Assembly: GCA_951406725.2 (NCBI GenBank)
Contig: OX597823.1
Location: forward strand, 32,674,001 to 32,738,000
DNA from: Octopus vulgaris
Lineage: Eukaryota
Length of the DNA stretch: 64,000 nt
Direction of reading: 5' to 3'
Positions within the stretch are counted from its first letter, which is position 1. Each line of letters begins with the position of its first letter. Both the position numbers and the translations under genes were made by a program. The notes beneath the pieces were generated by a model. That model searched no databases, had not been told where the DNA came from, and saw only the letters and a list, made by a program, of their open reading frames with translations. Positions 1-64,000 of the stretch are shown piece by piece.

Positions 1-433
1 CTCAAATGATAACCAACCTTTAAATGTATTTATTATTCATTTATTTTTCGTCCTTTTTATGTTAGCATGTGTTAGATGAATATATTATTGAGACATTGTT
101 TTATAGCCAGGTGCCTTTCCTATCACTAATCCTTACCTGTTTTTCATGCTGCGGATTTCTTACTTCACACATCTTAGAAGGCCCAGAGCAAATGGACAAT
201 TTGTTGATTGAGGAAGTGACAACAACACTGCTTGTAACAAGCAAGAATATAAAATATATATACATGCGCGCGCAAACACACACACACACACACACTGATC
301 TTCTTTCAGTTTCCTTCTCCACATTCACTCACAAGGTTTTAGTTGCCCTTGTGCTATGAAAACATTTAGCCAAGAGTTTGAACCTAAAATCATGTAGTTA
401 GGAAGCAAACTTCTCAACTGCACAACCTATATT

Positions 434-468
<35 letters not shown>

Positions 469-1692
469 TGCTATGCTAACCTACAGGTATATATGACAAC
501 TATTATTTTCTTCTATGTAAAGCTGTTGTATTGAGTTACTCTGAGTAAACAATATAAAATGTAGAAATAAGTCTCATCATGTGATGAGATCTCCTAAGAC
601 TGATAAGAATAAAGAGTAAAACAAAATTCTATTGATTTTTCAAAGACAGTTTGTTTGCCTGATTGTACTGATAATATATTTCTGTGGTGGATTGGTAAAC
701 GTTTCATTCTGTGACCATATCAGCGATTTCACTGAACCGAATAGTGTGTATGTGTGTGTAGAACTGTGCATATGTAGATGGAAGGGAGGAGAGAAACAAC
801 ACACACACAAATTCATAGACTGTGATGACACAATGATTTGTTAGGCTGCGATGACAGGATGGTTGTTTGTTTGTGATGACAGAATAGGTTGTTGGATTGT
901 GATGACAGAACAAGTTATGGGGTTTTGATGATGGAATGAGCTGTTTGATTGTGGTGAAAGTGAATCCAAAGATGCAGTCTTATTTCTTGTGATTAAATAA
1001 AATAAAACATTTTGTTATTCCAAGCAGATTAAATACATTTGACAGAATTTCTGTGGGGTTTTCTTTCTTTAATTTCTAAATACCCTGAAACCAGGCTAGT
1101 CTACTGGTCCTGTCAAATTGCAAGATTAGTGGCTGGATTTCTTTCTTTAATTTAATGTCAAATTAAATTGAAATAGTTTATTTTCTTAAGAAATATATTT
1201 AATTTGTGTCTCTCTTAGGAACTTTATTTAAAGTTATAATTATTTACATAAACATGTTACTTTCTAATAACATTAAATTCTCTTTAATTCATGGCCAGCA
1301 TGTTGAAATTAAGAAACTTTGGTTTATTCTATAGCTGACCTAGAACTCAGGAAGTGGGATGGTGTTAATATTCTCATCATTTAATTTTTCATTCTGGTGT
1401 GGGTTGGATAGGTGTGGCATACAGCATATCAATCACTATTTCTCTGGATATTCTACCAACTCTCTCTATGAGTCCCAGCATCCTAAGATTCAACATAGTT
1501 GCTCCTTTTTGTACCATAGCCCTAAGCCTGTCTTTCATGCACCATGTCAGCTGATAACTTACACCTTGCATTTATGTTATCATTACACATTCAACAAATT
1601 ATACTCACCTTTTTCCCTCCAACTCCACTGATTTGCCATATTCAATGTCCACACCACCATGTAGTGTTACACACCTTATATATACCTTAAAC

Positions 1693-1983
1693 CAATGTTT
1701 CTCAAACTATCTGATGTGGGGTGCCAGCAGTTTTTTTCCTAATGTGCCAAGGACCAGTAATATTTCTTAGTAATATTAATTTATACCGGAAACAATATAT
1801 ATAATTAATATAATAAAAGTTGACAATTTTAAAAATCTTTTATTTATTTTGTAAACAAATAATACAGCAGTATTACATAAGCATTTTATAATGTTTCTTT
1901 CTTTTCTGGAAGCTCACTGCATACTGGTAGCTGATGGCTTGCAACCGGCACCAGTCCACAGACCACCACTTTGAGTAGCACTG
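1693..1983. mobile_element. hAT-type MITE
   Basis: TIRs caatgtttctcaaa / tttgagtagcactg; 8-bp TSD ccttaaac (1685-1692) / ccttaaag (1984-1991). Confidence 0.8.
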
Positions 1984-3399
1984 CCTTAAAGAACACTGAA
2001 GTAATACAAATTGTTACATCTAGGGAACCATGTGAGCAGTTAATAAACCTTATTTTCTGGTTGCTCCTGCTGTTATTGTTTTTCATAGTGTAAGGAATAG
2101 ATAAATATTCATCTGTATGGTGTATACTATTTTAAAAAATCTCCAGTTAATAGGTACAGATGTAGCTTTGTGGTTAGGAAGATTGTTTCCCAACCACATG
2201 ATTTCAGGTTCAGTCTCACTGTGTGGTACCTTGGGCAAGTATCTTCTACTTCAGCACCAGGCCAGCCAATGACTTGTGAGTTGATTTTGTGGCTGGAAAT
2301 GAAAGACAGTTCCATACGTTTTCTTTCTCTTTTCATATCCTTACCAAAGCAAAAACATTGGAGTTTCAGGAAACTAGTGAAGGGGTATAGTGCCAAAAAT
2401 TAAATTTACCAAATGGAATATATTTGTTGCCATAGAAAGAGGAGACTCATAAAATTTTATAAGGGATTGTTTTACTATTTTGTAAACTTTATTTCTGTAA
2501 TTTAAATTAAAACTGACAAGTTAGGTTTTACAAAACGGAAATCAAAAACAAAACAAACATTTTATAATTAATGTAGTAATTTTAATTTTTTAATCTTCAA
2601 GAATTTTTGCAGACTTCTTATCTTTTCTTGGCTAGATGCTGAAATCTCAGTGAAACTGAGTTTTTATTGGTACCGGTAAGATGTAACAAAATAACTACAA
2701 TAAGCAATAATTTCAATTGATTCTTGTAAAATGAAGGAATTGCCAAATGTGATAGAATTATTCATTCTGCTAAAACTGGCATCGGAGCAGTTATGTTGTT
2801 ATATGGCCTTAGGTAAACTCTGATTGATCAGACCTTATGATCAAAGGCATCCCAACCATAACCATCATTTAATCTTTTGGGGTTTTTTGTCAAGCAAGAT
2901 ATTTTAGGCTTCCTGGAGTTTGGTCTGATTTGATGTACATTTGACTGCTGATTCTAGCCAGCTGAACTGCCATATGATGTCTCCCCCTGTTCATCCTATT
3001 CATTTATTGTCATAACAGCTTAAATATATATTTTATTTAAAGATTTTATTTTGAAAAATTGCATTAATGTAATTTTTTACATTTTTTTCATTCTAGGTAA
3101 GTGAAACAGAAAAAACGGATTTTATTTTTACACATGGAAAAGGATATTATGTTTGTTTGTTTTTTCCATTTTAATATTGGAAAACCATTCTGCTGTTATA
3201 AGAGAAGACTACAAGTGTCATCTTATGAACAAGGTATTTCTCATAAATATGTATTTAGTAATTTGTTATCCATAAAGTACAGAATTAATTGTGAGGATTT
3301 CTTCTCCATTCCTAAAATAATTTACTTTTTAAAAAGATTTATAAACAGAAAAGGTTTAAGAAAATGTCTTATTTTGAAATATTAACAGAACATAATAAT

Positions 3400-3720
3400 A
3401 CTAGAAATATAGCTCCAGAGATTGGAGTCTCTCCAAGTTGAGCTGCTACTTCTCCGCATTGAGAGGTCACAGCTCTGGTACTACAGACTTGTGGCTAGAA
3501 TATCACAGGCAAGATTTACAAGACAGATTCTTCAAGCTGAGCCAGCTGGCAGGAGACCTAGGGGTAGAGTAAGAATAAGATAGTTGGATAATATCCATAG
3601 TCTCAGATGGTCACACTTGAGAATCCAATTGGATAGTGTTGCTTCTGACGGGACCCTATGGAGGACTCTACTCCAACAATCCACCTAGGAATAATAAGGT
3701 GGATGGAGGGATGGAACATT
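3400..3720 (+). mobile_element. Degraded 3' end of an RTE-clade LINE
   Basis: Broken translation RIERSQLWYY...GRRPRGR...LDNI resembles the RTE ORF C-terminus (LRWFGHV...RPRGRP..RW.D). Confidence 0.5.
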
Positions 3721-4395
3721 TTGAGGTTTCATTTAGTTTTTCCATGATTTTTCTTTTCACATCACCATCTCACATTACCAGTCATTCTTTGCTATTAAGT
3801 TCTTCTTATTTTCTCATATTTCACCAAATAATATAAACACAATTTGTCGATTTAATCTGTTTAAACAATGAAAGTACACATTTCCTTCCTGTCATAAATC
3901 TACTTGGTTGACAAAGTAAAATACAAATTTAGTGATGCTTGAATTCAGTGTCTGTGGTCAGAAGTAAATTATTGTATTTCCGTTAAATTTGCTAAAATCC
4001 CTTCCGCTTTGCTGTCCTTTCATTTTCTGACCCTCTGAGCTCCTCAAGTCATATTTTAATCTGACATATTCTATATATTCAATTATTTCAATTTTAATAG
4101 TTTAATTCTTAGTTTATTCCCACAATGTCTGTGAGGCTAAACTGTGTAGTCATAAGTTCCAACCTGAGCACTGCAGATATTTGTTTTCCATGTCCTGAAC
4201 AAAGTGCATTAATTCTTCTTACCCACTCTTACTGACTGATGTGCAGGTTCCACTTCTATTTCCTAAGTCACAATTGCCTAGGTAACAGTTAGCAGCAGAT
4301 CCATCAGTAAACATCAATACTCCTATAACATGTAAATGCTCAAATCTCTGAAACCCATTTCATATACATTCAATTGTAAAACTGATTACATGATT

Positions 4396-4623
4396 AACCC
4401 TTTTGATACCAACCCACGTGAGACCACCCCTCCTGGTTCTATGATACAAACTTCTTCCTTCAAAGTGATCTAAATTAACACCTTCCATCAAAATTTCATA
4501 TTAATTTATGTTCCAAATATTAGCTTAAAAATGACAGTAATTTTATTAATTTCTTCATTACTTTCAAAATTGATTTAAACAAAGGCAGTGTATTTTAACA
4601 GAAATATGGCAACAAAAGGTTTG
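4396..4623. mobile_element. piggyBac-type MITE (about 225 bp); related copies near 23260-23360, 26510-26703, 52740-52956, 52966-53160
   Basis: Begins ttaa-cccttttgatacc and ends ggcaacaaaaggtt; other copies end aaaaggttaa/agagttaa. Shared interior aaagtgatctaaattaa...aattgaaacaaaggcagtgtattt. Confidence 0.7.
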
Positions 4624-4929
4624 ATAAGATAGGTGAGTGTTGTATATGTTGTACACCTGACACTATTATAGTATTATGTATGTGATTGACAGAGGCAAAT
4701 TCACTGCTCTAATATTACTTTAGCAGAGATGGTAAGGATTTTTATTACTGGCTAATCACGCCAATCACTGAACCAATCTGAATGTCAGAATTTGCACAAC
4801 TTTGAAACCTTATTAGCATAGGACAGGTTCATGGTTTTATTTTTGTTCTACCTCACCATGTAATAATAATTATAATAATAATTGTAGTAGACTGACTAAG
4901 AATTTAGGTTACCTGAATAGATATCAGTT

Positions 4930-5400
4930 GTGAAAAATCATGTTGAAAAGATTTTTGATGGATGTTGCAGTCCCAGCTGAACAAAGTACATCTCTGAAAA
5001 TGTTTAAGAAATTGAGCAAATACAAGGACTTGGAAATAAAAATCAGAAGAATGTGGCATCACGAAGCAACAATATTAAGTATTGTTATTGGAGCACTTGG
5101 AATGATAACAAAAGGAGCAAACAAATATGTTGACCAAATTCCTGGCTGCTCCAAAATAATTGCAAAAGATCATACTTGTGGATCCATTGCATATTTTACA
5201 TAAATTCCTCTCCATGTAAATGCAATCTTACTCATTTAGCGTTATAAATTTTATGAAGAATTTTTTAACACAAGCATCAGTTTCTCAATCACTTGGTACC
5301 TCACCTGTTTGCATCTTTAGGTGCAAAACTTGTTGTCTTTGATGCCTTCAGTTGAGACTTTGGTGCAATTTGTATAAATTAAAGCAAAGGCAAAACAATT
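4930..5400 (+). mobile_element. Relic 3' end of an RLE-type (R4/Dong-like) non-LTR retrotransposon
   Basis: ORF 4940..5203 DVAVP...KLSKYKDLEIKIRRMW...IVIGALG matches the restriction-like endonuclease C-terminus (D..VP...K..KY..L...W...P.V.GALG). Confidence 0.75.
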
Positions 5401-7980
5401 ACATTCACTTAGAATTAGTTATATTATTAGTCAAGTTCAATCATGTTTATTTTGTTTTGGAAAGTATAGAATATAAAAGCTTTCATTTTTATATTAATAA
5501 CTATGGAAGATTGGTGGAGATATTATCTGTAAGGGCTAGGTTACTATTTAGATAATTTAGGAGTTAGTTATAGGTTTACTTATTGAATTATTAATTTACC
5601 GATACTGTTTTTGTACATAGGTTAAATGTGGTTTCTTTGTTGTAGTTTAATTAATAATGTTAGTGTTTAATCCTTCCTAGAATTAAGATTGAATGAATGT
5701 GGTGATATCTAAGGTGTGTTTGTTCCTAAACAGCACTTATTTTAGTGCTGTTGACACCACCGGATTGAATGGTACTTCCCAGGTGTCGAAACCATAGTGA
5801 TATCTGTCGGGCAGCTGATGATGGAGGTGTGTTGGATTGTTGGTATGGCTGTTATTGTATACGCGGAATAGTTTTATAAGACATCCATTTGATGATGATA
5901 ATAATAATAATGTTCACGATGATTATGATGATAAGTTTTAACATCTGTTGATCTGTATGTCAGTTCAACTGCTGAAATACTATCGTTGCTGGATCAAATA
6001 CAAATTAAACCTACACTAAATTTTATATAAAATCACATATAATAATAATAATAAGTAGTTATCTGAGAAAATAGCTATTTTGCATACACTACAGTGATTT
6101 TTAGGATCAATATCTCTCTCATTCTCTCTTACTATTTAAAAAACACTTTACCAAACCTCTTCCATCCTCTTCCTTGTTATTGTTGTCAGTAGTTAGTATT
6201 TATCTATTTAAAAGTTTATTAAATGAGACTCAAGTGAAACTTTTTGTTCCAACCTTTTTAGCTATAAAATTAGTTGAATTCCATTCCATGACATTCATTC
6301 ACCATTTTTCAGTTGTTTCTTTTCTTGTATGTTTTTGATTTACTTATTGAATCTACTTAACTGTTGTTTAAGGATTTCTATTTGTGTTATACAAATGTCG
6401 CTGTGTGTGTATGTGTACATGCAGTAGTATGTTTGAGTATGGTTGTGGCTGTATGTGTATCTAGCTGTAACAGTATTTATGTGTGTGACTGTGGTTCTAT
6501 AAATATAACAGTTTGTATGTGGTTGCAGCTGTGTGTGTGTGTAGGGTTGTGATTGTGTATGTTTGTAGATGTAGCAGTATGACTCTGTGTGTGTATGTGT
6601 AGAACTGTGGATACCTGTGTGTATTGTACTCATTTTAATGTTTCATTATGTTTTGTGTTTAGTTTGTAGTAAAATATAATGGTGGGTATTAAGGAATGGT
6701 GAGTCGTAGGGTAGATTTATTTTAACCTGCTTTCCATTGTAGAAATAAGGAGAGGTGGTTCTTTATTATTGTTTTATGTTGTTTTGTTTTTCAAATGTTG
6801 AATCAAGACTATAATTCCAAGAAGTTAACAATAGCATTAACATCACCATTTTGTTATTTTTTTTCTTCTTCAGGTAACTTATTGATATTTAAATTTTTTT
6901 GGAGTGGAGGAATTCTTGTTGTTCATTCTGTTTGAGGGAAAACAGTAGATTCTTGTCTGTAAGGGTTTATCAATGGACATGATTGGTTATTTAAACGTAT
7001 TAGTTGTGTAGTTAAGATTGCTTGGCATATGATGGCCTTGCAGTTAATGTATTGTAGTGACCACATGGTTGCTATGTGGTTAAGATACTTGACTAGATGT
7101 TGGCAGTGTGTGGTACTACTGACCACATGGTATATCTATGGTTAAAGTACTCTACCATTGACAACATGATGATGGTTGGATTATAGTACAGTAATACTGA
7201 ACAGAGGATCATCAGTTCACATTCACCACTATTGAAGTCGGCTTTACAATAGTTGAGGTAATGGATTTTTGACCACTTGATCACCAATTCAGAACCTTAC
7301 TGTAGTTAAGGTGTTGCATTATTGACCACATGGTCGTAAGTTGATGCCTTAATACAATAGTGTGAGTTGGATGGGTTTCCACTTCACCAGTGCATTCCTG
7401 CATATTGGTATGGGTTAGACTATACCTCAACACACCATTCAACACTGGCATAGATTTGATTGGTCTGTATGTCATCAGTACACCATTCTCTGCTGGCATG
7501 GTTGGATAGATCTCTCATCAGTACATTGTTCTTTTCTGGTATGGGTTGGATAAGTCTGCCTTTCATCAGCACATTCTCCATAATAACCTGTACATCTATT
7601 ATATCTGAAATGTTCTTTCTAAGTACTTTCTGCATCTTTTGCTTACACTGTGTACATTGTATTGAGTTCCTGTGTCCTCTCCTCTCATGTGTGTGGGCTG
7701 TTGACTCTGATGATGTATAAGAGAGATTGACTGTGATGGGCTGGGGTCATGTACTCTATTGGAAATGTGTATTTTGGTCTCTAACTGCTGCATGTACTTT
7801 CTTTATACCCAATAACATACATACACTTTCACCTACATATGCACACACATTATATTCACTGATGTATAAATATAATCCTTATATTTACTGAGACAACAAA
7901 TGAGACTACAATTTAAAAACAGGATAGAGATAGAGGATTACAAGTTTTTCTTCACATATTTATACAAGTTTTTTACATAT

Positions 7981-8500
7981 AAAATTACTATTTCTAAATC
8001 TCACAACAAGAGATATTCAGCAACAATACTTTGGAGTAAAGATTGTTTGCCAACATAACATGGCAGTCCTGGTTTTGGACGAATGTTGCTATAATTTAGC
8101 CCCAGGAGACATCGTCACCAGCTGGCTATACGACACGATCTTTGTACTTATATTTTTAAACAAGGGAAACTAGCACCCCCACCCAGCTCAAAACAATATC
8201 TAATTTATAGATCAGTGACTAGTTGTCACCTTGGAAACTATATATTTCGAATGGGAATTTGGCAGCGTCACCTCTAGCTGAACAATTATTCTGTGCTGAT
8301 GAAAGGAAATAACCCAGAAATTGTGATACACAGATATTGTTTTGAGCAGAGTTAGGGTGCTAGATTCCCTTGTTTGAAAATACAAGGACACTGATCATGT
8401 CATATAGCCAGCTGGACACGATTTCTCCTGGGGCTAAATTACAGCAACATTCGTTCTAAACCAGGACTGCCATGTTATGTTGGCAAACAATCTTTACTCC
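7981..8500 (+). mobile_element. Penelope-type insertion (family P1): inverted 3' copy plus truncated sense copy carrying a hammerhead
   Basis: Arms of about 170 bp (8030-8200 vs 8332-8502) are inverted, with an extra ~50-nt tail only on the left arm. Hammerhead at 8290-8334. Degenerate 17-bp TSD caagttttttacatata / caagtttgttacttgta. Confidence 0.75.
8290..8334 (+). ncRNA. Minimal type I hammerhead ribozyme motif
   Basis: TCTGTG-CTGATGA-aaggaaataaccca-GAAA-ttgtgata-CACAGA: stem I, intact core, weak stem II, near-palindromic stem III. Confidence 0.65.
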
Positions 8501-11225
8501 AAGTTTGTTACTTGTAGTAATAGTTTATATATCTTCATTGCTATTGTCAATGATCTAATGCTTACTTTTCCATGCTTGCATGGGTGGGATGGAGCTTCTA
8601 TGGTCTGATGTCCTTCCTGTTACCAACTCATTCCTGTTTACAAGCAAGGTAATATTTCTGCATAACTAGACTTCATTTTACAGAGAATGGGAAACAAACA
8701 ACACTGCTTGTATGATAATGTCGATCATTTACAACTATCATGTGACATCACAAGACAAAGGGATACACCTCCCCACCAACATTGTGTGTACAGGTTTGGT
8801 TGTGTGGTAAGAAGATTGTTTCCCAACCTCATGGTTCTGGGTTCAGTCGCATCACGTGGCACCTTGGGCAAGCATCTTCTACTTTAGCCTCCAATCAACC
8901 AAAACCTTATGTGTGGATTTGGTAGACAGAAACTGAAAGAACTCCATTGTGTGTGTTCGCGTGTGTGCGTTTGTCCTTGTTTTGACATTGCATAGTAGTT
9001 GTAAAATGGTTGCCGCTGTCATACAGGCAGTATCATTCATTTCCAATATTCTGCAAGAACATGTCTAGTCATTAGGAAATGTTACCTTGCTTGGAAACAG
9101 GTGGTAATAGGAAGGGCCGCTGGACATAGAAAATCTGCCTCAATAAACTCTGTCCAACCCATGCAAGCATCAAAAGGTGAATGGTAAAATGATGATGATC
9201 AGGTGTGGTCCCAGGAATTTTTCAAAGGGAGGACACAAGGTCAGAAGGGAATACATTTCCAAGAGAAAAGGATGTAATAACATTATTTAGAAGGGCACAC
9301 TTCTTTTCTTGAGGTTGGGGGGAAGGGGTCACGTGCCCCTCAGCACCCTACCCCTTGGGTCTGCCCATGATATATTTACACTGAGATACGATGGGCTTCT
9401 CTTAGATTCTGCTTACCAAATCTACTCAATAGCCTTTGCTTGATGCCTGGGATTGTAGAAGATGACTCATAAGGTGCCATGCGGTGGAACTGAAGCCCAA
9501 ACCCCACATGGTTGGGTATTGAGTAGGTAGGAAGATAGGTAGTAAGGAAGGTAGGTAGGTTGGTAGTTAGGTAGGTAGGTTGGTAGGTAGAGGATAAGAG
9601 AAAAGGTGAGTATGCTGTATTGTTATAGATTATGAAATATTCTATCTTGTTTGCTGATGATCAGTGACTCACTAAATCTAACCATTATTTCCAATGATCG
9701 TGTTGAACATGAATGGATTACCCTAAGGTCAAGGTCACCTTTCAGTCATAGATTCCTTATTGGCAGTACATTAGAAAAACATCACAGAACTAAGAATGAT
9801 ACCTTCCTTTTTTTCTTTGGTGTATGTATGTGTGTGTGTGGTAAAACACTGCTTTTGTACTGGAAAAGATCATGTAATGTCATAAACTTTCAGGGTTAAT
9901 GGCAAGGAGTTTCCTTAATTGATCCAACATTTAAATTTGCCAACCAATCAACAAACCAACCAACCAACCAGCCAGCCAACCAGAGAATTCTGAGTGTTGT
10001 TGAATGTAAACACCTGAGAAGATAGGTTACCTTAATTATTGAATAAGGTGTGATTTAATGAAAAGGGAATTATGGTTTAGAAGATTAGAAAGCAAACTGT
10101 AAATGCTGTTGGAGTTAGTTAGGATTGTGGGAATGTGTTGTACATGTGTAATGGTTATAGAAGATACAAATGTTGAAATTTATAAATATTATCTTTTCAG
10201 TAAACACCCAGAAAATACATTTCAATGTTGACCAAGAAAATTATGTTTGAAGAGCTTCATAGAACTAGTGGCAAAGATCAATTACTTAGTTGAGAGCTCC
10301 TATACATTATATTCCAATTATTAAGTACCAATTAGTAGCAATGGCTCAGTAGACAGTAGTAAAAGCAATAAGTGGTTGGTTAATGATCTATATTAATGAG
10401 TTCTAGTTTCACTTAGTCTTTTGTGTATCTCATCTGTGGCAACCATATTGTTTGCATATGAGAGGTGCTTTTGGACTTCCACTAGAGTTTTCTTAGGTTT
10501 CTTCCTAACCAGCATGGATACAGGTGAACCAATGAGGAAGGCAATATGTGGTCAATGCCCCTTCTAGAAATAATAATGAGTTATACTAATATAAACAGGA
10601 TATTTTATGATACATGACTTCAGGTTCAATCTCACTGTATGGCTCTTTTTACAAGTATCTTTTACTATGGGCCTGGTCTCATGAATGGATTTCATAGCAG
10701 AAACTGAAAGAAGCCCATTATGTGTGTGGGTTTGTATCTCCTTGTCTTGACATTTCTTGATAGTCATAAATGGATATAATCTTCATACAGGTGGTGTCAT
10801 TTGTTTGCAATGTTTTGAGAAAACATGTCTGGTCATGGGAAAATATTGCCTTATTTGGAAACAGATGGCAGTATCCAATCATAGAATGAACTCATCTATT
10901 CCTAGATGTGGGTATCCAGTCATACAAAATCTATCTCAACAAATTTCCTCTGACATCTGCAAGCATGTAAAAATAAAGGCTTAAATGATTATGAAGATGT
11001 TGGGGATGATGATGATACTTATTGTAGCTCTCTGTTTTAAAGCAGAGGACACCAGACATGTCTAAATTATAATACTTATATGGGAGAAGTAATTATCTTT
11101 ATGGCTAATACTGATTTAATCTAATATTGGCAAATATGGTCAAATGCTTTAACATGTTCCACTCTTATTACACTTCATTTTCAAACAATAGCCATCTCTG
11201 CATTTGCTATATTAGCACTTCAATT

Positions 11226-11433
11226 AAGGTGGCGAGCTGGCAGGAATGTTAGCACGCTGGGTGAAATGCTTAGCAGTATTTCATGTCTTTACGTTTTGAG
11301 TTCAAATTCCACTGAGGTCTTTGCCTTTCATCCTTTCAGGGTCGATAAATTAAGTACCAGTTGATTACTGGGATCGATCTAATCGACTGGCCCCTACTCA
11401 AAAATTTTGGGCCTTGTGCCTAGAGTAGAAAAA
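11226..11433 (+). mobile_element. tRNA-derived SINE family B (other copies: 20598-20797 minus, 34731-34813 plus, 51659-51888 plus)
   Basis: Head ggcgagctggcagaa..gttagc, B-box gagttcaaattcc, shared central block ctttgcctttcatcctttcggggtcgataaattaagtaccag. Confidence 0.85.
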
Positions 11434-12043
11434 TATATTAGCAGCTCAAATGCTAGGCATGTCCTTTTTCCTCAAAAATATGCATTCTAAGAGATACTGT
11501 GTTTATGATATTGGCCTAAATCCTTTAGCATCAAGCTATCTTGAAAGATAATTCCAAATAATCCAAAAAACGAACAAAAAAGAAACATAAGTATATATAT
11601 TTAGTTAGATGACTTACAGAGACCATTTCTTCAAATCATCAAACATTCCAAACAACAAAACTTTTCTAGAATGCAAGGTTAAAATACATTGAATTATTCT
11701 TGAAAATTGTGAAAATTAAAAAGAAAATGTAATGAATTTTCTTAATCAGTTTTAGATGACTTGGAAAGATGTCATTTACTTATTCAGCTGATTTGCATTT
11801 GCACAAATGTGCATTTTACTGCTGAACAGTGAACAATGTGTATATGCAGCAACAGTTTGCATCAAGATTAAAGACATCAGCCCCTGCATCTCCTTCACAT
11901 TACAAGGAGTTATATAATTCAAAGAGGTAGTTCTTGTCTTTTTCAATCCATCCATGATATATATATATTCTACTTGATTTTACTTTCCTGGGTATATATT
12001 CAAATGTGTCTATGAGTCCATGTGTATACACAGACACAGTCGT

Positions 12044-12430
12044 GGGGCCACGTGGCCTAGTTGTTAGGGTGTTGCATATATTGCAAGATTGTGGTTTCAA
12101 TTCCTGCAGCAGGTGGTGCATTGTGTTCTTGAGCAAAACACTTCATCTTGCATTGCTCTGCGATCACTTCAGCACCTGATGCATGGTACACCGTGCACCT
12201 GTCCAGGCAATGTCACTTTGATGGAGGGACAATAAGTGGTTGGTTAATGATCTATATTAATGAGTTCTAGTTTCACTTAGTCTTTTGTGTATCTCATCTG
12301 TGGCAACCATATTGTTTGCATATGAGAGGTGCTTGACAGAGCTAATGTGTGGCACTTACATTTGATCACTATAAATAAATCATTTGTGCAGGTCATTCGA
12401 CAAAAAAGCTGGACCCTCATATGAGAGTCC
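12044..12430 (+). mobile_element. tRNA-derived SINE family C, interrupted by a 105-bp insertion (12230-12334)
   Basis: A-box tggcctagttg, B-box ggtttcaattcc, CORE-like tgtgttcttgagcaaaacactt. Confidence 0.7.
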
Positions 12431-14829
12431 TTAGGTGCAGGCATGGTTATGTGGTTAACAAATTTACTTCCTAACCGAATTGTTTCAGGTTCAGTTGCAC
12501 TCTGAAGAATGTGTCTTCTACTATAACCCTGGGCTGACCAAATGCTTCTGAGTGGATTTGATAGATAGAAACTGAAAGAAGCCTGTCATATATATATATG
12601 TTTACTGAATTTTCCGGGTTAACTGTAAACAATTCATCCATTTATATATATATACACACACACTCTTCTCCCTTCTCTTCTGTAGTGTCTCTCTGTTAAG
12701 ACCCTACTCTAAACACATTTTTATCCGATCCTTCCTCTCGAAACCTGCAACCTTCTGGAATTCCATCACCATTCACATTTGATCCACAACACCACCATCT
12801 CAGATATATGAACCATATGCAGAGTGTAGAATACTCTTTTCGTATCATAGTTGTGAACTGTACTCTAGTGTGGAATGTAGGATAGGATATTGGTACATAA
12901 CAACTATACTGTTCCAGATGTGAGCTGTACTCTAGTAGGTAGTGTAGCTGATTTGGGATTATAGCAACTTACTGTTAAGCATATGTGATTTGTACTCTAG
13001 TTTAAAGTATTGTATATTTGTGTACAGCAGATGTAATATCTTAGATATGTGTGGAGTATAAAATACTTATGACTAATACAACAGTGCCCTCTTAGATAGC
13101 TGATCTGTACTCTCATGTGGGTGAAGTTGCATTTTGTAATGGATCAACAACTGTTCACATCTGAAATAGTTTCTGAGATTGAAAAGGAAATTCAGTCTTT
13201 GAGTTGTGTTGTTTATTAACTGTAGTCAGCTCTAGAAGTGTAGAACTATGGCATAGAGATAGCTATTTTAATATATTAATGTTTATAATCTCATGTATCA
13301 TACACACACGCACACACCTATATATTGTCAGGTTTGGTTGTCTTACAACACAGCGAGATAATCTGTGTGGTAACTCAGCTTACAGTCTGTTCAGTAATTC
13401 TCTCTCCAGCTTCAGCCATTGACTCATCAAGTGTGTGTGTGTATTATATGTCTACATAACACACACACACACACACACATTTTAATGTTGATTTCTGCAG
13501 AAACAAATACTTGTGGACTTGATCAAGGTAGAGTGAATGTAACTCTTTAGGATTTGCTGGATAAATTTCATGGAATTAAGAAATGAAGAATGTTTTTATG
13601 GCACATAAAGCATGTCTCAAAACAGATAAAACAGAAATATGTAATCTTCAATATGTTCTCCACTACTTATGTTGGAATTATGGACAGGAAACTTGAACTC
13701 TACTCACACATCTTTTCAAGTTACAAACTTTCATTTAATTACAGTAGAAGTATGTTATGTGTTGATTTAGTCCTTGAAAATACCATTTTTTTTTCTGGTA
13801 GGCAGGATGGCTCAGTGGATAAGGTATCAAACAGTCTGTTCAGAGGTTATGGACTCAAATTTGCCACAGGCTAATGGTTTACTTAAGACAGTACAGTATT
13901 GTGTTAATTCATCTACGAACCAAAAGTAGATACTGCACCATCTGGGTATGTTAGCTGCAACACACCAGCATCTTACTCAGAGGGAGAGACTTCTCTCAAT
14001 TAGTTTGCACCAAAAACAAAAAAAAACAAAAGGAAAAGAGAGCACTGATTCTTGAAGACATTCCCTCCATCAGTTGTTGGACTTTACATCTTCACAATCT
14101 TCCTGTAGTTCTAACTCAATATTTTTCACTCTGTCACTTTAACTATAGTATACTGTGTTTCTGTATAGTATAGTATACTGTGTTTCAGAAATATTTATAT
14201 AGTCGGTAGAAATATGTAAAAGCTCTCCCAAATCACTTCTTACCATCTTTAAAAGAAAAGGGAAGGAAAAAATATTTTAGATAATGTACATGATCTAAAG
14301 ATGTATTATAGATACATTATATTTATATAAAAAATGGACAGTCATGACTGAAACACTTTCGATTAATGATTAATAATTTATTGGAACAAAGCTGACCTAG
14401 GCCTAAACAACAAAAACAACCTAAAGTGATTTCTATTATAAAAGTAAAGCTTTCTCTCATTATATCTAACATCTCTCTGCTAGAATAACACACATTTGTT
14501 TGGGTATAGGCATACTACTATTGCTGAGAACTTTGCTTTACAGCTTGGTGGTATTAGATTTGATCCCAGTGCGCAATGGCACCTTAGTCAAGCATCTTCT
14601 ACCATAACGTCAGCAGGTTGACCAAAGCTTTGTGAGTGTAATTTGACTGATGGAAACTATAGAAGCCTGGAAGAGAAACCAATTATAATTTTGGGTCATA
14701 GAATTTATCTATTACCTGGTTATATATCATTACCTTGTCTTTTGTTCTTTTAGTAGTGTAAATTTGGAATATATAGGCCAGATCTAAGGAAAAATTACAT
14801 TTTGTGTGGAGAGGTGGAATGGCTGAGAG

Positions 14830-15990
14830 GTTAATTAATATTGTGTGGAAGCATAACTAATAAAGGAAATTAGCTTAGATAAGTTGCATTTGGTTTTGTA
14901 TCAGGATTGGCTTCAATTGATCCCCTTTTGAAGTGAGCAATCCACAGCAAATGCTCTGGGGAAAGAGCAAGCCACTATAATTAGCATATGATGATGTTTG
15001 CTAGCAGTGGTGGACTGGGTCTAAAAGTATTGGTTGCGAGGAGACTGGGGGGGGGGGCTCACCTGCAACTACAAGGGGGCCCACCTACAACTACAATGCT
15101 ATCCTTTTTTTTTTCCTTTGCTAAAAGTATACTTTTCCAACTGTCTACAAATACAGCCAGGCTGTAATAATGCATTCTTCCAGGAGTGAATAAAAAATTC
15201 TCGAACTTGAGGGGATGGACCCCTTAGAAACTAACATGGTCCCCCATATATGGATTCTAATGGCACGGGTCCACTTACCATCAGGTAAGCTAGCAACCTG
15301 GCCAGCCCACCACTGTTTGCTAGTATTCCACACTCAGATAGTGTCTTAGAAAACTTGGTGTAACTGAATGGCTTGTGAGAGCTGTGCCAGCCATATACAG
15401 TGATACTGTTAGCTAAGTGAGGGTTCTGCAATGAATTTTAGTGTAGCTAGATGTTCATCAAGGTTTGACTCTGCATCTATTTCTGTTGGCTATAGTTCTC
15501 CAGGCAATAACAAAAGAGTTTGGGACTTGTTACCTGTGGGAATTCCTGTATGCTGATGACCATCTGTTGAAGAATGAAAGAAGAAATTCCAAATATGGGA
15601 GCAAAACTTAGACTCATAAGGGCAAACCAAATATCTAAAAGAGACAAAAGTTTGAATTAGAAAGAAAGAAAATAGAACACTACTGCCATCTGTAGGAAGT
15701 TGTTATGTTAGATGTGCAGAACAAGAAAAGCAATGAATTCCTTGCATTGTACCACATTGTAAACTGTAAGTGCACAGTGGTGGAATCATAGGTAGGCTGA
15801 TGGAAAAGGGAGCCTTTGTATGTAGCAGATAGACAGGAGTAGTTTATAATAAGAATGCCTTTGAAATACATTCTTTCAAATGTCTGGAGTAGTTTCTGGT
15901 AGTTTATGGCTTTTGTTACTTAGGTGACTTAATTAGGAATGGAAGAGGGAGTTGTGAAAGCATAGTAATTAGAGTAAGAATAAGGTGGCA
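14830..15990 (+). mobile_element. Highly degraded RTE-like LINE reverse transcriptase fragment (host of the hAT MITE)
   Basis: Recognisable DVHQG and WEFLYADD (tgggaattcctgtatgctgatgac, about 15537-15560) RT motifs; many stops. Confidence 0.65.
15005..15315. mobile_element. hAT-type MITE (second, truncated inverted copy at 44257-44533)
   Basis: TIRs cagtggtggactgg / ccagcccaccactg; perfect 8-bp TSD tttgctag (14997-15004 and 15316-15323). Confidence 0.9.
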
Positions 15991-15996
15991 ATTGAA

Positions 15997-16345
15997 ATTT
16001 ACTATCATCACAGTTGATTGACTGTCATCATGATGGTTGACTGACTATCACCACTATGGTTGATTGGCTGTCATCACAGTCAATTTTACTGTCATCACAG
16101 TCAATTTTACTGTCATCACAGTCGATTTTACTGTCATCACAGTTGTCTTTTTTGTCATCATTACAGTTGATAGTTCAATCACCAAAATTGATTTACTGTT
16201 AACCCTGTTGATTTTGCTGTCATCACAGTTGATCTGCTATCATCACTTTCTATTTACTGTCATCAAAGTTAGTATACTGTCATCACAAATGATTTACTGT
16301 TCTCACAGAGGATTTACTGTCATGAGATTTAATTTACTGAAATTA
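15997..16345. repeat. 21-bp minisatellite CTGTCATCACAGTCAATTTTA, degenerating outwards
   Basis: Near-perfect units at 16068-16145; accounts for the VITVNFT repeats of ORF 16064..16378. Confidence 0.9.
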
Positions 16346-16830
16346 CAACCCAGATTGTTGAGTTGCTGTTTTCTATAAAATTAATTAAACACATGTATTG
16401 AGGACAAAAAAATAATTTTCTTGCTGCCTAAGATCAATTTAATCAGATTTATGGCAACCACAGGTGAGAACTGTAGGCATGATTTTGTCTTGTTAAAATT
16501 ACTAAAACATAGCTACATTATCACTAATGTAGCAAGTGCAGAGATGGCTATTGTTTGAAGATGAAATGTAATAAGACTGGAACATGTTAAAGTTTTTGTC
16601 CTTATTTGCCAATATCAGAATGTGGGTTAGCATCTTTCCATCATTATTCAAACTATAATCCCACTGTTATGTCACTGGTTAGGCTTACTATAATATAGGT
16701 GCAGATATGGATATGTGGTTAAAACATTCGATTTGCAATCTCATGGTGCTGCACAGTGTCTTCTTCAATAGCTTCAGGCCAACCAAAATCTTTGGAGTGG
16801 ATTTGATTGACAGAAACTGAAAGTAGCCTA

Positions 16831-16863
<33 letters not shown>

Positions 16864-19376
16864 ACATACATATGTGTGCACATGTATGTATTTATGTGTG
16901 TTCTTGTCTCCTTGCTTTGACACCACATGTTAGTTGTGAGTGTCACCATCATGCAAATGGTATTTTTCATTTCCACTCTTCCATGGGAAACATGTCTGGT
17001 CACGAGCAAATATTACCTAACTTGGAAACAGATGAGTGTTGGTATCAGGAAAGGCATCCAGCTACAGAAAATTCTCTCATCAAATTCCATCTAACCCCAG
17101 CATGGAAAAGTGGTTAAATGATGACATGTGCCTTTGTGTTTGTTCCTCCCACCCCCTCACTTAACAATCAGTGTTAGTCTGTTTATGTCCTCCCTAACTT
17201 GGCAGTTTAGCAAAAGATATTGATAGAGTAAATACTAGGCTTAAAAAGAAATAAGTACTGAGGTCGATTTCTTTGACTAAAATCCTTGAAAGAGGTGCCC
17301 AAGCTTGGCCACAGTCCAAGAACTGAAAGGCTTAAAAAATAAGATATGTTTTTAAAAATATATACTCTTAAGTTCTGGGATAAATTCTACTGGAGACAAC
17401 AAAATTCTTATGTAAAATACTACATTAGAAACCCCATATTTTGGTATCATAATTAAGGTAGCTGATAGTCAGGTGGTGTGCTTAGATTTTGTCAATGAAC
17501 TTAATCACTTGGTAGACATTAAGCCTATCTCATCTCTCTAGCATAATGACCAGGGATGGAGTCATGTTTGTATATATGTATACATACATACATGTGTGTG
17601 TGTGTATTACTGTAAAGGCACCTGTTGATTGTTGACTTATAATTTGTAAAAGTGGAATTATATGTATGTGTGTGTGTGTGTGTATTTATATATATATGTC
17701 TTAAATACATAATACAGTTCTTTTACGAATTTTGATGATATTCAACCAAATTGCTGAGGTATTTATTCATAACATCACAGAGGATTTACATATAATTTGG
17801 ATTCCTTCTGCAGAATTCAGAATTTGTTTTTGTCTTTGTACATATGTCTGTATACGCATATGTACATTTGTATGTGTGTGTGTGTGTGTATATGTATATA
17901 TTACGTGTGTGTATGTGCCTTCTATATATGCATGTATATGTATGTGTGTATCCCTCCATATACTTCAGTCGATTTAAAATTACATTTTAGATTAGATTAT
18001 GTCTGTCGGTTGATGCTGAACAGCTCCATGTCTGCTGCTTCGGAGAGATATTTGCTGGATTAAAATGCAATAAATTATTTTTGCTGTAGAATTTAGTCTT
18101 TTATCAGGTGTATGAACTAGAATGCTCATACCTGCCGCATTTTAAATTGAAACAGCAACAGGCATAATGATGATGATGATGATGATGATAATAATAATAA
18201 AGATAATAAATTCTAAGTGATGTTTATCCTGGCCATGACTGAATTCTAGTTGAGTCATCAGTTAGTTGTATATGTTTGGTTTGGAGTATTATTTTCTTCA
18301 ATACTATTATAAATAGCAGTACCTATAGTTCATTTTAGAGAATGCTGTCTTTCTCTCTCTCTCACTAAAGCAGCAGCAGCAGTAGTAGTAGAAGTAGCAG
18401 CATCATCTACAGTTTCCTCAAGCTTTCCTTGCTACACTATATCATTAAACTACATTGATATTTAACTGATAGATTTAACTTGTACTAACACCGTTTACCA
18501 TTTTCCTGTATTATTGGTACCATTCCAGCTGCTCTCAACTGCCTCATACCCTACTAATGAACCTTTGCATATTTCTTTCATTCCATATCTTTTTACTATC
18601 CACCCTGGAGATCCATATTTTCCTACCTCTGTATTTTCATTCTCTTTCTCTCTCTCTCCCTCACACACACACCATCTCTTTCTTTCTCCATCTCTTTCTC
18701 TCTCTCTCTCACCATCTCTCTTTCTCCTCCCCTCTCTCATTCATACCATATCCATATTACTTTTCCTCTCTAGCTTTCAGTTGTCTTACTATTTTCTCTT
18801 CCTATCCTTTACCCTCTACTCTCTGATTCCCACCCTTCTTCTTGCCTGCCTGGATTGACTCTGTTCAAAATCAATACATGCAATCAATTTTTCTCTTGTT
18901 GCAGTAGCAACAATGAACTAGGTCAGTTGAAAGCTTACTACGACTACAGCTACTACTACCACTACTACTACTTCTGCTACTGCTGCTGCTGCTCTTACTG
19001 CTTCTCCTGCTGCTGCTGCAGCTTGTTCTTCTCTTCATCTCATAGTAGCTTAGAAATGGTGGACAGTTTGAATGGTTATCACCACATCTAATGCAGCCAG
19101 TCCAGATAAAATGTTTAAACAACTCGCGTAAAATGCACACTGTATGAATGTGTATGTTAGTCCCTACACTAAATGATCACTAAGGGCTGTGTTACTTTTT
19201 TTTTTCTAAATAATATCGTGTCACTATGTGTAAGTCCTCTATAACAGCGTCTCTATTGGTGCAGTATGTAATCTGAATAGATAACTAGCAAAACAAACAC
19301 TGAAACACGGGAAGTGAAAGGTATCATTTCAGACAGGTTATTTCATCGTAACAATTATTACAATAAACCTATTCTG

Positions 19377-19414
<38 letters not shown>

Positions 19415-20958
19415 ATGCATGCATGCATGTGTGATTGTGTGATTTCTCAAACACTTGTAGCTGGCCAAGGTATTGTTTCATTGTACCAGTAATACGTCAC
19501 TGTGTTGTCTAGAATGTGGTCATAACTTTGCATTCTCTGACATCTGAGAGCTAATGTGACAATACTTTGATAAGATGACTTCACCTCCTTTAGGTTTACA
19601 TAGACATGTACGTGCATATCCATTTAGTTGGGTGCATGTATGTATATATCGATCTAGATAGATAGATAGCTACAGACACACGTTTCTTTGTGTGTATGTG
19701 TGTATATATATATACACACACACACACATTTATCTATCTATTTATGTATAATTTATCTATACAAAGATATATATGTAATCTATGTATACATACATGCACA
19801 TATATATATATAGAGAGAGAGAGAGACAGACAGATAGACACACACACATACATATATGTGTATAATCTATACTCATGTGATGATCAGCATCATTTCCACC
19901 ATCTGTTTATTGCTGTATGTTATTTCACTGTTTGATCAGATATTACCAATATACTTATTTGCATTGGTGACATATCAAATTTTAAACCAACGAAGTGTTT
20001 TCAACCAGCCTTTCACTATGCTCTGCTGTCATCTTCATATAACATGTTACGCTGAGTTAGATGACTCAACATGACTAACTCAGGCTTCACAAGAAAAAAA
20101 AGACTCAAAATATCAGAATATTTTAATAGCTATCAGAATCTTTTTCAGTTTGTCTCAAGTAAAATTCTGAAAAAAAAAAGAATGTAAAAAAACACAAATT
20201 GAAGATGTAAAGAATACGCAAAATGATGAGAATGAATATCATTGTCAGAATAGTGTAAGAGATCATATAACCTGATCCCTACCTTTTTCAGAAAAATGTA
20301 AATATTGTTGGGTTGTGAAACTGGTTTCCATATGAGCTGATCTTATTTGGTGGGACATTAGTTGAATAATAGCATGTCTGTGCGGTTAAGAGGTTTGCTT
20401 TCCAATCATGAAGTTTCAGGTTTAATGGCACCTTAGACAAGTGTCTTCTACAATAGTCCTGGGTTTGCCAAAGCCTTGTCAGTGGATTTGGTAATGAAAA
20501 CTGAAAGAAGTTTGTTGTATATTTTCACACACATACATACACACACATATGTATATATATATATATATATATATCTGTGTATGTGTATATACTTTTCTGC
20601 ACTAGGCACAAGGCCCGAAATTTTTGGTGAGGGTGGGGCCATTCGATTAGATTGCCCCAGTATGCAACTGGTACTTAATTTATTGATCTCAAAGGGATAA
20701 AAGGCAAAGTCGACCTCAGCAGAATTTGAACTCGGAACGTAAAGACAGACAAAATACTGCTAAGCATTTTGCCCGGTGTGCTAACATTTCTGCCAGCAGG
20801 CCATCTGTGAGCATATATAGGCACAGGAATGGCTGTGTGGTGAGAAGCTTGCTTTCCAACCACATGGTTCTGGGTTCAGTCCTAATGTGTGGCATAATGG
20901 GCAAGTATCTTCTACCATAGCCTTGGGCTGACCAAAGCCTTGCAAGTGGATTTGGTAG

Positions 20959-21017
<59 letters not shown>

Positions 21018-21104
21018 GTGTTTGTCTTCCCACCATCGCTTGACACCAATGTTGGTGTGCTTAAGTCCCTGTAACTTACCAGTTCAGCAAAAGAGGCAAT
21101 AGGT

Positions 21105-22190
21105 ACACTGGCATCAACTACGTTCAGATGATGCATTTTACGTGCCACTGGAATGGGAGCCAGTCAGGGGGGCACTGGCCATAGCTACGATTTTGGTTTT
21201 ACTTGACTCAACAGGTCTTCTCAAACATATCATATCACCCAACGCATCAGAGGTACACATAAATGAGCCAGACATGCAACACTGACATCAGCCATGGTTG
21301 TGATCTCACTTTTGTTGCCAAGTCTTCTCAATCACAGCATATCTCCAAAGGTCTCAATCTCGTCATTGCCACTGTGAGGCCTAATGTTCGAAGGTCATGC
21401 TTCACCACCTCATCCCATGTCTTCCTGGGTCTACCTCCTCCACAGGTTCCTTCCACAGTTAGGGAGTGGTACTTCCTCACACAGCTTTCATCATCCATAC
21501 ATAACACATAACTGTGCCAGAGCAGACGTCTCTCTTGCACACCACATTTAATGCTTCTTATGTCCAACTTTTCTCTCAGGGCACTTACACTCAGTCATGT
21601 TTGCACACTGACATTACACATCCAATGAAACATACTAGCTTCATTTCTTTCAAGCCTATGCATGTCCTCAGCAGTCATGGCCCATGTTTCACTGCCATGT
21701 AGCATGGCAGTTCGCACACATGCATCATACAATCCACCTTTCATCCTGAGCTAGAGGCTCTAAGTTGCCAGCAGAGGTAGGAGCTCCCTGAACTTTGCCC
21801 AGGTTATTTTTATTCTAGCCACTACACTCTCTGAGTAACCACCCCCACTACAGACTTGGTCGCCTAGGTAGCAGAAGCTATTAACTACTTCTAGTTTTTA
21901 CCCCTGGCATGTGATGGAATCTGTTTTCTGTACCTCTTCAGTCTTTATTGCCCTAGTACATCTGCCACACACAAAAACTATTTTCCCAGTTAACCTTCCT
22001 TTGATATTGCTGCACCTTTTATGTGTCCATAGCTTACACCAGGTACATCATATGGAGTTTCTATCCACACCTTTTTCTACAGATCGAGCAGTGCCATCTA
22101 CCTGAAGGGATTTGTGATTTGTCAGCCTTCCTACTTACTAAGACTTTGGGGTTTTTGCTAGGTTAACCCCAAGGCCCTTCCATTCTGGAC
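21105..22190 (-). mobile_element. 3' part of an RTE-clade LINE (related fragments 53280-54030 minus and 38410-38650 minus)
   Basis: ORF 21328..21567 RRLLW...VEGTCGGGRPRKTWDEVVKHDL; FCYLG-like and RITWAKFRELL segments upstream; GVHQG in ORF 38434..38649. Confidence 0.85.
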
Positions 22191-22609
22191 CTTTCATATC
22201 ATTAAGGATCTTTCTTGGCAAACACACCTCCTTAACACTGCAATGACTGCATCTCAAAGATTCCCCCTGTGCCCAGATTTTTTTTTTTAAGTATTCAAAA
22301 ATACTTCAGCATCCCAGTAACTACTTTACTTCTATCAAGTTCAGCTGAGATTGACACTGAAATACTACTCCTACATCCTATACTGCATTCAAAGAAGGAC
22401 CTACTTGGCATGAAATAACTCACAAACATGCTCCAATATCTGGCTCAGATACTCTTTCTGATCCTGTTGTGTTCTCTTCTGCTCCTTAGCGCCAGCTGGC
22501 CTTATACCACCTTAACCCATTAAGTCCCACTGTCTTATAAATAGGATACTAAAGGAGAACATTAAATAAGCTATATCACATCGTCTCAGTGTCCTATTTA
22601 TATGACACC

Positions 22610-23053
22610 GAGTATTTCCATTTCTACTTCAAGTAAAGGATTCTTAATAATTGGTGGCAAGTAAAGAAACACCGTTTCGACCCTGTGCTTGAGGAGATCC
22701 ATTGAGTCAAGTACACCAATATCAAAAATCAATGGAAACTGCAGTTAGGATACCTGTGCTGGTGGCACGTAAAAAGCACCATCCGAACGTGGCCGATGCC
22801 AGCGCCACCTAGACTGGCTTCCGTGCAGGTGGCACATAAAAAGCACCAATCCGATCATGGCCGTTGCCAGCCTCGCCTGGCACGTAAAAAGCACTCACGG
22901 AGTGGTTGGCGTTAGGAAGGGCATCCAGCCGTAGAAACACTGCTAGATTAGACTGGAACCTGGTGCAGCCTTCTGGCTTCCCAGATCCCCGATCGAACTG
23001 TCCAACCCATGCTAGCATGGAGAATGGACGTTAAATGATGATGATGATGATGA
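22610..23053 (+). mobile_element. Retroposon 3' module ending in (GAT)n (many copies, e.g. 33490-33820 plus, 34219-34430 minus, 36875-37080 minus, 38860-39020 plus)
   Basis: Recurring block ggttggcgttaggaagggcatccagc.gtagaaa...ccaacccatgc.agcatgga...gacgttaaatgatgatgat. Confidence 0.8.
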
Positions 23054-26000
23054 TTTCAACATATTTTTCAATCATCTGTAAAAATTTTGAAGTAATATTC
23101 AGAAATTTAAGTACTCTGGAAATTAATGGGTTAACTCACTTCAAGCATTTCCATTCTATCTCAGTCTTGTGGAAGTTCCTTCTTGCATGTCTTTCTTGCA
23201 TCTGTAAACTTGCATCAAAATTTCATCCTTTTTTTTTGTTTTTGTTACAGACACTAGTTTAATATCTATAAAGTTATTTTTCTAAATTGTTCATTATTTA
23301 TAAAATTAATTGAAACAAGGACAGCATATTTCAGCCGAAATATAGTAACAAAAAGATTAAATGAACTTTAAAAGCATCAGTTCCACCAATCTCAGACTGT
23401 CGTTGAAGGCCAAGGATCCAGGCTCTTCTTCCACATCAAACTAATAAATTCAAGCTCCCTACATTCAATGTTAGCACAAATTTAATTGTTATTTTTCATG
23501 TGAACGGTGGCACTGAGTTATTTATTTTCCAAGTAACCCTATTTTTTGTAAACTAAGCAGTATATGGTACTGTATATTTATTTAATAAATATCATTACTT
23601 TAGCAAATATGGTGGAGTGTATCCATTCCTGATGAGGTCATAATGAGACCAAAACCTATCTGGAGTTTTTTCCCATATTTTCCAAAATCATTAAAATAAT
23701 TTGTCTATTCCTCATGGCATAATTATATCTGGTTGACTTTTTAATACCCTTTGCACCTATTATGTTAATTCTAGATTAATTGGATACTCTTTGTTTGAAT
23801 AGAAGTTGAAATGGGTGTAGCTGGAATATCGTTGATTATTTGTATGGAAAGTTCAGTGGAGAGTGCTGCTGGGCAGAAGTAGTAAGTATAGTCAGGTACA
23901 AGTGTGAGTACTGCCAAGCAAAGGTGGTGAGTGCAGCTGGACAGAATTGGAGATTGCAGCTGAGTAGAAGTGGTGAGTGCAGAAGTGAAGAGTACTGCCT
24001 CATATTATATACATTTTGTTGAAACTATACCTTCAAAACTTGAGTAAATGTTAGTGAAACTGAAATAATGATATTCCCTCATCATTTCAACTACCTTGTT
24101 TCTTCATTGGTTACTAACCCAACCTGCTGACAGCTTGCATAATCCCTGATTTTGTCTAATCTGAGCAGAATAGCTATCATTCTCTTCATATTATCTGTTA
24201 GTTGGAAATGTTCTGCTTGATATCAGGAAGTGTATTACTTGGAAAACTGGGAAACAAAAACAACTATTTGATAAAATCTGTTCATTTTTAGGATATCAAA
24301 CAAAGATAAAGGAGATTAAAATTTGATAAAAAGTTTCATAATATTCAACATTCTTGTAGATGTTTTCAAAAATCCTACTCAAAGTTGTAGACGGGAAGTC
24401 TGGTAAATATTCTGTTAATGCTAGATTGAAGATGAGGTCTGCATAACATTTTTCTAATGATTCAGGGTTCATAGAGAGAGAGAGAGAGAGACAGAGTGGA
24501 AATGTCTTGATTCTGAGTTAGATTTAGCTTGAACAGAGAGAGACACTAAAGGGAAATGAGGACATCTTGTGAAATATCCTTTATGTGACTGTAGAACACA
24601 TCAAGTCATAAGTCACCTGCTGGTTTGTCCATTATTAGATTCTTGTTTGGATCGTTTGTCTGTGTGGTTAAGAAGTTTATTTCCCATGTCAGCACTTTGG
24701 ACAAATAGTTTCTATCTTAGCCTTGGGCTGACCAAAGACTTATGAATGAATTCGGTAAACTGAAAACAAAGCCTCTTGTATATACATTCTTGTATTCTTT
24801 CTTTTCCTTGTTTCAGCCATGGGACTGTAACCAGTGTGTGTGTGTGTGTGTACATCCACATGGTGTTCTGTTGGCATTTCTCTTGTCAAAAAATTACCCA
24901 CTTGGCTCAAGTTTTTGAAGCCATGTGTATTAAGCGATTTCTTTCTTGAAAAATGGGTAATGGTTAGCAGCAGGATGGGCACCCAGCTGTAAAACAGTAA
25001 CTCAAGAACATTTGTCTAAGCCAAGCTAACCAGCACAGAGAAACCAGCATGGAGAAATGTTAGTAAAATGAATGCACAATTGTATAAGATGATATAAAAA
25101 AAGTGAAAAGATTGGATATAGGTATGAAGTTATAAAAAGCCAAGTGTGTCAAACCTGCCTTTTTCCGAAGATTATAAAATATTCAATACTAACCCTGACA
25201 GAAACAATTTTATATCTGAATTCAAAGACCTTCATCATTGATTGGATTATTTTCACTCAAAATTCATGATTCATGACCATATAAAACTATGGGTATGATG
25301 ATTCTATTAAAAGTTTATTTTTCAAATTTACTGTAATTTCAGTAAGGTAAACAGAGATATTTCCAGATGTCTCTTCATTTCTGTTGTCATGTACTGTACC
25401 ACCTGTTGCTTTAGTTCAAATCTAACCATTTGAAATCCATAACTTCTTACAGCTGTTCCTTACCATGCTTTCTCAGTTCATTAATAGAAACTCATGTCTA
25501 CCTTTCTTAATCACTAAATCAAATTTGCACTGATTCTTTCAAAGTAAAAAGAAAAATTCTTTGAAATTTTTCTCAAACATAAAAATTCACAGACAGTGTA
25601 GTTGTGGTGTTCAGCTGTTTCTATCAGAATTTGTTCTGTGTACAGAAATGCAATACTGTTTCTAGAAACATCAGAAGAAAAAAAATCCTGCTTATTTTAT
25701 TGGCAAATTGTTGATAGGAAATCAATATTGAGTATGTATTGCAGTGTGTGGGCGTTGAGAATGTATTGCGGTGTCAGGTTGATGTGCAGTAAATCACTAA
25801 TTGTAACGCATGTACAGAAATACATATGTTGTCTAACATTGACCCCTATTTTTAGTGTGTAGTGGGTCAGTTTTGTTGTTGAGCTGACCTAAATAATCTT
25901 ATAAATGAATTTAGTATTATGTCTCATGTAAATAACAATAACATAGCAATCGAATTATGCTCCAACAATGAGACATTGACCAATTATTCTACTTCTTCTG

Positions 26001-27060
26001 GAAGGAGTCTTGACTTTCATAGTCTCAATGCTAAACAATAAACATTGCAGAACTTTCCTTTACTAAATGGCATAAAATGCAATAAATAAATATATACTGA
26101 GTGTTGGTAGAAATATATGAAAGTTATTGATTTGAATTATTGCATATTTACCAATACTCTTGTGGTTCCTTTCAACATTTCCTTTTGTTACCAAAATCTT
26201 TAAAATATATTTTCAAGCCCATCATATGACTATTTTGTTCTAGCTATAGCCATTCTGTCTTCTTTTTGAACCTATACTCATATTTATTTCCACAATATAT
26301 TTTTGTTTCCTCTTCAAGACTGTAAGAAATTGTTTAAAGAATATTTGCTTCTTGTTGCCTCTGAAAAGATGCTGACATGTGATAACTGTTGTGCCTTGAC
26401 TTGGCATTACCTTCACTCTGGCCATCGTTAGAGTTACAGACATACAATACTCAACTGGACAGTAGAGGAAAGGCAACAAACCCAAGCTGCATTATGGATT
26501 CTCTCTTGTTAACTCTTTTCATACCAACCTGTCCAAGACTACTTCTGGTTCTATGATATGAACTTTCTCTTTTTAAGAGATCTAAATTAAAACCCTCCAT
26601 TAAAATTTCACATTTTTACTTCAGACACCAGCTTAATAGAAACAAACTAATTTTACTAAATTTTTTCATTGTTTTCACAATTAATTGGAACAAAAGGTTT
26701 AACAACTTTATGCCAGAGCATGCAATGCAGTTGTCAACAAGATGAAGACTTATATATCTGGAGTACTGGATCTGTGGATTATACTCAGATATTTAACTAG
26801 CTTCCTATGTACAACAGAATTGGCAAGAGATTATACTCAGTTTCCATCTTCCAAATCCACTCATGGGTCTTTTGTTGGTTTGGGATTTTTGTAGAAGACA
26901 CTTGCCCCCACCCCACCAGGTATCAAGTGAGACTAAATCTGAAACCATGCAGTTGGAGAACAAACTTCTTAAACAGCCATGGCTACACCTACCTATCCAT
27001 ATTCTACATTATGATGTTTATGTGTAGTAGTAGCAGTATATTCCAAATATGTAAGCAGTA

Positions 27061-27427
27061 GGAATAAAGATTGTTTGCCAACATAACATGGCAGTCCTGG
27101 TTTAGGATGAATGTTGCTGTAATTTAGCCCCAGCAGACATTGTCTCCAGCTGTGTATCACGATTTCTGCATTATTTCTCTTCATCACCACGGAAATTGCG
27201 ATACACAGATATTGTTTTGAGCTGTGTGGGGGTACTAGATTCCCTTTGAAAATATAAGGACACAAATCATATCATATAGCCAGCTGGAGATGATGTCTCT
27301 TGGATCTAAATTACAGCAACATTCGTCCTAAACCAGGACTGTCATATTATGTTGGCAAACAATCTTTACTCCAAAGTACTGTTGCTGAATCTCTCTCATT
27401 GTGAGATTTACAAATAGTAATTTTCTA
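27061..27427 (+). mobile_element. Penelope-type insertion (family P1), rearranged inverted pair
   Basis: Same sequence as 7981-8500. The tail is on the right arm. Two broken hammerhead halves face each other at 27150-27210. 12-bp TSD atgtaagcagta (27049-27060) / atgtaggcagta (27428-27439). Confidence 0.75.
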
Positions 27428-28609
27428 ATGTAGGCAGTAATCCATTATAACTCATAATTGGGCTTTGTAGAGGGTCAGAGCAAGATCATGGCTAAAGTAT
27501 TTTCTGACCTAAAAGAGGAAGACCAGTGTTTTGCAATGCCAATTTGTGAGTGTAGTGTTTTATGTGTGAGAATGATGTCATAGAAGGATTCTCAAATTTT
27601 CTATTTGCATTATAATATACACATGGTTAATCAAGATGTTCTGGACATAAATGAATTGATGCTTTATATAAAGGAGATGGAGATGTATAATGAAAACTTG
27701 GTTTTCATGCTGACTCCATACAGCAAAGGTCATAGTACAGTGGAAATTACCATTACCATTTTAACATCCACTTTTCCATACTTGCATGGGTCAACTGGAG
27801 TTTATTGAGGTAGATTTTCTATAACTAGACACCCTTTCTGTAACCAACCCTCACTTGTTTACTTCAAGGTAATATTTCTCATTGGTCAGATGTGTTTTCC
27901 ACAGAAGACTGGAAGCAAGCAACTTCACTTATATGATGGTGATGTAAAATCTGTTGAAGAATCTTAGGTAGTAGCTACCATTACTCACAAGAAATAGAAT
28001 CTCCTATATTTATTTTAATTTCAACCAGATCTTCTCTTAAAAAAGTGTTTGTCATACAAGAATTATTATTTTTGTAAGGTATGTGTCTGTCTACCTCAAC
28101 TTAACCTTGGTCTCTTTCTACCAAGCACTTCAAATCTATATTCAAGATCTCTGACCTGTATTCTCTTGACTGGCTCAGAAGTCTCATTCCTTATATATAC
28201 CCAATTATCCTACACAGGCATGTTAAATATTCACATGTTTGTAATATACATATGCTAATTATATATGTGCAGTTGACATATACAAGTATGTTAAATATGC
28301 ATCTAATTATCATATGCAAATATTACTATATACATATTTAATAATACACACATACTAATATTTACCTATTTGACATATACACACATAACAATATGTCTAG
28401 TTATCATAAATACATCCTAATATATATCTATTTAACATACATATATAGCTGATTATTATACAAAGGCAGCTTAAATATACCATTTAGTTATTTTATACAT
28501 ACCTATTTAATACACATACTAATGTACACTTAGTTATTGTAAACATTTTGATATATGTTTAGTTATTAAATACTCATGTAATTATAGCTACTTAAAATAT
28601 ATGCACATA

Positions 28610-29018
28610 GGCACAGACGTGGCTTTTGTTGTAAGTAGCTTGCTTCCCTACCACATGGTTCCAGGTTCAGTCCCACTGCTTGGCATCTTGAGCAAGTGTT
28701 TTCTACTGTAGCCTCAGGCCAATCAAACCTTATGAGTGAATTTGGTAAACGGAAACTGAAAGAAGCTCATCATCTATATATATATATATATGCATGTGTG
28801 TGCGCATGTTTGTGTGTCTGTTTGTCCCACCAACATTGCTTGACAACTGATGCTGGTTTGTTTACGTCCCCATAACTTAGTGGTTCGGCAAAAGAGACCA
28901 ATAGAATAAGTACTAGGCTTACAAAGAATAAGTCCTGGGGTCGATTTACTTGACTAAAGGCAGTGCTCCAGTGTGGCCACAGTCAAATGACTGAAACAAG
29001 TGAAAGAAAAAAAGAATA
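28610..29018 (+). mobile_element. tRNA-derived SINE family A, near full length
   Basis: Same organisation as 41692-42090. Confidence 0.85.
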
Positions 29019-29089
29019 CATATACATGCCTTGTTATCTTGCACATTTACTAATATATACCTATGTCTGCAAATGTATCTCCCTCTAAT

Positions 29090-29810
29090 ATATTCACAAA
29101 CTGCTGGCAATATGTGGAGAGCTTAGCAGCTAGATACAGAGAACCAAGTAATGTGAGAGCCTGGCAATTATGTTGAACCTCTCAGAAATCACTTGTTTTG
29201 AACAAGTCAGATGACTCCTCAGATCTTTGAGCTTGTGTCTTTTAGCTACCCACCGCTTTACCAACTAGAGAGATTGCTTAAATTATCAGCAGGGAATTTA
29301 ATTGGAGACACCTCTGTACACTATGTCACTATTCTTTGAACTGATTGTAGGAATGGTATACCATGATATATACATATGGAAGATTCTTGAAAACATAGTT
29401 TCAAACTTTGGTGTAAAAGCTAAGGAGGTAGGAGATATTGTTAGATCCCAGCACTCATTTAGACCCTCACGTTAGGGACCTATTCAACAACAGATTGGTG
29501 TTAAAAGTCCTGAGCTGAAGCAATATCTCCCAAAAGCATTGGAAAATTTAATTGAAGAGTTTTCACTGAGACATTTAGATGTATCTTGATGCATTTCTCT
29601 TTAACAAAATAGATCAGTCATTGGTTGAAAACTACAACCAAAACTTTGATTCACCAAACTGGTGATGCTATGTACAGTGAAAAACACAATACACATGTTG
29701 GATCCCTGGACATAAACAGAGGCAACACAAAAGGCAGAATATTCAACTGTGAAGATGTTGATACAAAATGGCCTTGGCCATGAGGGCTAAAACAAACTGA
29801 AGAACCCTGT
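29090..29810 (+). mobile_element. Degraded LINE fragment with an RNase H-like motif
   Basis: tgttggatccctggacat...ggcaac gives CWIPGH...GN (about 29696-29730), typical of RNase H in I/Ingi/R1-group LINEs. The rest is heavily decayed. Confidence 0.45.
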
Positions 29811-31657
29811 TATTATATATACTAATGTATTCTTTTATACATGTAGACAAACATATATCCAGTTATATATACATGTATGCACTGATAAATGCTTGGCTAT
29901 CATACATACTAATACATTCTGTTATAGACACACAGGCTAATATATACCCAGTTATTATACTTGTATACACTATCATGTAAGCACACACACTTGTATGTGT
30001 CCATTTATCATACATGCTAATATATTATACTCTCACAGAGTAATATATACCCTGTTAGTATATATGCACTCACTAATATATATTTATCATACATGTATAT
30101 GCACACATATCCCATTATCACACATACTAATATATTCTGTTATAGACACACAGACTAACATATACCCAGTTATATGTGCAAACATATATATGTGTAGTGG
30201 CGCACACACACATCCAGTTACTCTATTCAAGTATCTAGAATTACACCTAGGTTGTTGATGTATTTTGATATGACCAGTCACACAAGCTGGCTCCAGTATT
30301 TACATTATCATCAAGCATGACTAGTTAGACCAGCTGACTCCAGTATTTACATTATCATCATTTTGGTGTCTCTTTTTCCATGCTAATATGGGTTGGACAC
30401 ATCTGCTGTACAGAATGTTGCCATAAGTGTTAATCTTTTACAATGACATACATATTATTCTTAATACATTCTGACAGATTTGAACATGAATATGCTAATT
30501 GCTGTTGTTTTATCACTGAACAACCTCTTGTTTATGATGAATGTGTGTTCATAATACACTTGATTCATAATCACAAGGATTCTAGGACACCTAGTGTTTC
30601 AACGTTTCAACATTGCTGTATCTCATCAGCCAAAGACACCCTTGATAATGAATTTAACAAGACTCTGGAGCTCTTGTTTATAACTTCAGCAATCTACTAC
30701 TTTCTGCCAGTTAACAATGAATCGTTGTATGCAAGGTGAACAGTGAGAATCAAAATAATGATTTGTATATTTGGTCTTTATACATTTTAGCAGACCCTGT
30801 TATGAGAGATCTAACCTCAAACACTTCAAGTCTTTCTCAGCCTTTCTTACAAGCAGCTCATGGTGCATTTTACCTATCGTCCTTTTACATCACATATTCG
30901 CACCACTGCAGTCAGCTCTCCTACAAACTTCCACTGCTATTTTTAATGTCCAGTCACTTTCTTACTACCTTACCTGTAAGCCACACTTCATGTAGGTTAA
31001 CATTACACATCCAACATATTGTACTCACCTCATTGTCAATCTTCACAGATGGTCCATATTTATTGTCTCTTATCTCACCACCATATAACATCACACTTCT
31101 TATAGTTTATATCTTTTATACACACACACACACATAGAGATCCTTTGTTCTGATTTACTCCCAGGTCGACCCTGAACAAAAGTATTCCAGCCATGACTAT
31201 TTCATCTATTTTTATGAGCAGCAAACCCAAAATCATGCTATGTCAAATGTCCTTTTCTAAATCGGTATTGGGTGAATTGAAGGGATTAGGCTGCTATTTC
31301 TAACAAATCAAGTGAGTATGTAGGGGTTCCTTCGATGTCACAAGAGTGTTTTTTGTTGACACAAGCAACAACTGCCCAAACTTCTCTTATTTTCGTTACA
31401 ATACTCTCACAAATGAAACTTTCGACAACATTTAGTACCAGCGGTTGATGGCTTTATTTCATGGCTGCTTTCATTGTTAACATTTCTGTTACGTAAAGGC
31501 AAAGGCTTTAAGAAGATTGCTGTCCAACCACATGATTTCGGGTTCCATTTTACTATATGATACCTAAAGCAAATGTCTTCTGTTATAAGCCCAGGTTGAT
31601 TAAAACCTTATGAGTGAGTCTGGCAGACGGAAACTGAAGAAAGCCTGTCAATATGTG

Positions 31658-31705
<48 letters not shown>

Positions 31706-31710
<5 letters not shown>

Positions 31711-32765
31711 AGTGAATAAATTGTCGTCTAAATTGCACAAAAATGAAAATAACATTGATATCTCATTTTAACAGTTATACTTACCAAAATTACATAAAAA
31801 TATCTTGAAATACTAAAGAGTAAATTTATTTAATAGAATTGTCATTGGCTTTAACCACGGCCTCCAGATGACTTCGGAATCTCCTGCAACTCTTCTGGAC
31901 AGTCTCCTTGCTTAAGTTGGTGAATGCTGCCATAATCCTTGCTTTCAGTTTATTTTTGGTGTTACAAAGAGTTTTGTTGGCCTCTTGCTTAACTGCACCC
32001 TACACATAATAATTGAGAGGGTTGCAGTCTGGGGAGTTAAGTTGCCTGATGTGGTCGCAAAAATTGCCTGACAGCCATGACTGGGTACTCCTGCTTGTGT
32101 GACATGGTGCAGAGTTGTATTGCTAGATATAGGGTCTTCCAGCAGCCACCCTCTTCACCCAGTGCAGCACTACCTCCTCCAGGCACTTTATGTAAACCTC
32201 TGTTGAGTATGAGGCCGTGTGAGAATATGAATGGGGTCATAATGTCACCATCACTAGTGATCACTCCAAACACCATGATGTTGACTGGATGTTTAATTTT
32301 TATCACTCTTAGTACATGTTTTGAGGACACAGCAAGCCAATGGTTGTTCTATGTGTTCACCATCTAATCCTAGCAGAAATTTTTCTCTTCTGAGAAAAAC
32401 TGAAGCATGTTTGCTTGGTGGGGATGTTTGAATTTGTTCAAAAGCTTTGTAGTGCAATCTTTCCTCTTGTCCTTGATGGCTTGGGATACAAATTGGCCCT
32501 TTCTCATCTTGAATGAAGAATTCTGAATGTCTTTATGCACTAGCTGCCTGATAAGAAACTCAGACACTCCCATGTCCCTGGTAATGGACCTGATTGTCTT
32601 GGAGGGATCGTTGTCAACCAGGACCAGGATCTCACCAACAAATTCAGGAGTTCTTTTCTTATCAGAACCATCAAAGTGAGTTTTCAGAGCTGCCATACCT
32701 TCGTAATCACCATTAGACTCATCCAACTCTTTCTGAATCCTCTACACCGTCCTCAGATTAATGTT
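31706..32765 (-). mobile_element. Tc1/mariner-superfamily (maT/DD37D-like) transposon relic, 5' truncated
   Basis: ORFs 32370..32726 (HTH-like SIRSITRDMGVSEFLIRQLV; FFSEEKNF) and 32037..32330 (KHPVNIMVFGVITSDG); NSPDCNPLNYYV*G motif near 32000-32040; end next to a (TA)n tract. Confidence 0.85.
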
Positions 32766-33394
32766 TGACAGATATGATGTGCTTTATATTTTAAGGAAAT
32801 AAAAGATGAATTAAAGTTACAAAACTTATTCGTATATATAAAATAACTACACTTTTCATTGTCCGACCACCAAAGTTATTTACCAATTGAGATTATTTTC
32901 ATTTCTTTCAGTTCATTTCAGCTACATATCTACCTGTATATCTTCTAATAATATTTTTCTCTATCTCCATATTTGTTGACATATCTGTACACTCCATTAC
33001 ATACTTATCTACCCATCTAGCTAACTGACTAATTAACTATCATATCTCTATTTCCTTCTGTATATGTTTGCTCTCATAATACCAATAAGTATTTAAACTT
33101 GTAACAGAAAGAAAAAATAAATTATAGCAGTGTCTTAGGTTGGGAACATGTAAAAGATAAAAGTGTAACATCCACAGCTATCTGCTAACTAAGGTTATTT
33201 ATTTCACTTTAATTTAACTATCTCTATAGTTAAATTTGATGCATAAATTTATAAATCTTCATGACATTGTTTCACTATAATAAACGTTTCACTGTGCCTG
33301 TGATTTGATCACACAAATGTAAAGTAATAGAAACCATTTCCCTCTCAATCTCTCTCTCTTTTCGTCTCCCTCCTCCTCCCCTCTCTCTCTCTCT

Positions 33395-33424
33395 AGATAT
33401 ATATATAAATATATATATATAAAT

Positions 33425-33491
<67 letters not shown>
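33395..33491. repeat. (TA)n microsatellite, representative of many (TA)n, (TG)n, (AAT)n and (GAT)n tracts
   Basis: Directly visible. Others at 436-464, 19378-19413, 20962-21005, 31665-31702, 34432-34479, 49676-49795, 50223-50266 and 59704-59735. Confidence 0.95.
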
Positions 33492-33494
<3 letters not shown>

Positions 33495-34429
33495 ACCTGA
33501 CTGGTCCCATGCCGGTGGCACAAAAAAGTACCATTTGACTGTGCTCATTGCCAGTCCTGCTTGACTGGCTCCTGTACTGCTGGCATGTAAAAGGCACCAT
33601 TCAAGCGTGGTTGATGTCAGTGCTGCCTGATTGGTTCCCATGCTGATAACATGTTAAAAGCACCCACTACACTCTTGGAGTGGTTGGTGTTAGGAAGAGC
33701 ATCCAGCTGTAGAAACTTTACCAGATTGGATTGGAGCAGATTGGCTTCTGGCTCACCAGTCCTCATTCAAACCATCCAACCCATGCCAGCATGGAAAGCA
33801 GATGTGAAACGATGATAATATATATATATATATGAAGAAAGAAAGAGGGAGAGGCAATTATGCAGATAAACAGCTTGGAGTTGATATACAAAATATGTGT
33901 ACATGCAAATAGTAAGAAAGCAAAGACAGAAGACTTTCAAACAATGAATATGTAAGTATAAACATATAGACATTTATATATTAATAGATCAAATGTACAC
34001 AGAGACAAATGACAGTGAAAATTAATGGGAAGGAGGTAAGGTATTACAAGTCCAACAGCTGTTGGACTTACCTTACTTCCTTCCTTTCATTTTCTTTGTT
34101 GTTTATATTCTGTGTAAGTTTAGTCTATCAAAAATATAAAAATATCTGTATATTTTATGCTTAAACATTCATTGACTGAAAAATCTTCAATTTTCACTTT
34201 CTTTCTGTTATTATGTTTCATCATCATCATCATCGTTTAACATCCACTCTCCATACTGGCATGGGTTGGACGGTTTGACTGAGGTCTGGAGAGCGGCTGC
34301 ATCAGATTCCAATCTGATCTGGCAATGTTTCTACAACTGAATGCCCTTCCTAATCCCAACCACTCCGAAAGTGTAGTGGGTGCTTTTTACATGCCACCAG
34401 CACAGAATCCAGTCAGACAGTCCTGGCAT

Positions 34430-34481
<52 letters not shown>

Positions 34482-34682
34482 AGATGTTATACTTAATTTG
34501 TTTAGCTGTATAATTGCCTCCATATTTGCTCACTTTGATTCCTCTTATAACCACTCTTTACCCCATGGAATTGGTCCCCCTTAAAGATATCAGAATCTAA
34601 ATTTGGATTATTTCAGCACTACTAAGTGTTTACTGTACCGAGAATCTCTGGATCTTATCTGTTGACTATATGTGTGTGTGTG

Positions 34683-34714
<32 letters not shown>

Positions 34715-37700
34715 TTACACAAATACACACAGGTGAGGAGCTGGTAGAAACGTTAGCGCACCGGGCGAAATGCTTTGCGGTATTTCATCTGTCATTACGT
34801 TCTGAGTTCAAATTGTATGTATATAATTGAAATTTATAGAAAAGCAAAAAAGACAAAGAAAGGTATTTGAACAACAAGCAGGTATTAGTTTGACACTCAG
34901 GAAAGTGAGAAAGTCTTTTATGTTTCAAGCTTGCACTCTTCAACAGAAAGGAATAAGAGAAAATAAAGAGAGAGAGAATAAAAAAAAAAATTGTGGATTT
35001 AGTGGTCAAGCATGGTGACTATATATATAGTTTTCCATTTATGTTGTTACCTCCCTTGGTATAAGCTTAACACACAGACGAAACAGTCACACAGGAATGT
35101 GTAGAATAATAAGTAAAAAAAATCATATATATTCATGTGTGTGTGTGTGTATGTTTGTATCAATAATTCTAAACAAGCATCAACATCATACAAGCAGTGT
35201 CCTTCGTATCTGATTTACTGTAAAAACTTTTTTGGCCTTGGGAAAATATTATTTCACGTGGAGACAAGTGAGGACTGGCAACAGGAAAGGCATCCAGCTG
35301 TAGAAAATCTGCCTCAGCAAATTCTATTTGCTTGTTGCTAAAATGATAATGATGATGGTCTATTATCCTGGTTCTCTGTCAAAAATACCGCTGCACCCAT
35401 TGTTTTTCCCCGAGTACACAGTATTGAGTTTCTATCTAATTTATTTATTCACACAGATCAAGGCTATTATTTAGATGGTCTAGTGATTCTGTTCTCTGTC
35501 TATCACTTTGGGTTTTTGTCTGAGAGATTTGGACTATGATCATTCTTTCTGATTTTGAACTTTGCCCGATGGCAATAGGGAAAAAGAACAGATTACCATC
35601 ATATAAAAGTTACTTTTAGGGACCAGTCTTATGCAGGTATTTCTTAAAGCAATCCCACCACCTCCCAAAATAGATGAAGGCCTGAAATATTCCAGATGAA
35701 GTTTCTACATTCAGTAATGGTACTCTGCCAAAGACCATTTGTTTCCTCCATCCATTGTGGTTGCTATCCTACAAAGCATTGAAGTCTTTTACTATTTTCT
35801 TCCTTACAACATGAAAACTGTAGTAAAATAGTTGTCTTGATAATATTCTTGGTTATAAATATCCTATCAGTTGGAACACAGACACCACTTCAACTCACAA
35901 CTCAAATGTTCATTGTAGTAGTAGTAGTTGTAGTCGTAATCATCTCTATGGTCTTTATATATACTAATTATACTAATTACAACTATTCCTCTAACCCTTT
36001 GGAAAACTTTCTAGTTTTTCTTCTACTTTTTCCTGGTATTTCCTTTTTTTTTTTTTTTTTTTCAATTCTTAGTAAATAATGTCTTCCTTTATCATTTTAC
36101 TTTCAAATTTGACTTTTCACATACACAAATATTTTGATATTTACATTTTTTCTTTATGTTCAGTATTGGAAGAGTTGACCAATTTACCATTCCTCTTAGA
36201 TTGGGTTGTTTAAAAAAAAAAAGAAAGAAAAAAAAAACTAGACTATTGTATGTTTGCTATGAATAACTTTTCTATCCAACACAAGGAACAATAAACAATG
36301 TTGCTATCTTCAACATTGCAACCTTCAACCATATTCCAGTGTTATTGTGATGCTGCTATACACATTTACCATAATTGCCAGAAAACCTGGAGATATAATA
36401 AAATATAAGTGGGTAGGAAGAATTTCAAATTTTTTGGCCAATATAATAGTACATAATGATGATGATGATTTCTTATATTAGGCACAAGGCCAAACATTTT
36501 GGGGCAGGGTGGTCTTAATTAAATTGACCTTAGAACTAAACTGGTGTTTATTTTATCAGCTCTACAGGAATGAAAAGCAAATTAATAAATAAAAATACCT
36601 CTCTAAAATACATCAACCAACAAAACAGCTTCTCTGGCAGCCATGGCCTATTGCGGCTTTACAGGACTTTCTAAATGGCATGCCAGCCCAAAAAAATAAG
36701 CTTGAATTTTTCTAGAAACAGTGCAGCCTGCCTGATGATGAGCCATGTCTAATGTGGTTCCCTTCCCCAAAAAGGTTGCCCGTGCCTGCTCTATGGGGTG
36801 GGGGTGGGGTCATGATCTGCTAGATATAGCAGCCAAACCTCCCTCAAATTACGTTCATCATTGCCTTCATATTCATCATCATTTAATGTTCATTTTCATG
36901 TTGGTATGGGTTGGACAATTTAACAGGATGCAATGAGCTAAAGGACTGTGTTAAACTCCAATGTCTGTTTTGGCCTGGTTTCCATGGCTGGATGCCCTTC
37001 CTAATGCCAACCACTTTACAGAGTTGGTTGGGTGCTTTTTACATGCCACCAACACTAGTGAAGTTATTTGAGTAACTTGCAAAACAAAGTGGGGGTTGCT
37101 GTAGAGATTGGGGTCACTTTATGCATAGTGTTATCAGGCTGAGTATGATAGGGGGACAGGAACAGGTATCTTGTTATAGAAGATATACATGACTACCCCC
37201 AACCACATTATATAAGGGTGGGCATAGCTGGAAAGAAGACAATGATAGTGATGACCAAGGCATCAGAGCATACTCTCAAAATGTAAAAAGGTGAGTATAA
37301 GAGACTACAGACAGAGGATCAGGAAGAATGAATGAAATTAAATTGTGAGGAGAAAGTGAGAGATGGTTAGATATGAAAGTAGAGGTGAATGGAACAATGG
37401 TTGAGATATGGATGTTTGTTGAAATGAACCAATTGTAGATAAGGCTCCTGCTAGCTATAGCATATGGTCCCCTTTGTGGATATGATTCCACTGCGGAATA
37501 TGATCTCCTTTTGTTGGTTAATTCCCTTGGTCAAGTAGGTCCTCTAGTTGAAACAATCCAAATTTGCAAGATCAGATTTAACATACTGTGAGTATCTCTA
37601 GACAAAGACTGGCCAATGGTAGAAAGAGCTCAAGAAATGTATAAAATGTTAATTTAACATGTTTACTATAATGGGGTTTTTTTTTTATGAAAAAATAAAA

Positions 37701-39428
37701 CACTGAGGAAAATATATTTTACATTGTAATCAGAAATGAGTTTGTAGTGGGGAAGTATCCACAGTCCATATTACATGGTGCACTGTACCATTTAATATAC
37801 ATATATACATACATATATAATGGTAACAGTGTTTACTGTTAAATGCATACAAAGGTGCAGTGTTTACTATTAACTGTTGCATATGATGGTAAAGTATTTA
37901 TTGTCAGTATATGTAAGGATTCAGTGTTTCCTGTTAAACATGTTTCTTTTAAAATATATTACATATAACAGTGTTTACTATTATTTCCTCACAAAATGCA
38001 CAGCCTTTACTGCCAAATGTTATAAGCTCTATAAAAAGGTTGCCAAACAAAAGGGAGACAACATAGAGCTGCAAGGATTATTTAGTCTTGATGATGATGG
38101 CACAGCTTTTCACATCTATGCATCCATCCTAGCTTCTCTCCTCTCATGTGCTTTTTATGCCAATGAATGATGATGATGATGATTGGTTGGATGGGCCATG
38201 TCAGTTGGGCTCAGTGTATAGTTGGGGTTACTGCTCACCTAGATATGTTGGCAGACCACAACTGGTATGCATCTTTCATATTTGGCTTCTTTTCTGCAAC
38301 TTGATGCTCTTCCTAGCAACAACTACTTTCCAGATTATACAGAGTGCATTTTTATGGCAGTAGCACTAGAGTGATAGCTATGTGATGGACTTAATTTCCA
38401 GGAATTTCTTTTCTAATTCTACTTCAGATTCAGCTAAAAGAACAAGGTCAGCATATAGTGGTTCTGAGAGCATCCAGTCTTAAACTCCATTGTGAGTTGG
38501 AGGAGTATAAGAAGTGGGATAAGAACAAAGCCCTGGTGGACCCCAACCATCACACTAAATTCAATGCTATCTATAGTCATAAATTCATCTTCAAAAATGG
38601 TCCACACTCCAACAAGATAAGACAGCCACCAAATTCCCCCTACACACACATGCAGGCCCCCAAAACTGCACCCGCAAGAACCACTCCAAATTAATCATGT
38701 GGTATACCACACACCTAAACATACTTTGACAAACTAAAAGCAATCCTTTACCAAAACACATAATGCACTATTATCAACACAAAAGATAAAAACCAAAACC
38801 ATAAAACACAAATAAAAGCACCATATAACATGATAAGCAATCAAAAACCATTCTTGGCCACAGTCCACTCTGTAAAGTGGTTGGTGTTAGGAAGGGCATC
38901 CAGCTGGAGAAACCATACCAAACAGACAGAGGAGTTTGGTGTGACTCTTGGCCTTATCACTCCTGTCAAACTATCCACCCCCATGCCAGCATGGAAAATG
39001 GATGTGCAATGATGATGATAACAACCCCACCATAATATCACTATTTACAAACACAATACTCACATAAAAGGAAATTTTATATAAAAAACATACCAAAATA
39101 ACCTTATTTAGATTAACAGATAAATAAAACAAGTTCAAGCCACAACTTCTTCATCGACTAATATCAGATAACTACACACCATTCACCAAAAAAATAACCA
39201 GAGGTGATACAACAAAGTAACAGCCAATCAGCAAATGCATAAACCAACCAATAAACAGATACCAGGAAGAGACCACACACACACACATCCCAACTGCAAA
39301 TATACCACCCAAATGTGACAGCTTTCCTTGAAGATGAGGTTGGCATGAAATATGAGTTGAGAAATAAATATTGTTTCAATAAACTATATCAATATCTGTT
39401 TACAGAGTATGGGTGTTTTCGTTCACAG

Positions 39429-39454
39429 GTAATCTAAATGATCAGATATGCTAG
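39429..39454 (+). other. Candidate 26-nt micro-exon (possible alternative start, ATG CTA G) behind an AG|GT recursive-type site
   Basis: gtgttttcgttcacag|GTAATCTAAATGATCAGATATGCTAG|gtaagt. ATG at 39448 ends in phase 1, compatible with exon 50345 (M-L-V-C-N-F...). In-frame stops lie upstream of the ATG. Confidence 0.35.
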
Positions 39455-41691
39455 GTAAGTGCTGTAAAAGATTACTGTGGCTCCAAGATTATAGCTGAGA
39501 TGGTAGTTATGGAGTCATTGCAGATTTCCAATGCAGCAGATGTATATTTATTATACAGGACATCAAACATTAAGGCAAGGCAAACATCTCAATTCATATA
39601 CAATATTATTACAGGAAGAAATTTAAAATCTTACAGCTGTTTCTGGAATATCCTCAAGTATGGGATATTCCGTCATCAGAGACAAATTGGTGGGGGGGGT
39701 ATGAAAAATGTGAATGGTATATATCAATAAGATGATAATATGGAGGAAAGGAGGAAAAGAATAAGGAGATGGAAAGAGAGAAGAAAAAAGAGGCATAAAA
39801 GTTCATAGTTCAACTTTCCAAAGTTATAAAAACCAAAGCATGAGTCCTTAGATACAATCCTGCATATATCCATGAGTGTAAGTTTTTAGGTGCAATTCTG
39901 CGTAGATCCATGTGGGTTAAAGTCCTTATGTATATCTATCTATGTTTGTGTGAATGAGTTCATATTTCCCCTAATCCTTGTGTGTTTGCTGGCTGTAACT
40001 GACTATACAGGTGATGGCCATTTCTGGCAGTCAGCCACATAACTATGTCCAAGTTGTTTGTTGTTTGAAGTGCATCTGACTGTGGAAAATTTGCTTAAAA
40101 AATTCCATCTGACCTCATAGAAGCATGGTGAAGTGAACATTAAATAATGATGATGATGGTTTTAATCTTATAACTCTTGTGCCTATGTAATATTGATACT
40201 TCATCAAAGATTATCTTAGATTTCTAAGTCTAATTCAAATTTTACAGAGAAACTTCTGTTGACTTTATTGTAGACCCTTGCCCAACACAGTCTCAGCCTC
40301 AGTCTTTTACTCTCCCATGAAACACACCAGATGACTTTTGGCTGTAATATAGGAATCCAGTGTAGTTCAGTTTCTGTCAACATATTTCTCTTTCTCTTAA
40401 CACTTACATGAAAACAATGACCAAGTGAAAGATTCTTTATTTAGAAATACTGTCTGAAATTGAGTCTTGCATGGATTGGAAAGATTCCCAAATATCATGT
40501 AATATTCCTGTCAGTCTTTTTTGAGTTCTTGTTACTCCACAGGATTAGAAACATTAGCAATAAGATAATTAATCTACAATATTTATCTTACTTAAATGGT
40601 GATCATCAGTCAAGCAGATGTCTAAATAAACCCTAAGTATAAGCGCAGGCACAGCTGTGTGGCTTCAAGAAACTTGCTTCTCAGCCATGTTGTCTTGGAT
40701 TCAATCCCACTTCACAGCACCTTGGACAAGTGTCTTCTTTAGCCTGGGACAACCAAAGCTTTGTGAGTGGATTTGGTAGACAGAAGCTGAAAGAAACCTG
40801 TTGTGTGTGTTTATGTGTTTATGTGTTCTCTTGTCTAGAGTTCATGTGATGTTTGTAAGTAAGCATCATCATACAAATGAAGTGGTTCATTTTTCAGTCT
40901 TCTATGAAAATCCTGCCATGGGGATAAATTAGATTGTTTGGAAGCAGGTGAGGTTTGCCAACAGGAAGGGCATCCAGCTAGAAAATCTACCTCAACAAAA
41001 TCTGTCTGAACCATGGAAGCATGGAAAAGTGGATGTTAAATAGTGATGGTGATGATAATGATATAATTACACTTTCTATCATACATTATAACAAAATATA
41101 ATTTTTGTTTTACACCAGGGAGACCCAAACATGGAAACATGAACAATAAACATTCATTTTTTTTTAATCCCACTATTTCAGTATCTGTTTGCAACTCAAT
41201 GATATTTAGTTTCTATCTTTAAAAATTCTTTCAGTAGATATAATCAGTCATCAGTTCCATGTTAACTAAAAATGTATAGAATCCAAGAGAATTTACTTTT
41301 TATTTATTTAATATTTTGTTTATGTTATTGTTTGTAGTTATATTTTGTCAGACTACTGTCCTTATTCCCCTTTTATCTTTAACTATCAAATACCATATTC
41401 AAAGACATTCTTCATTTTCCACATAATTCTTCAGTTTTCCTTTTTTTGTATGTGTCTTTTTCTCCAAAATGATTTCTGCAATGAATATCTTATGGGACAA
41501 AGTTATTTATAGGAAGAATATTAATATTGCAAGTTGATCTGATTGTCTCTCTTCATTCAATCACTTTACTGACTGGTGTTTTTTGAAGACTGGATTTGAC
41601 AGAACTTCATTCCTAGAATAGGATTTAAAGAATATGAACCTTTTGTCAAAACAAAACAAAAAAAAAATTATTGCCTGTCACTTGTTAACCA

Positions 41692-42090
41692 GGTGCAGGA
41701 GTGGCTATGTGGTAAGTAGCTTGTTTACCAACCACATGGTTCCGGGTTCAGTCCCACTGCGTGGCACCTTGGGCAAGTGTCTTCTACTATAGCCTTGAGC
41801 CGACCAAAGCCTTGTGAGTGGATTTGGTAGACGGAAACTGAAAGAAGCCCGTCGTATATATGTATATATATATATATGTGTGTGTGCATGTGTGTTTGTC
41901 CCCTTAGCATTGCTTGACAACCGATGCTGGTGTGTTTATGTCCCCGTCGCTTAGCGGTTCGGCAAAAGAGACCAATAGAATAAGTGCTGGGCTTACAAAG
42001 AATAAGTCCTGGGGTCAAGTTGCTCGATTAAAAAAAAGGCGGTGCTCCAGCATGGCCTCAGTCAAATGACTAAAACAAGTAAAAGAGTAA
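41692..42090 (+). mobile_element. tRNA-derived SINE family A, young copy (octopus OK/OR-like); more than 15 older or partial copies across the window
   Basis: A-box gtggctatgtgg, B-box gggttcagtccc, gcaccttgggcaagtgtcttc core, internal (TA)/(TG) tract, tail gactaaaacaagtaaaagag. Other copies near 290-425(-), 2160-2310, 8790-9200, 12435-12590, 16700-17120, 20820-21100, 40645-41050, 48400-48780, 61322-61485. Confidence 0.9.
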
Positions 42091-43950
42091 GGGATTAACT
42101 ATTAATGCAGACCAGATTTTTTTAGGCCTTATATCCAGTTTGTTTTTAAAGAAAGTTAACTCAAGCATTGGTCAATCTTGAGACTACTATCATCATCATC
42201 ATATTGTTTTATGCCTGCTTTTCATTGTTTGTATAATTTGATGAATTTCACCTTTCATCATGGTCTTTCACATCTGGAATACACAAGAGCAAAAAAATTC
42301 AACCATTTTTTGTTGTTTGTCAAGTTTTCATAATTTTGGTATGGATTTTATTCCATTCCTCTCACCAACCACTTTACTCTATTGACTGGTGGCACAAATG
42401 ATAATGTCTGCAGCAGGAATAGACTCATCACAACTCTGTGTCAATGTTTTGAATCAGTTATTGTTCTTCTAGGTGAGTTGCCTAAACTGAAAGTTCTGGA
42501 ATCCATGTCTCCTTTGTTGTTTTCCTTTTTATATTTTGCTTATCCTTTTTTTTTTTCTCCATTTCGGTGTATTTTATTGAGTTACATCTATTACTTCCCT
42601 TTCACAGCACAGAATGGCCACATTTCATCTAGAGAGACTCTCTGCCTGGATTAAAGCATCTCCTCTACTCTATATCATCTTAGTTATCAAAGATGAACCT
42701 TAGCTGCATATCTATTGGAGAATTGGTGTAAAGTTGTTTCCCTTACAGTAGTAGTCTGAGACTGTCTTTCGTACCAAGAGTGAATTATCATGTTAGCCCA
42801 TTGTTATCAGGATAGTGGGAAAGACAGGGAATACCACCATCTGGACAGAGTGGTATTGTTATCTCTTGTCTGATTGAATGTTGACACATGCCTACGTGAA
42901 GAAAGGAGAGAATAGAATAGAGAGATGATGATGATGATAATAATAATAATTGTTCTTTCTGTGCTAAAAGAAGCAAAAACCAAATGAGATATTAAAACTG
43001 AATTATTAAATTAAAACTCTTAACTTGCTTGAATAAATCATACTCTTGCATCTTTAACTTAAACTTAGATGCTCAGATACGCTTGTGATGATCTCACACG
43101 TTTTTAACTTGAAGAATTTTGCTCTATTTGAATTAACATTCGTGATTGTGTATAAAAAAAACTTGTATCAATGATAATAAAGAGACCTAGAGAGATACAA
43201 CTACTTCATAATCAAAATATACATTTTTCATCTGTTATTAGAGAAGCTGTCAGTTTCTATAACGATTGTCTTAAAGATCACTGAACCAGACATTTTCAGA
43301 AAATTCCCCCCAAATAGTGTTATTTTCTGCCTGCCATCATTGCTAAATAGGTATGCAGGTATTTTGAAAATACTTCACAGTGCAATGGTCATGCCCTGCA
43401 TTGTTGCAAGCTGCCCTTTGACAAGATTTAGCACCCATTCAGCAACCCTGCCTGGGATATGGTAAAGTCATGGGACTGCTGCTTGGTGAATTGTGAATCG
43501 CCAGAGGAAGAGTTCAACTGAGCCAATGGTGCTTCTTACATTGACACTGAACAGAGGAATCTTAGAAGATCAATGGTCAGAATCACCAAGCTCTATCAAG
43601 GGAGTAACTTCAATGCATTCATTGGGGTAGTGTCCATGGTTGTGTAATCAGCTAATAAACGATTCATTATGACCCAGCTTCCAAATCAAATAATAGAATT
43701 GGATGGCAACAGAGAGTCAGAGGAATCCATGCAAGCATTGGGACCAGATGGATCACTGGTAGGACATTCTGTCTAAAAAGATACTATTCTACATTTATCC
43801 TCATCATATTCTAAAGATGTAGTGTGTGTACTTGTTTTTTTACCCTAGGGGATGCTTATAGAAAAATCTCTATGAGAATTCACCTAAAACCATTGACATG
43901 AAAATGTGTAGAATTAAAGACCTAACAAATGTTTTATATATATATTAATA

Positions 43951-44230
43951 GAAATGGTAAGATAACAAAAGAATGAAAGAGACCTCGATATTATGTAAAT
44001 AGAGGAATTTATCTGTAAATATAATATGGGACAATTATTTGGTAGCAATGCTAAAACTCCAAGTTTCGGATGTCAGGGTGGAAACCCATGCCGCCATCTC
44101 TTCAGTTATCTGGCCATTTTTTTGATGACCGGATAACTGAAGAGATAGCGACGTGGGTTTCCGCCTCGACATCCAAAACGTGGAATTTTATCATGGCTAC
44201 CGAATAATTGTTACATATTATATATTTACA
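43951..44230. mobile_element. Penelope-type inverted pair (family P2) with a hammerhead motif in each arm
   Basis: Arms 44014-44116 and 44126-44230 are inverted, with a ~60-nt extra tail on the left. GATAA-CTGAAGA-GATG...CATC-C-GAAA-CTTGGAGTT-TTAGC on minus (44050-44110); plus copy 44132-44192. Sits in (TA)-rich DNA. Confidence 0.7.
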
Positions 44231-45461
44231 CATACATACACACATATACTCCTACACAGTGGCGGGCTGGCCAGGTTGCCATCTTACCAGATGGCAAGTG
44301 GACCCTTGTGCCATTAAAATCCATATATGGGGGCCCATGTTATTATTTAAGGGGCCCATTCCCTCAAGTTTGAGAATTTTTTATTCACTCCTGGAAGAAT
44401 GCATAAATTATTTCAGCCTGGCTGTGTTTGTAGACAGTTGAAAAGAATACTTTTAACAAAAAAAAAATTAAATGATAGCATTGTAGTTGTGGGTGGGTCC
44501 CTTTAGTCTTCTGGCAACCAATATTTTTAGAACAATTTCTGTCCCTTAATCACACCTTAACCTCTTGTCATCCAGCATAAAGCCACCCACCCCTATACTA
44601 TTCCCTCCTCTTCAGTTGAGTTGTCATGTTTTGCAAATTGTCATTAGGAAGAGCAAGTAGTCATGGAGACCCCATGCTAAAGCAGAATTTGGAGTGCTTG
44701 ACTAGCCACTGTTGAACCATCCAATCCATGCCAGCACAAAAAACAGATATTGAATGATGATGAATGACAAATGCTGGACACCAAAACATGCCACTACTTA
44801 TTACTATCCACCCCGTGTAAAATAAGACCTTTCACTCTTGACTCGTGAGAAATATGGCAATCACTATTGTTGTCTTATTTATTTCTCTCCTGGGTGCATT
44901 GGTGTTACTCAAATCCCTTAGTGCTCAGAAATCCCAATGCAGTGAATGATTTCACAACATTATTACTTTACTCTGCGGGTTTGTAAATATTTCAAAGATT
45001 ATGCTAAAATTTTCCCACCTCTTTCCTCATATTAATTAATAATTAATATTTCTATTAATTTATATCTATAAATGGTCCCTCTGCTATGTAATTAGAAGTT
45101 TTTCTCTTTAATTATCTCTCCATTGTTGCATTTCTCTTAGATTTTTTTAGTTAATTTTTTATCATTTTATTATCGGTTTGGTCTTGAAAGCACAATTGCT
45201 ATACCCCTGGCCTTTATAGGCCCTCCAAGACCAAATAATTGATGCTAATGACAGGCCTATTGATAACTGCTGAAGAGGTAAGTGTAGGGAGGGAATTAAT
45301 GAGGTAAGAGAAGGAGGAAGAGGAGGAAAGGCAAGTGAACCAGACGTGCCTGAACAGAGGAAATTCAAGGAGCAGAAGCAACTTTAGTAGCAGTTGAGAG
45401 AGAACTTACTACTTCAAATAGATTTGAGGTTGTAAGTCTTTCCAACCTACATCATGTTCAT

Positions 45462-45696
45462 TATTTACATTTGACGGATATTTACCCTCATCTTGTTTGT
45501 TGTTAACACAACGTTTCGGTTGATATACTCACCAGCTTTCATCAGGTGTCTTGGGGAAATTTCGACCCTGGGGTTCTCGTTCCTAAGGTAGTTTTTGATG
45601 TTATTATTATTATTATTATTCAGGTCACTGCCTGGAATCAAACTCAGAATCTTGGGGTTAGCAGCCCCCACTCTTAACCATTACACAATTTGCCCG
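45462..45696 (-). mobile_element. tRNA-headed SINE-like element carrying a hammerhead ribozyme
   Basis: Minus strand: tRNA-like head with A-box TTGTGTAATGG, anticodon arm GGGG-CTGCTAA-CCCC and B-box GAGTTTGATTCC; then an (AAT)n linker; then the hammerhead at 45506-45549. Confidence 0.75.
45506..45549 (-). ncRNA. Minimal type I hammerhead ribozyme motif
   Basis: ACAC-CTGATGA-AAGCTG(gtgagtatat)CAACC-GAAA-CGTT-GTGT: stem I ACAC/GTGT, intact core, imperfect stem II, palindromic stem III AACGTT. Confidence 0.75.
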
Positions 45697-45761
45697 TATA
45701 TGTATTTCTGTAGAGTGATGAACTGTGATACCAACTTGTTGAATCAGTTTCCAGCCAAGTA

Positions 45762-47011
45762 CAAGGGGTGTTCATTAAAGATTTCCCCTGACCCACTTTC
45801 CAAAGACAGGGATAAACAAAACTTGGCATAATTATTAGTCCTTCTCTATAAAGCCACCACCAATGGTGACACATTTCTCCCATCGCTTTATGCAGCTGTG
45901 AAGACCTCATCTGTAGAAGTTGGTAGGTTGTGTCTGGAGCCAAGACTTTATCTAGGAAATAGGTTCATCATCATCCAAAAAGTGCTCCCCCTTCAAAAAA
46001 GACTTCATGGTTGGAAAGAGGTGGAAGACAGATGGTGTAAGGTTGGGAGAGGAAGGGAGATGAGAAAAGATTTCATAGCTGCAGGAATGTGCTTTCATCT
46101 GGGCAACATGTGCATCGTGAACTGGGTGTTGTCTTGCAGAAGGCAGATTCCTTTGGCCTCTTTACTTTGATGGCACCCTACAATTTCTGCAGCAGAGAAG
46201 CATAATATGCCCCATTAAATGTTGTGCCCTTTGCCAGAAAATCCATCATCACTACTCCATGCTAGTCCCAAAAGACTGTGAGCATCACCTTGCCTGCTGA
46301 GGACTGGACACAAGCCTTCTTTGAAGGTGGTGAGTTGTCATGCTTCTATTGCTTCAACTGGACTTCAGTCTCAGGATCATATTGATGGATCCATGTTTCA
46401 TCCTGTACGATAAGTCTGCCGAAAAAGTCCTCCTCATTTTCTTGGCACATTGCCAAAATAGCTTGGGTGCAATTGACTCATTCCTGCTTCTGAAAAGGTG
46501 TGAGCATCCGGGGAATCCATCGTGCAGACAATTTCTGCATGTGCAAATGGTCATGAATGATTTTTTTCCCATGGACCCTATACTTATCTTCACTTCTTGG
46601 GCTAGTTGCCAAATAGTTATGCAGCGATCTTCCAAAATGGTGGCTTCTACTTTATGGATGGCATCGTCATCAATGGCAGAATGTGGTTGCCCAGGAATAG
46701 GAACAGTTTCCACTCTGCTTGACTATGTCATATGATGGTGCATCGTCACCATAAACTTCTTTCATCTTATCAAAAGTTCCTTTTGGTGTACAACCTTTCA
46801 AGTATAAGAACCTGATCACTGTTCTGCATTCAACTGTGTCCATTATAACACCTTAGACCATTTCAGTTGCAGTAAAAGACAAACAAGTACGAGTGGAAAG
46901 CTGCAATTTATAATGTAACATGTGGAGACATGTATGACTATATCTGTACAAGTTTTATTTCCTGCAATAACTGGAAGTGGGTCAGGAAAAATCTTAAAAG
47001 AACACCCCTCG
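45762..47011 (-). mobile_element. Full-length but decayed mariner transposon
   Basis: TIRs caaggggtgttcattaaagattt.cctgacccact / agtgggtcaggaaaaatcttaaaagaacacccctcg; TA TSDs; 1250 bp. Frameshifted transposase with EDRCITIWQLA, ARWIPRMLT, LQDN, SPNLTPSVFHLF and RWEKCVTIGGGFIEKD*. Confidence 0.93.
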
Positions 47012-49674
47012 TATATTGAAGAGTATAACACTAACAATTGGATAGATTTCATTGATTTTGATCTTTGTATCAAGCTCACTGCAAATAACTCTTAAAGTTT
47101 TCTTGAAGTATTCTTTTTTGACAGTTTACTCTTTCATTTCTTCATATTCTTCTTGGTTTTCCTTGTGAACTGCCTTGATATTTAGTAGTCCAGAGCTCAA
47201 GTCATTTCTAAAAGTAGTTTCCTAGCAAAAATAAAGAAAACACAAGAAATACATAAAACTGGCAGATTTTTAACATCAAATAATTCACCAATTATTTGAT
47301 GTTGCTATAACAACCTGTAATAAAGTTAGTGCTTTTGTTAATCTTGGAAGGGTCATAATGCTAATAATAAACACATGCACTGATTTTATTTTACTTTTAT
47401 TGTTATTAGTCAATTAATAATTTAACCAACTGTTTGATTAATCATTCAGTCAATCAATCAGTTAGGTTTGTCAAAGTTTGTTCATTGCCATTCCTAAGCC
47501 CTCCTGAAACAGATGAGCTCACGAATGGTGACAAAAGAACTGCGATAAATCTTGCTGATTGATTGACCGAATGATTAACCAAACAATTGATGAGTTAATT
47601 GGTTAAATGATTAACCAACTGATTTATAAAAATAAAGAAGCAAAATAAAACTTGTGCATGTGTTTATTATTGGCATAATGACCCTCCCATGATACAAAAA
47701 AATCTGTTTCAACACATAAGTTCATTTCAAGAATCTTGCAAGCCAAATACAAAAATGGAATGTTGATGTTAGAATCTTAGTCCTATAGAAACAAAACTAG
47801 TACAAAGACAACAAAACCAAATAATGAAAATCTAAAATCTAGATAAAGACTTCTCCTAGTAATGATCGACATTGTTGCTACTATTACTGGAGATATCTTT
47901 GTCATAAAGAAGATAGACCAGCTGACAATTCCTGATTGACAGACACTGCTGCTGCTTCTAACGTAGAGATAAACAGCTGATAACTCTAGCATTAGGTCAA
48001 TCAGTGCCAACACTAGTCCATTCTGTAGAAACAGTTCATAAATATCAAAATTCCATCTATGAACAGTTTGCTTATGATGATGATAATGATGTCCTGTGCA
48101 GTTTCTGATGTTTCTACTGGACATCATCATCATCGTTGTCATTATCATCTATGTTATTGGTACCATGTTATGATATCTATAACATAGCCAAAACTTATAT
48201 GTTAGGGGCTAGGCCTTGTCTTCAGAGTTAGAAACTACTTCAGCTCTGCACAATTTTTCCCCACACTGAGGTATTGTGTCTCGTTCAAAACTCTACAGTC
48301 ACTGTATCTTCTCAATTCTTTAATAGTTTCTTCTCTTCTGCATTGATAATCCATGTCCCTTCTGGTTCAACCATCCTTCCTCTTATTATCACTATTGTGG
48401 GCCTAGCTGTGTGGTTAAGAAGCTTGCTTCCCAATCATGTGGTTTCAAGTTCAGTCTCACAACATGACATCTTGGACAAAAGTTTTTTGTTATAGCTCTT
48501 GTCAACCAAAGTTTTGTGAGTGTATTTGGGTAGGTGGAAACTGAAAGAAGCCTATTGTGTGTGTACCATGTCTTTACATGATGGTTGTAAAACAAGTGTC
48601 CCCAGCATAGAAATGATGCTGCTCATTTTCAGTCTTCTATGAAAAACATGTCTGGCCATTCTTGGAAACAGCTGTAGTTTGGTGACAAGAAGGGCATGTG
48701 ACTGTGCAAAATCTGCCTCAATAAATTCTGTCTGACCCATGCAGGCATGCAAAAGTGGATGTTAAAACAATGATGGCGATGACAATGATACTAGTTTTGT
48801 GGAGGGTTTTTATTCCAGAAAGTCAATGACTCAGATTAAGTCTATCCGGATTTGAGCTAAGATTGTAAAGAGATACAAATACTGAAAGCTGTGTAACCAT
48901 TCTTAGACTATTTTGCTATTTCTGCCATTTTTCAGGCCTTTGTTATAAGTGCATAGGGCAATGGGTTTGGGTTGACAGAATCTGTGGTGTTGGCAAGGAA
49001 GTGGATTTACACAATTGGCAGAGTAGCAAGACAATGGATTGGACAGAATTGGTAGACAAGACAGTGGGTTGGCAGAAATTACACAATTTGTAGAAATCAA
49101 TAATTTCCTACATGAGCTGAGATGACTTTATAAAATGAAGGGAAAGTTTATCCAAATTAACTGTTGTATATTACGGTTGCTTAATTCATCGTTCCTGGGT
49201 GCATGGAAGGTAGTTGATTCTGGACAGGTTTGAATTAAAATGTTGAGGGATGAAGCTAAAGCTATTTACTTTTTACTTCATGATTTCTGCCAACTAACCA
49301 CCTTAATAACAATGATAATTAAAACAACAACTACTCTGATAATGAGAACATTAATGATGATAACTATGATGATGATAGTAATGGCTCCAAATAGTTTCTG
49401 ACACTAAAATAATTGAATGTAAAGTGAGAAGTTAGTAGTAAGTTGTCTTATTAGTTGCTGATAAAATGTTTTGACTGATTGCTTCTTTGTGAACCATGAA
49501 AGGTCTGAATTATTTACAAAATATCAATATAATTACCACATTGTAACATCAGTTGTGATCAACTAATTTCATATTCAATTATTCTTATTGACTAACTTTC
49601 TCTCGAAATCATATGCGTGTTTGTTTGGGTATATATACATATACATTATGCATGTAGATTTGTGCATATAAATA

Positions 49675-49758
<84 letters not shown>

Positions 49759-50218
49759 CATATATATATATATACATACACACACACACACACATAATGT
49801 ATATTTATGTTTTTGTGTGTATGTGTTTATATATTGTTTCACTGTTCTTTCTTGCATGCTTTTATATGGTACCATACCTGTATTAATATCAGTGGTGAAA
49901 ATGAATTATATGTTTGCATCTTCATAGTTTAACCAGCAACATTTCAGCCATATTTCTGGAAAAGAACAATTTATATTTTCTGAAAAATGATTCATTTTCC
50001 AGAAGGAAACTGTCCATGTTTATCAATTTAGAAAATACAATCTACTTGTATAATTATTATTTTCTCTTATAAAATGTTTTTAATTATTAAATGAGTATTT
50101 TTAAACTTTATTTTTCTGATGTTCTAGTTTTATTAGAAAATTGTACAAAACAAATAAGAACAGCTTCAAAAAGCACATCAAATTTCCTAGGTTACTTTTT
50201 TTCTGTTCTTTTCTTGAA

Positions 50219-50267
<49 letters not shown>

Positions 50268-50344
50268 GGGAATCTATTTGCAAATATTTTGTTTCCTTTT
50301 GTTGTTGTTGTAAAATACAATTTCTTATTTCTTTTGTTTGACAG

Positions 50345-50424
50345 TGTGCAATTTTGTGGTCCATGATAGATGTCTGAAAACAGTTGTCTCAGCCTGTTCA
50401 AGCATTGCCACAAATTTGATCAAA
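50345..50424 (+). CDS. DGKQ: Diacylglycerol kinase theta, internal exon (C-terminal half of C1A domain)
   Basis: Acceptor tttcttttgtttgacag, donor AAA|gtaagt. 80 nt, phase 1 in and phase 0 out. Translates (V)CNFVVHDRCLKTVVSACSSIATNLIK, matching the C-x4-H-x2-C-x7-C half of a C1 zinc finger and the DGK-theta C1A-C1B linker. Confidence 0.93.
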
Positions 50425-50659
50425 GTAAGTCTACTTTTTATTTACCATATTTGATGGCTTATAAGCCACACCTTTTTTCACCCCAAAATAGCTTTAAAAA
50501 TCCCTCTGCATCCAGTGCACACAATGTAGGCACAAAACTCACTCAAAACAGTATGTATGTTTACAAAATGTGTGTTGCCATCTGTTGGTGAACAATCACC
50601 TACAGTAGGTTTATATCGAATGTGGATGCAATAAATTCCTTATAATTACTGGTAATAAT

Positions 50660-51077
50660 GGATCTTTTCAGTTTGAACGGCAGTTTTTAACATAATTTCT
50701 AGGTAACTAAAAAATTTTAAACTTCATATACTGGTAGAATGTGTTCATAAAACATCTTATTCTCTTGGCCTTATTGAGAAAATTCTATAGTTTGTAAGAT
50801 ATTTGTTGTTTTTTTTTCTTCAATTTCTGCAATTTCAACCAATCACTGACGTCTATTGAGGTAAAAAAAACATTCTGTGCCGTATGAATATGTCCCTCGT
50901 TTAAGAAACAGATTGGGTTTATTTACATTTGTGAAGAAAAAAAGATACCCTTCCCCCTAACCCTAACTAACCCTAACACAGATTGAAATGCAATAGATCG
51001 ATACTAGGGTCATAATTATGGGTGACAATTTCATATGACACCGCTAGAAAAAACTGCCGTTCAAACCGAAAAGATCC
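50660..51077. mobile_element. MITE with 29-bp GG-initiated TIRs and 8-bp TSD (Merlin-like)
   Basis: GGATCTTTTCAGTTTGAACGGCAGTTTTT / AAAAACTGCCGTTCAAACCGAAAAGATCC (one mismatch); TSD gtaataat / gtaataac. Confidence 0.85.
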
Positions 51078-54000
51078 GTAATAACATAAAGTTACACAGG
51101 TAAGTGGAGGAATTTAAACATTATTTTAGTGGTAATTTATTTTACAAAAAGTATAGCCTAGGCTAGGGTGTGTCCTATGTTCTCGTGCATCTTAAAGGCC
51201 ATCAGATATGGTAGTCTCCACTAAGAGTAACCTTGCAACTATTTTACTGTTTATCATCACATTTTAAACTTTACAAGTGCCTCCACCACATCACCACTCC
51301 ATAACTCACAGTGTTTATCTTTTTGTCTTTTACTTGTTTCACTCATTGAACTGCAGCCATGCTGGAGCACTGCCTTGAAAGATTTTTAGTTGAATAAATA
51401 AACTTTAGTACTTTTTTTTGTTTTTTATTTTTCTTTTGAAGTCTGGTACTTTTCCAAACTGCCCAGTTACAGGGATGTAAACAAACCAGTACTGATTGTC
51501 AAATGGTTGGGAGACAAATACACACACACACACACACATATGTAATCATCATTTAAGAACTGTTGTCCATTCTGGCATGAGTTAAACGGTTTAACAGGAT
51601 CCAGTGAGCCATGGGGCTGCATCATGTCCCATGTCAGCTTTGGTATTGTTTCCTTAAGGGCGCTGAGCTGGTAGCAACATTAGCATGCCGGCCGAAATGC
51701 TTAGCGGTATTTCGTCTGCGTTACGTTGTGAGTTCAAATTCCGCCGAGGTCGACTTTGCCTTTCATCCTTTCGGGGTCGATAAATTAAGTACCAGTTACG
51801 CACTGGGGTCGATGTAATCGACTTAATACCTATGTCTGTCCTTGTTTGTCCCCTCTGTGTTTAGCCCCTTGTGGGTAATAAAGAAATAGGTTTCTAAGGC
51901 TGGATGTCCTTGCTAATGCCAACCACTTTACGCAGCGTACTGGATGCTTTTTGTTCAGCCAAGTAACTTTGCAAGACAGGAAAGGACAAGAAAAGGGAAG
52001 AGAAAAAATAGAGAAAGGGAAAGACTCTTTTGACTAGGGGGATTTGAGAGGGAGGAGAGGTAATTTTTATGCCAGGACCAAGTTGGTGTCTTGCTACAGA
52101 GAAAATACTGGGCTACTCCACATTCATATAAGGGTGGATGAGAGTCTCTGGGGAAAAAGGTAAGATGGTAGTGATGAGCAAAGCCTTCATGAAGCAAGAG
52201 ATGGTACAGGAGGGGAGGAGTGTTTTATCGAGGTGGGAGGAGAGAGTATCACATGGTTAGAGATTAATGTAGTAAAGAACAGAAGTGGAAATGCAGCTTC
52301 AAGGGAAATATCAGTTGGGCAGGGGCTAAGATGAGAAGAATAGAAATGGCTCAGGAATGATAGTTCATTGACCATATTAATTTATGATGCACTAGTTGGC
52401 TTAGAGCTATAAGAGAAGACATTACTGAACAGTGGGACTGAACCCAAAATCACATGATTGCAAAATAAGCTTCTTAACCACCTGGCCATGCCCTTTGTTC
52501 ATCTTTTGATGTTTTTGTTGTGGCAAGAGTCATTGACACCCCTAAGAGATTGGAAGAATGGACTAGCTGAACTCTTATTAAGAGTAGTGTATTGGTTGAG
52601 ACAGGACATTCAGTGGGAGTTGTTGAGGGGGTGTTTTGGAGTCTCGTGAAGTATATCGTGTAAACACATTGATTTTACCTCCACTTCATTAATTATATAT
52701 CCAACGTTTGTCTTGGATATTCATATCATATTTCTATTTAAACTTGCTGATACAAATCTACCTGAGACTGCCCTTGCTGCTTCTATGATAACAATTGCTA
52801 GTTTTAAAGTGACCTAAATTAACCTTTCATGTTAATTTATGTTTGAAATACTAGTTTAATAATGACTCAGTTATTTTATACCATCTTCATTATTTTCAAA
52901 AGTAATTGAAACAAAAGCAATGTATTTCAATAGAATTATGATAATGAAAGAGTTAAAACACAGAGCCTTTGTTACCATGAATTTTGAAAATAATGGAGTC
53001 TTTTGTTAAAATAACTTTACCATTATTAAATTGGTATTTAGAACATAAATTACTGTGAAATTTTGATAGAACCTTTATCTAATTTAGATCACTTTAAAAC
53101 AGGAAGTTAATGTCATAGAACCAAAAGTGATCTCAGATGGTTTGACATGAAAAAGGTTAACATCCATTACATACCATGAGAAGTTAGATATATCTGCAGC
53201 ACATAATATCTCATTCCTGTATCATGACTTCAGTCCATTATTTTTACCAGTTGTTCTCAATTTGTCGTCATTCTGTTTATCATCATTTAATGTCTGTTTT
53301 CCATGCGGGCATGGGTTGGATGGGTTGACAGGAGCTGGCCAGATGAAGAGCTGTCCAGGCTCCATGTCTGTTTTGACATGGTTCCTATGACTGGACGCCC
53401 GTCCCACTGCTTTACAGAGTGAACTGGGTGCTCTTATGCAACACAGGCACAGGTGCATTTCCATGGCACTGGGTGCTATTTATGTGACATCAGCACCCAC
53501 AAACACGCAAGATAAAGAACGCTCTGCTGGAGTGGGTTGCAGGGGACAAGCTTGTATGCAAAGACAATCATGTTTTTACTTATCTTAACATGTCTTTTCA
53601 AGCACAGCAAACTGCCAGGAGTTTCGGTCCTTCTGTAAGTCCCAACTTTTGTAGATCCTTTCTCACCACTTCATTCCATGTCTTCCTGGGTCTACCCCTT
53701 CCATATGCTCCCTATACAATTAGAGATCAGCACCTCTTGATGCAACTGTCTTCATTCATACACATTACATGACCCTACAAGCACAGTCTTCTCTCTTGCA
53801 TATTACATTTGATACCCTCTATATCCAGTTCTTTTCTCAAATCACTTACACCTGGTCATGTATGCACACTGATATTACCCATCCAGCAAAGCATACTGGC
53901 TTCATTCCTTTCAAGCCTTTGCATGTCCTCTGTAGTCGTAGCTCATGTCTTATTGCCATGTAGCAGAGCTTTTCTTACACAAGCATCATACAATCTGCCT

Positions 54001-54774
54001 TTCACTCTAAGGGTGAGGCCCTTCATTACACTCTGAACTTCACCCAGCCCAAGAATAAGCTGGGCGAAGTTCAATGGTTTTTAATTGTTTAAACTATTTA
54101 GAGCAGTTCTTTACTTGGCAATGGCTACACTGCTGCTGTTGCTTCTTCTTGTAGTAACAGTAGTAGCTCTGGTTTATGAGTACTTTATTTCTCTTTGCCC
54201 TTATTCAGCCAGTGAGATCTTTTATAGCTTCTCTTGTTGAAAAGGGGAATTAGTCATAGCTATTAATTTCATATCATCCTGATGATGAGACCTGTAAGAT
54301 GAAAGTTGTCAGTTCTAATGTAAACTTCATTATGCTGATTGCTTCCTTGCATAAATGGTGGAATGATTTTTTTCAGTTGAGGGGGTAATTAGAAGCATTA
54401 ACATCTGAAGAATGTCAACACCTTCCTCAGAACCTATTTATATTTGATATAGTTTCCTCACTAAGAATATCCTGATATTTTTGGCATGTACTCTTATTCC
54501 AGCCGTGTTGGGTTGTGCAACTGAACTTCAGAGACCTTTCAGCAGTATCAAACAAGAGTTGTGTAGTGATAATGGTAGGATGGGTATTTCTTGATGTCAG
54601 CTTTGCTTCATCTCATTTCTCAATTGAAACCCTTCTAAGATGGTGGTGCTGGTGGTGGCAGTGTTGAAAGTAACCTTCGGGTAGTGTATTTCAGCCCACC
54701 ACATACTGCCTAATGTAACAGCATGTAATGGGAAAGAGTGTAACAGAATGATTGATTAAAGAGGAGTATCTTGT

Positions 54775-55001
54775 AGTAAAGATTGTTTGCTAACATAACA
54801 TGGCAGTCCTGGCTTAGGACTAATGTTGCTGTAATTTAGCCCCAGGAGACATCGTCTCCAGCTGGCTATATGATACGATCTGTGTCCTTATATTTTCGAA
54901 CAAGGGAATCTAACACCCCCACTCAGCTTAAAACAATATCTGTGTATCGCTATTTCCGGGTTCTTTCCCTTCATCAGCACAGAATAATTGTTCGGCTAGA
55001 G
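54775..55001 (-). mobile_element. Penelope-type insertion (family P1), single arm with intact hammerhead core
   Basis: Perfect 14-bp TSD gaggagtatcttgt (54761-54774, 55002-55015). Minus-strand CTGTG-CTGATGA-AGGGaaagaaCCCG-GAAA-TAGCGATA-CACAG at 54940-54982. Confidence 0.8.
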
Positions 55002-55774
55002 GAGGAGTATCTTGTTTTAATGGATGGGTTAAGACAGTTTGGCATCTCCTCGCCTATAATGTCTTCATATCCATATTTCAGCAGCCTGAAATGTCTGTCT
55101 GTCTGTTTAAGAAGCACAAGTGTGAAGGGGTGGAAATAGTGAGAGACAAATATAAGCAGTGAAAACTTCCACTGGCAGAATGAGATAGGAATGGTTACAT
55201 TACTCAGCACTGAAACTTCACTACACCAATATCATAATATGAAGTATTATATGTAACATTTCTGTAATCCTCCATAAATATTCAATCACTTAACAAATCG
55301 GCCAAAGGAAATGAATACCAAATGAAACCTCTCAAAATTCGAACCTGTGATAGTTAGGAATACCTACATCCAGTTTTGCACTATTTTCTGATAACATATT
55401 AATAAAAAAATGATAGAAGATTAACCTAGTCTGCATAGGAAATTAGAATGGAACACTATCACCCCCCCACACACACATACACACCATGACCTATGACAGA
55501 ATAAGATCCCCATAAACTAATAATATGAAACTAATACAATACACAAATAAATAAATGGAACTAAATAACTATATACATTAACAAAATAAATTAAATACAA
55601 AAAGAAAGAAAAGAAAAAATAAGTAGATATAAATAAACAAATGAACAAAATAAATAAAAGCAAATTAAATGAACATGTATAAACAGGGGATACTAATAAT
55701 ACAGTCACATTCCCACACACACACACACACACTTACTAAACATAGACAGACACAGGAGTATATGAATACGTTAA

Positions 55775-56410
55775 GTAAAGACACATACAATAGGAATACA
55801 AAATGGCTGATCATTAGTAAGGAGAGACACACAAAAAAGAAAGAAGAAAGCAAAGGACCACTGGTGAGGTCACAGAAGTGTGACGAAAGAACTCTGGCCA
55901 AAACACGATTAATATAAAATAAAGCTGAAGCAAGTGAACACCAAATATATAGTGCATGTGTTTTCATTGGCAACATGACCGTCCCCAAATTTAAATAATC
56001 ATATTTGTATATAATCATTTACTGTACTCATTATTAAGCTAATTTGATTATAAGTAATTATATAATAATTAGTGCTTGAATACTTCTAGTCTTTACAATA
56101 TACCAAATATTCTTTCTAGAATATATTTGTTGTGCAAGATTTTTTATGTGAAGTCGTGTGTTGAAACAGATATTGTTATATTTCGGAATGGTCATTTTGC
56201 CAGTTTAGCCAATAAAAACACACGCACTATATATTTGGTGTTACTTTTGCTTCAGTGTTATTTATTTTTTACATTAATCTTAATCTTATTTCGGCCAGAA
56301 TTCTTTCGTCACACTCCTGTGACCGCATCAGTGGTCCTTTGTTTTCTTCTTTCTTATTTGTGTCTCTCCTTACTAACTGTCAGCCATTTTGTATTTCTAT
56401 TGTATGTCTT
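55775..56410. mobile_element. Two convergent copies of hammerhead-bearing repeat family P3
   Basis: 55775-55990 is inverted relative to 56180-56410; hammerhead motifs at 55856-55899 (+) and 56293-56336 (-). Confidence 0.7.
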
Positions 56411-56594
56411 CATTTGCACAGGGGTAATCAGTGACATGGTCATCCTGTTGGCATTAGATACTTGGTTCAAGTTCCACTAATGGATCTGTTGCTGTTTTAT
56501 GTACTTGACATTCTGTTTCTGATTAAAAACATTTCTTTTATACATATATTTTTTTTTGTTTTTTTATCTCTCTCTTTTTCTCTCTTTCCTATAG

Positions 56595-56697
56595 AACCCT
56601 GTTGCCCACTGCTGGTCAGAACCTGGGCACTTCAAGAGAAAGTTTTGCAATGTCTGTCGCAAAAGACTGGAAGACAGTCTTGGAATACGGTGTGAGA
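56595..56697 (+). CDS. DGKQ: Diacylglycerol kinase theta, internal exon (N-terminal half of C1B domain)
   Basis: Long pyrimidine tract ...ctctttcctatag, donor GAGA|gtaagt. 103 nt, phase 0 to phase 1. Translates NPVAHCWSEPGHFKRKFCNVCRKRLEDSLGIRCE; PVAHC...KRKFCxVCRK is characteristic of DGK-theta. In phase with both neighbouring exons. Confidence 0.95.
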
Positions 56698-56902
56698 GTA
56701 AGTTTTACAGTGATTTCTTTTTTTGTCTCCATTTCTTGTTTCTTTCTCATAAACTTTGGTTGACTTATAAAGTATATAAAAGTCATTAATGACAAATTCC
56801 TGTGTTGTAAAATATGTCATGTTGCAGAAATAGGATGATAGAACCTTAATTTCTTTGTAATAAATATGCCGTATGCTGTAGAAAAAGGTTTAAAAAATTT
56901 AT

Positions 56903-57597
56903 ACAGTTGAAAATCCTTCTTCTCAAACCTCCAAAATCTGAAAGCTTTTGAACACTGACATGACTAGCATCATTACTTATACAATACTTTAAAAATAAAA
57001 TGCTGACTTAGAAAATTGCTATTTTTAAATCTCACAAGAGATATTCAGCAACAGTAATTTGCAGTAAAGATTGTTTGCCAACATAACATGGCAGTCCTGG
57101 TTTAGGACAAATGTTGCTGTAATTTAGATCCAAGAGACATCGTCTCCAGCTGGCTATACGACACGATCTGCCAGGACTGCCATGTTATGTTGGCAAACAA
57201 TCTTTAAAAATAAAATGCTGACATTTATCAGTTTGCATTTTATTCACCTATTATCAGATTTAATGCTTTGTTTTATACCTTACATAAAACCTAACACCTG
57301 TATTGTAAAAAATAAAACACAGATGTCAGACATGTATTGTAATCTTTTAATTAAAATATCACATCATAAGTAGAGACTGATGACTTACCTTTCTGATAGT
57401 AATATACTTTAAAAATTATTAAAAATTCAGGGTATATATGTATAAACAATAATATGAAATATAGATGGACACTGTTTAGTCTTGGAATCGATCCCGAAGC
57501 TGTCCTATTTTGTAAATGCAAATATATAAATATTTTGAAATCTAAAAAACATTTGAAATTCACAAAGCTTTTGATCCCAGGAATTTTGGATCAACTG
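56903..57597. mobile_element. pogo/Tigger-like non-autonomous element interrupted by a P1 insertion
   Basis: Ends ta-cagttga... and ...tcaactg-ta; interior ccaaaatctgaaaa and atctaaaaaacatttgaaattc resemble pogo/Tigger MITEs. Confidence 0.55.
57008..57206. mobile_element. Penelope-type insertion (family P1): long inverted tail plus 36-nt sense stub
   Basis: 21-bp TSD ctttaaaaataaaatgctgac (56987-57007, 57202-57222), overlapping the element end by microhomology. Confidence 0.8.
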
Positions 57598-59700
57598 TAG
57601 ATACGTTAATTTTTATGGCCTCTTTGATTAATTATTACTAAAATTTTCATATTGATATTATTAGTATCTTATCAGAATTCTATTTTTATTCATTATAATC
57701 ATTTCCCATCTCTCATTCCCCCCTCTTGCAAACTCTGCACTTCTATACTCCTTATTCTTCTGTACCCTTTCACTTCTACTTACCTTGTACCTTGAAAATC
57801 CACCCAGATGCCTCATCACCATTATTTTAATTTTTTTATCACACTCCAACTCCACTCCAATCACTCCCACATCTTCTCAAATGTAACTCTATAGCTCCTC
57901 TAGAGCAAAAAAGTTTATTCTACCTTGGCCCTTTCTCTCATGCATCAACCCCTTATCTCCTAGCACAAAGTCACCTCTCTTGGAATTCATATCTTGCAAG
58001 CAGCATGGTAACCTCACTGGTGCTGGTAGCATGAAAAAAGCATCCATTAACATGCTGTAAAGTTCCAGCCATAGAAACCATACCAAAGTAGATAATGGAA
58101 CGTGATGCCATCCTCAAGCCTTTCAGATCCAGTTAAACCATCCAATGCATGTCAGCATGGAACATGAGCATTAAACTGGGAGGACAATGAAATATTTCAC
58201 TGCATTTTCTGTTGGAATCTTGAATCAGAATATTTTCAAATGCATGTACAACAACCTCAGCTTTAGAATTAGTGGTAACCTTATTTTGTGTGTCCACAAC
58301 TCTATCTTTCTAATTACGAAGGGTTTTATATTTTGTAACACCTGGTGTCCAATTGCACTTATTTCCAAACTTTTAGTTTCTGGTGCTATTGTAAATAATG
58401 TCATTGGTTAAAGATTTCCACTACTCCACCATCTTTGTGACTGTGGGACTTACAAAGAAGTATATGTGACTTGGGGGTAAGGACTTTGTCCTCAAAGAGG
58501 ACATCATTCAAAGATCACTAGATTTTTGTCAACATTTACAACCTTTATAGAAGTCAACACACACACACACATTCTTTCTATTATGATTATTGTATCATTG
58601 AGCCAACCAATGCTTTGTGAGAGGAACTGGCAGACAAACTGTATAAAAGCCTATCATTATGTGTGTGTGTGTGTCTGTCTTAATGTTTACATCCTGCAGC
58701 ATCCTTGCATAAAAGCACTGGGCAAAAAATGGTGACATGTTAACATTCCCAAGCAACAAATCTTCCTCCTGCTCTGCACTTGATTTCACTTGAAGATGAG
58801 TAGAATAAAAAGATCCATTACTTGAAAAACAAGTGTTATAACAGGAATGGCATCAAACTGTTAAAACAATACTTCAGTAAGAATTTGTCCAGCTCGTGCT
58901 AGCATGGAAAAACAGACATAAAAAGGAACAAGTTTCATAGAATTTGTTTCCTTATCTATTTAATGTTATCAGTTTTATTCAGTCTTTATTTTGAATCTTA
59001 CTTCAAATTAACCCATAATTTTGATATAACTTTTAATTGCTCTTAGATATATGTTAAATCTACAGTACTTGTGATGCTGTATATTGCCTTAGACACATGT
59101 TTTTATCTGTCTGTATCCATCCATCCATCTGTCCATCCCATCCTTCCTCCTTTGGTTGAGAAAAAAGAAGAGTTGAATAATATAGGGTTTACATAATGAG
59201 CAAACTTTCTTGTTACATTCTTGTCCTAAAATGTGAAGGAATTATTTCAGTAACTTAAACTGTTCAAAATTTCAAGTAGCAAGGATCCTGTCATTTTGAG
59301 ATAGATTAAAGCAGATTCTATGATGGAGCTTTGTAGCATATAACTTTATAATTAAAATGCTTTCCATATCAAATGTCTGTGTATATGATATAGAACTTAT
59401 TAATACAGAGGATCATGATCACTTTTCTGCTGAGACTAAAGATTATCTTCTCACTAACTCGTTCCAAAATTATTTTTAGCCAAGATTTGGCATGCAAAAA
59501 ATGTATCAAAGATACCTACTCTTTTTTAACCTAAAAATTCATGTGTAATATAATTTTTCAGGCAGATGTTGTTGTTTAATTTCTCAAAAGATATTTGCTT
59601 CTTTTAAGCACACAATTATAGATACATTAACCTCAAGTCATCATTTACTAAACGTACATGCCTGTTGCATAATATAAGTGTCAATATATAACTTACACAG

Positions 59701-59742
<42 letters not shown>

Positions 59743-60266
59743 ATTAAATTTGATATTTGTAACATCTATATTATTATATACTACAGAGTACAGTAAAGAA
59801 AACCTCAGAATCACCATTCTTCATATATGTTTCTACAGCAAAAGCACAGTGTATGCTAGTTCAAACCATGATGATTACTGAAAAAAAACATGATGAAACA
59901 TTAGCTAAATGAAGACACCATTACAACCTGCCTATCTTCATTAGCACCTCACCAATAGCCATGTAAAATATAAGAGGTTTTTCTGCCACACTCTGTATTA
60001 TTAGCACTGACTCATAACTACAGAGTCTTTGAATTTGGGTTGTATCCTAGCTAATTCTACCAGTTCTCTCTAAGTATTACTTTGGATAGAATTAACCCTC
60101 ACCAGACAAAAAAATAGTTGTTTTTTCCTCATGATTATGTTAAACATTTGTAAATGATGTATCAATCAACTAAACAAAATAAAAACTAATATTCTACAAC
60201 TGTTATAAAATTGACTTGAATATTTAAATTCCAGACTGTGATTCTTGTAATATATGTATTTTTCAG

Positions 60267-60355
60267 TTTGTGAATATTATGCACATATTGATTGTCAAGA
60301 TTTTGTTGTGAGTGATTGTAAAGAATGTGCAACATATATTCCACAAAGAGATCTG
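60267..60355 (+). CDS. DGKQ: Diacylglycerol kinase theta, internal exon (C-terminal half of C1B domain)
   Basis: Acceptor tatttttcag, donor CTG|gtgagt. 89 nt, phase 1 to phase 0. Translates (I)CEYYAHIDCQDFVVSDCKECATYIPQRDL, completing the C1 motif; overlaps ORF 60254..60442. Confidence 0.94.
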
Positions 60356-61485
60356 GTGAGTATTTCTCTCTCTGTTTACTCTCTTCTCCATCTGTCAGTC
60401 TTTCCCACCACCACTTCTTTCTGTAATACTGCTCTAATATAGCTGTCGTACTGTTTTAATATAACTAATACTGCTGAAATACTATTGTAATATAGCTGTA
60501 ATATTGATGTAATATAGTTGTAATATTGATGTAATATACTTGTAATAAGCTATAATGTAACTGGAATATAGCTGCAACACTGCTGCAATATTGATGTGAA
60601 ACTTGTGTAATATAGCATCTGGAATCTAATAATTCCTTTGACAACCAATCATACTTTACCATAATATATCAGGAGTGTATACACCCAGCAAACCTGTAAA
60701 CATAGCTATTAGTGAGGAGTTAACTAATTCATAGTGTATGTTTACCAAGTGATTTATTCCTTACTACTTCAATTTTTAGAGGGAGGTTACATTTTACTGA
60801 TGAAGTCCAAGTGTAACTGAAGCATGTTGAAAGTTGTCTCCCATGTCTGAGAAAATGAAATTATAAATCATTGACTAATGACATTTTAATGCTCTTTGTG
60901 TGAAATATGTTAAGACTGACTTAACTATTGATTTCCAAGTGGATCATAGTTGTTGTGTGATCTGTTATTTTCCAAATGATGTGTTAAGTCATTAGTATAT
61001 AGAATTACAAACTATTGGTTGTACCAATTGTTTTTTTTCTTTGCTTTGTCAGAGTGCCACCTCATAAACTCTGACATTTAGATTCTTCATTTTCATTTCA
61101 TCAAAGAATTCCTCTCAAAATAATCCTCCAGTTCTTCATTTATTTATAATTTCAAGATATGTCTGCTGCTAGTAGTAACACCTGTCTGTATTCCAACATT
61201 AATCTGTTAATAATATCTATCAATATTAATACCAAATATTTGTGATTTCAGGGTGCAACAGTTGCCTAGGGTATTGACTAAGCTGCACAAGTACACGTTC
61301 TAGTTGTTACGCTAACACTTTAGGTGCAGGCATGCCTTTGTGGTTGAAAAGCTCTCTTTGCAAGCACTTGGTTTAAGTCTCAATACCTCTGTGTAGCACT
61401 TTGGGCAAGTGTCTTCTAATATAACCCTGGGCCAATTAGTTGCTTGTGAGTGAATTTGGTAGAAGGAAATTTGGTAGAAGTCCTT

Positions 61486-61519
<34 letters not shown>

Positions 61520-61521
61520 TG

Positions 61522-61639
61522 TGTGTGCATGCATGTATATATGTATGTAAATATGTTTGTATTTCTGTATATATGTATATATATACATATATACAGAAAT
61601 ACAAACATATTTACATACATATATACATGCATGCACACA
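61522..61639. repeat. Perfect 118-bp spacerless palindrome
   Basis: Checked block by block around the axis 61580/61581; the 59-bp arms are exact reverse complements. Confidence 0.95.
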
Positions 61640-63975
61640 TGATTGGGTTGTCAGTGACTAAACCGGCACTCCCACCAGACTACCCTGGTGAGGAGGGTTG
61701 CTAGAAACCCGGCAGGATTAAAAACAAAACCTGTTGAAAGGTCGAATGAACTTAGTGCAGGCTCAATGGCTATCTAGCAATAGCACAGGTACGCAGAATT
61801 TCTGGGATGGTTTCCAATGTGCTAGAAGACTACTGGGAGAGGGGTACCCTTCAGCTTCTGTTGAAGCATGTCTCTAGGTGAAGGTCACTCTGATATAAAA
61901 GATGATATGCAGCAAATGGTATTGGACATTTTGGGGATCTTTGGTTTGTGCTAGAGATCATGGCTCTCCCACATCCCTGAGCCTGCAACTCATATTGGCA
62001 CCAGACATCTCACTCAGGCTTGTCAATAAAGTGTAGAGGGTCTATAAGGTATTGTGCAAGCCTTATTGGACCTAAAACTCTGCACAGGTTTTGCTGACTT
62101 CTGCTCAATATGCACTGTTTCTTTTTTCCCCTATATATGTTTATTTTATTTTCAGTATATATCTTTATTTTTAGTATATATTTATTTATTTTTAGTATAT
62201 TTTATTTTTATTCGGAAGTCCTGTAGTAATGGGAAGGTGGTGAAGCATGCAGACCTGATGGTTGGGAGCATGTAGTCAGCGACCTGCACATAGGCGTCCC
62301 ATGCTAGATATAACGTCATCTCCTTGTTGCCTATAACAGCAATAGAATTCACTTGCTGCATGGGTGTCTGAATAGCTCCATTTGGAGAGGGCACTGCTCA
62401 CCCAAAGGCTAGGGATCTTCTAGAAAAAATGAACCAAAAATTGCCTGTCTTTCTGTATCTGCTCAGTTTAGTGTGACTGACAGATGTCCACCCTGTGCTC
62501 AAAAAACAGAGTCTTTTTTTTTTTTACAAAATTTGGTTGGAACTTGAACATTTCATGTTGGAATGTGAACACTCTGTTGGATAACAAGAGTGATTGTAGG
62601 CCTCAAAGATGCACTGCACTTGTTGCTTGTGAGCTTAACTGCTATAACATTGATATACATGTACTATCAGGGATTCATATAGAAGGTGATGGTCAGCTTG
62701 AGGAAATAGGAGGTGGATACACCTTTTTTTGGAAGGGGAGGCTAAAGGAGGAGCGCAGAAAGGCTGGTGTTGGCTTTGAAGTTTGATCTGATATCCTTAA
62801 GAAGTTGGTGGAGCTTCCTGTTTCTATAAATGATTATCTAATGACTCTATAATTGCACCTGAAAGGTAGGCAGTTTGCTACTCTAATAGGTGCCTATGCA
62901 CCTACTTTGACTAGTTGTGATGAAGATAAAACTATTTGTTATATCCAGCTGAGAGCCATACTTAGGAAAATCTCCAATTCTGATAAAGTCATTCTACTGG
63001 GGGATTTCAATGCCAGGGTTGGAACAGACTGGCAAACATGGAACTCTCTAGGACATTTTGGTGTAGGGAAAATGAATAGCAATGGTCTCATACTGCTGGA
63101 GCTTTACTTTGCAAGCACTCATTTTATGCACAAAAATGATCACACAAAGTGGATTCAAGGTCTAAAGTTTGGCACTTGCTGGATTATGTCATCAGCTACA
63201 AGCATGACATCTATGATATTTGTGTGACATCTATGACATTTGTAATGTCAAGTCCTTTCATGGATCAGAATGCTGGACAGACCACAGTCTGGTGCAAGCA
63301 AATTCCCGGATGATGATTAGCGTGAAAGAGAGAAGAGGGCCAGTCGGCATTTCTCAATGTCTGAATGTCCACAAGATATATGATGCCGTGTTGAGGAAAG
63401 AGTTTCAAATCACTTGTCCAGCATTAAAAATACTGCAGCAAGGGAAGATTTTCGAGACCAGGTTCTTCAATGTGCTGCTGAAATACTGGGATATGCTACT
63501 GCCAGTCACAGAGACTGGTTTGATGAAAATGAGGCTGAAGTTCAGCAACTATTGGTTGTAAAGCACCATGTCCACAATGCATTGCTGCACCGAGGACTTT
63601 CAGCTGTGCAGCAAAATCTAGTACTTACCCATTATAGCAGTGTAAAATCACTGCTGCAGCAATCCTCAGAAAGATGCAGGACACTTGGTGGGAGGATCTT
63701 GCTCATGATGTTCAGGCTTCTGCTGATGCAAATGACAGCAAGAAGCTTTACCATCTTATGAAGTAATTTTATGGGCCTAAGAGCTCTGCATCAGCTCCTT
63801 TGCTTTCCAAGGAGTCTTCTACTCTATTTACTAAATCAATAGAAATTGCAGGTCGCTGGATTGAACACTTCTCTGAACTCCTAAACCATGGAGTCAGTTG
63901 TGGATGAAACACTGATTGATACTATGCAACAAAAAACTATCATTAGCTCCTTAAATTCCACACCCTCAATTTAGC
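61640..63975 (+). mobile_element. RTE (BovB/Expander-like) LINE, 5' region and AP endonuclease, frameshifted
   Basis: ORFs 62484..62786 (CWNVNTL, RPQRCTALVACEL, GYTFFWKG, AGVGF), 62853..63227 (ATLIGAYAPT, LLGDFNARVG), 63220..63561 (CWTDH) and 63414..63761 (HRDWFDEN). Confidence 0.9.
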
Positions 63976-64000
63976 GCCTTCAGACTATCATCTCTTCAAC

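Follow-up and report, generated by a model that had tools for sequence, protein, structure and literature searches.

Insertions of a 350-bp retrozyme in the octopus genome are predominantly head-to-head pairs of arms, one of which ends at a fixed internal site, A, and the other at a second one, B, and these A+B pairs probably arose when a Penelope-like RT/GIY-YIG enzyme primed reverse transcription on the two nicked strands of the target as a single coupled event. The family was read from four insertions, mutually 87–90% alike, in a window of 64,000 nt (Octopus vulgaris contig OX597823.1, 32,674,001 to 32,738,000), and their features are collected in Table 1. The four insertions and the 12–21 bp duplications around them, as reported in the initial annotation, are present in the sequence; its description of the copies as hammerhead-bearing holds for copies 1 and 3, while copy 2 has lost a core base and copy 4 the whole motif. 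Copies 1, 2 and 4 are head-to-head pairs and copy 3 is a single arm. A site-A junction at caaacaatcttta(ctcc) was found in all four copies, and the opposite arm of the three inverted ones extends to gtaattttcta, which is site B. No ORF of at least 120 aa was present over the four copies, no Pfam match was obtained for a short exon at 56597, and no empty site of copy 4 was found in the contigs of four runs.

Table 1. Features of the four insertions in the window (u, coordinate within the 350-bp unit)
Feature	Position	Strand	Remark
Copy 1, left target-site duplication	7965..7976	+	12 bp, pairs with 8500-8511, 1 mismatch
Copy 1, left arm	7977..8201	-	u132 to site B
Copy 1, right arm	8199..8499	+	u349, unit junction, hammerhead, site A; 3 nt common with duplication
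Copy 1, type I hammerhead	8291..8333	+	CTGATGA at 8296, GAAA at 8317; core intact
Copy 1, predicted hammerhead cut	after 8328		
Copy 1, right target-site duplication	8500..8511	+	
Copy 2, left duplication	27049..27060	+	12 bp, pairs with 27428-27439, 1 mismatch
Copy 2, left arm	27061..27194	-	ends at site A; internal deletion; hammerhead C3-to-G at 27187
Copy 2, right arm	27191..27427	+	u115 to site B
Copy 2, right duplication	27428..27439	+	
Copy 3, left duplication	54761..54774	+	14 bp, pairs with 55002-55015
Copy 3, lone arm	54775..55001	-	about u70 to site A
Copy 3, type I hammerhead	54940..54982	-	CTGATGA from 54977; core intact
Copy 3, right duplication	55002..55015	+	
Copy 4, left duplication	56987..57007	+	21 bp, 5 of them common with element
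Copy 4, left arm	57008..57170	-	u191 to site B; hammerhead absent
Copy 4, right arm	57171..57206	+	u261 to site A; last 5 nt common with duplication
Copy 4, right duplication	57202..57222	+	

At another locus of the same genome (L027), three units stand head-to-tail with a period of 350, so the unit has no fixed 3′ end. The 'true 3′ end' assumed initially beyond the site-A junction is thus not an end; the right arm of copy 1, starting at u349, likewise reads through it. In unit coordinates the hammerhead occupies u91–133, site A about u296–303 and site B about u350–5, that is, A and B lie ~53 nt apart and both are internal to the tandem unit. The unit has 38% GC and its longest stop-free frames are 47 (+) and 73 (-) codons, hence no ORF, and the RT plus GIY-YIG frame that an autonomous EN+ PLE would have is missing. 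The circular fold of the unit is strongly self-paired (z -4.2 vs. 60 shuffles) and puts site A in a hairpin loop closed by 4 bp; locally, the A–B stretch folds with no more than ordinary stability (z -1.14), and the MFE fold of the 71-nt hammerhead region is not significant (z -0.73). Of 102 anchored regions, in which some loci are represented twice, 79 have the hammerhead core intact. Helix II has 3 bp over an A.G mismatch, which is C.A in a sister family, and stem III is palindromic, as had been read from the window (ATCGCGAT, with CpG-type decay). The sister family is colinear with the first (214/335 aligned bases identical, 64%) and keeps the hammerhead core, its stems I and III, palindromic loop included, being changed in a compensating fashion. 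An Rfam search of the window gave no match at gathering scores, and that of the first-family unit gave five chance matches, none a hammerhead.

Genome-wide, ~2500 first-look candidates were obtained as a lower bound, and exact matches to a 34-mer of the unit numbered 659. Contig depth summed over three DNA runs was ~23,000x the flank depth, which is not a copy number. RNA reads cover the unit without a pile-up of starts or ends and cross its junction, a crossing explained by genomic tandems and read-through.

As described in the accessible text of PMC7229834 and of bioRxiv 10.64898/2026.07.22.740005, metazoan non-LTR retrozymes have a tandem unit of 150–450 bp (350–390 bp in mussel) with a type I hammerhead. 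The octopus repeat has in common with them a 2-bp helix III with a palindromic tetraloop, a GC content under 50% and the lack of an ORF, together with a duplication of >4 bp, strong circular self-pairing and a Penelope-like element (PLE) as the proposed mobiliser (PMC7229834; bioRxiv 10.64898/2026.07.22.740005). Judged on its sequence, it fits the class in PMC7229834 as a non-coding, non-LTR retrozyme with a predicted type I hammerhead. Among Xenopus retrozymes, only one of nine cleaved according to the available text of Li et al. (bioRxiv 10.64898/2026.07.22.740005). In contrast to the arrays of the retrozymes described in those sources, most octopus inserts are short head-to-head pairs. Its 3-bp helix II also differs from the minimal PLE hammerhead, for which the part of Cervera and de la Pena 2014 (PMC4209133) consulted gives a long helix II (7–8 bp, Schistosoma examples) and G10.1–C11.1.

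With EN+ PLEs, in the portions of PMC3846280 and PMC8557442 available, the octopus family shares a head-to-head inverted, 5′-truncated copy, a tail at one end, a duplication of about 8–14 bp and a hammerhead upstream of the ends, while the PLE tail is 30–40 bp vs. ~53 nt here, where an RT/EN ORF is lacking. The initial proposal of a non-autonomous, retrozyme-like family with a Penelope-type layout (inverted 5′-truncated arm, one-sided tail, duplication) is supported. That the family is a cephalopod one is probable, as the only relative found for a protein nested in related repeats is an Octopus vulgaris one.

The combination of ends was counted in a main sample, the first 100 of the 659 exact 34-mer matches in genome order (C1–C3); the query stops ~20 nt before site A, and the sample was not selected for ends. 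It comprised 30 loci and 60 stretches spanning 65 further matches, and after exclusion of two matches present in other sets, the last three matches and three duplicates, 87 insertions were left. The results showed that 145/161 of the 3′ ends fell into two 20-nt bins (u291–310 and u341–10), so the junction claimed at caaacaatcttta(ctcc) is fixed beyond chance across the genome. The fixed internal priming that had been proposed thus stood as regards the fixed start, but there are two such sites, one for each DNA end, rather than one. Head-to-head pairs made up 74 of the 87 insertions, a share that is too high because the 34-mer favours less decayed and two-armed copies, although it has no bias for A+B over A+A or B+B. 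Sixty of these pairs were A+B, two A+A and four B+B, and eight had an unclassed end. A+B therefore accounted for 60/66 classed pairs, vs. 0.50 under free choice (p 1.3e-12), while the 13 single arms ended at A in six cases, at B in six and elsewhere in one. Three similarity-selected sets gave A+B in 19/22 (a set that had been chosen for B), 10/18 and 10/19, the remaining pairs having one unclassed end each apart from a single A+A in the 10/18 set, and in the sister family nine of ten pairs, scored by eye, were A+B. RNA reads from a related organism lose depth at both sites, and contigs from four runs stop matching at A, with unrelated flanks beyond it. The one-A-one-B rule indicates that the two primings are not independent, even though six homotypic pairs exist.

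Duplications, called at a score of at least 9 with flank swaps as control, were detected in 78/116 pairs of all sets, compared with 19/300 swaps, and were 12–14 bp long in 55 of the 78. Single-arm copies had one in only 5/29 cases, which speaks against the coupled reading. A filter of at least 20/25 matches before the junction and a duplication of 9–16 bp was passed by 137 of 150 classed junctions. Among these, AA occurred at -3,-2 outside the duplication in 25/68 A ends and 30/69 B ends (background 0.097); AA outside both ends places NTT directly 3′ of each nick, which recalls the ATT preference of the Poseidon element PAc from Anolis (Frangieh et al. 2024, PMC11167929, available in part).

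Microhomology between RNA and target, measured with a column-majority reference standing in for the template, averaged 1.56 nt at A vs. 0.79 with permuted targets and 2.16 nt at B vs. 1.04 (0/2000 each). When the B arm of the same insertion served as the template, the value at A was 2.0, vs. 1.69 with other arms (13/2000, n=59). The initial annotation held that the target resembles the missing tail and that priming occurs by RNA–target pairing at a fixed internal site, a version in which extended pairing would also choose the target. The resemblance is real in so far as matches of 1–4 nt occur above chance, isolated cases reach 5–7 nt, and duplication positions 5–9 at B show a slight excess (136/345 vs. 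116, p 0.004). At A, the same positions gave a non-significant 112/340 vs. 99 permuted (p 0.06), 18/68 junctions had no match at all, and the pairing, short throughout, is found at B as much as at A, B being internal too and behaving alike. Whether the target end decides between A and B was also tried: a comparison with swapped ends gave 29 vs. 25 of 63 (p 0.12, not significant). Extended pairing is accordingly very unlikely as the basis of target choice. Because the matches are short and swapped target ends fit about equally, a few base pairs tune the register of the start without choosing the target.

For 86 simple A+B pairs the reach of the two arms was compared: in 50 the A arm extended further upstream and in 24 the B arm did, 12 pairs were equal, and the lengths did not correlate (rho 0.03); since each arm reaches further in many pairs and the lengths are uncorrelated, neither is a fold-back of the other. 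These data bear on a model of the type in PMC3846280 and PMC8557442 (both available in part), with priming once at B, a jump to antisense RNA or self-priming, and an A end left by endonuclease resolution. One tailed and one tail-less end would follow from it by construction, and RNA reads are indeed present on both strands, from a library that is possibly unstranded. However, the A arm carries sequence missing from the B arm in the 50 pairs above and so was not copied from the first cDNA, lone arms are split evenly between A and B, the AA motif recurs with comparable microhomology at both kinds of junction, and in vitro both ends of the tail are RT starts (PMC11167929, in the portion available). 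Single priming at B is thus an improbable account, although a separate antisense template for the A arm is possible.

Inversion points were distinct in 82 of 84 cases. Long inverted arms, present in most copies, would also befit a DNA element with terminal inverted repeats, whether a cut-and-paste MITE or a foldback element, but such an origin, scarcely credible here, was ruled out by ends unequal by ~53 nt, duplications varying from 9 to 16 bp, the spread of inversion points, the tandem units and the covarying hammerhead. Symmetric fixed repeats with constant duplications, or random 3′ junctions, the alternatives named beforehand, are contradicted by the same inequality and by the clustering of ends. 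At the points where arms meet, the overlap averaged 2.03 nt vs. 0.72 expected (0/2000; 70 clean of 84 junctions).

Sister arms had non-majority bases in common in 79/530 cases, compared with 7.5% after shuffling (maximum 11.3%), although their overall identity (91.7%) and polymorphic-site identity (69.8%) were below the shuffle maxima of 91.9% and 70.8%. This suggests that both arms derive from a common template and hints faintly at the same RNA molecule, against which it can be said that local conversion or same-age sources could yield shared variants. Two enzyme–RNA complexes on separate RNAs, acting in order with the first strand primed at one site and the second at the other, would avoid two polymerases on a single template, and sister arms barely more alike than random pairs agree with this. 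Such complexes require a separate source of asymmetry, though, while the excess of shared variants and the better microhomology with the own B arm point to related templates, and a fully free choice by two complexes is rejected by the 60/66 count; we regard separate RNAs as unlikely.

As for the state of the template, 52/151 arms cross the ribozyme cut site and 11 are longer than one unit. A cleaved monomer was considered and rejected, as arm ends do not peak at the predicted cut (five arms vs. a mean of 5.0 elsewhere). Arms crossing the cut, arms exceeding one unit and the absence of an end pile-up together argue for an uncleaved, multimeric or circular template; the template is likewise uncleaved in PAc, in the part of PMC11167929 available.

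The reading that we prefer, coupled priming of both strands, can be laid out as follows. A PLE enzyme, probably a dimer, would sit on the A–B stretch of an uncleaved multimer or circle and nick both target strands 5′ of NTT, ~12–13 bp apart. One 3′ overhang would be placed on A and the other on B, with a few base pairs adjusting the register. By geometry, both strands would have been primed on sense RNA, because both outer junctions join a target 3′ end to antisense cDNA. Both cDNAs would be extended in the upstream direction, either on different units or with one strand displaced by the other, and after terminating at unrelated points they would be joined via microhomology. Single-arm copies may be events in which one priming failed, or remnants. 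In L1 twin priming, both target strands prime as well, and an inverted product with microhomology at the inversion and a flanking duplication results. In L1, however, the upstream position at which the second primer anneals varies and the two arms are free of overlap, whereas in the octopus family both starts are fixed and the same upstream sequence is copied twice.

The dimer, the single RNA and the identity of the enzyme are inferred. Like the octopus family, PAc has two internal RT starts bounding the tail, with A in an AC-rich hairpin loop, and it cuts and extends both strands at an ATT-like target as a predicted dimer (PMC11167929, in part). Two points from the same source weigh against coupling: the sites at which PAc starts in vitro are described as lacking homology with the cut DNA, in contrast to the 1–4 nt matches above chance found here, and no strand difference in the start is reported; its available text does not compare the paired ends of a single event.

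Penelope-type integration in general may be an obligate coupled double priming, by one dimer on one circular or multimeric RNA with two fixed sites, one for each end, an extension that we hold tentatively. If true, a single rule would cover the one-sided tail and inverted pLTR of PLEs and the spread of animal retrozymes, its record here being thousands of genomic copies. The class of element is known, and the octopus family is a further member, with a PLE integration footprint on a retrozyme. The mechanism behind inverted PLE copies and one-sided tails is termed undefined in the literature, as far as its accessible text goes, and in the available portions of PMC3846280 and PMC8557442 the tail is called optional and ascribed to endonuclease resolution or self-priming, without a count of pairings. 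Likewise, the published retrozyme case for PLEs as mobilisers has so far been argued from co-occurrence and likeness to pLTRs alone, and its available text gives neither a map of junctions nor a target motif, nor does it mention inverted pairs. The one-sided PLE tail is thus already known qualitatively, whereas a count of end pairing with its tests, or a proposal of fixed-site double priming for PLEs, was not found in the literature searched, whose coverage excluded supplements and most subscription papers. A countable A/B rule discriminates between the published models and is testable in the purified PAc system, and a protein able to write RNA at each end of a staggered cut would be of interest for genome writing.

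A mobilising partner was sought with the PF01541 profile, which gave 6136 GIY-YIG candidates in the genome, of which 150 were scored. The genome carries an intact 781-aa RT/GIY-YIG family and relatives, and the motif-bearing candidates carry a linker finger of the Neptune/Nematis type, a clade label used in PMC8557442 (available in part). No autonomous PLE sharing unit sequence turned up when 30 GIY-YIG loci, along with 20 stretches of greater length, were compared (150/6136 candidates scored), the best match being 42 nt (E 0.016), and no hammerhead of their own was seen in the 781-aa PLE copies. The intact PLEs whose ends were read sit in (TA)n, compared with only 6/150 junctions of the retrozyme family. 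Two further leads to a parent were rejected: a loose end recurring at u15 in RNA reads had no match in the genome as a parent ORF, and the sequence shared upstream of u70 proved to be zinc-knuckle inserts with their own 13–16 bp duplication. Longer forms of the unit contain LINE-like zinc-knuckle inserts and not an RT plus GIY-YIG ORF.

These zinc-knuckle (ORF1-like) elements, several distinct ones of 1.6–2 kb, occupy a single place in the unit, u70–82, with a duplication of 13–16 bp; they are sometimes stacked or 5′-truncated, and the equivalent position in the sister family is occupied as well. One zinc-knuckle frame gave no alignment with a neighbouring RT-linked frame. At two loci, L231 and L265, the 5′ part of one arm lies inside such an insert, an arrangement that probably reflects reverse transcription of a composite RNA starting at A or B. 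The inserts resemble Tx1 families that target other transposons (PMC4494074, available in part), and related zinc-knuckle elements form 1.7-kb arrays at other targets.

Retrieved loci L325-L354 represent a sister retrozyme family with a unit of ~355 bp, which shares 64% identity with the 350-bp unit of the family studied and has the same two junction sites. As judged by eye, location in (TA)n was commoner in the sister family, and because its inserts lie more often in (TA)n, its partner enzyme may be another one than that of the family studied. Where helix II of the predicted hammerhead begins, a G10.1-C11.1 pair is the norm, but both retrozyme families show a mismatch there (A.G and C.A; unit positions u104-116; window 8303-8316). 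Hammerhead-like motifs of other families were also observed (Table), several of them with a long helix II. Further, a loose end after u15 (L027:1734) was recurrent and highly consistent in RNA reads from two organisms, and its sequence was absent from the searched genome, G000.

The retrozyme units themselves carry insertions, as distinct RT-less zinc-knuckle elements of 1.6-2 kb were found at a single site, u70-82 (L261-L270, L231, L264, L267), ~25 nt upstream of the hammerhead. These inserts are accompanied by duplications of 13-16 bp and have a common 3′ UTR ending in AATAAA; zinc-knuckle inserts are also present in the sister family (L272-L279). Some were likely copied together with their host retrozyme. 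The 5′ end of copy 3 (window 54775-55001) lies at ~u70, the insertion site of these elements; arm ends at ~u70 were not enriched in the main sample of 87 insertions.

Units of 1.7 kb stand in head-to-tail arrays at L311-L313 (Table), L314 and L316-L318, and many of them hold a ~500-aa open frame that includes a CCHC knuckle. Within 30 kb of sequence C5, no fewer than 17 of these frames were counted. At L314, a repeated 19-nt target piece stands between the array units. Only a single relative turned up in a database search.

A young Penelope-like family (L183-L188, L181-L182) retains an intact RT/GIY-YIG frame of 781 aa, preceded by a second frame of ~479 aa without Pfam match. Its pLTRs are identical and it ends in (TA)n, and a canonical hammerhead was not found in the family.

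Table. Positions of array, hammerhead-like and window features
Feature	Sequence	Position	Recognised by
1.7-kb unit array (L311-L313)	G000:C5	100950000-100979999	
Hammerhead-like motif	L188	6230(-)	
Hammerhead-like motifs	L189	1918, 1423(-)	
Hammerhead-like motifs	L196	350, 3534, 6706	
Hammerhead-like motif	L276	2572	
Hammerhead-like motif	L277	3172	
Hammerhead-like motif	L255		
Short exon with splice signals	window	56597-56697	
Decayed fragment	window	32370-32741	computed search
Decayed fragment	window	46354-46722	eye
Decayed fragment	window	62853-63761	computed search

The window also contains decayed transposase-like and LINE endonuclease fragments (Table). Its short exon, as read, resembles part of a cysteine-rich C1 domain, and a Pfam search of the exon gave no match. 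Copy 4 is intronic and lies ~300 bp downstream of this exon.

What the first reader, a model, noticed from the sequence alone, without database searches (positions are those of the whole stretch)
45462..45696. Pol III (tRNA-Ser-like) SINE fused to a hammerhead ribozyme, with a second half-hammerhead in tandem
Seen on minus: tRNA-like head (A-box, GGGG-CTGCTAA-CCCC arm with GCT anticodon, B-box) and an (AAT)n linker. Next comes a degenerate motif ACGA-GAACC-cca-GGGTC-GAAATTTC (45550-45587) lacking CUG, then a hammerhead with intact core and palindromic stem III AACGTT, then a ~45-nt tail. Known: SINEs usually borrow a LINE 3' tail; minimal palindromic-stem-III hammerheads typify Penelope pLTRs; Schistosoma SM-alpha is the precedent for a tRNA-derived repeat with a hammerhead. 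Inference: a cephalopod SINE that couples its own Pol III promoter to a Penelope-type ribozyme and tail, and may be mobilised by PLE RT. Best candidate for an undescribed system in this window.
Basis: partly seen in the sequence, partly recalled or inferred. Interest (0 to 1): 0.78.

Follow-up and report, generated by a model that had tools for sequence, protein, structure and literature searches.

The report
Penelope retrotransposon repeat with tRNA promoter
This is one decayed copy of the terminal repeat of a Penelope-type retrotransposon that carries a tRNA-like promoter sequence and a hammerhead ribozyme motif; the repeat has spread by the tens of thousands, likely as short RNA polymerase III transcripts copied by the element's own enzyme.

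Summary
The tRNA-like head, AAT tract and minimal hammerhead are real and travel together in roughly 27,000-53,000 copies. The unit is not a free-standing SINE: it is the pseudo-LTR of an autonomous Penelope/Poseidon-type element. All 30 fetched copies of that element's endonuclease end run straight into it, and its 3' part runs on into the ORF, which begins inside it. Insertions show Penelope hallmarks: head-to-head inverted pairs, a ~33-nt tail on one arm only, 8-15-bp target duplications. About 80% of head-bearing copies start at the head, and the element's sense strand has no shared T4 run (P 0.03-0.006); both point to Pol III transcription, which is inferred, not shown. Corrections: the anticodon loop is ACT in most copies and there is no Ser-type long arm; the 'second half-hammerhead' is the ORF's first codons; the window copy has damaged A/B boxes, stem II and start codon. 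Ten literature searches found no Penelope-like element with a tRNA-derived promoter; Repbase, Dfam and SINEBase were not checked.

The parts
45451..45697 (-). Solo, decayed pseudo-LTR (pLTR) of a Penelope/Poseidon-type element; short-end form without the tail, no inverted partner, no clear target duplication
   Evidence: no ORF-body sequence of the element elsewhere in the window
45621..45695 (-). tRNA-derived head (putative Pol III promoter)
   Evidence: profile of this genome's tRNAs scores heads of other copies at E 1e-5 to 0.02 and this copy at E 0.005; not found by Rfam or ARAGORN
45678..45688 (-). A box, degraded in this copy
45634..45645 (-). B box, conserved C changed to T in this copy
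45600..45620 (-). (AAT)n tract, variable in length among copies; likely the tail of the captured tRNA-derived repeat
   Evidence: origin is inference
45578..45580 (-). Predicted ORF start codon of the element (ATG in most copies, ACG here)
45556..45580 (-).
45505..45550 (-). Minimal type I hammerhead lying inside the ORF's N-terminal codons; predicted cut between 45510 and 45509; stem II damaged in this copy
   Evidence: architecture matches min-HHR of PMC4209133
45451..45470 (-). 9-bp tandem unit at the short 3' end (predicted inner RT initiation site); the ~33-nt tail to the long end is absent here

Best explanation
The unit is the pseudo-LTR of an autonomous Penelope/Poseidon-type retrotransposon that holds a tRNA-derived segment, a minimal hammerhead and the ORF start, and most solo copies likely arose from short Pol III transcripts begun at the head and copied by that element's RT and GIY-YIG endonuclease. 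Shown: ORF end -> ~35 nt -> head -> AAT -> ATG -> hammerhead -> two 3' ends ~33 nt apart -> ORF continues; head-to-head inverted insertions with the tail on one arm; target duplications. Inferred: (a) a tRNA-derived repeat with an AAT tail was captured between the ORF stop and the next ORF start and became part of the repeat; (b) its A/B boxes drive Pol III from about -12 to +4; (c) the protein nicks DNA and starts reverse transcription at the two internal sites, as shown for the anole Poseidon element; (d) cDNA reaching the short palindrome at the 5' end folds back or jumps template to make the inverted arm; (e) uncut RNA is the usual template, because cutting would remove promoter and start codon, so the ribozyme is probably weak, dimeric or protein-assisted.
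For: 30 of 30 loci found with a 481-nt endonuclease-end query that held no head sequence continue into the unit. 29 of 30 loci found with the tail/ORF junction carry the unit's 3' part at that junction. One genomic place holds inverted arm + partial pLTR + ORF + full pLTR. The reading frame through the hammerhead aligns with the N-terminus of an intact 847-aa relative, P0059 (37%, E 5e-28), and a 569-aa open frame aligns at 55%. Divergent pairs: 16 of 33 units around the top hits and 7 of 18 random units, 0 convergent; 15 divergent, 0 convergent, 2 same-strand among 100 genome-ordered hammerhead hits. In 21 of 23 divergent pairs one arm is long and one short. 3' ends of 198 arms: 83 short, 6 between, 109 long; the same two ends appear in 4 of 4 sequencing runs. 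Target duplications of 8 bp or more in 16 of 53 units against 1.2% of mismatched pairs. 5' step: exact 16-mers 1,049 (-140), 1,129 (-20), 5,993 (head), 12,297 (hammerhead), with equal retention (0.37) for the -20 and head words. No T4 site is shared by 15% or more of copies over 2.3 kb; 0.36 runs/kb against 1.15 in shuffles and 2.73 in 7 other PLE copies of this genome; P 0.03 and 0.006 under two codon nulls.
Against: No RNA evidence for Pol III, start site, strand or cleavage; the runs are contigs only. The 5' step coincides with a short palindrome that could stop or fold back cDNA on a long template, although it folds no better than shuffles (z -0.66). T4 depletion is modest, G4 runs are also depleted, and the one long natural frame, L270, has 3 T4 runs against 3.1 expected. 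Rfam does not call the head a tRNA or the motif a hammerhead at E up to 5 in 4 loci. Only 41 of 97 copies keep both boxes and 15 of 139 a fully intact hammerhead. The GIY-YIG Pfam model did not hit this element's own endonuclease frame; the assignment rests on motifs and on relatives. No intact full-length ORF was seen among the loci examined (longest frame 569 aa).
Confidence: 0.66

Rival explanations
1. Same pLTR and same Penelope mobilisation, but the tRNA-like segment is a passenger: the element is transcribed by Pol II or read-through, and solo copies are ordinary 5'-truncated products that pile up at the palindrome just before the head.
For: The palindrome sits at the step and many junctions show fold-back copies of the head; Arkhipova 2013 reads such palindromes as self-priming. 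Drosophila Penelope has a TATA-less internal promoter like LINEs (abstract). Head-less short hammerhead repeats are also abundant here. The T4 signal is modest.
Against: A 5.3-fold drop within about 58 nt against 1.08-fold over the 114 nt upstream; several copies start at -4 to +4 in unique flank with a target duplication and no fold-back (L026, L027, L126); family-majority A and B boxes are perfect; no shared T4 run on the sense strand.
Confidence: 0.24
2. One reading: an independent SINE formed by fusing a tRNA head to a Penelope ribozyme and tail, with the autonomous partner lacking the head.
For: About 80% of head-bearing copies lack upstream element sequence; the head resembles that of another tRNA-derived repeat family here (score 58, z 5.8-6.7).
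Against: 30 of 30 endonuclease-end loci continue into the unit, nearly all through the head; no head-less form of this PLE was seen.
Confidence: 0.06
3. A non-LTR retrozyme that spreads through self-cleaved, circular RNA from tandem arrays.
For: Type I hammerhead in a ~270-nt non-coding repeat; retrozymes are proposed to derive from pLTRs. Mild excess of 5' ends near the cut site: 13 of 198 arms at positions 181-190 against 2-7 per 10 nt over 101-180.
Against: Copies are solo or head-to-head, not head-to-tail arrays; boundaries are the head and the two 3' ends, not the cut site; the excess near the cut site overlaps a small palindrome and microhomology joins.
Confidence: 0.03
4. Chance nesting of two unrelated repeats in an AAT tract.
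For: Many fragments hold only the 3' part.
Against: Fixed junctions in 30 of 30 aligned copies; linkage at the expected rate in an unselected list; 3'-only pieces are ordinary 5' truncations.
Confidence: 0.01

Closest known systems
Penelope/Poseidon-clade PLEs (anole PAc; PMC11167929, PMC8557442, PMC3846280, PMC4209133)
   Same: One RT + C-terminal GIY-YIG ORF, pLTR holding the ORF start and a minimal hammerhead, inverted 5'-truncated arm, 30-40-nt tail on one end, target duplications.
   Different: The pLTR opens with a tRNA-derived A/B-box segment and an AAT tract; solo pLTRs far outnumber ORF-bearing copies and start at the head; the ORF starts about 34 nt before the hammerhead core, not at stem II.
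Schistosoma SM-alpha / Sj-alpha (seen only through the review PMC6765202)
   Same: Short repeat with a Pol III promoter followed by a hammerhead.
   Different: Described as tandem and self-liberating, with single copies losing the promoter; no autonomous partner is named in the passages read. Here copies are solo or inverted, keep the promoter, and are part of their autonomous element.
TRIMp3: Cassandra, Helenus, Ajax (PMC10886601)
   Same: Small-RNA-derived Pol III promoter inside the terminal repeat of a retroelement, proposed to arise by SINE insertion.
   Different: Those are non-autonomous LTR elements; this is a Penelope-like element, and the protein-coding form carries the promoter too.
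tRNA-derived SINEs, including octopus OK/OR1/OR2
   Same: tRNA-like head with A/B boxes, about 270 nt, tens of thousands of dispersed copies.
   Different: The 3' part is the 5' end of a PLE ORF, not a LINE 3' tail; no CORE-like body was recognised (by eye, recalled motif), whereas OR1 and OR2 are each listed as CORE-SINEs. Their sequences could not be compared.
Non-LTR retrozymes and non-autonomous PLEs such as MRC1 (PMC7229834, bioRxiv 10.64898/2026.07.22.740005, PMC8557442)
   Same: pLTR-derived, non-coding, hammerhead-bearing or PLE-mobilised short elements.
   Different: No tRNA head or Pol III promoter in the passages read; retrozymes are tandem arrays.

Membership tests
EN+ Penelope-like element | Single ORF with RT | tested here: met
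   RVT_1 E 2.5e-10; 569-aa frame 55% identical to P0059; column-majority frame has 0 stops in 732 codons
EN+ Penelope-like element | C-terminal GIY-YIG endonuclease | tested here: inconclusive
   GIY-YIG-like and Cys/His motifs visible and aligned to relatives; Pfam PF01541 misses this element's frame and hits P0059 only at E 0.23
EN+ Penelope-like element | pLTR flanking the ORF and including the ORF start | tested here: met
EN+ Penelope-like element | Inverted 5'-truncated copy at the 5' end | tested here: met
   23 of 53 units divergent, 0 convergent; 15 to 0
EN+ Penelope-like element | 30-40-nt tail on one end only | tested here: met
   21 of 23 pairs; bimodal ends
Penelope/Poseidon clade | No Zn-finger linker between RT and EN; groups apart from linker-bearing PLEs | tested here: met
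   (quick tree, SH-aLRT 100, 23 rows, midpoint root)
Penelope/Poseidon clade | Groups with named Repbase Penelope/Poseidon references | not testable with these tools
   no named references available; the only named RT was Penaeus I7HI75 on a long branch
PLE minimal hammerhead | Core bases, extra base before stem II, G10.1-C11.1, palindromic 15.2-16.2, 4-5-bp stem I | tested here: met
   family majority; 61 of 139 copies keep the core, 15 of 139 all stems
PLE minimal hammerhead | Intact stem II in the window copy | tested here: not met
PLE minimal hammerhead | Self-cleavage | not testable with these tools
   contig data only
tRNA-derived SINE | tRNA-related head with A and B boxes | tested here: met
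   not detected by Rfam
tRNA-derived SINE | Transcribed by Pol III | not testable with these tools
   indirect only: 5' step and T4 depletion
tRNA-derived SINE | 3' end from a LINE 3' tail or simple repeat | tested here: not met
   3' part is the PLE ORF's 5' end
tRNA-derived SINE | Separate from its autonomous partner | tested here: not met
   the unit is the partner's own pLTR
tRNA-Ser-derived head | GCT anticodon and long variable arm | tested here: not met
   source tRNA unresolved
Octopus OK/OR1/OR2 SINEs | Sequence identity to the published consensus | not testable with these tools
   paper not held
Non-LTR retrozyme | Head-to-tail tandem units each with a hammerhead | tested here: not met
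Non-LTR retrozyme | Circular RNA | not testable with these tools

The most novel reading that the evidence does not exclude
A protein-coding retrotransposon whose whole 2.6-kb RNA is made by RNA polymerase III from a tRNA-derived promoter in its own terminal repeat (hence a coding strand free of T4 terminators), with the same promoter spawning a SINE-like swarm of solo repeats: a SINE and its mobilising element in one unit.
Probability: 0.3. Interest if true: 0.88.

Novelty: new variant of a known kind. Interest (0 to 1): 0.72.

Why it matters
SINE partners described in the papers read are LINEs; here a Penelope-like element mobilises a tRNA-headed repeat that is part of itself, extending the TRIMp3 idea (Pol III promoter in a terminal repeat) to a third retroelement class and to an autonomous element. 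It gives a ~270-nt natural template with a defined start, ribozyme and two RT start sites, and tens of thousands of insertion records. These can test open questions on PLE transposition: how inverted arms form, what the hammerhead is for, which strand is the template. If the full RNA is Pol III-made, it also asks how an uncapped RNA is translated. Practically, such copies are likely split between 'SINE' and 'Penelope' in automated annotation.

Tried and rejected
Rfam and ARAGORN on the window: nothing. Whole-unit folding equals shuffles (z 0.06). A GIY-YIG family search found abundant Zn-linker PLEs, none sharing the unit: not the partner. The ATG inside CUGAUGA was tested as ORF start: it runs into a stop, found no homologue, and is the wrong frame. 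A 2-3-fold depth step at the predicted cut site in presumed RNA runs also appears in two presumed DNA runs (a different reference copy with a small deletion there): no evidence of cleavage. No run is on record as RNA: no RNA holder listed. Searches used a frame (L285:2450-3475) that belongs to another PLE family; their hits say nothing about this element and served only as a loose T4 control (6.9 runs/kb, T-richer). One search used mis-oriented coordinates and searched the ORF middle. One search's pattern was mis-spaced (0 hits, uninformative). The 'fully intact = 0' count was a regex error, corrected. No relative in viral contigs. The careful tree did not finish; only the quick tree was seen. 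Two look-ups of earlier findings returned nothing.

Full report
Observation. The minus strand at 45695-45451 reads head, AAT tract, linker, hammerhead core and 3' part as described. The stretch is one copy of a dispersed family: 40 of 40 scored candidates (of 4,449) match nearly full length. In 100 evenly spaced 10-kb stretches there were 19 clusters covering 3,997 bases, which scales to about 53,000 loci. Exact 16-mer counts corrected for retention give about 27,000 hammerhead-bearing and 16,000 head-bearing copies; the retention figures come from partly selected loci, so these are likely low.

Column counts over 116-164 aligned copies (duplicates of one place and 8 of 9 copies from one contig dropped) give ACT in the anticodon-like loop and ATG where the window has ACG. 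The head is tRNA-related (z 6-8 against Arg and Cys tRNAs; E down to 1e-5 with a profile of 10 tRNA types) and about equally like the head of another repeat family here, but Rfam does not call it. Its source tRNA is unresolved. The window copy fails both box patterns and stem II.

The unit belongs to a larger element. Several copies shared sequence upstream of the head, which translates as a Penelope-type endonuclease end. A search with 481 nt of that upstream sequence, without the head, gave 30 loci, all followed at once by the unit (two of the 30 are the query locus and its duplicate). Walking 5' reached RT motifs and then the unit again, whose 3' part runs into the ORF. One genomic place (C1:7949894-7955219, minus) holds inverted arm, partial pLTR, broken ORF and full pLTR, with a unit length near 2.6 kb; L323 and L324 are similar. 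The frame starts at the ATG 40 nt after the head, passes through the hammerhead, and matches the N-terminus of the intact relative P0059 across the ribozyme-coding stretch. The element lacks the Zn linker and groups apart from this genome's linker-bearing PLEs. Copies among the best hits differ by about 5% from the majority at non-CpG sites; no intact ORF was seen.

Insertion signature. Head-to-head pairs, a tail on one arm, bimodal 3' ends and 8-15-bp duplications match the PLE structures described in PMC8557442 and PMC3846280 (passages). In PMC11167929 (parts 1-2 of 4) the tail lies between two internal RT start sites downstream of a hammerhead, and cleavage is protein-assisted and dispensable for insertion. 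I carry that mechanism over by inference.

Hammerhead. The family majority has every feature listed for minimal PLE hammerheads in PMC4209133 (parts 1-2 of 4). The commonest non-CpG variants fall at free positions (N7 18%, loop II 16%), but a stem II change reaches 10%, and coding constraint overlaps. The predicted cut lies 70 nt after the ATG, so cutting would separate promoter and start codon from the rest. A mild excess of 5' ends near the cut site is ambiguous.

Pol III case. For: perfect majority boxes; a 5.3-fold rise in copy number across the head's 5' edge; 24 of 31 head starts in the top set and 6 of 11 in the random set within -12 to +10; no shared T4 run. Against: the palindrome at the same edge, modest statistics, parallel G4 depletion, no signal in L270 alone, and no RNA evidence.

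Literature. Ten searches listed no paper whose title or abstract describes a PLE with a tRNA-derived promoter or a hammerhead SINE in octopus. Passages read: PMC10886601, PMC4758252, PMC7229834, PMC13282606 with a term search of its one supplement (101, 102, 107; no 'hammerhead'), PMC8967140, PMC6685494, PMC6765202, PMC4824008, bioRxiv 10.64898/2026.07.22.740005 (part 1 of 5 and passages; supplements not seen). Abstract only: PMC2377424. Not held: Ohshima and Okada 1994, Albertin 2015. SM-alpha was seen only through a review. Repeat libraries deposited with genome papers, Repbase, Dfam and SINEBase were not seen and may already hold the consensus. The A/B-box patterns, hammerhead numbering, the T4 terminator rule and the CORE motif are recalled knowledge.

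Verdict. pLTR of a Penelope/Poseidon-type element mobilised by its own protein: about 0.95. Pol III short transcripts as the main source of solo copies: about 0.66. Whole element Pol III-transcribed: about 0.3. New variant of a known kind; interest 0.72.

Noticed in passing
window:45750-46800: Mariner-like transposase remnant (recognised by eye from translation, broken by stops) directly upstream of the unit on the minus strand.
   Followed up: no
window:30580-30640 (-): Weak hammerhead-like string with a palindromic stem III but poor stems I and II; no family around it in fetched loci.
   Followed up: partly
L123:43-303, L126:8466-9671, L129:8160-8602, L049:1-292: Young head-less short repeat with a U3-A8 variant minimal hammerhead, in tandem and inverted arrangements inside (TA)n tracts.
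   Followed up: partly
L143:4950-5190, L173:2525-2760, L177:9460-9700: Second abundant head-less ~230-nt hammerhead repeat flanked by (TA)n, with the same GAAA-CG-TT end; many copies in the 1-Mb sample.
   Followed up: partly
L061:1430-6672: Young Zn-linker (Neptune-type) PLE with many intact 781-aa frames, an extra upstream 330-380-aa frame, internal tandem repeats and a 456-bp pLTR.
   Followed up: partly
L273-L278, L282, L287, L288 (contig C31): Nine near-identical truncated copies of this element at matching positions in a 12-Mb contig, suggesting a large repeated unit.
   Followed up: no
L294, L297, L299, L301: Internally deleted derivatives that jump from about 230 nt into the ORF back to the pLTR at shared points: possible non-autonomous subfamilies.
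   Followed up: no
L027:2540-2900: Another tRNA-headed repeat family (about 17-25 hits per Mb) with a CORE-like body (recalled motif); its head is about as similar to this element's head as the best tRNA is.
   Followed up: partly
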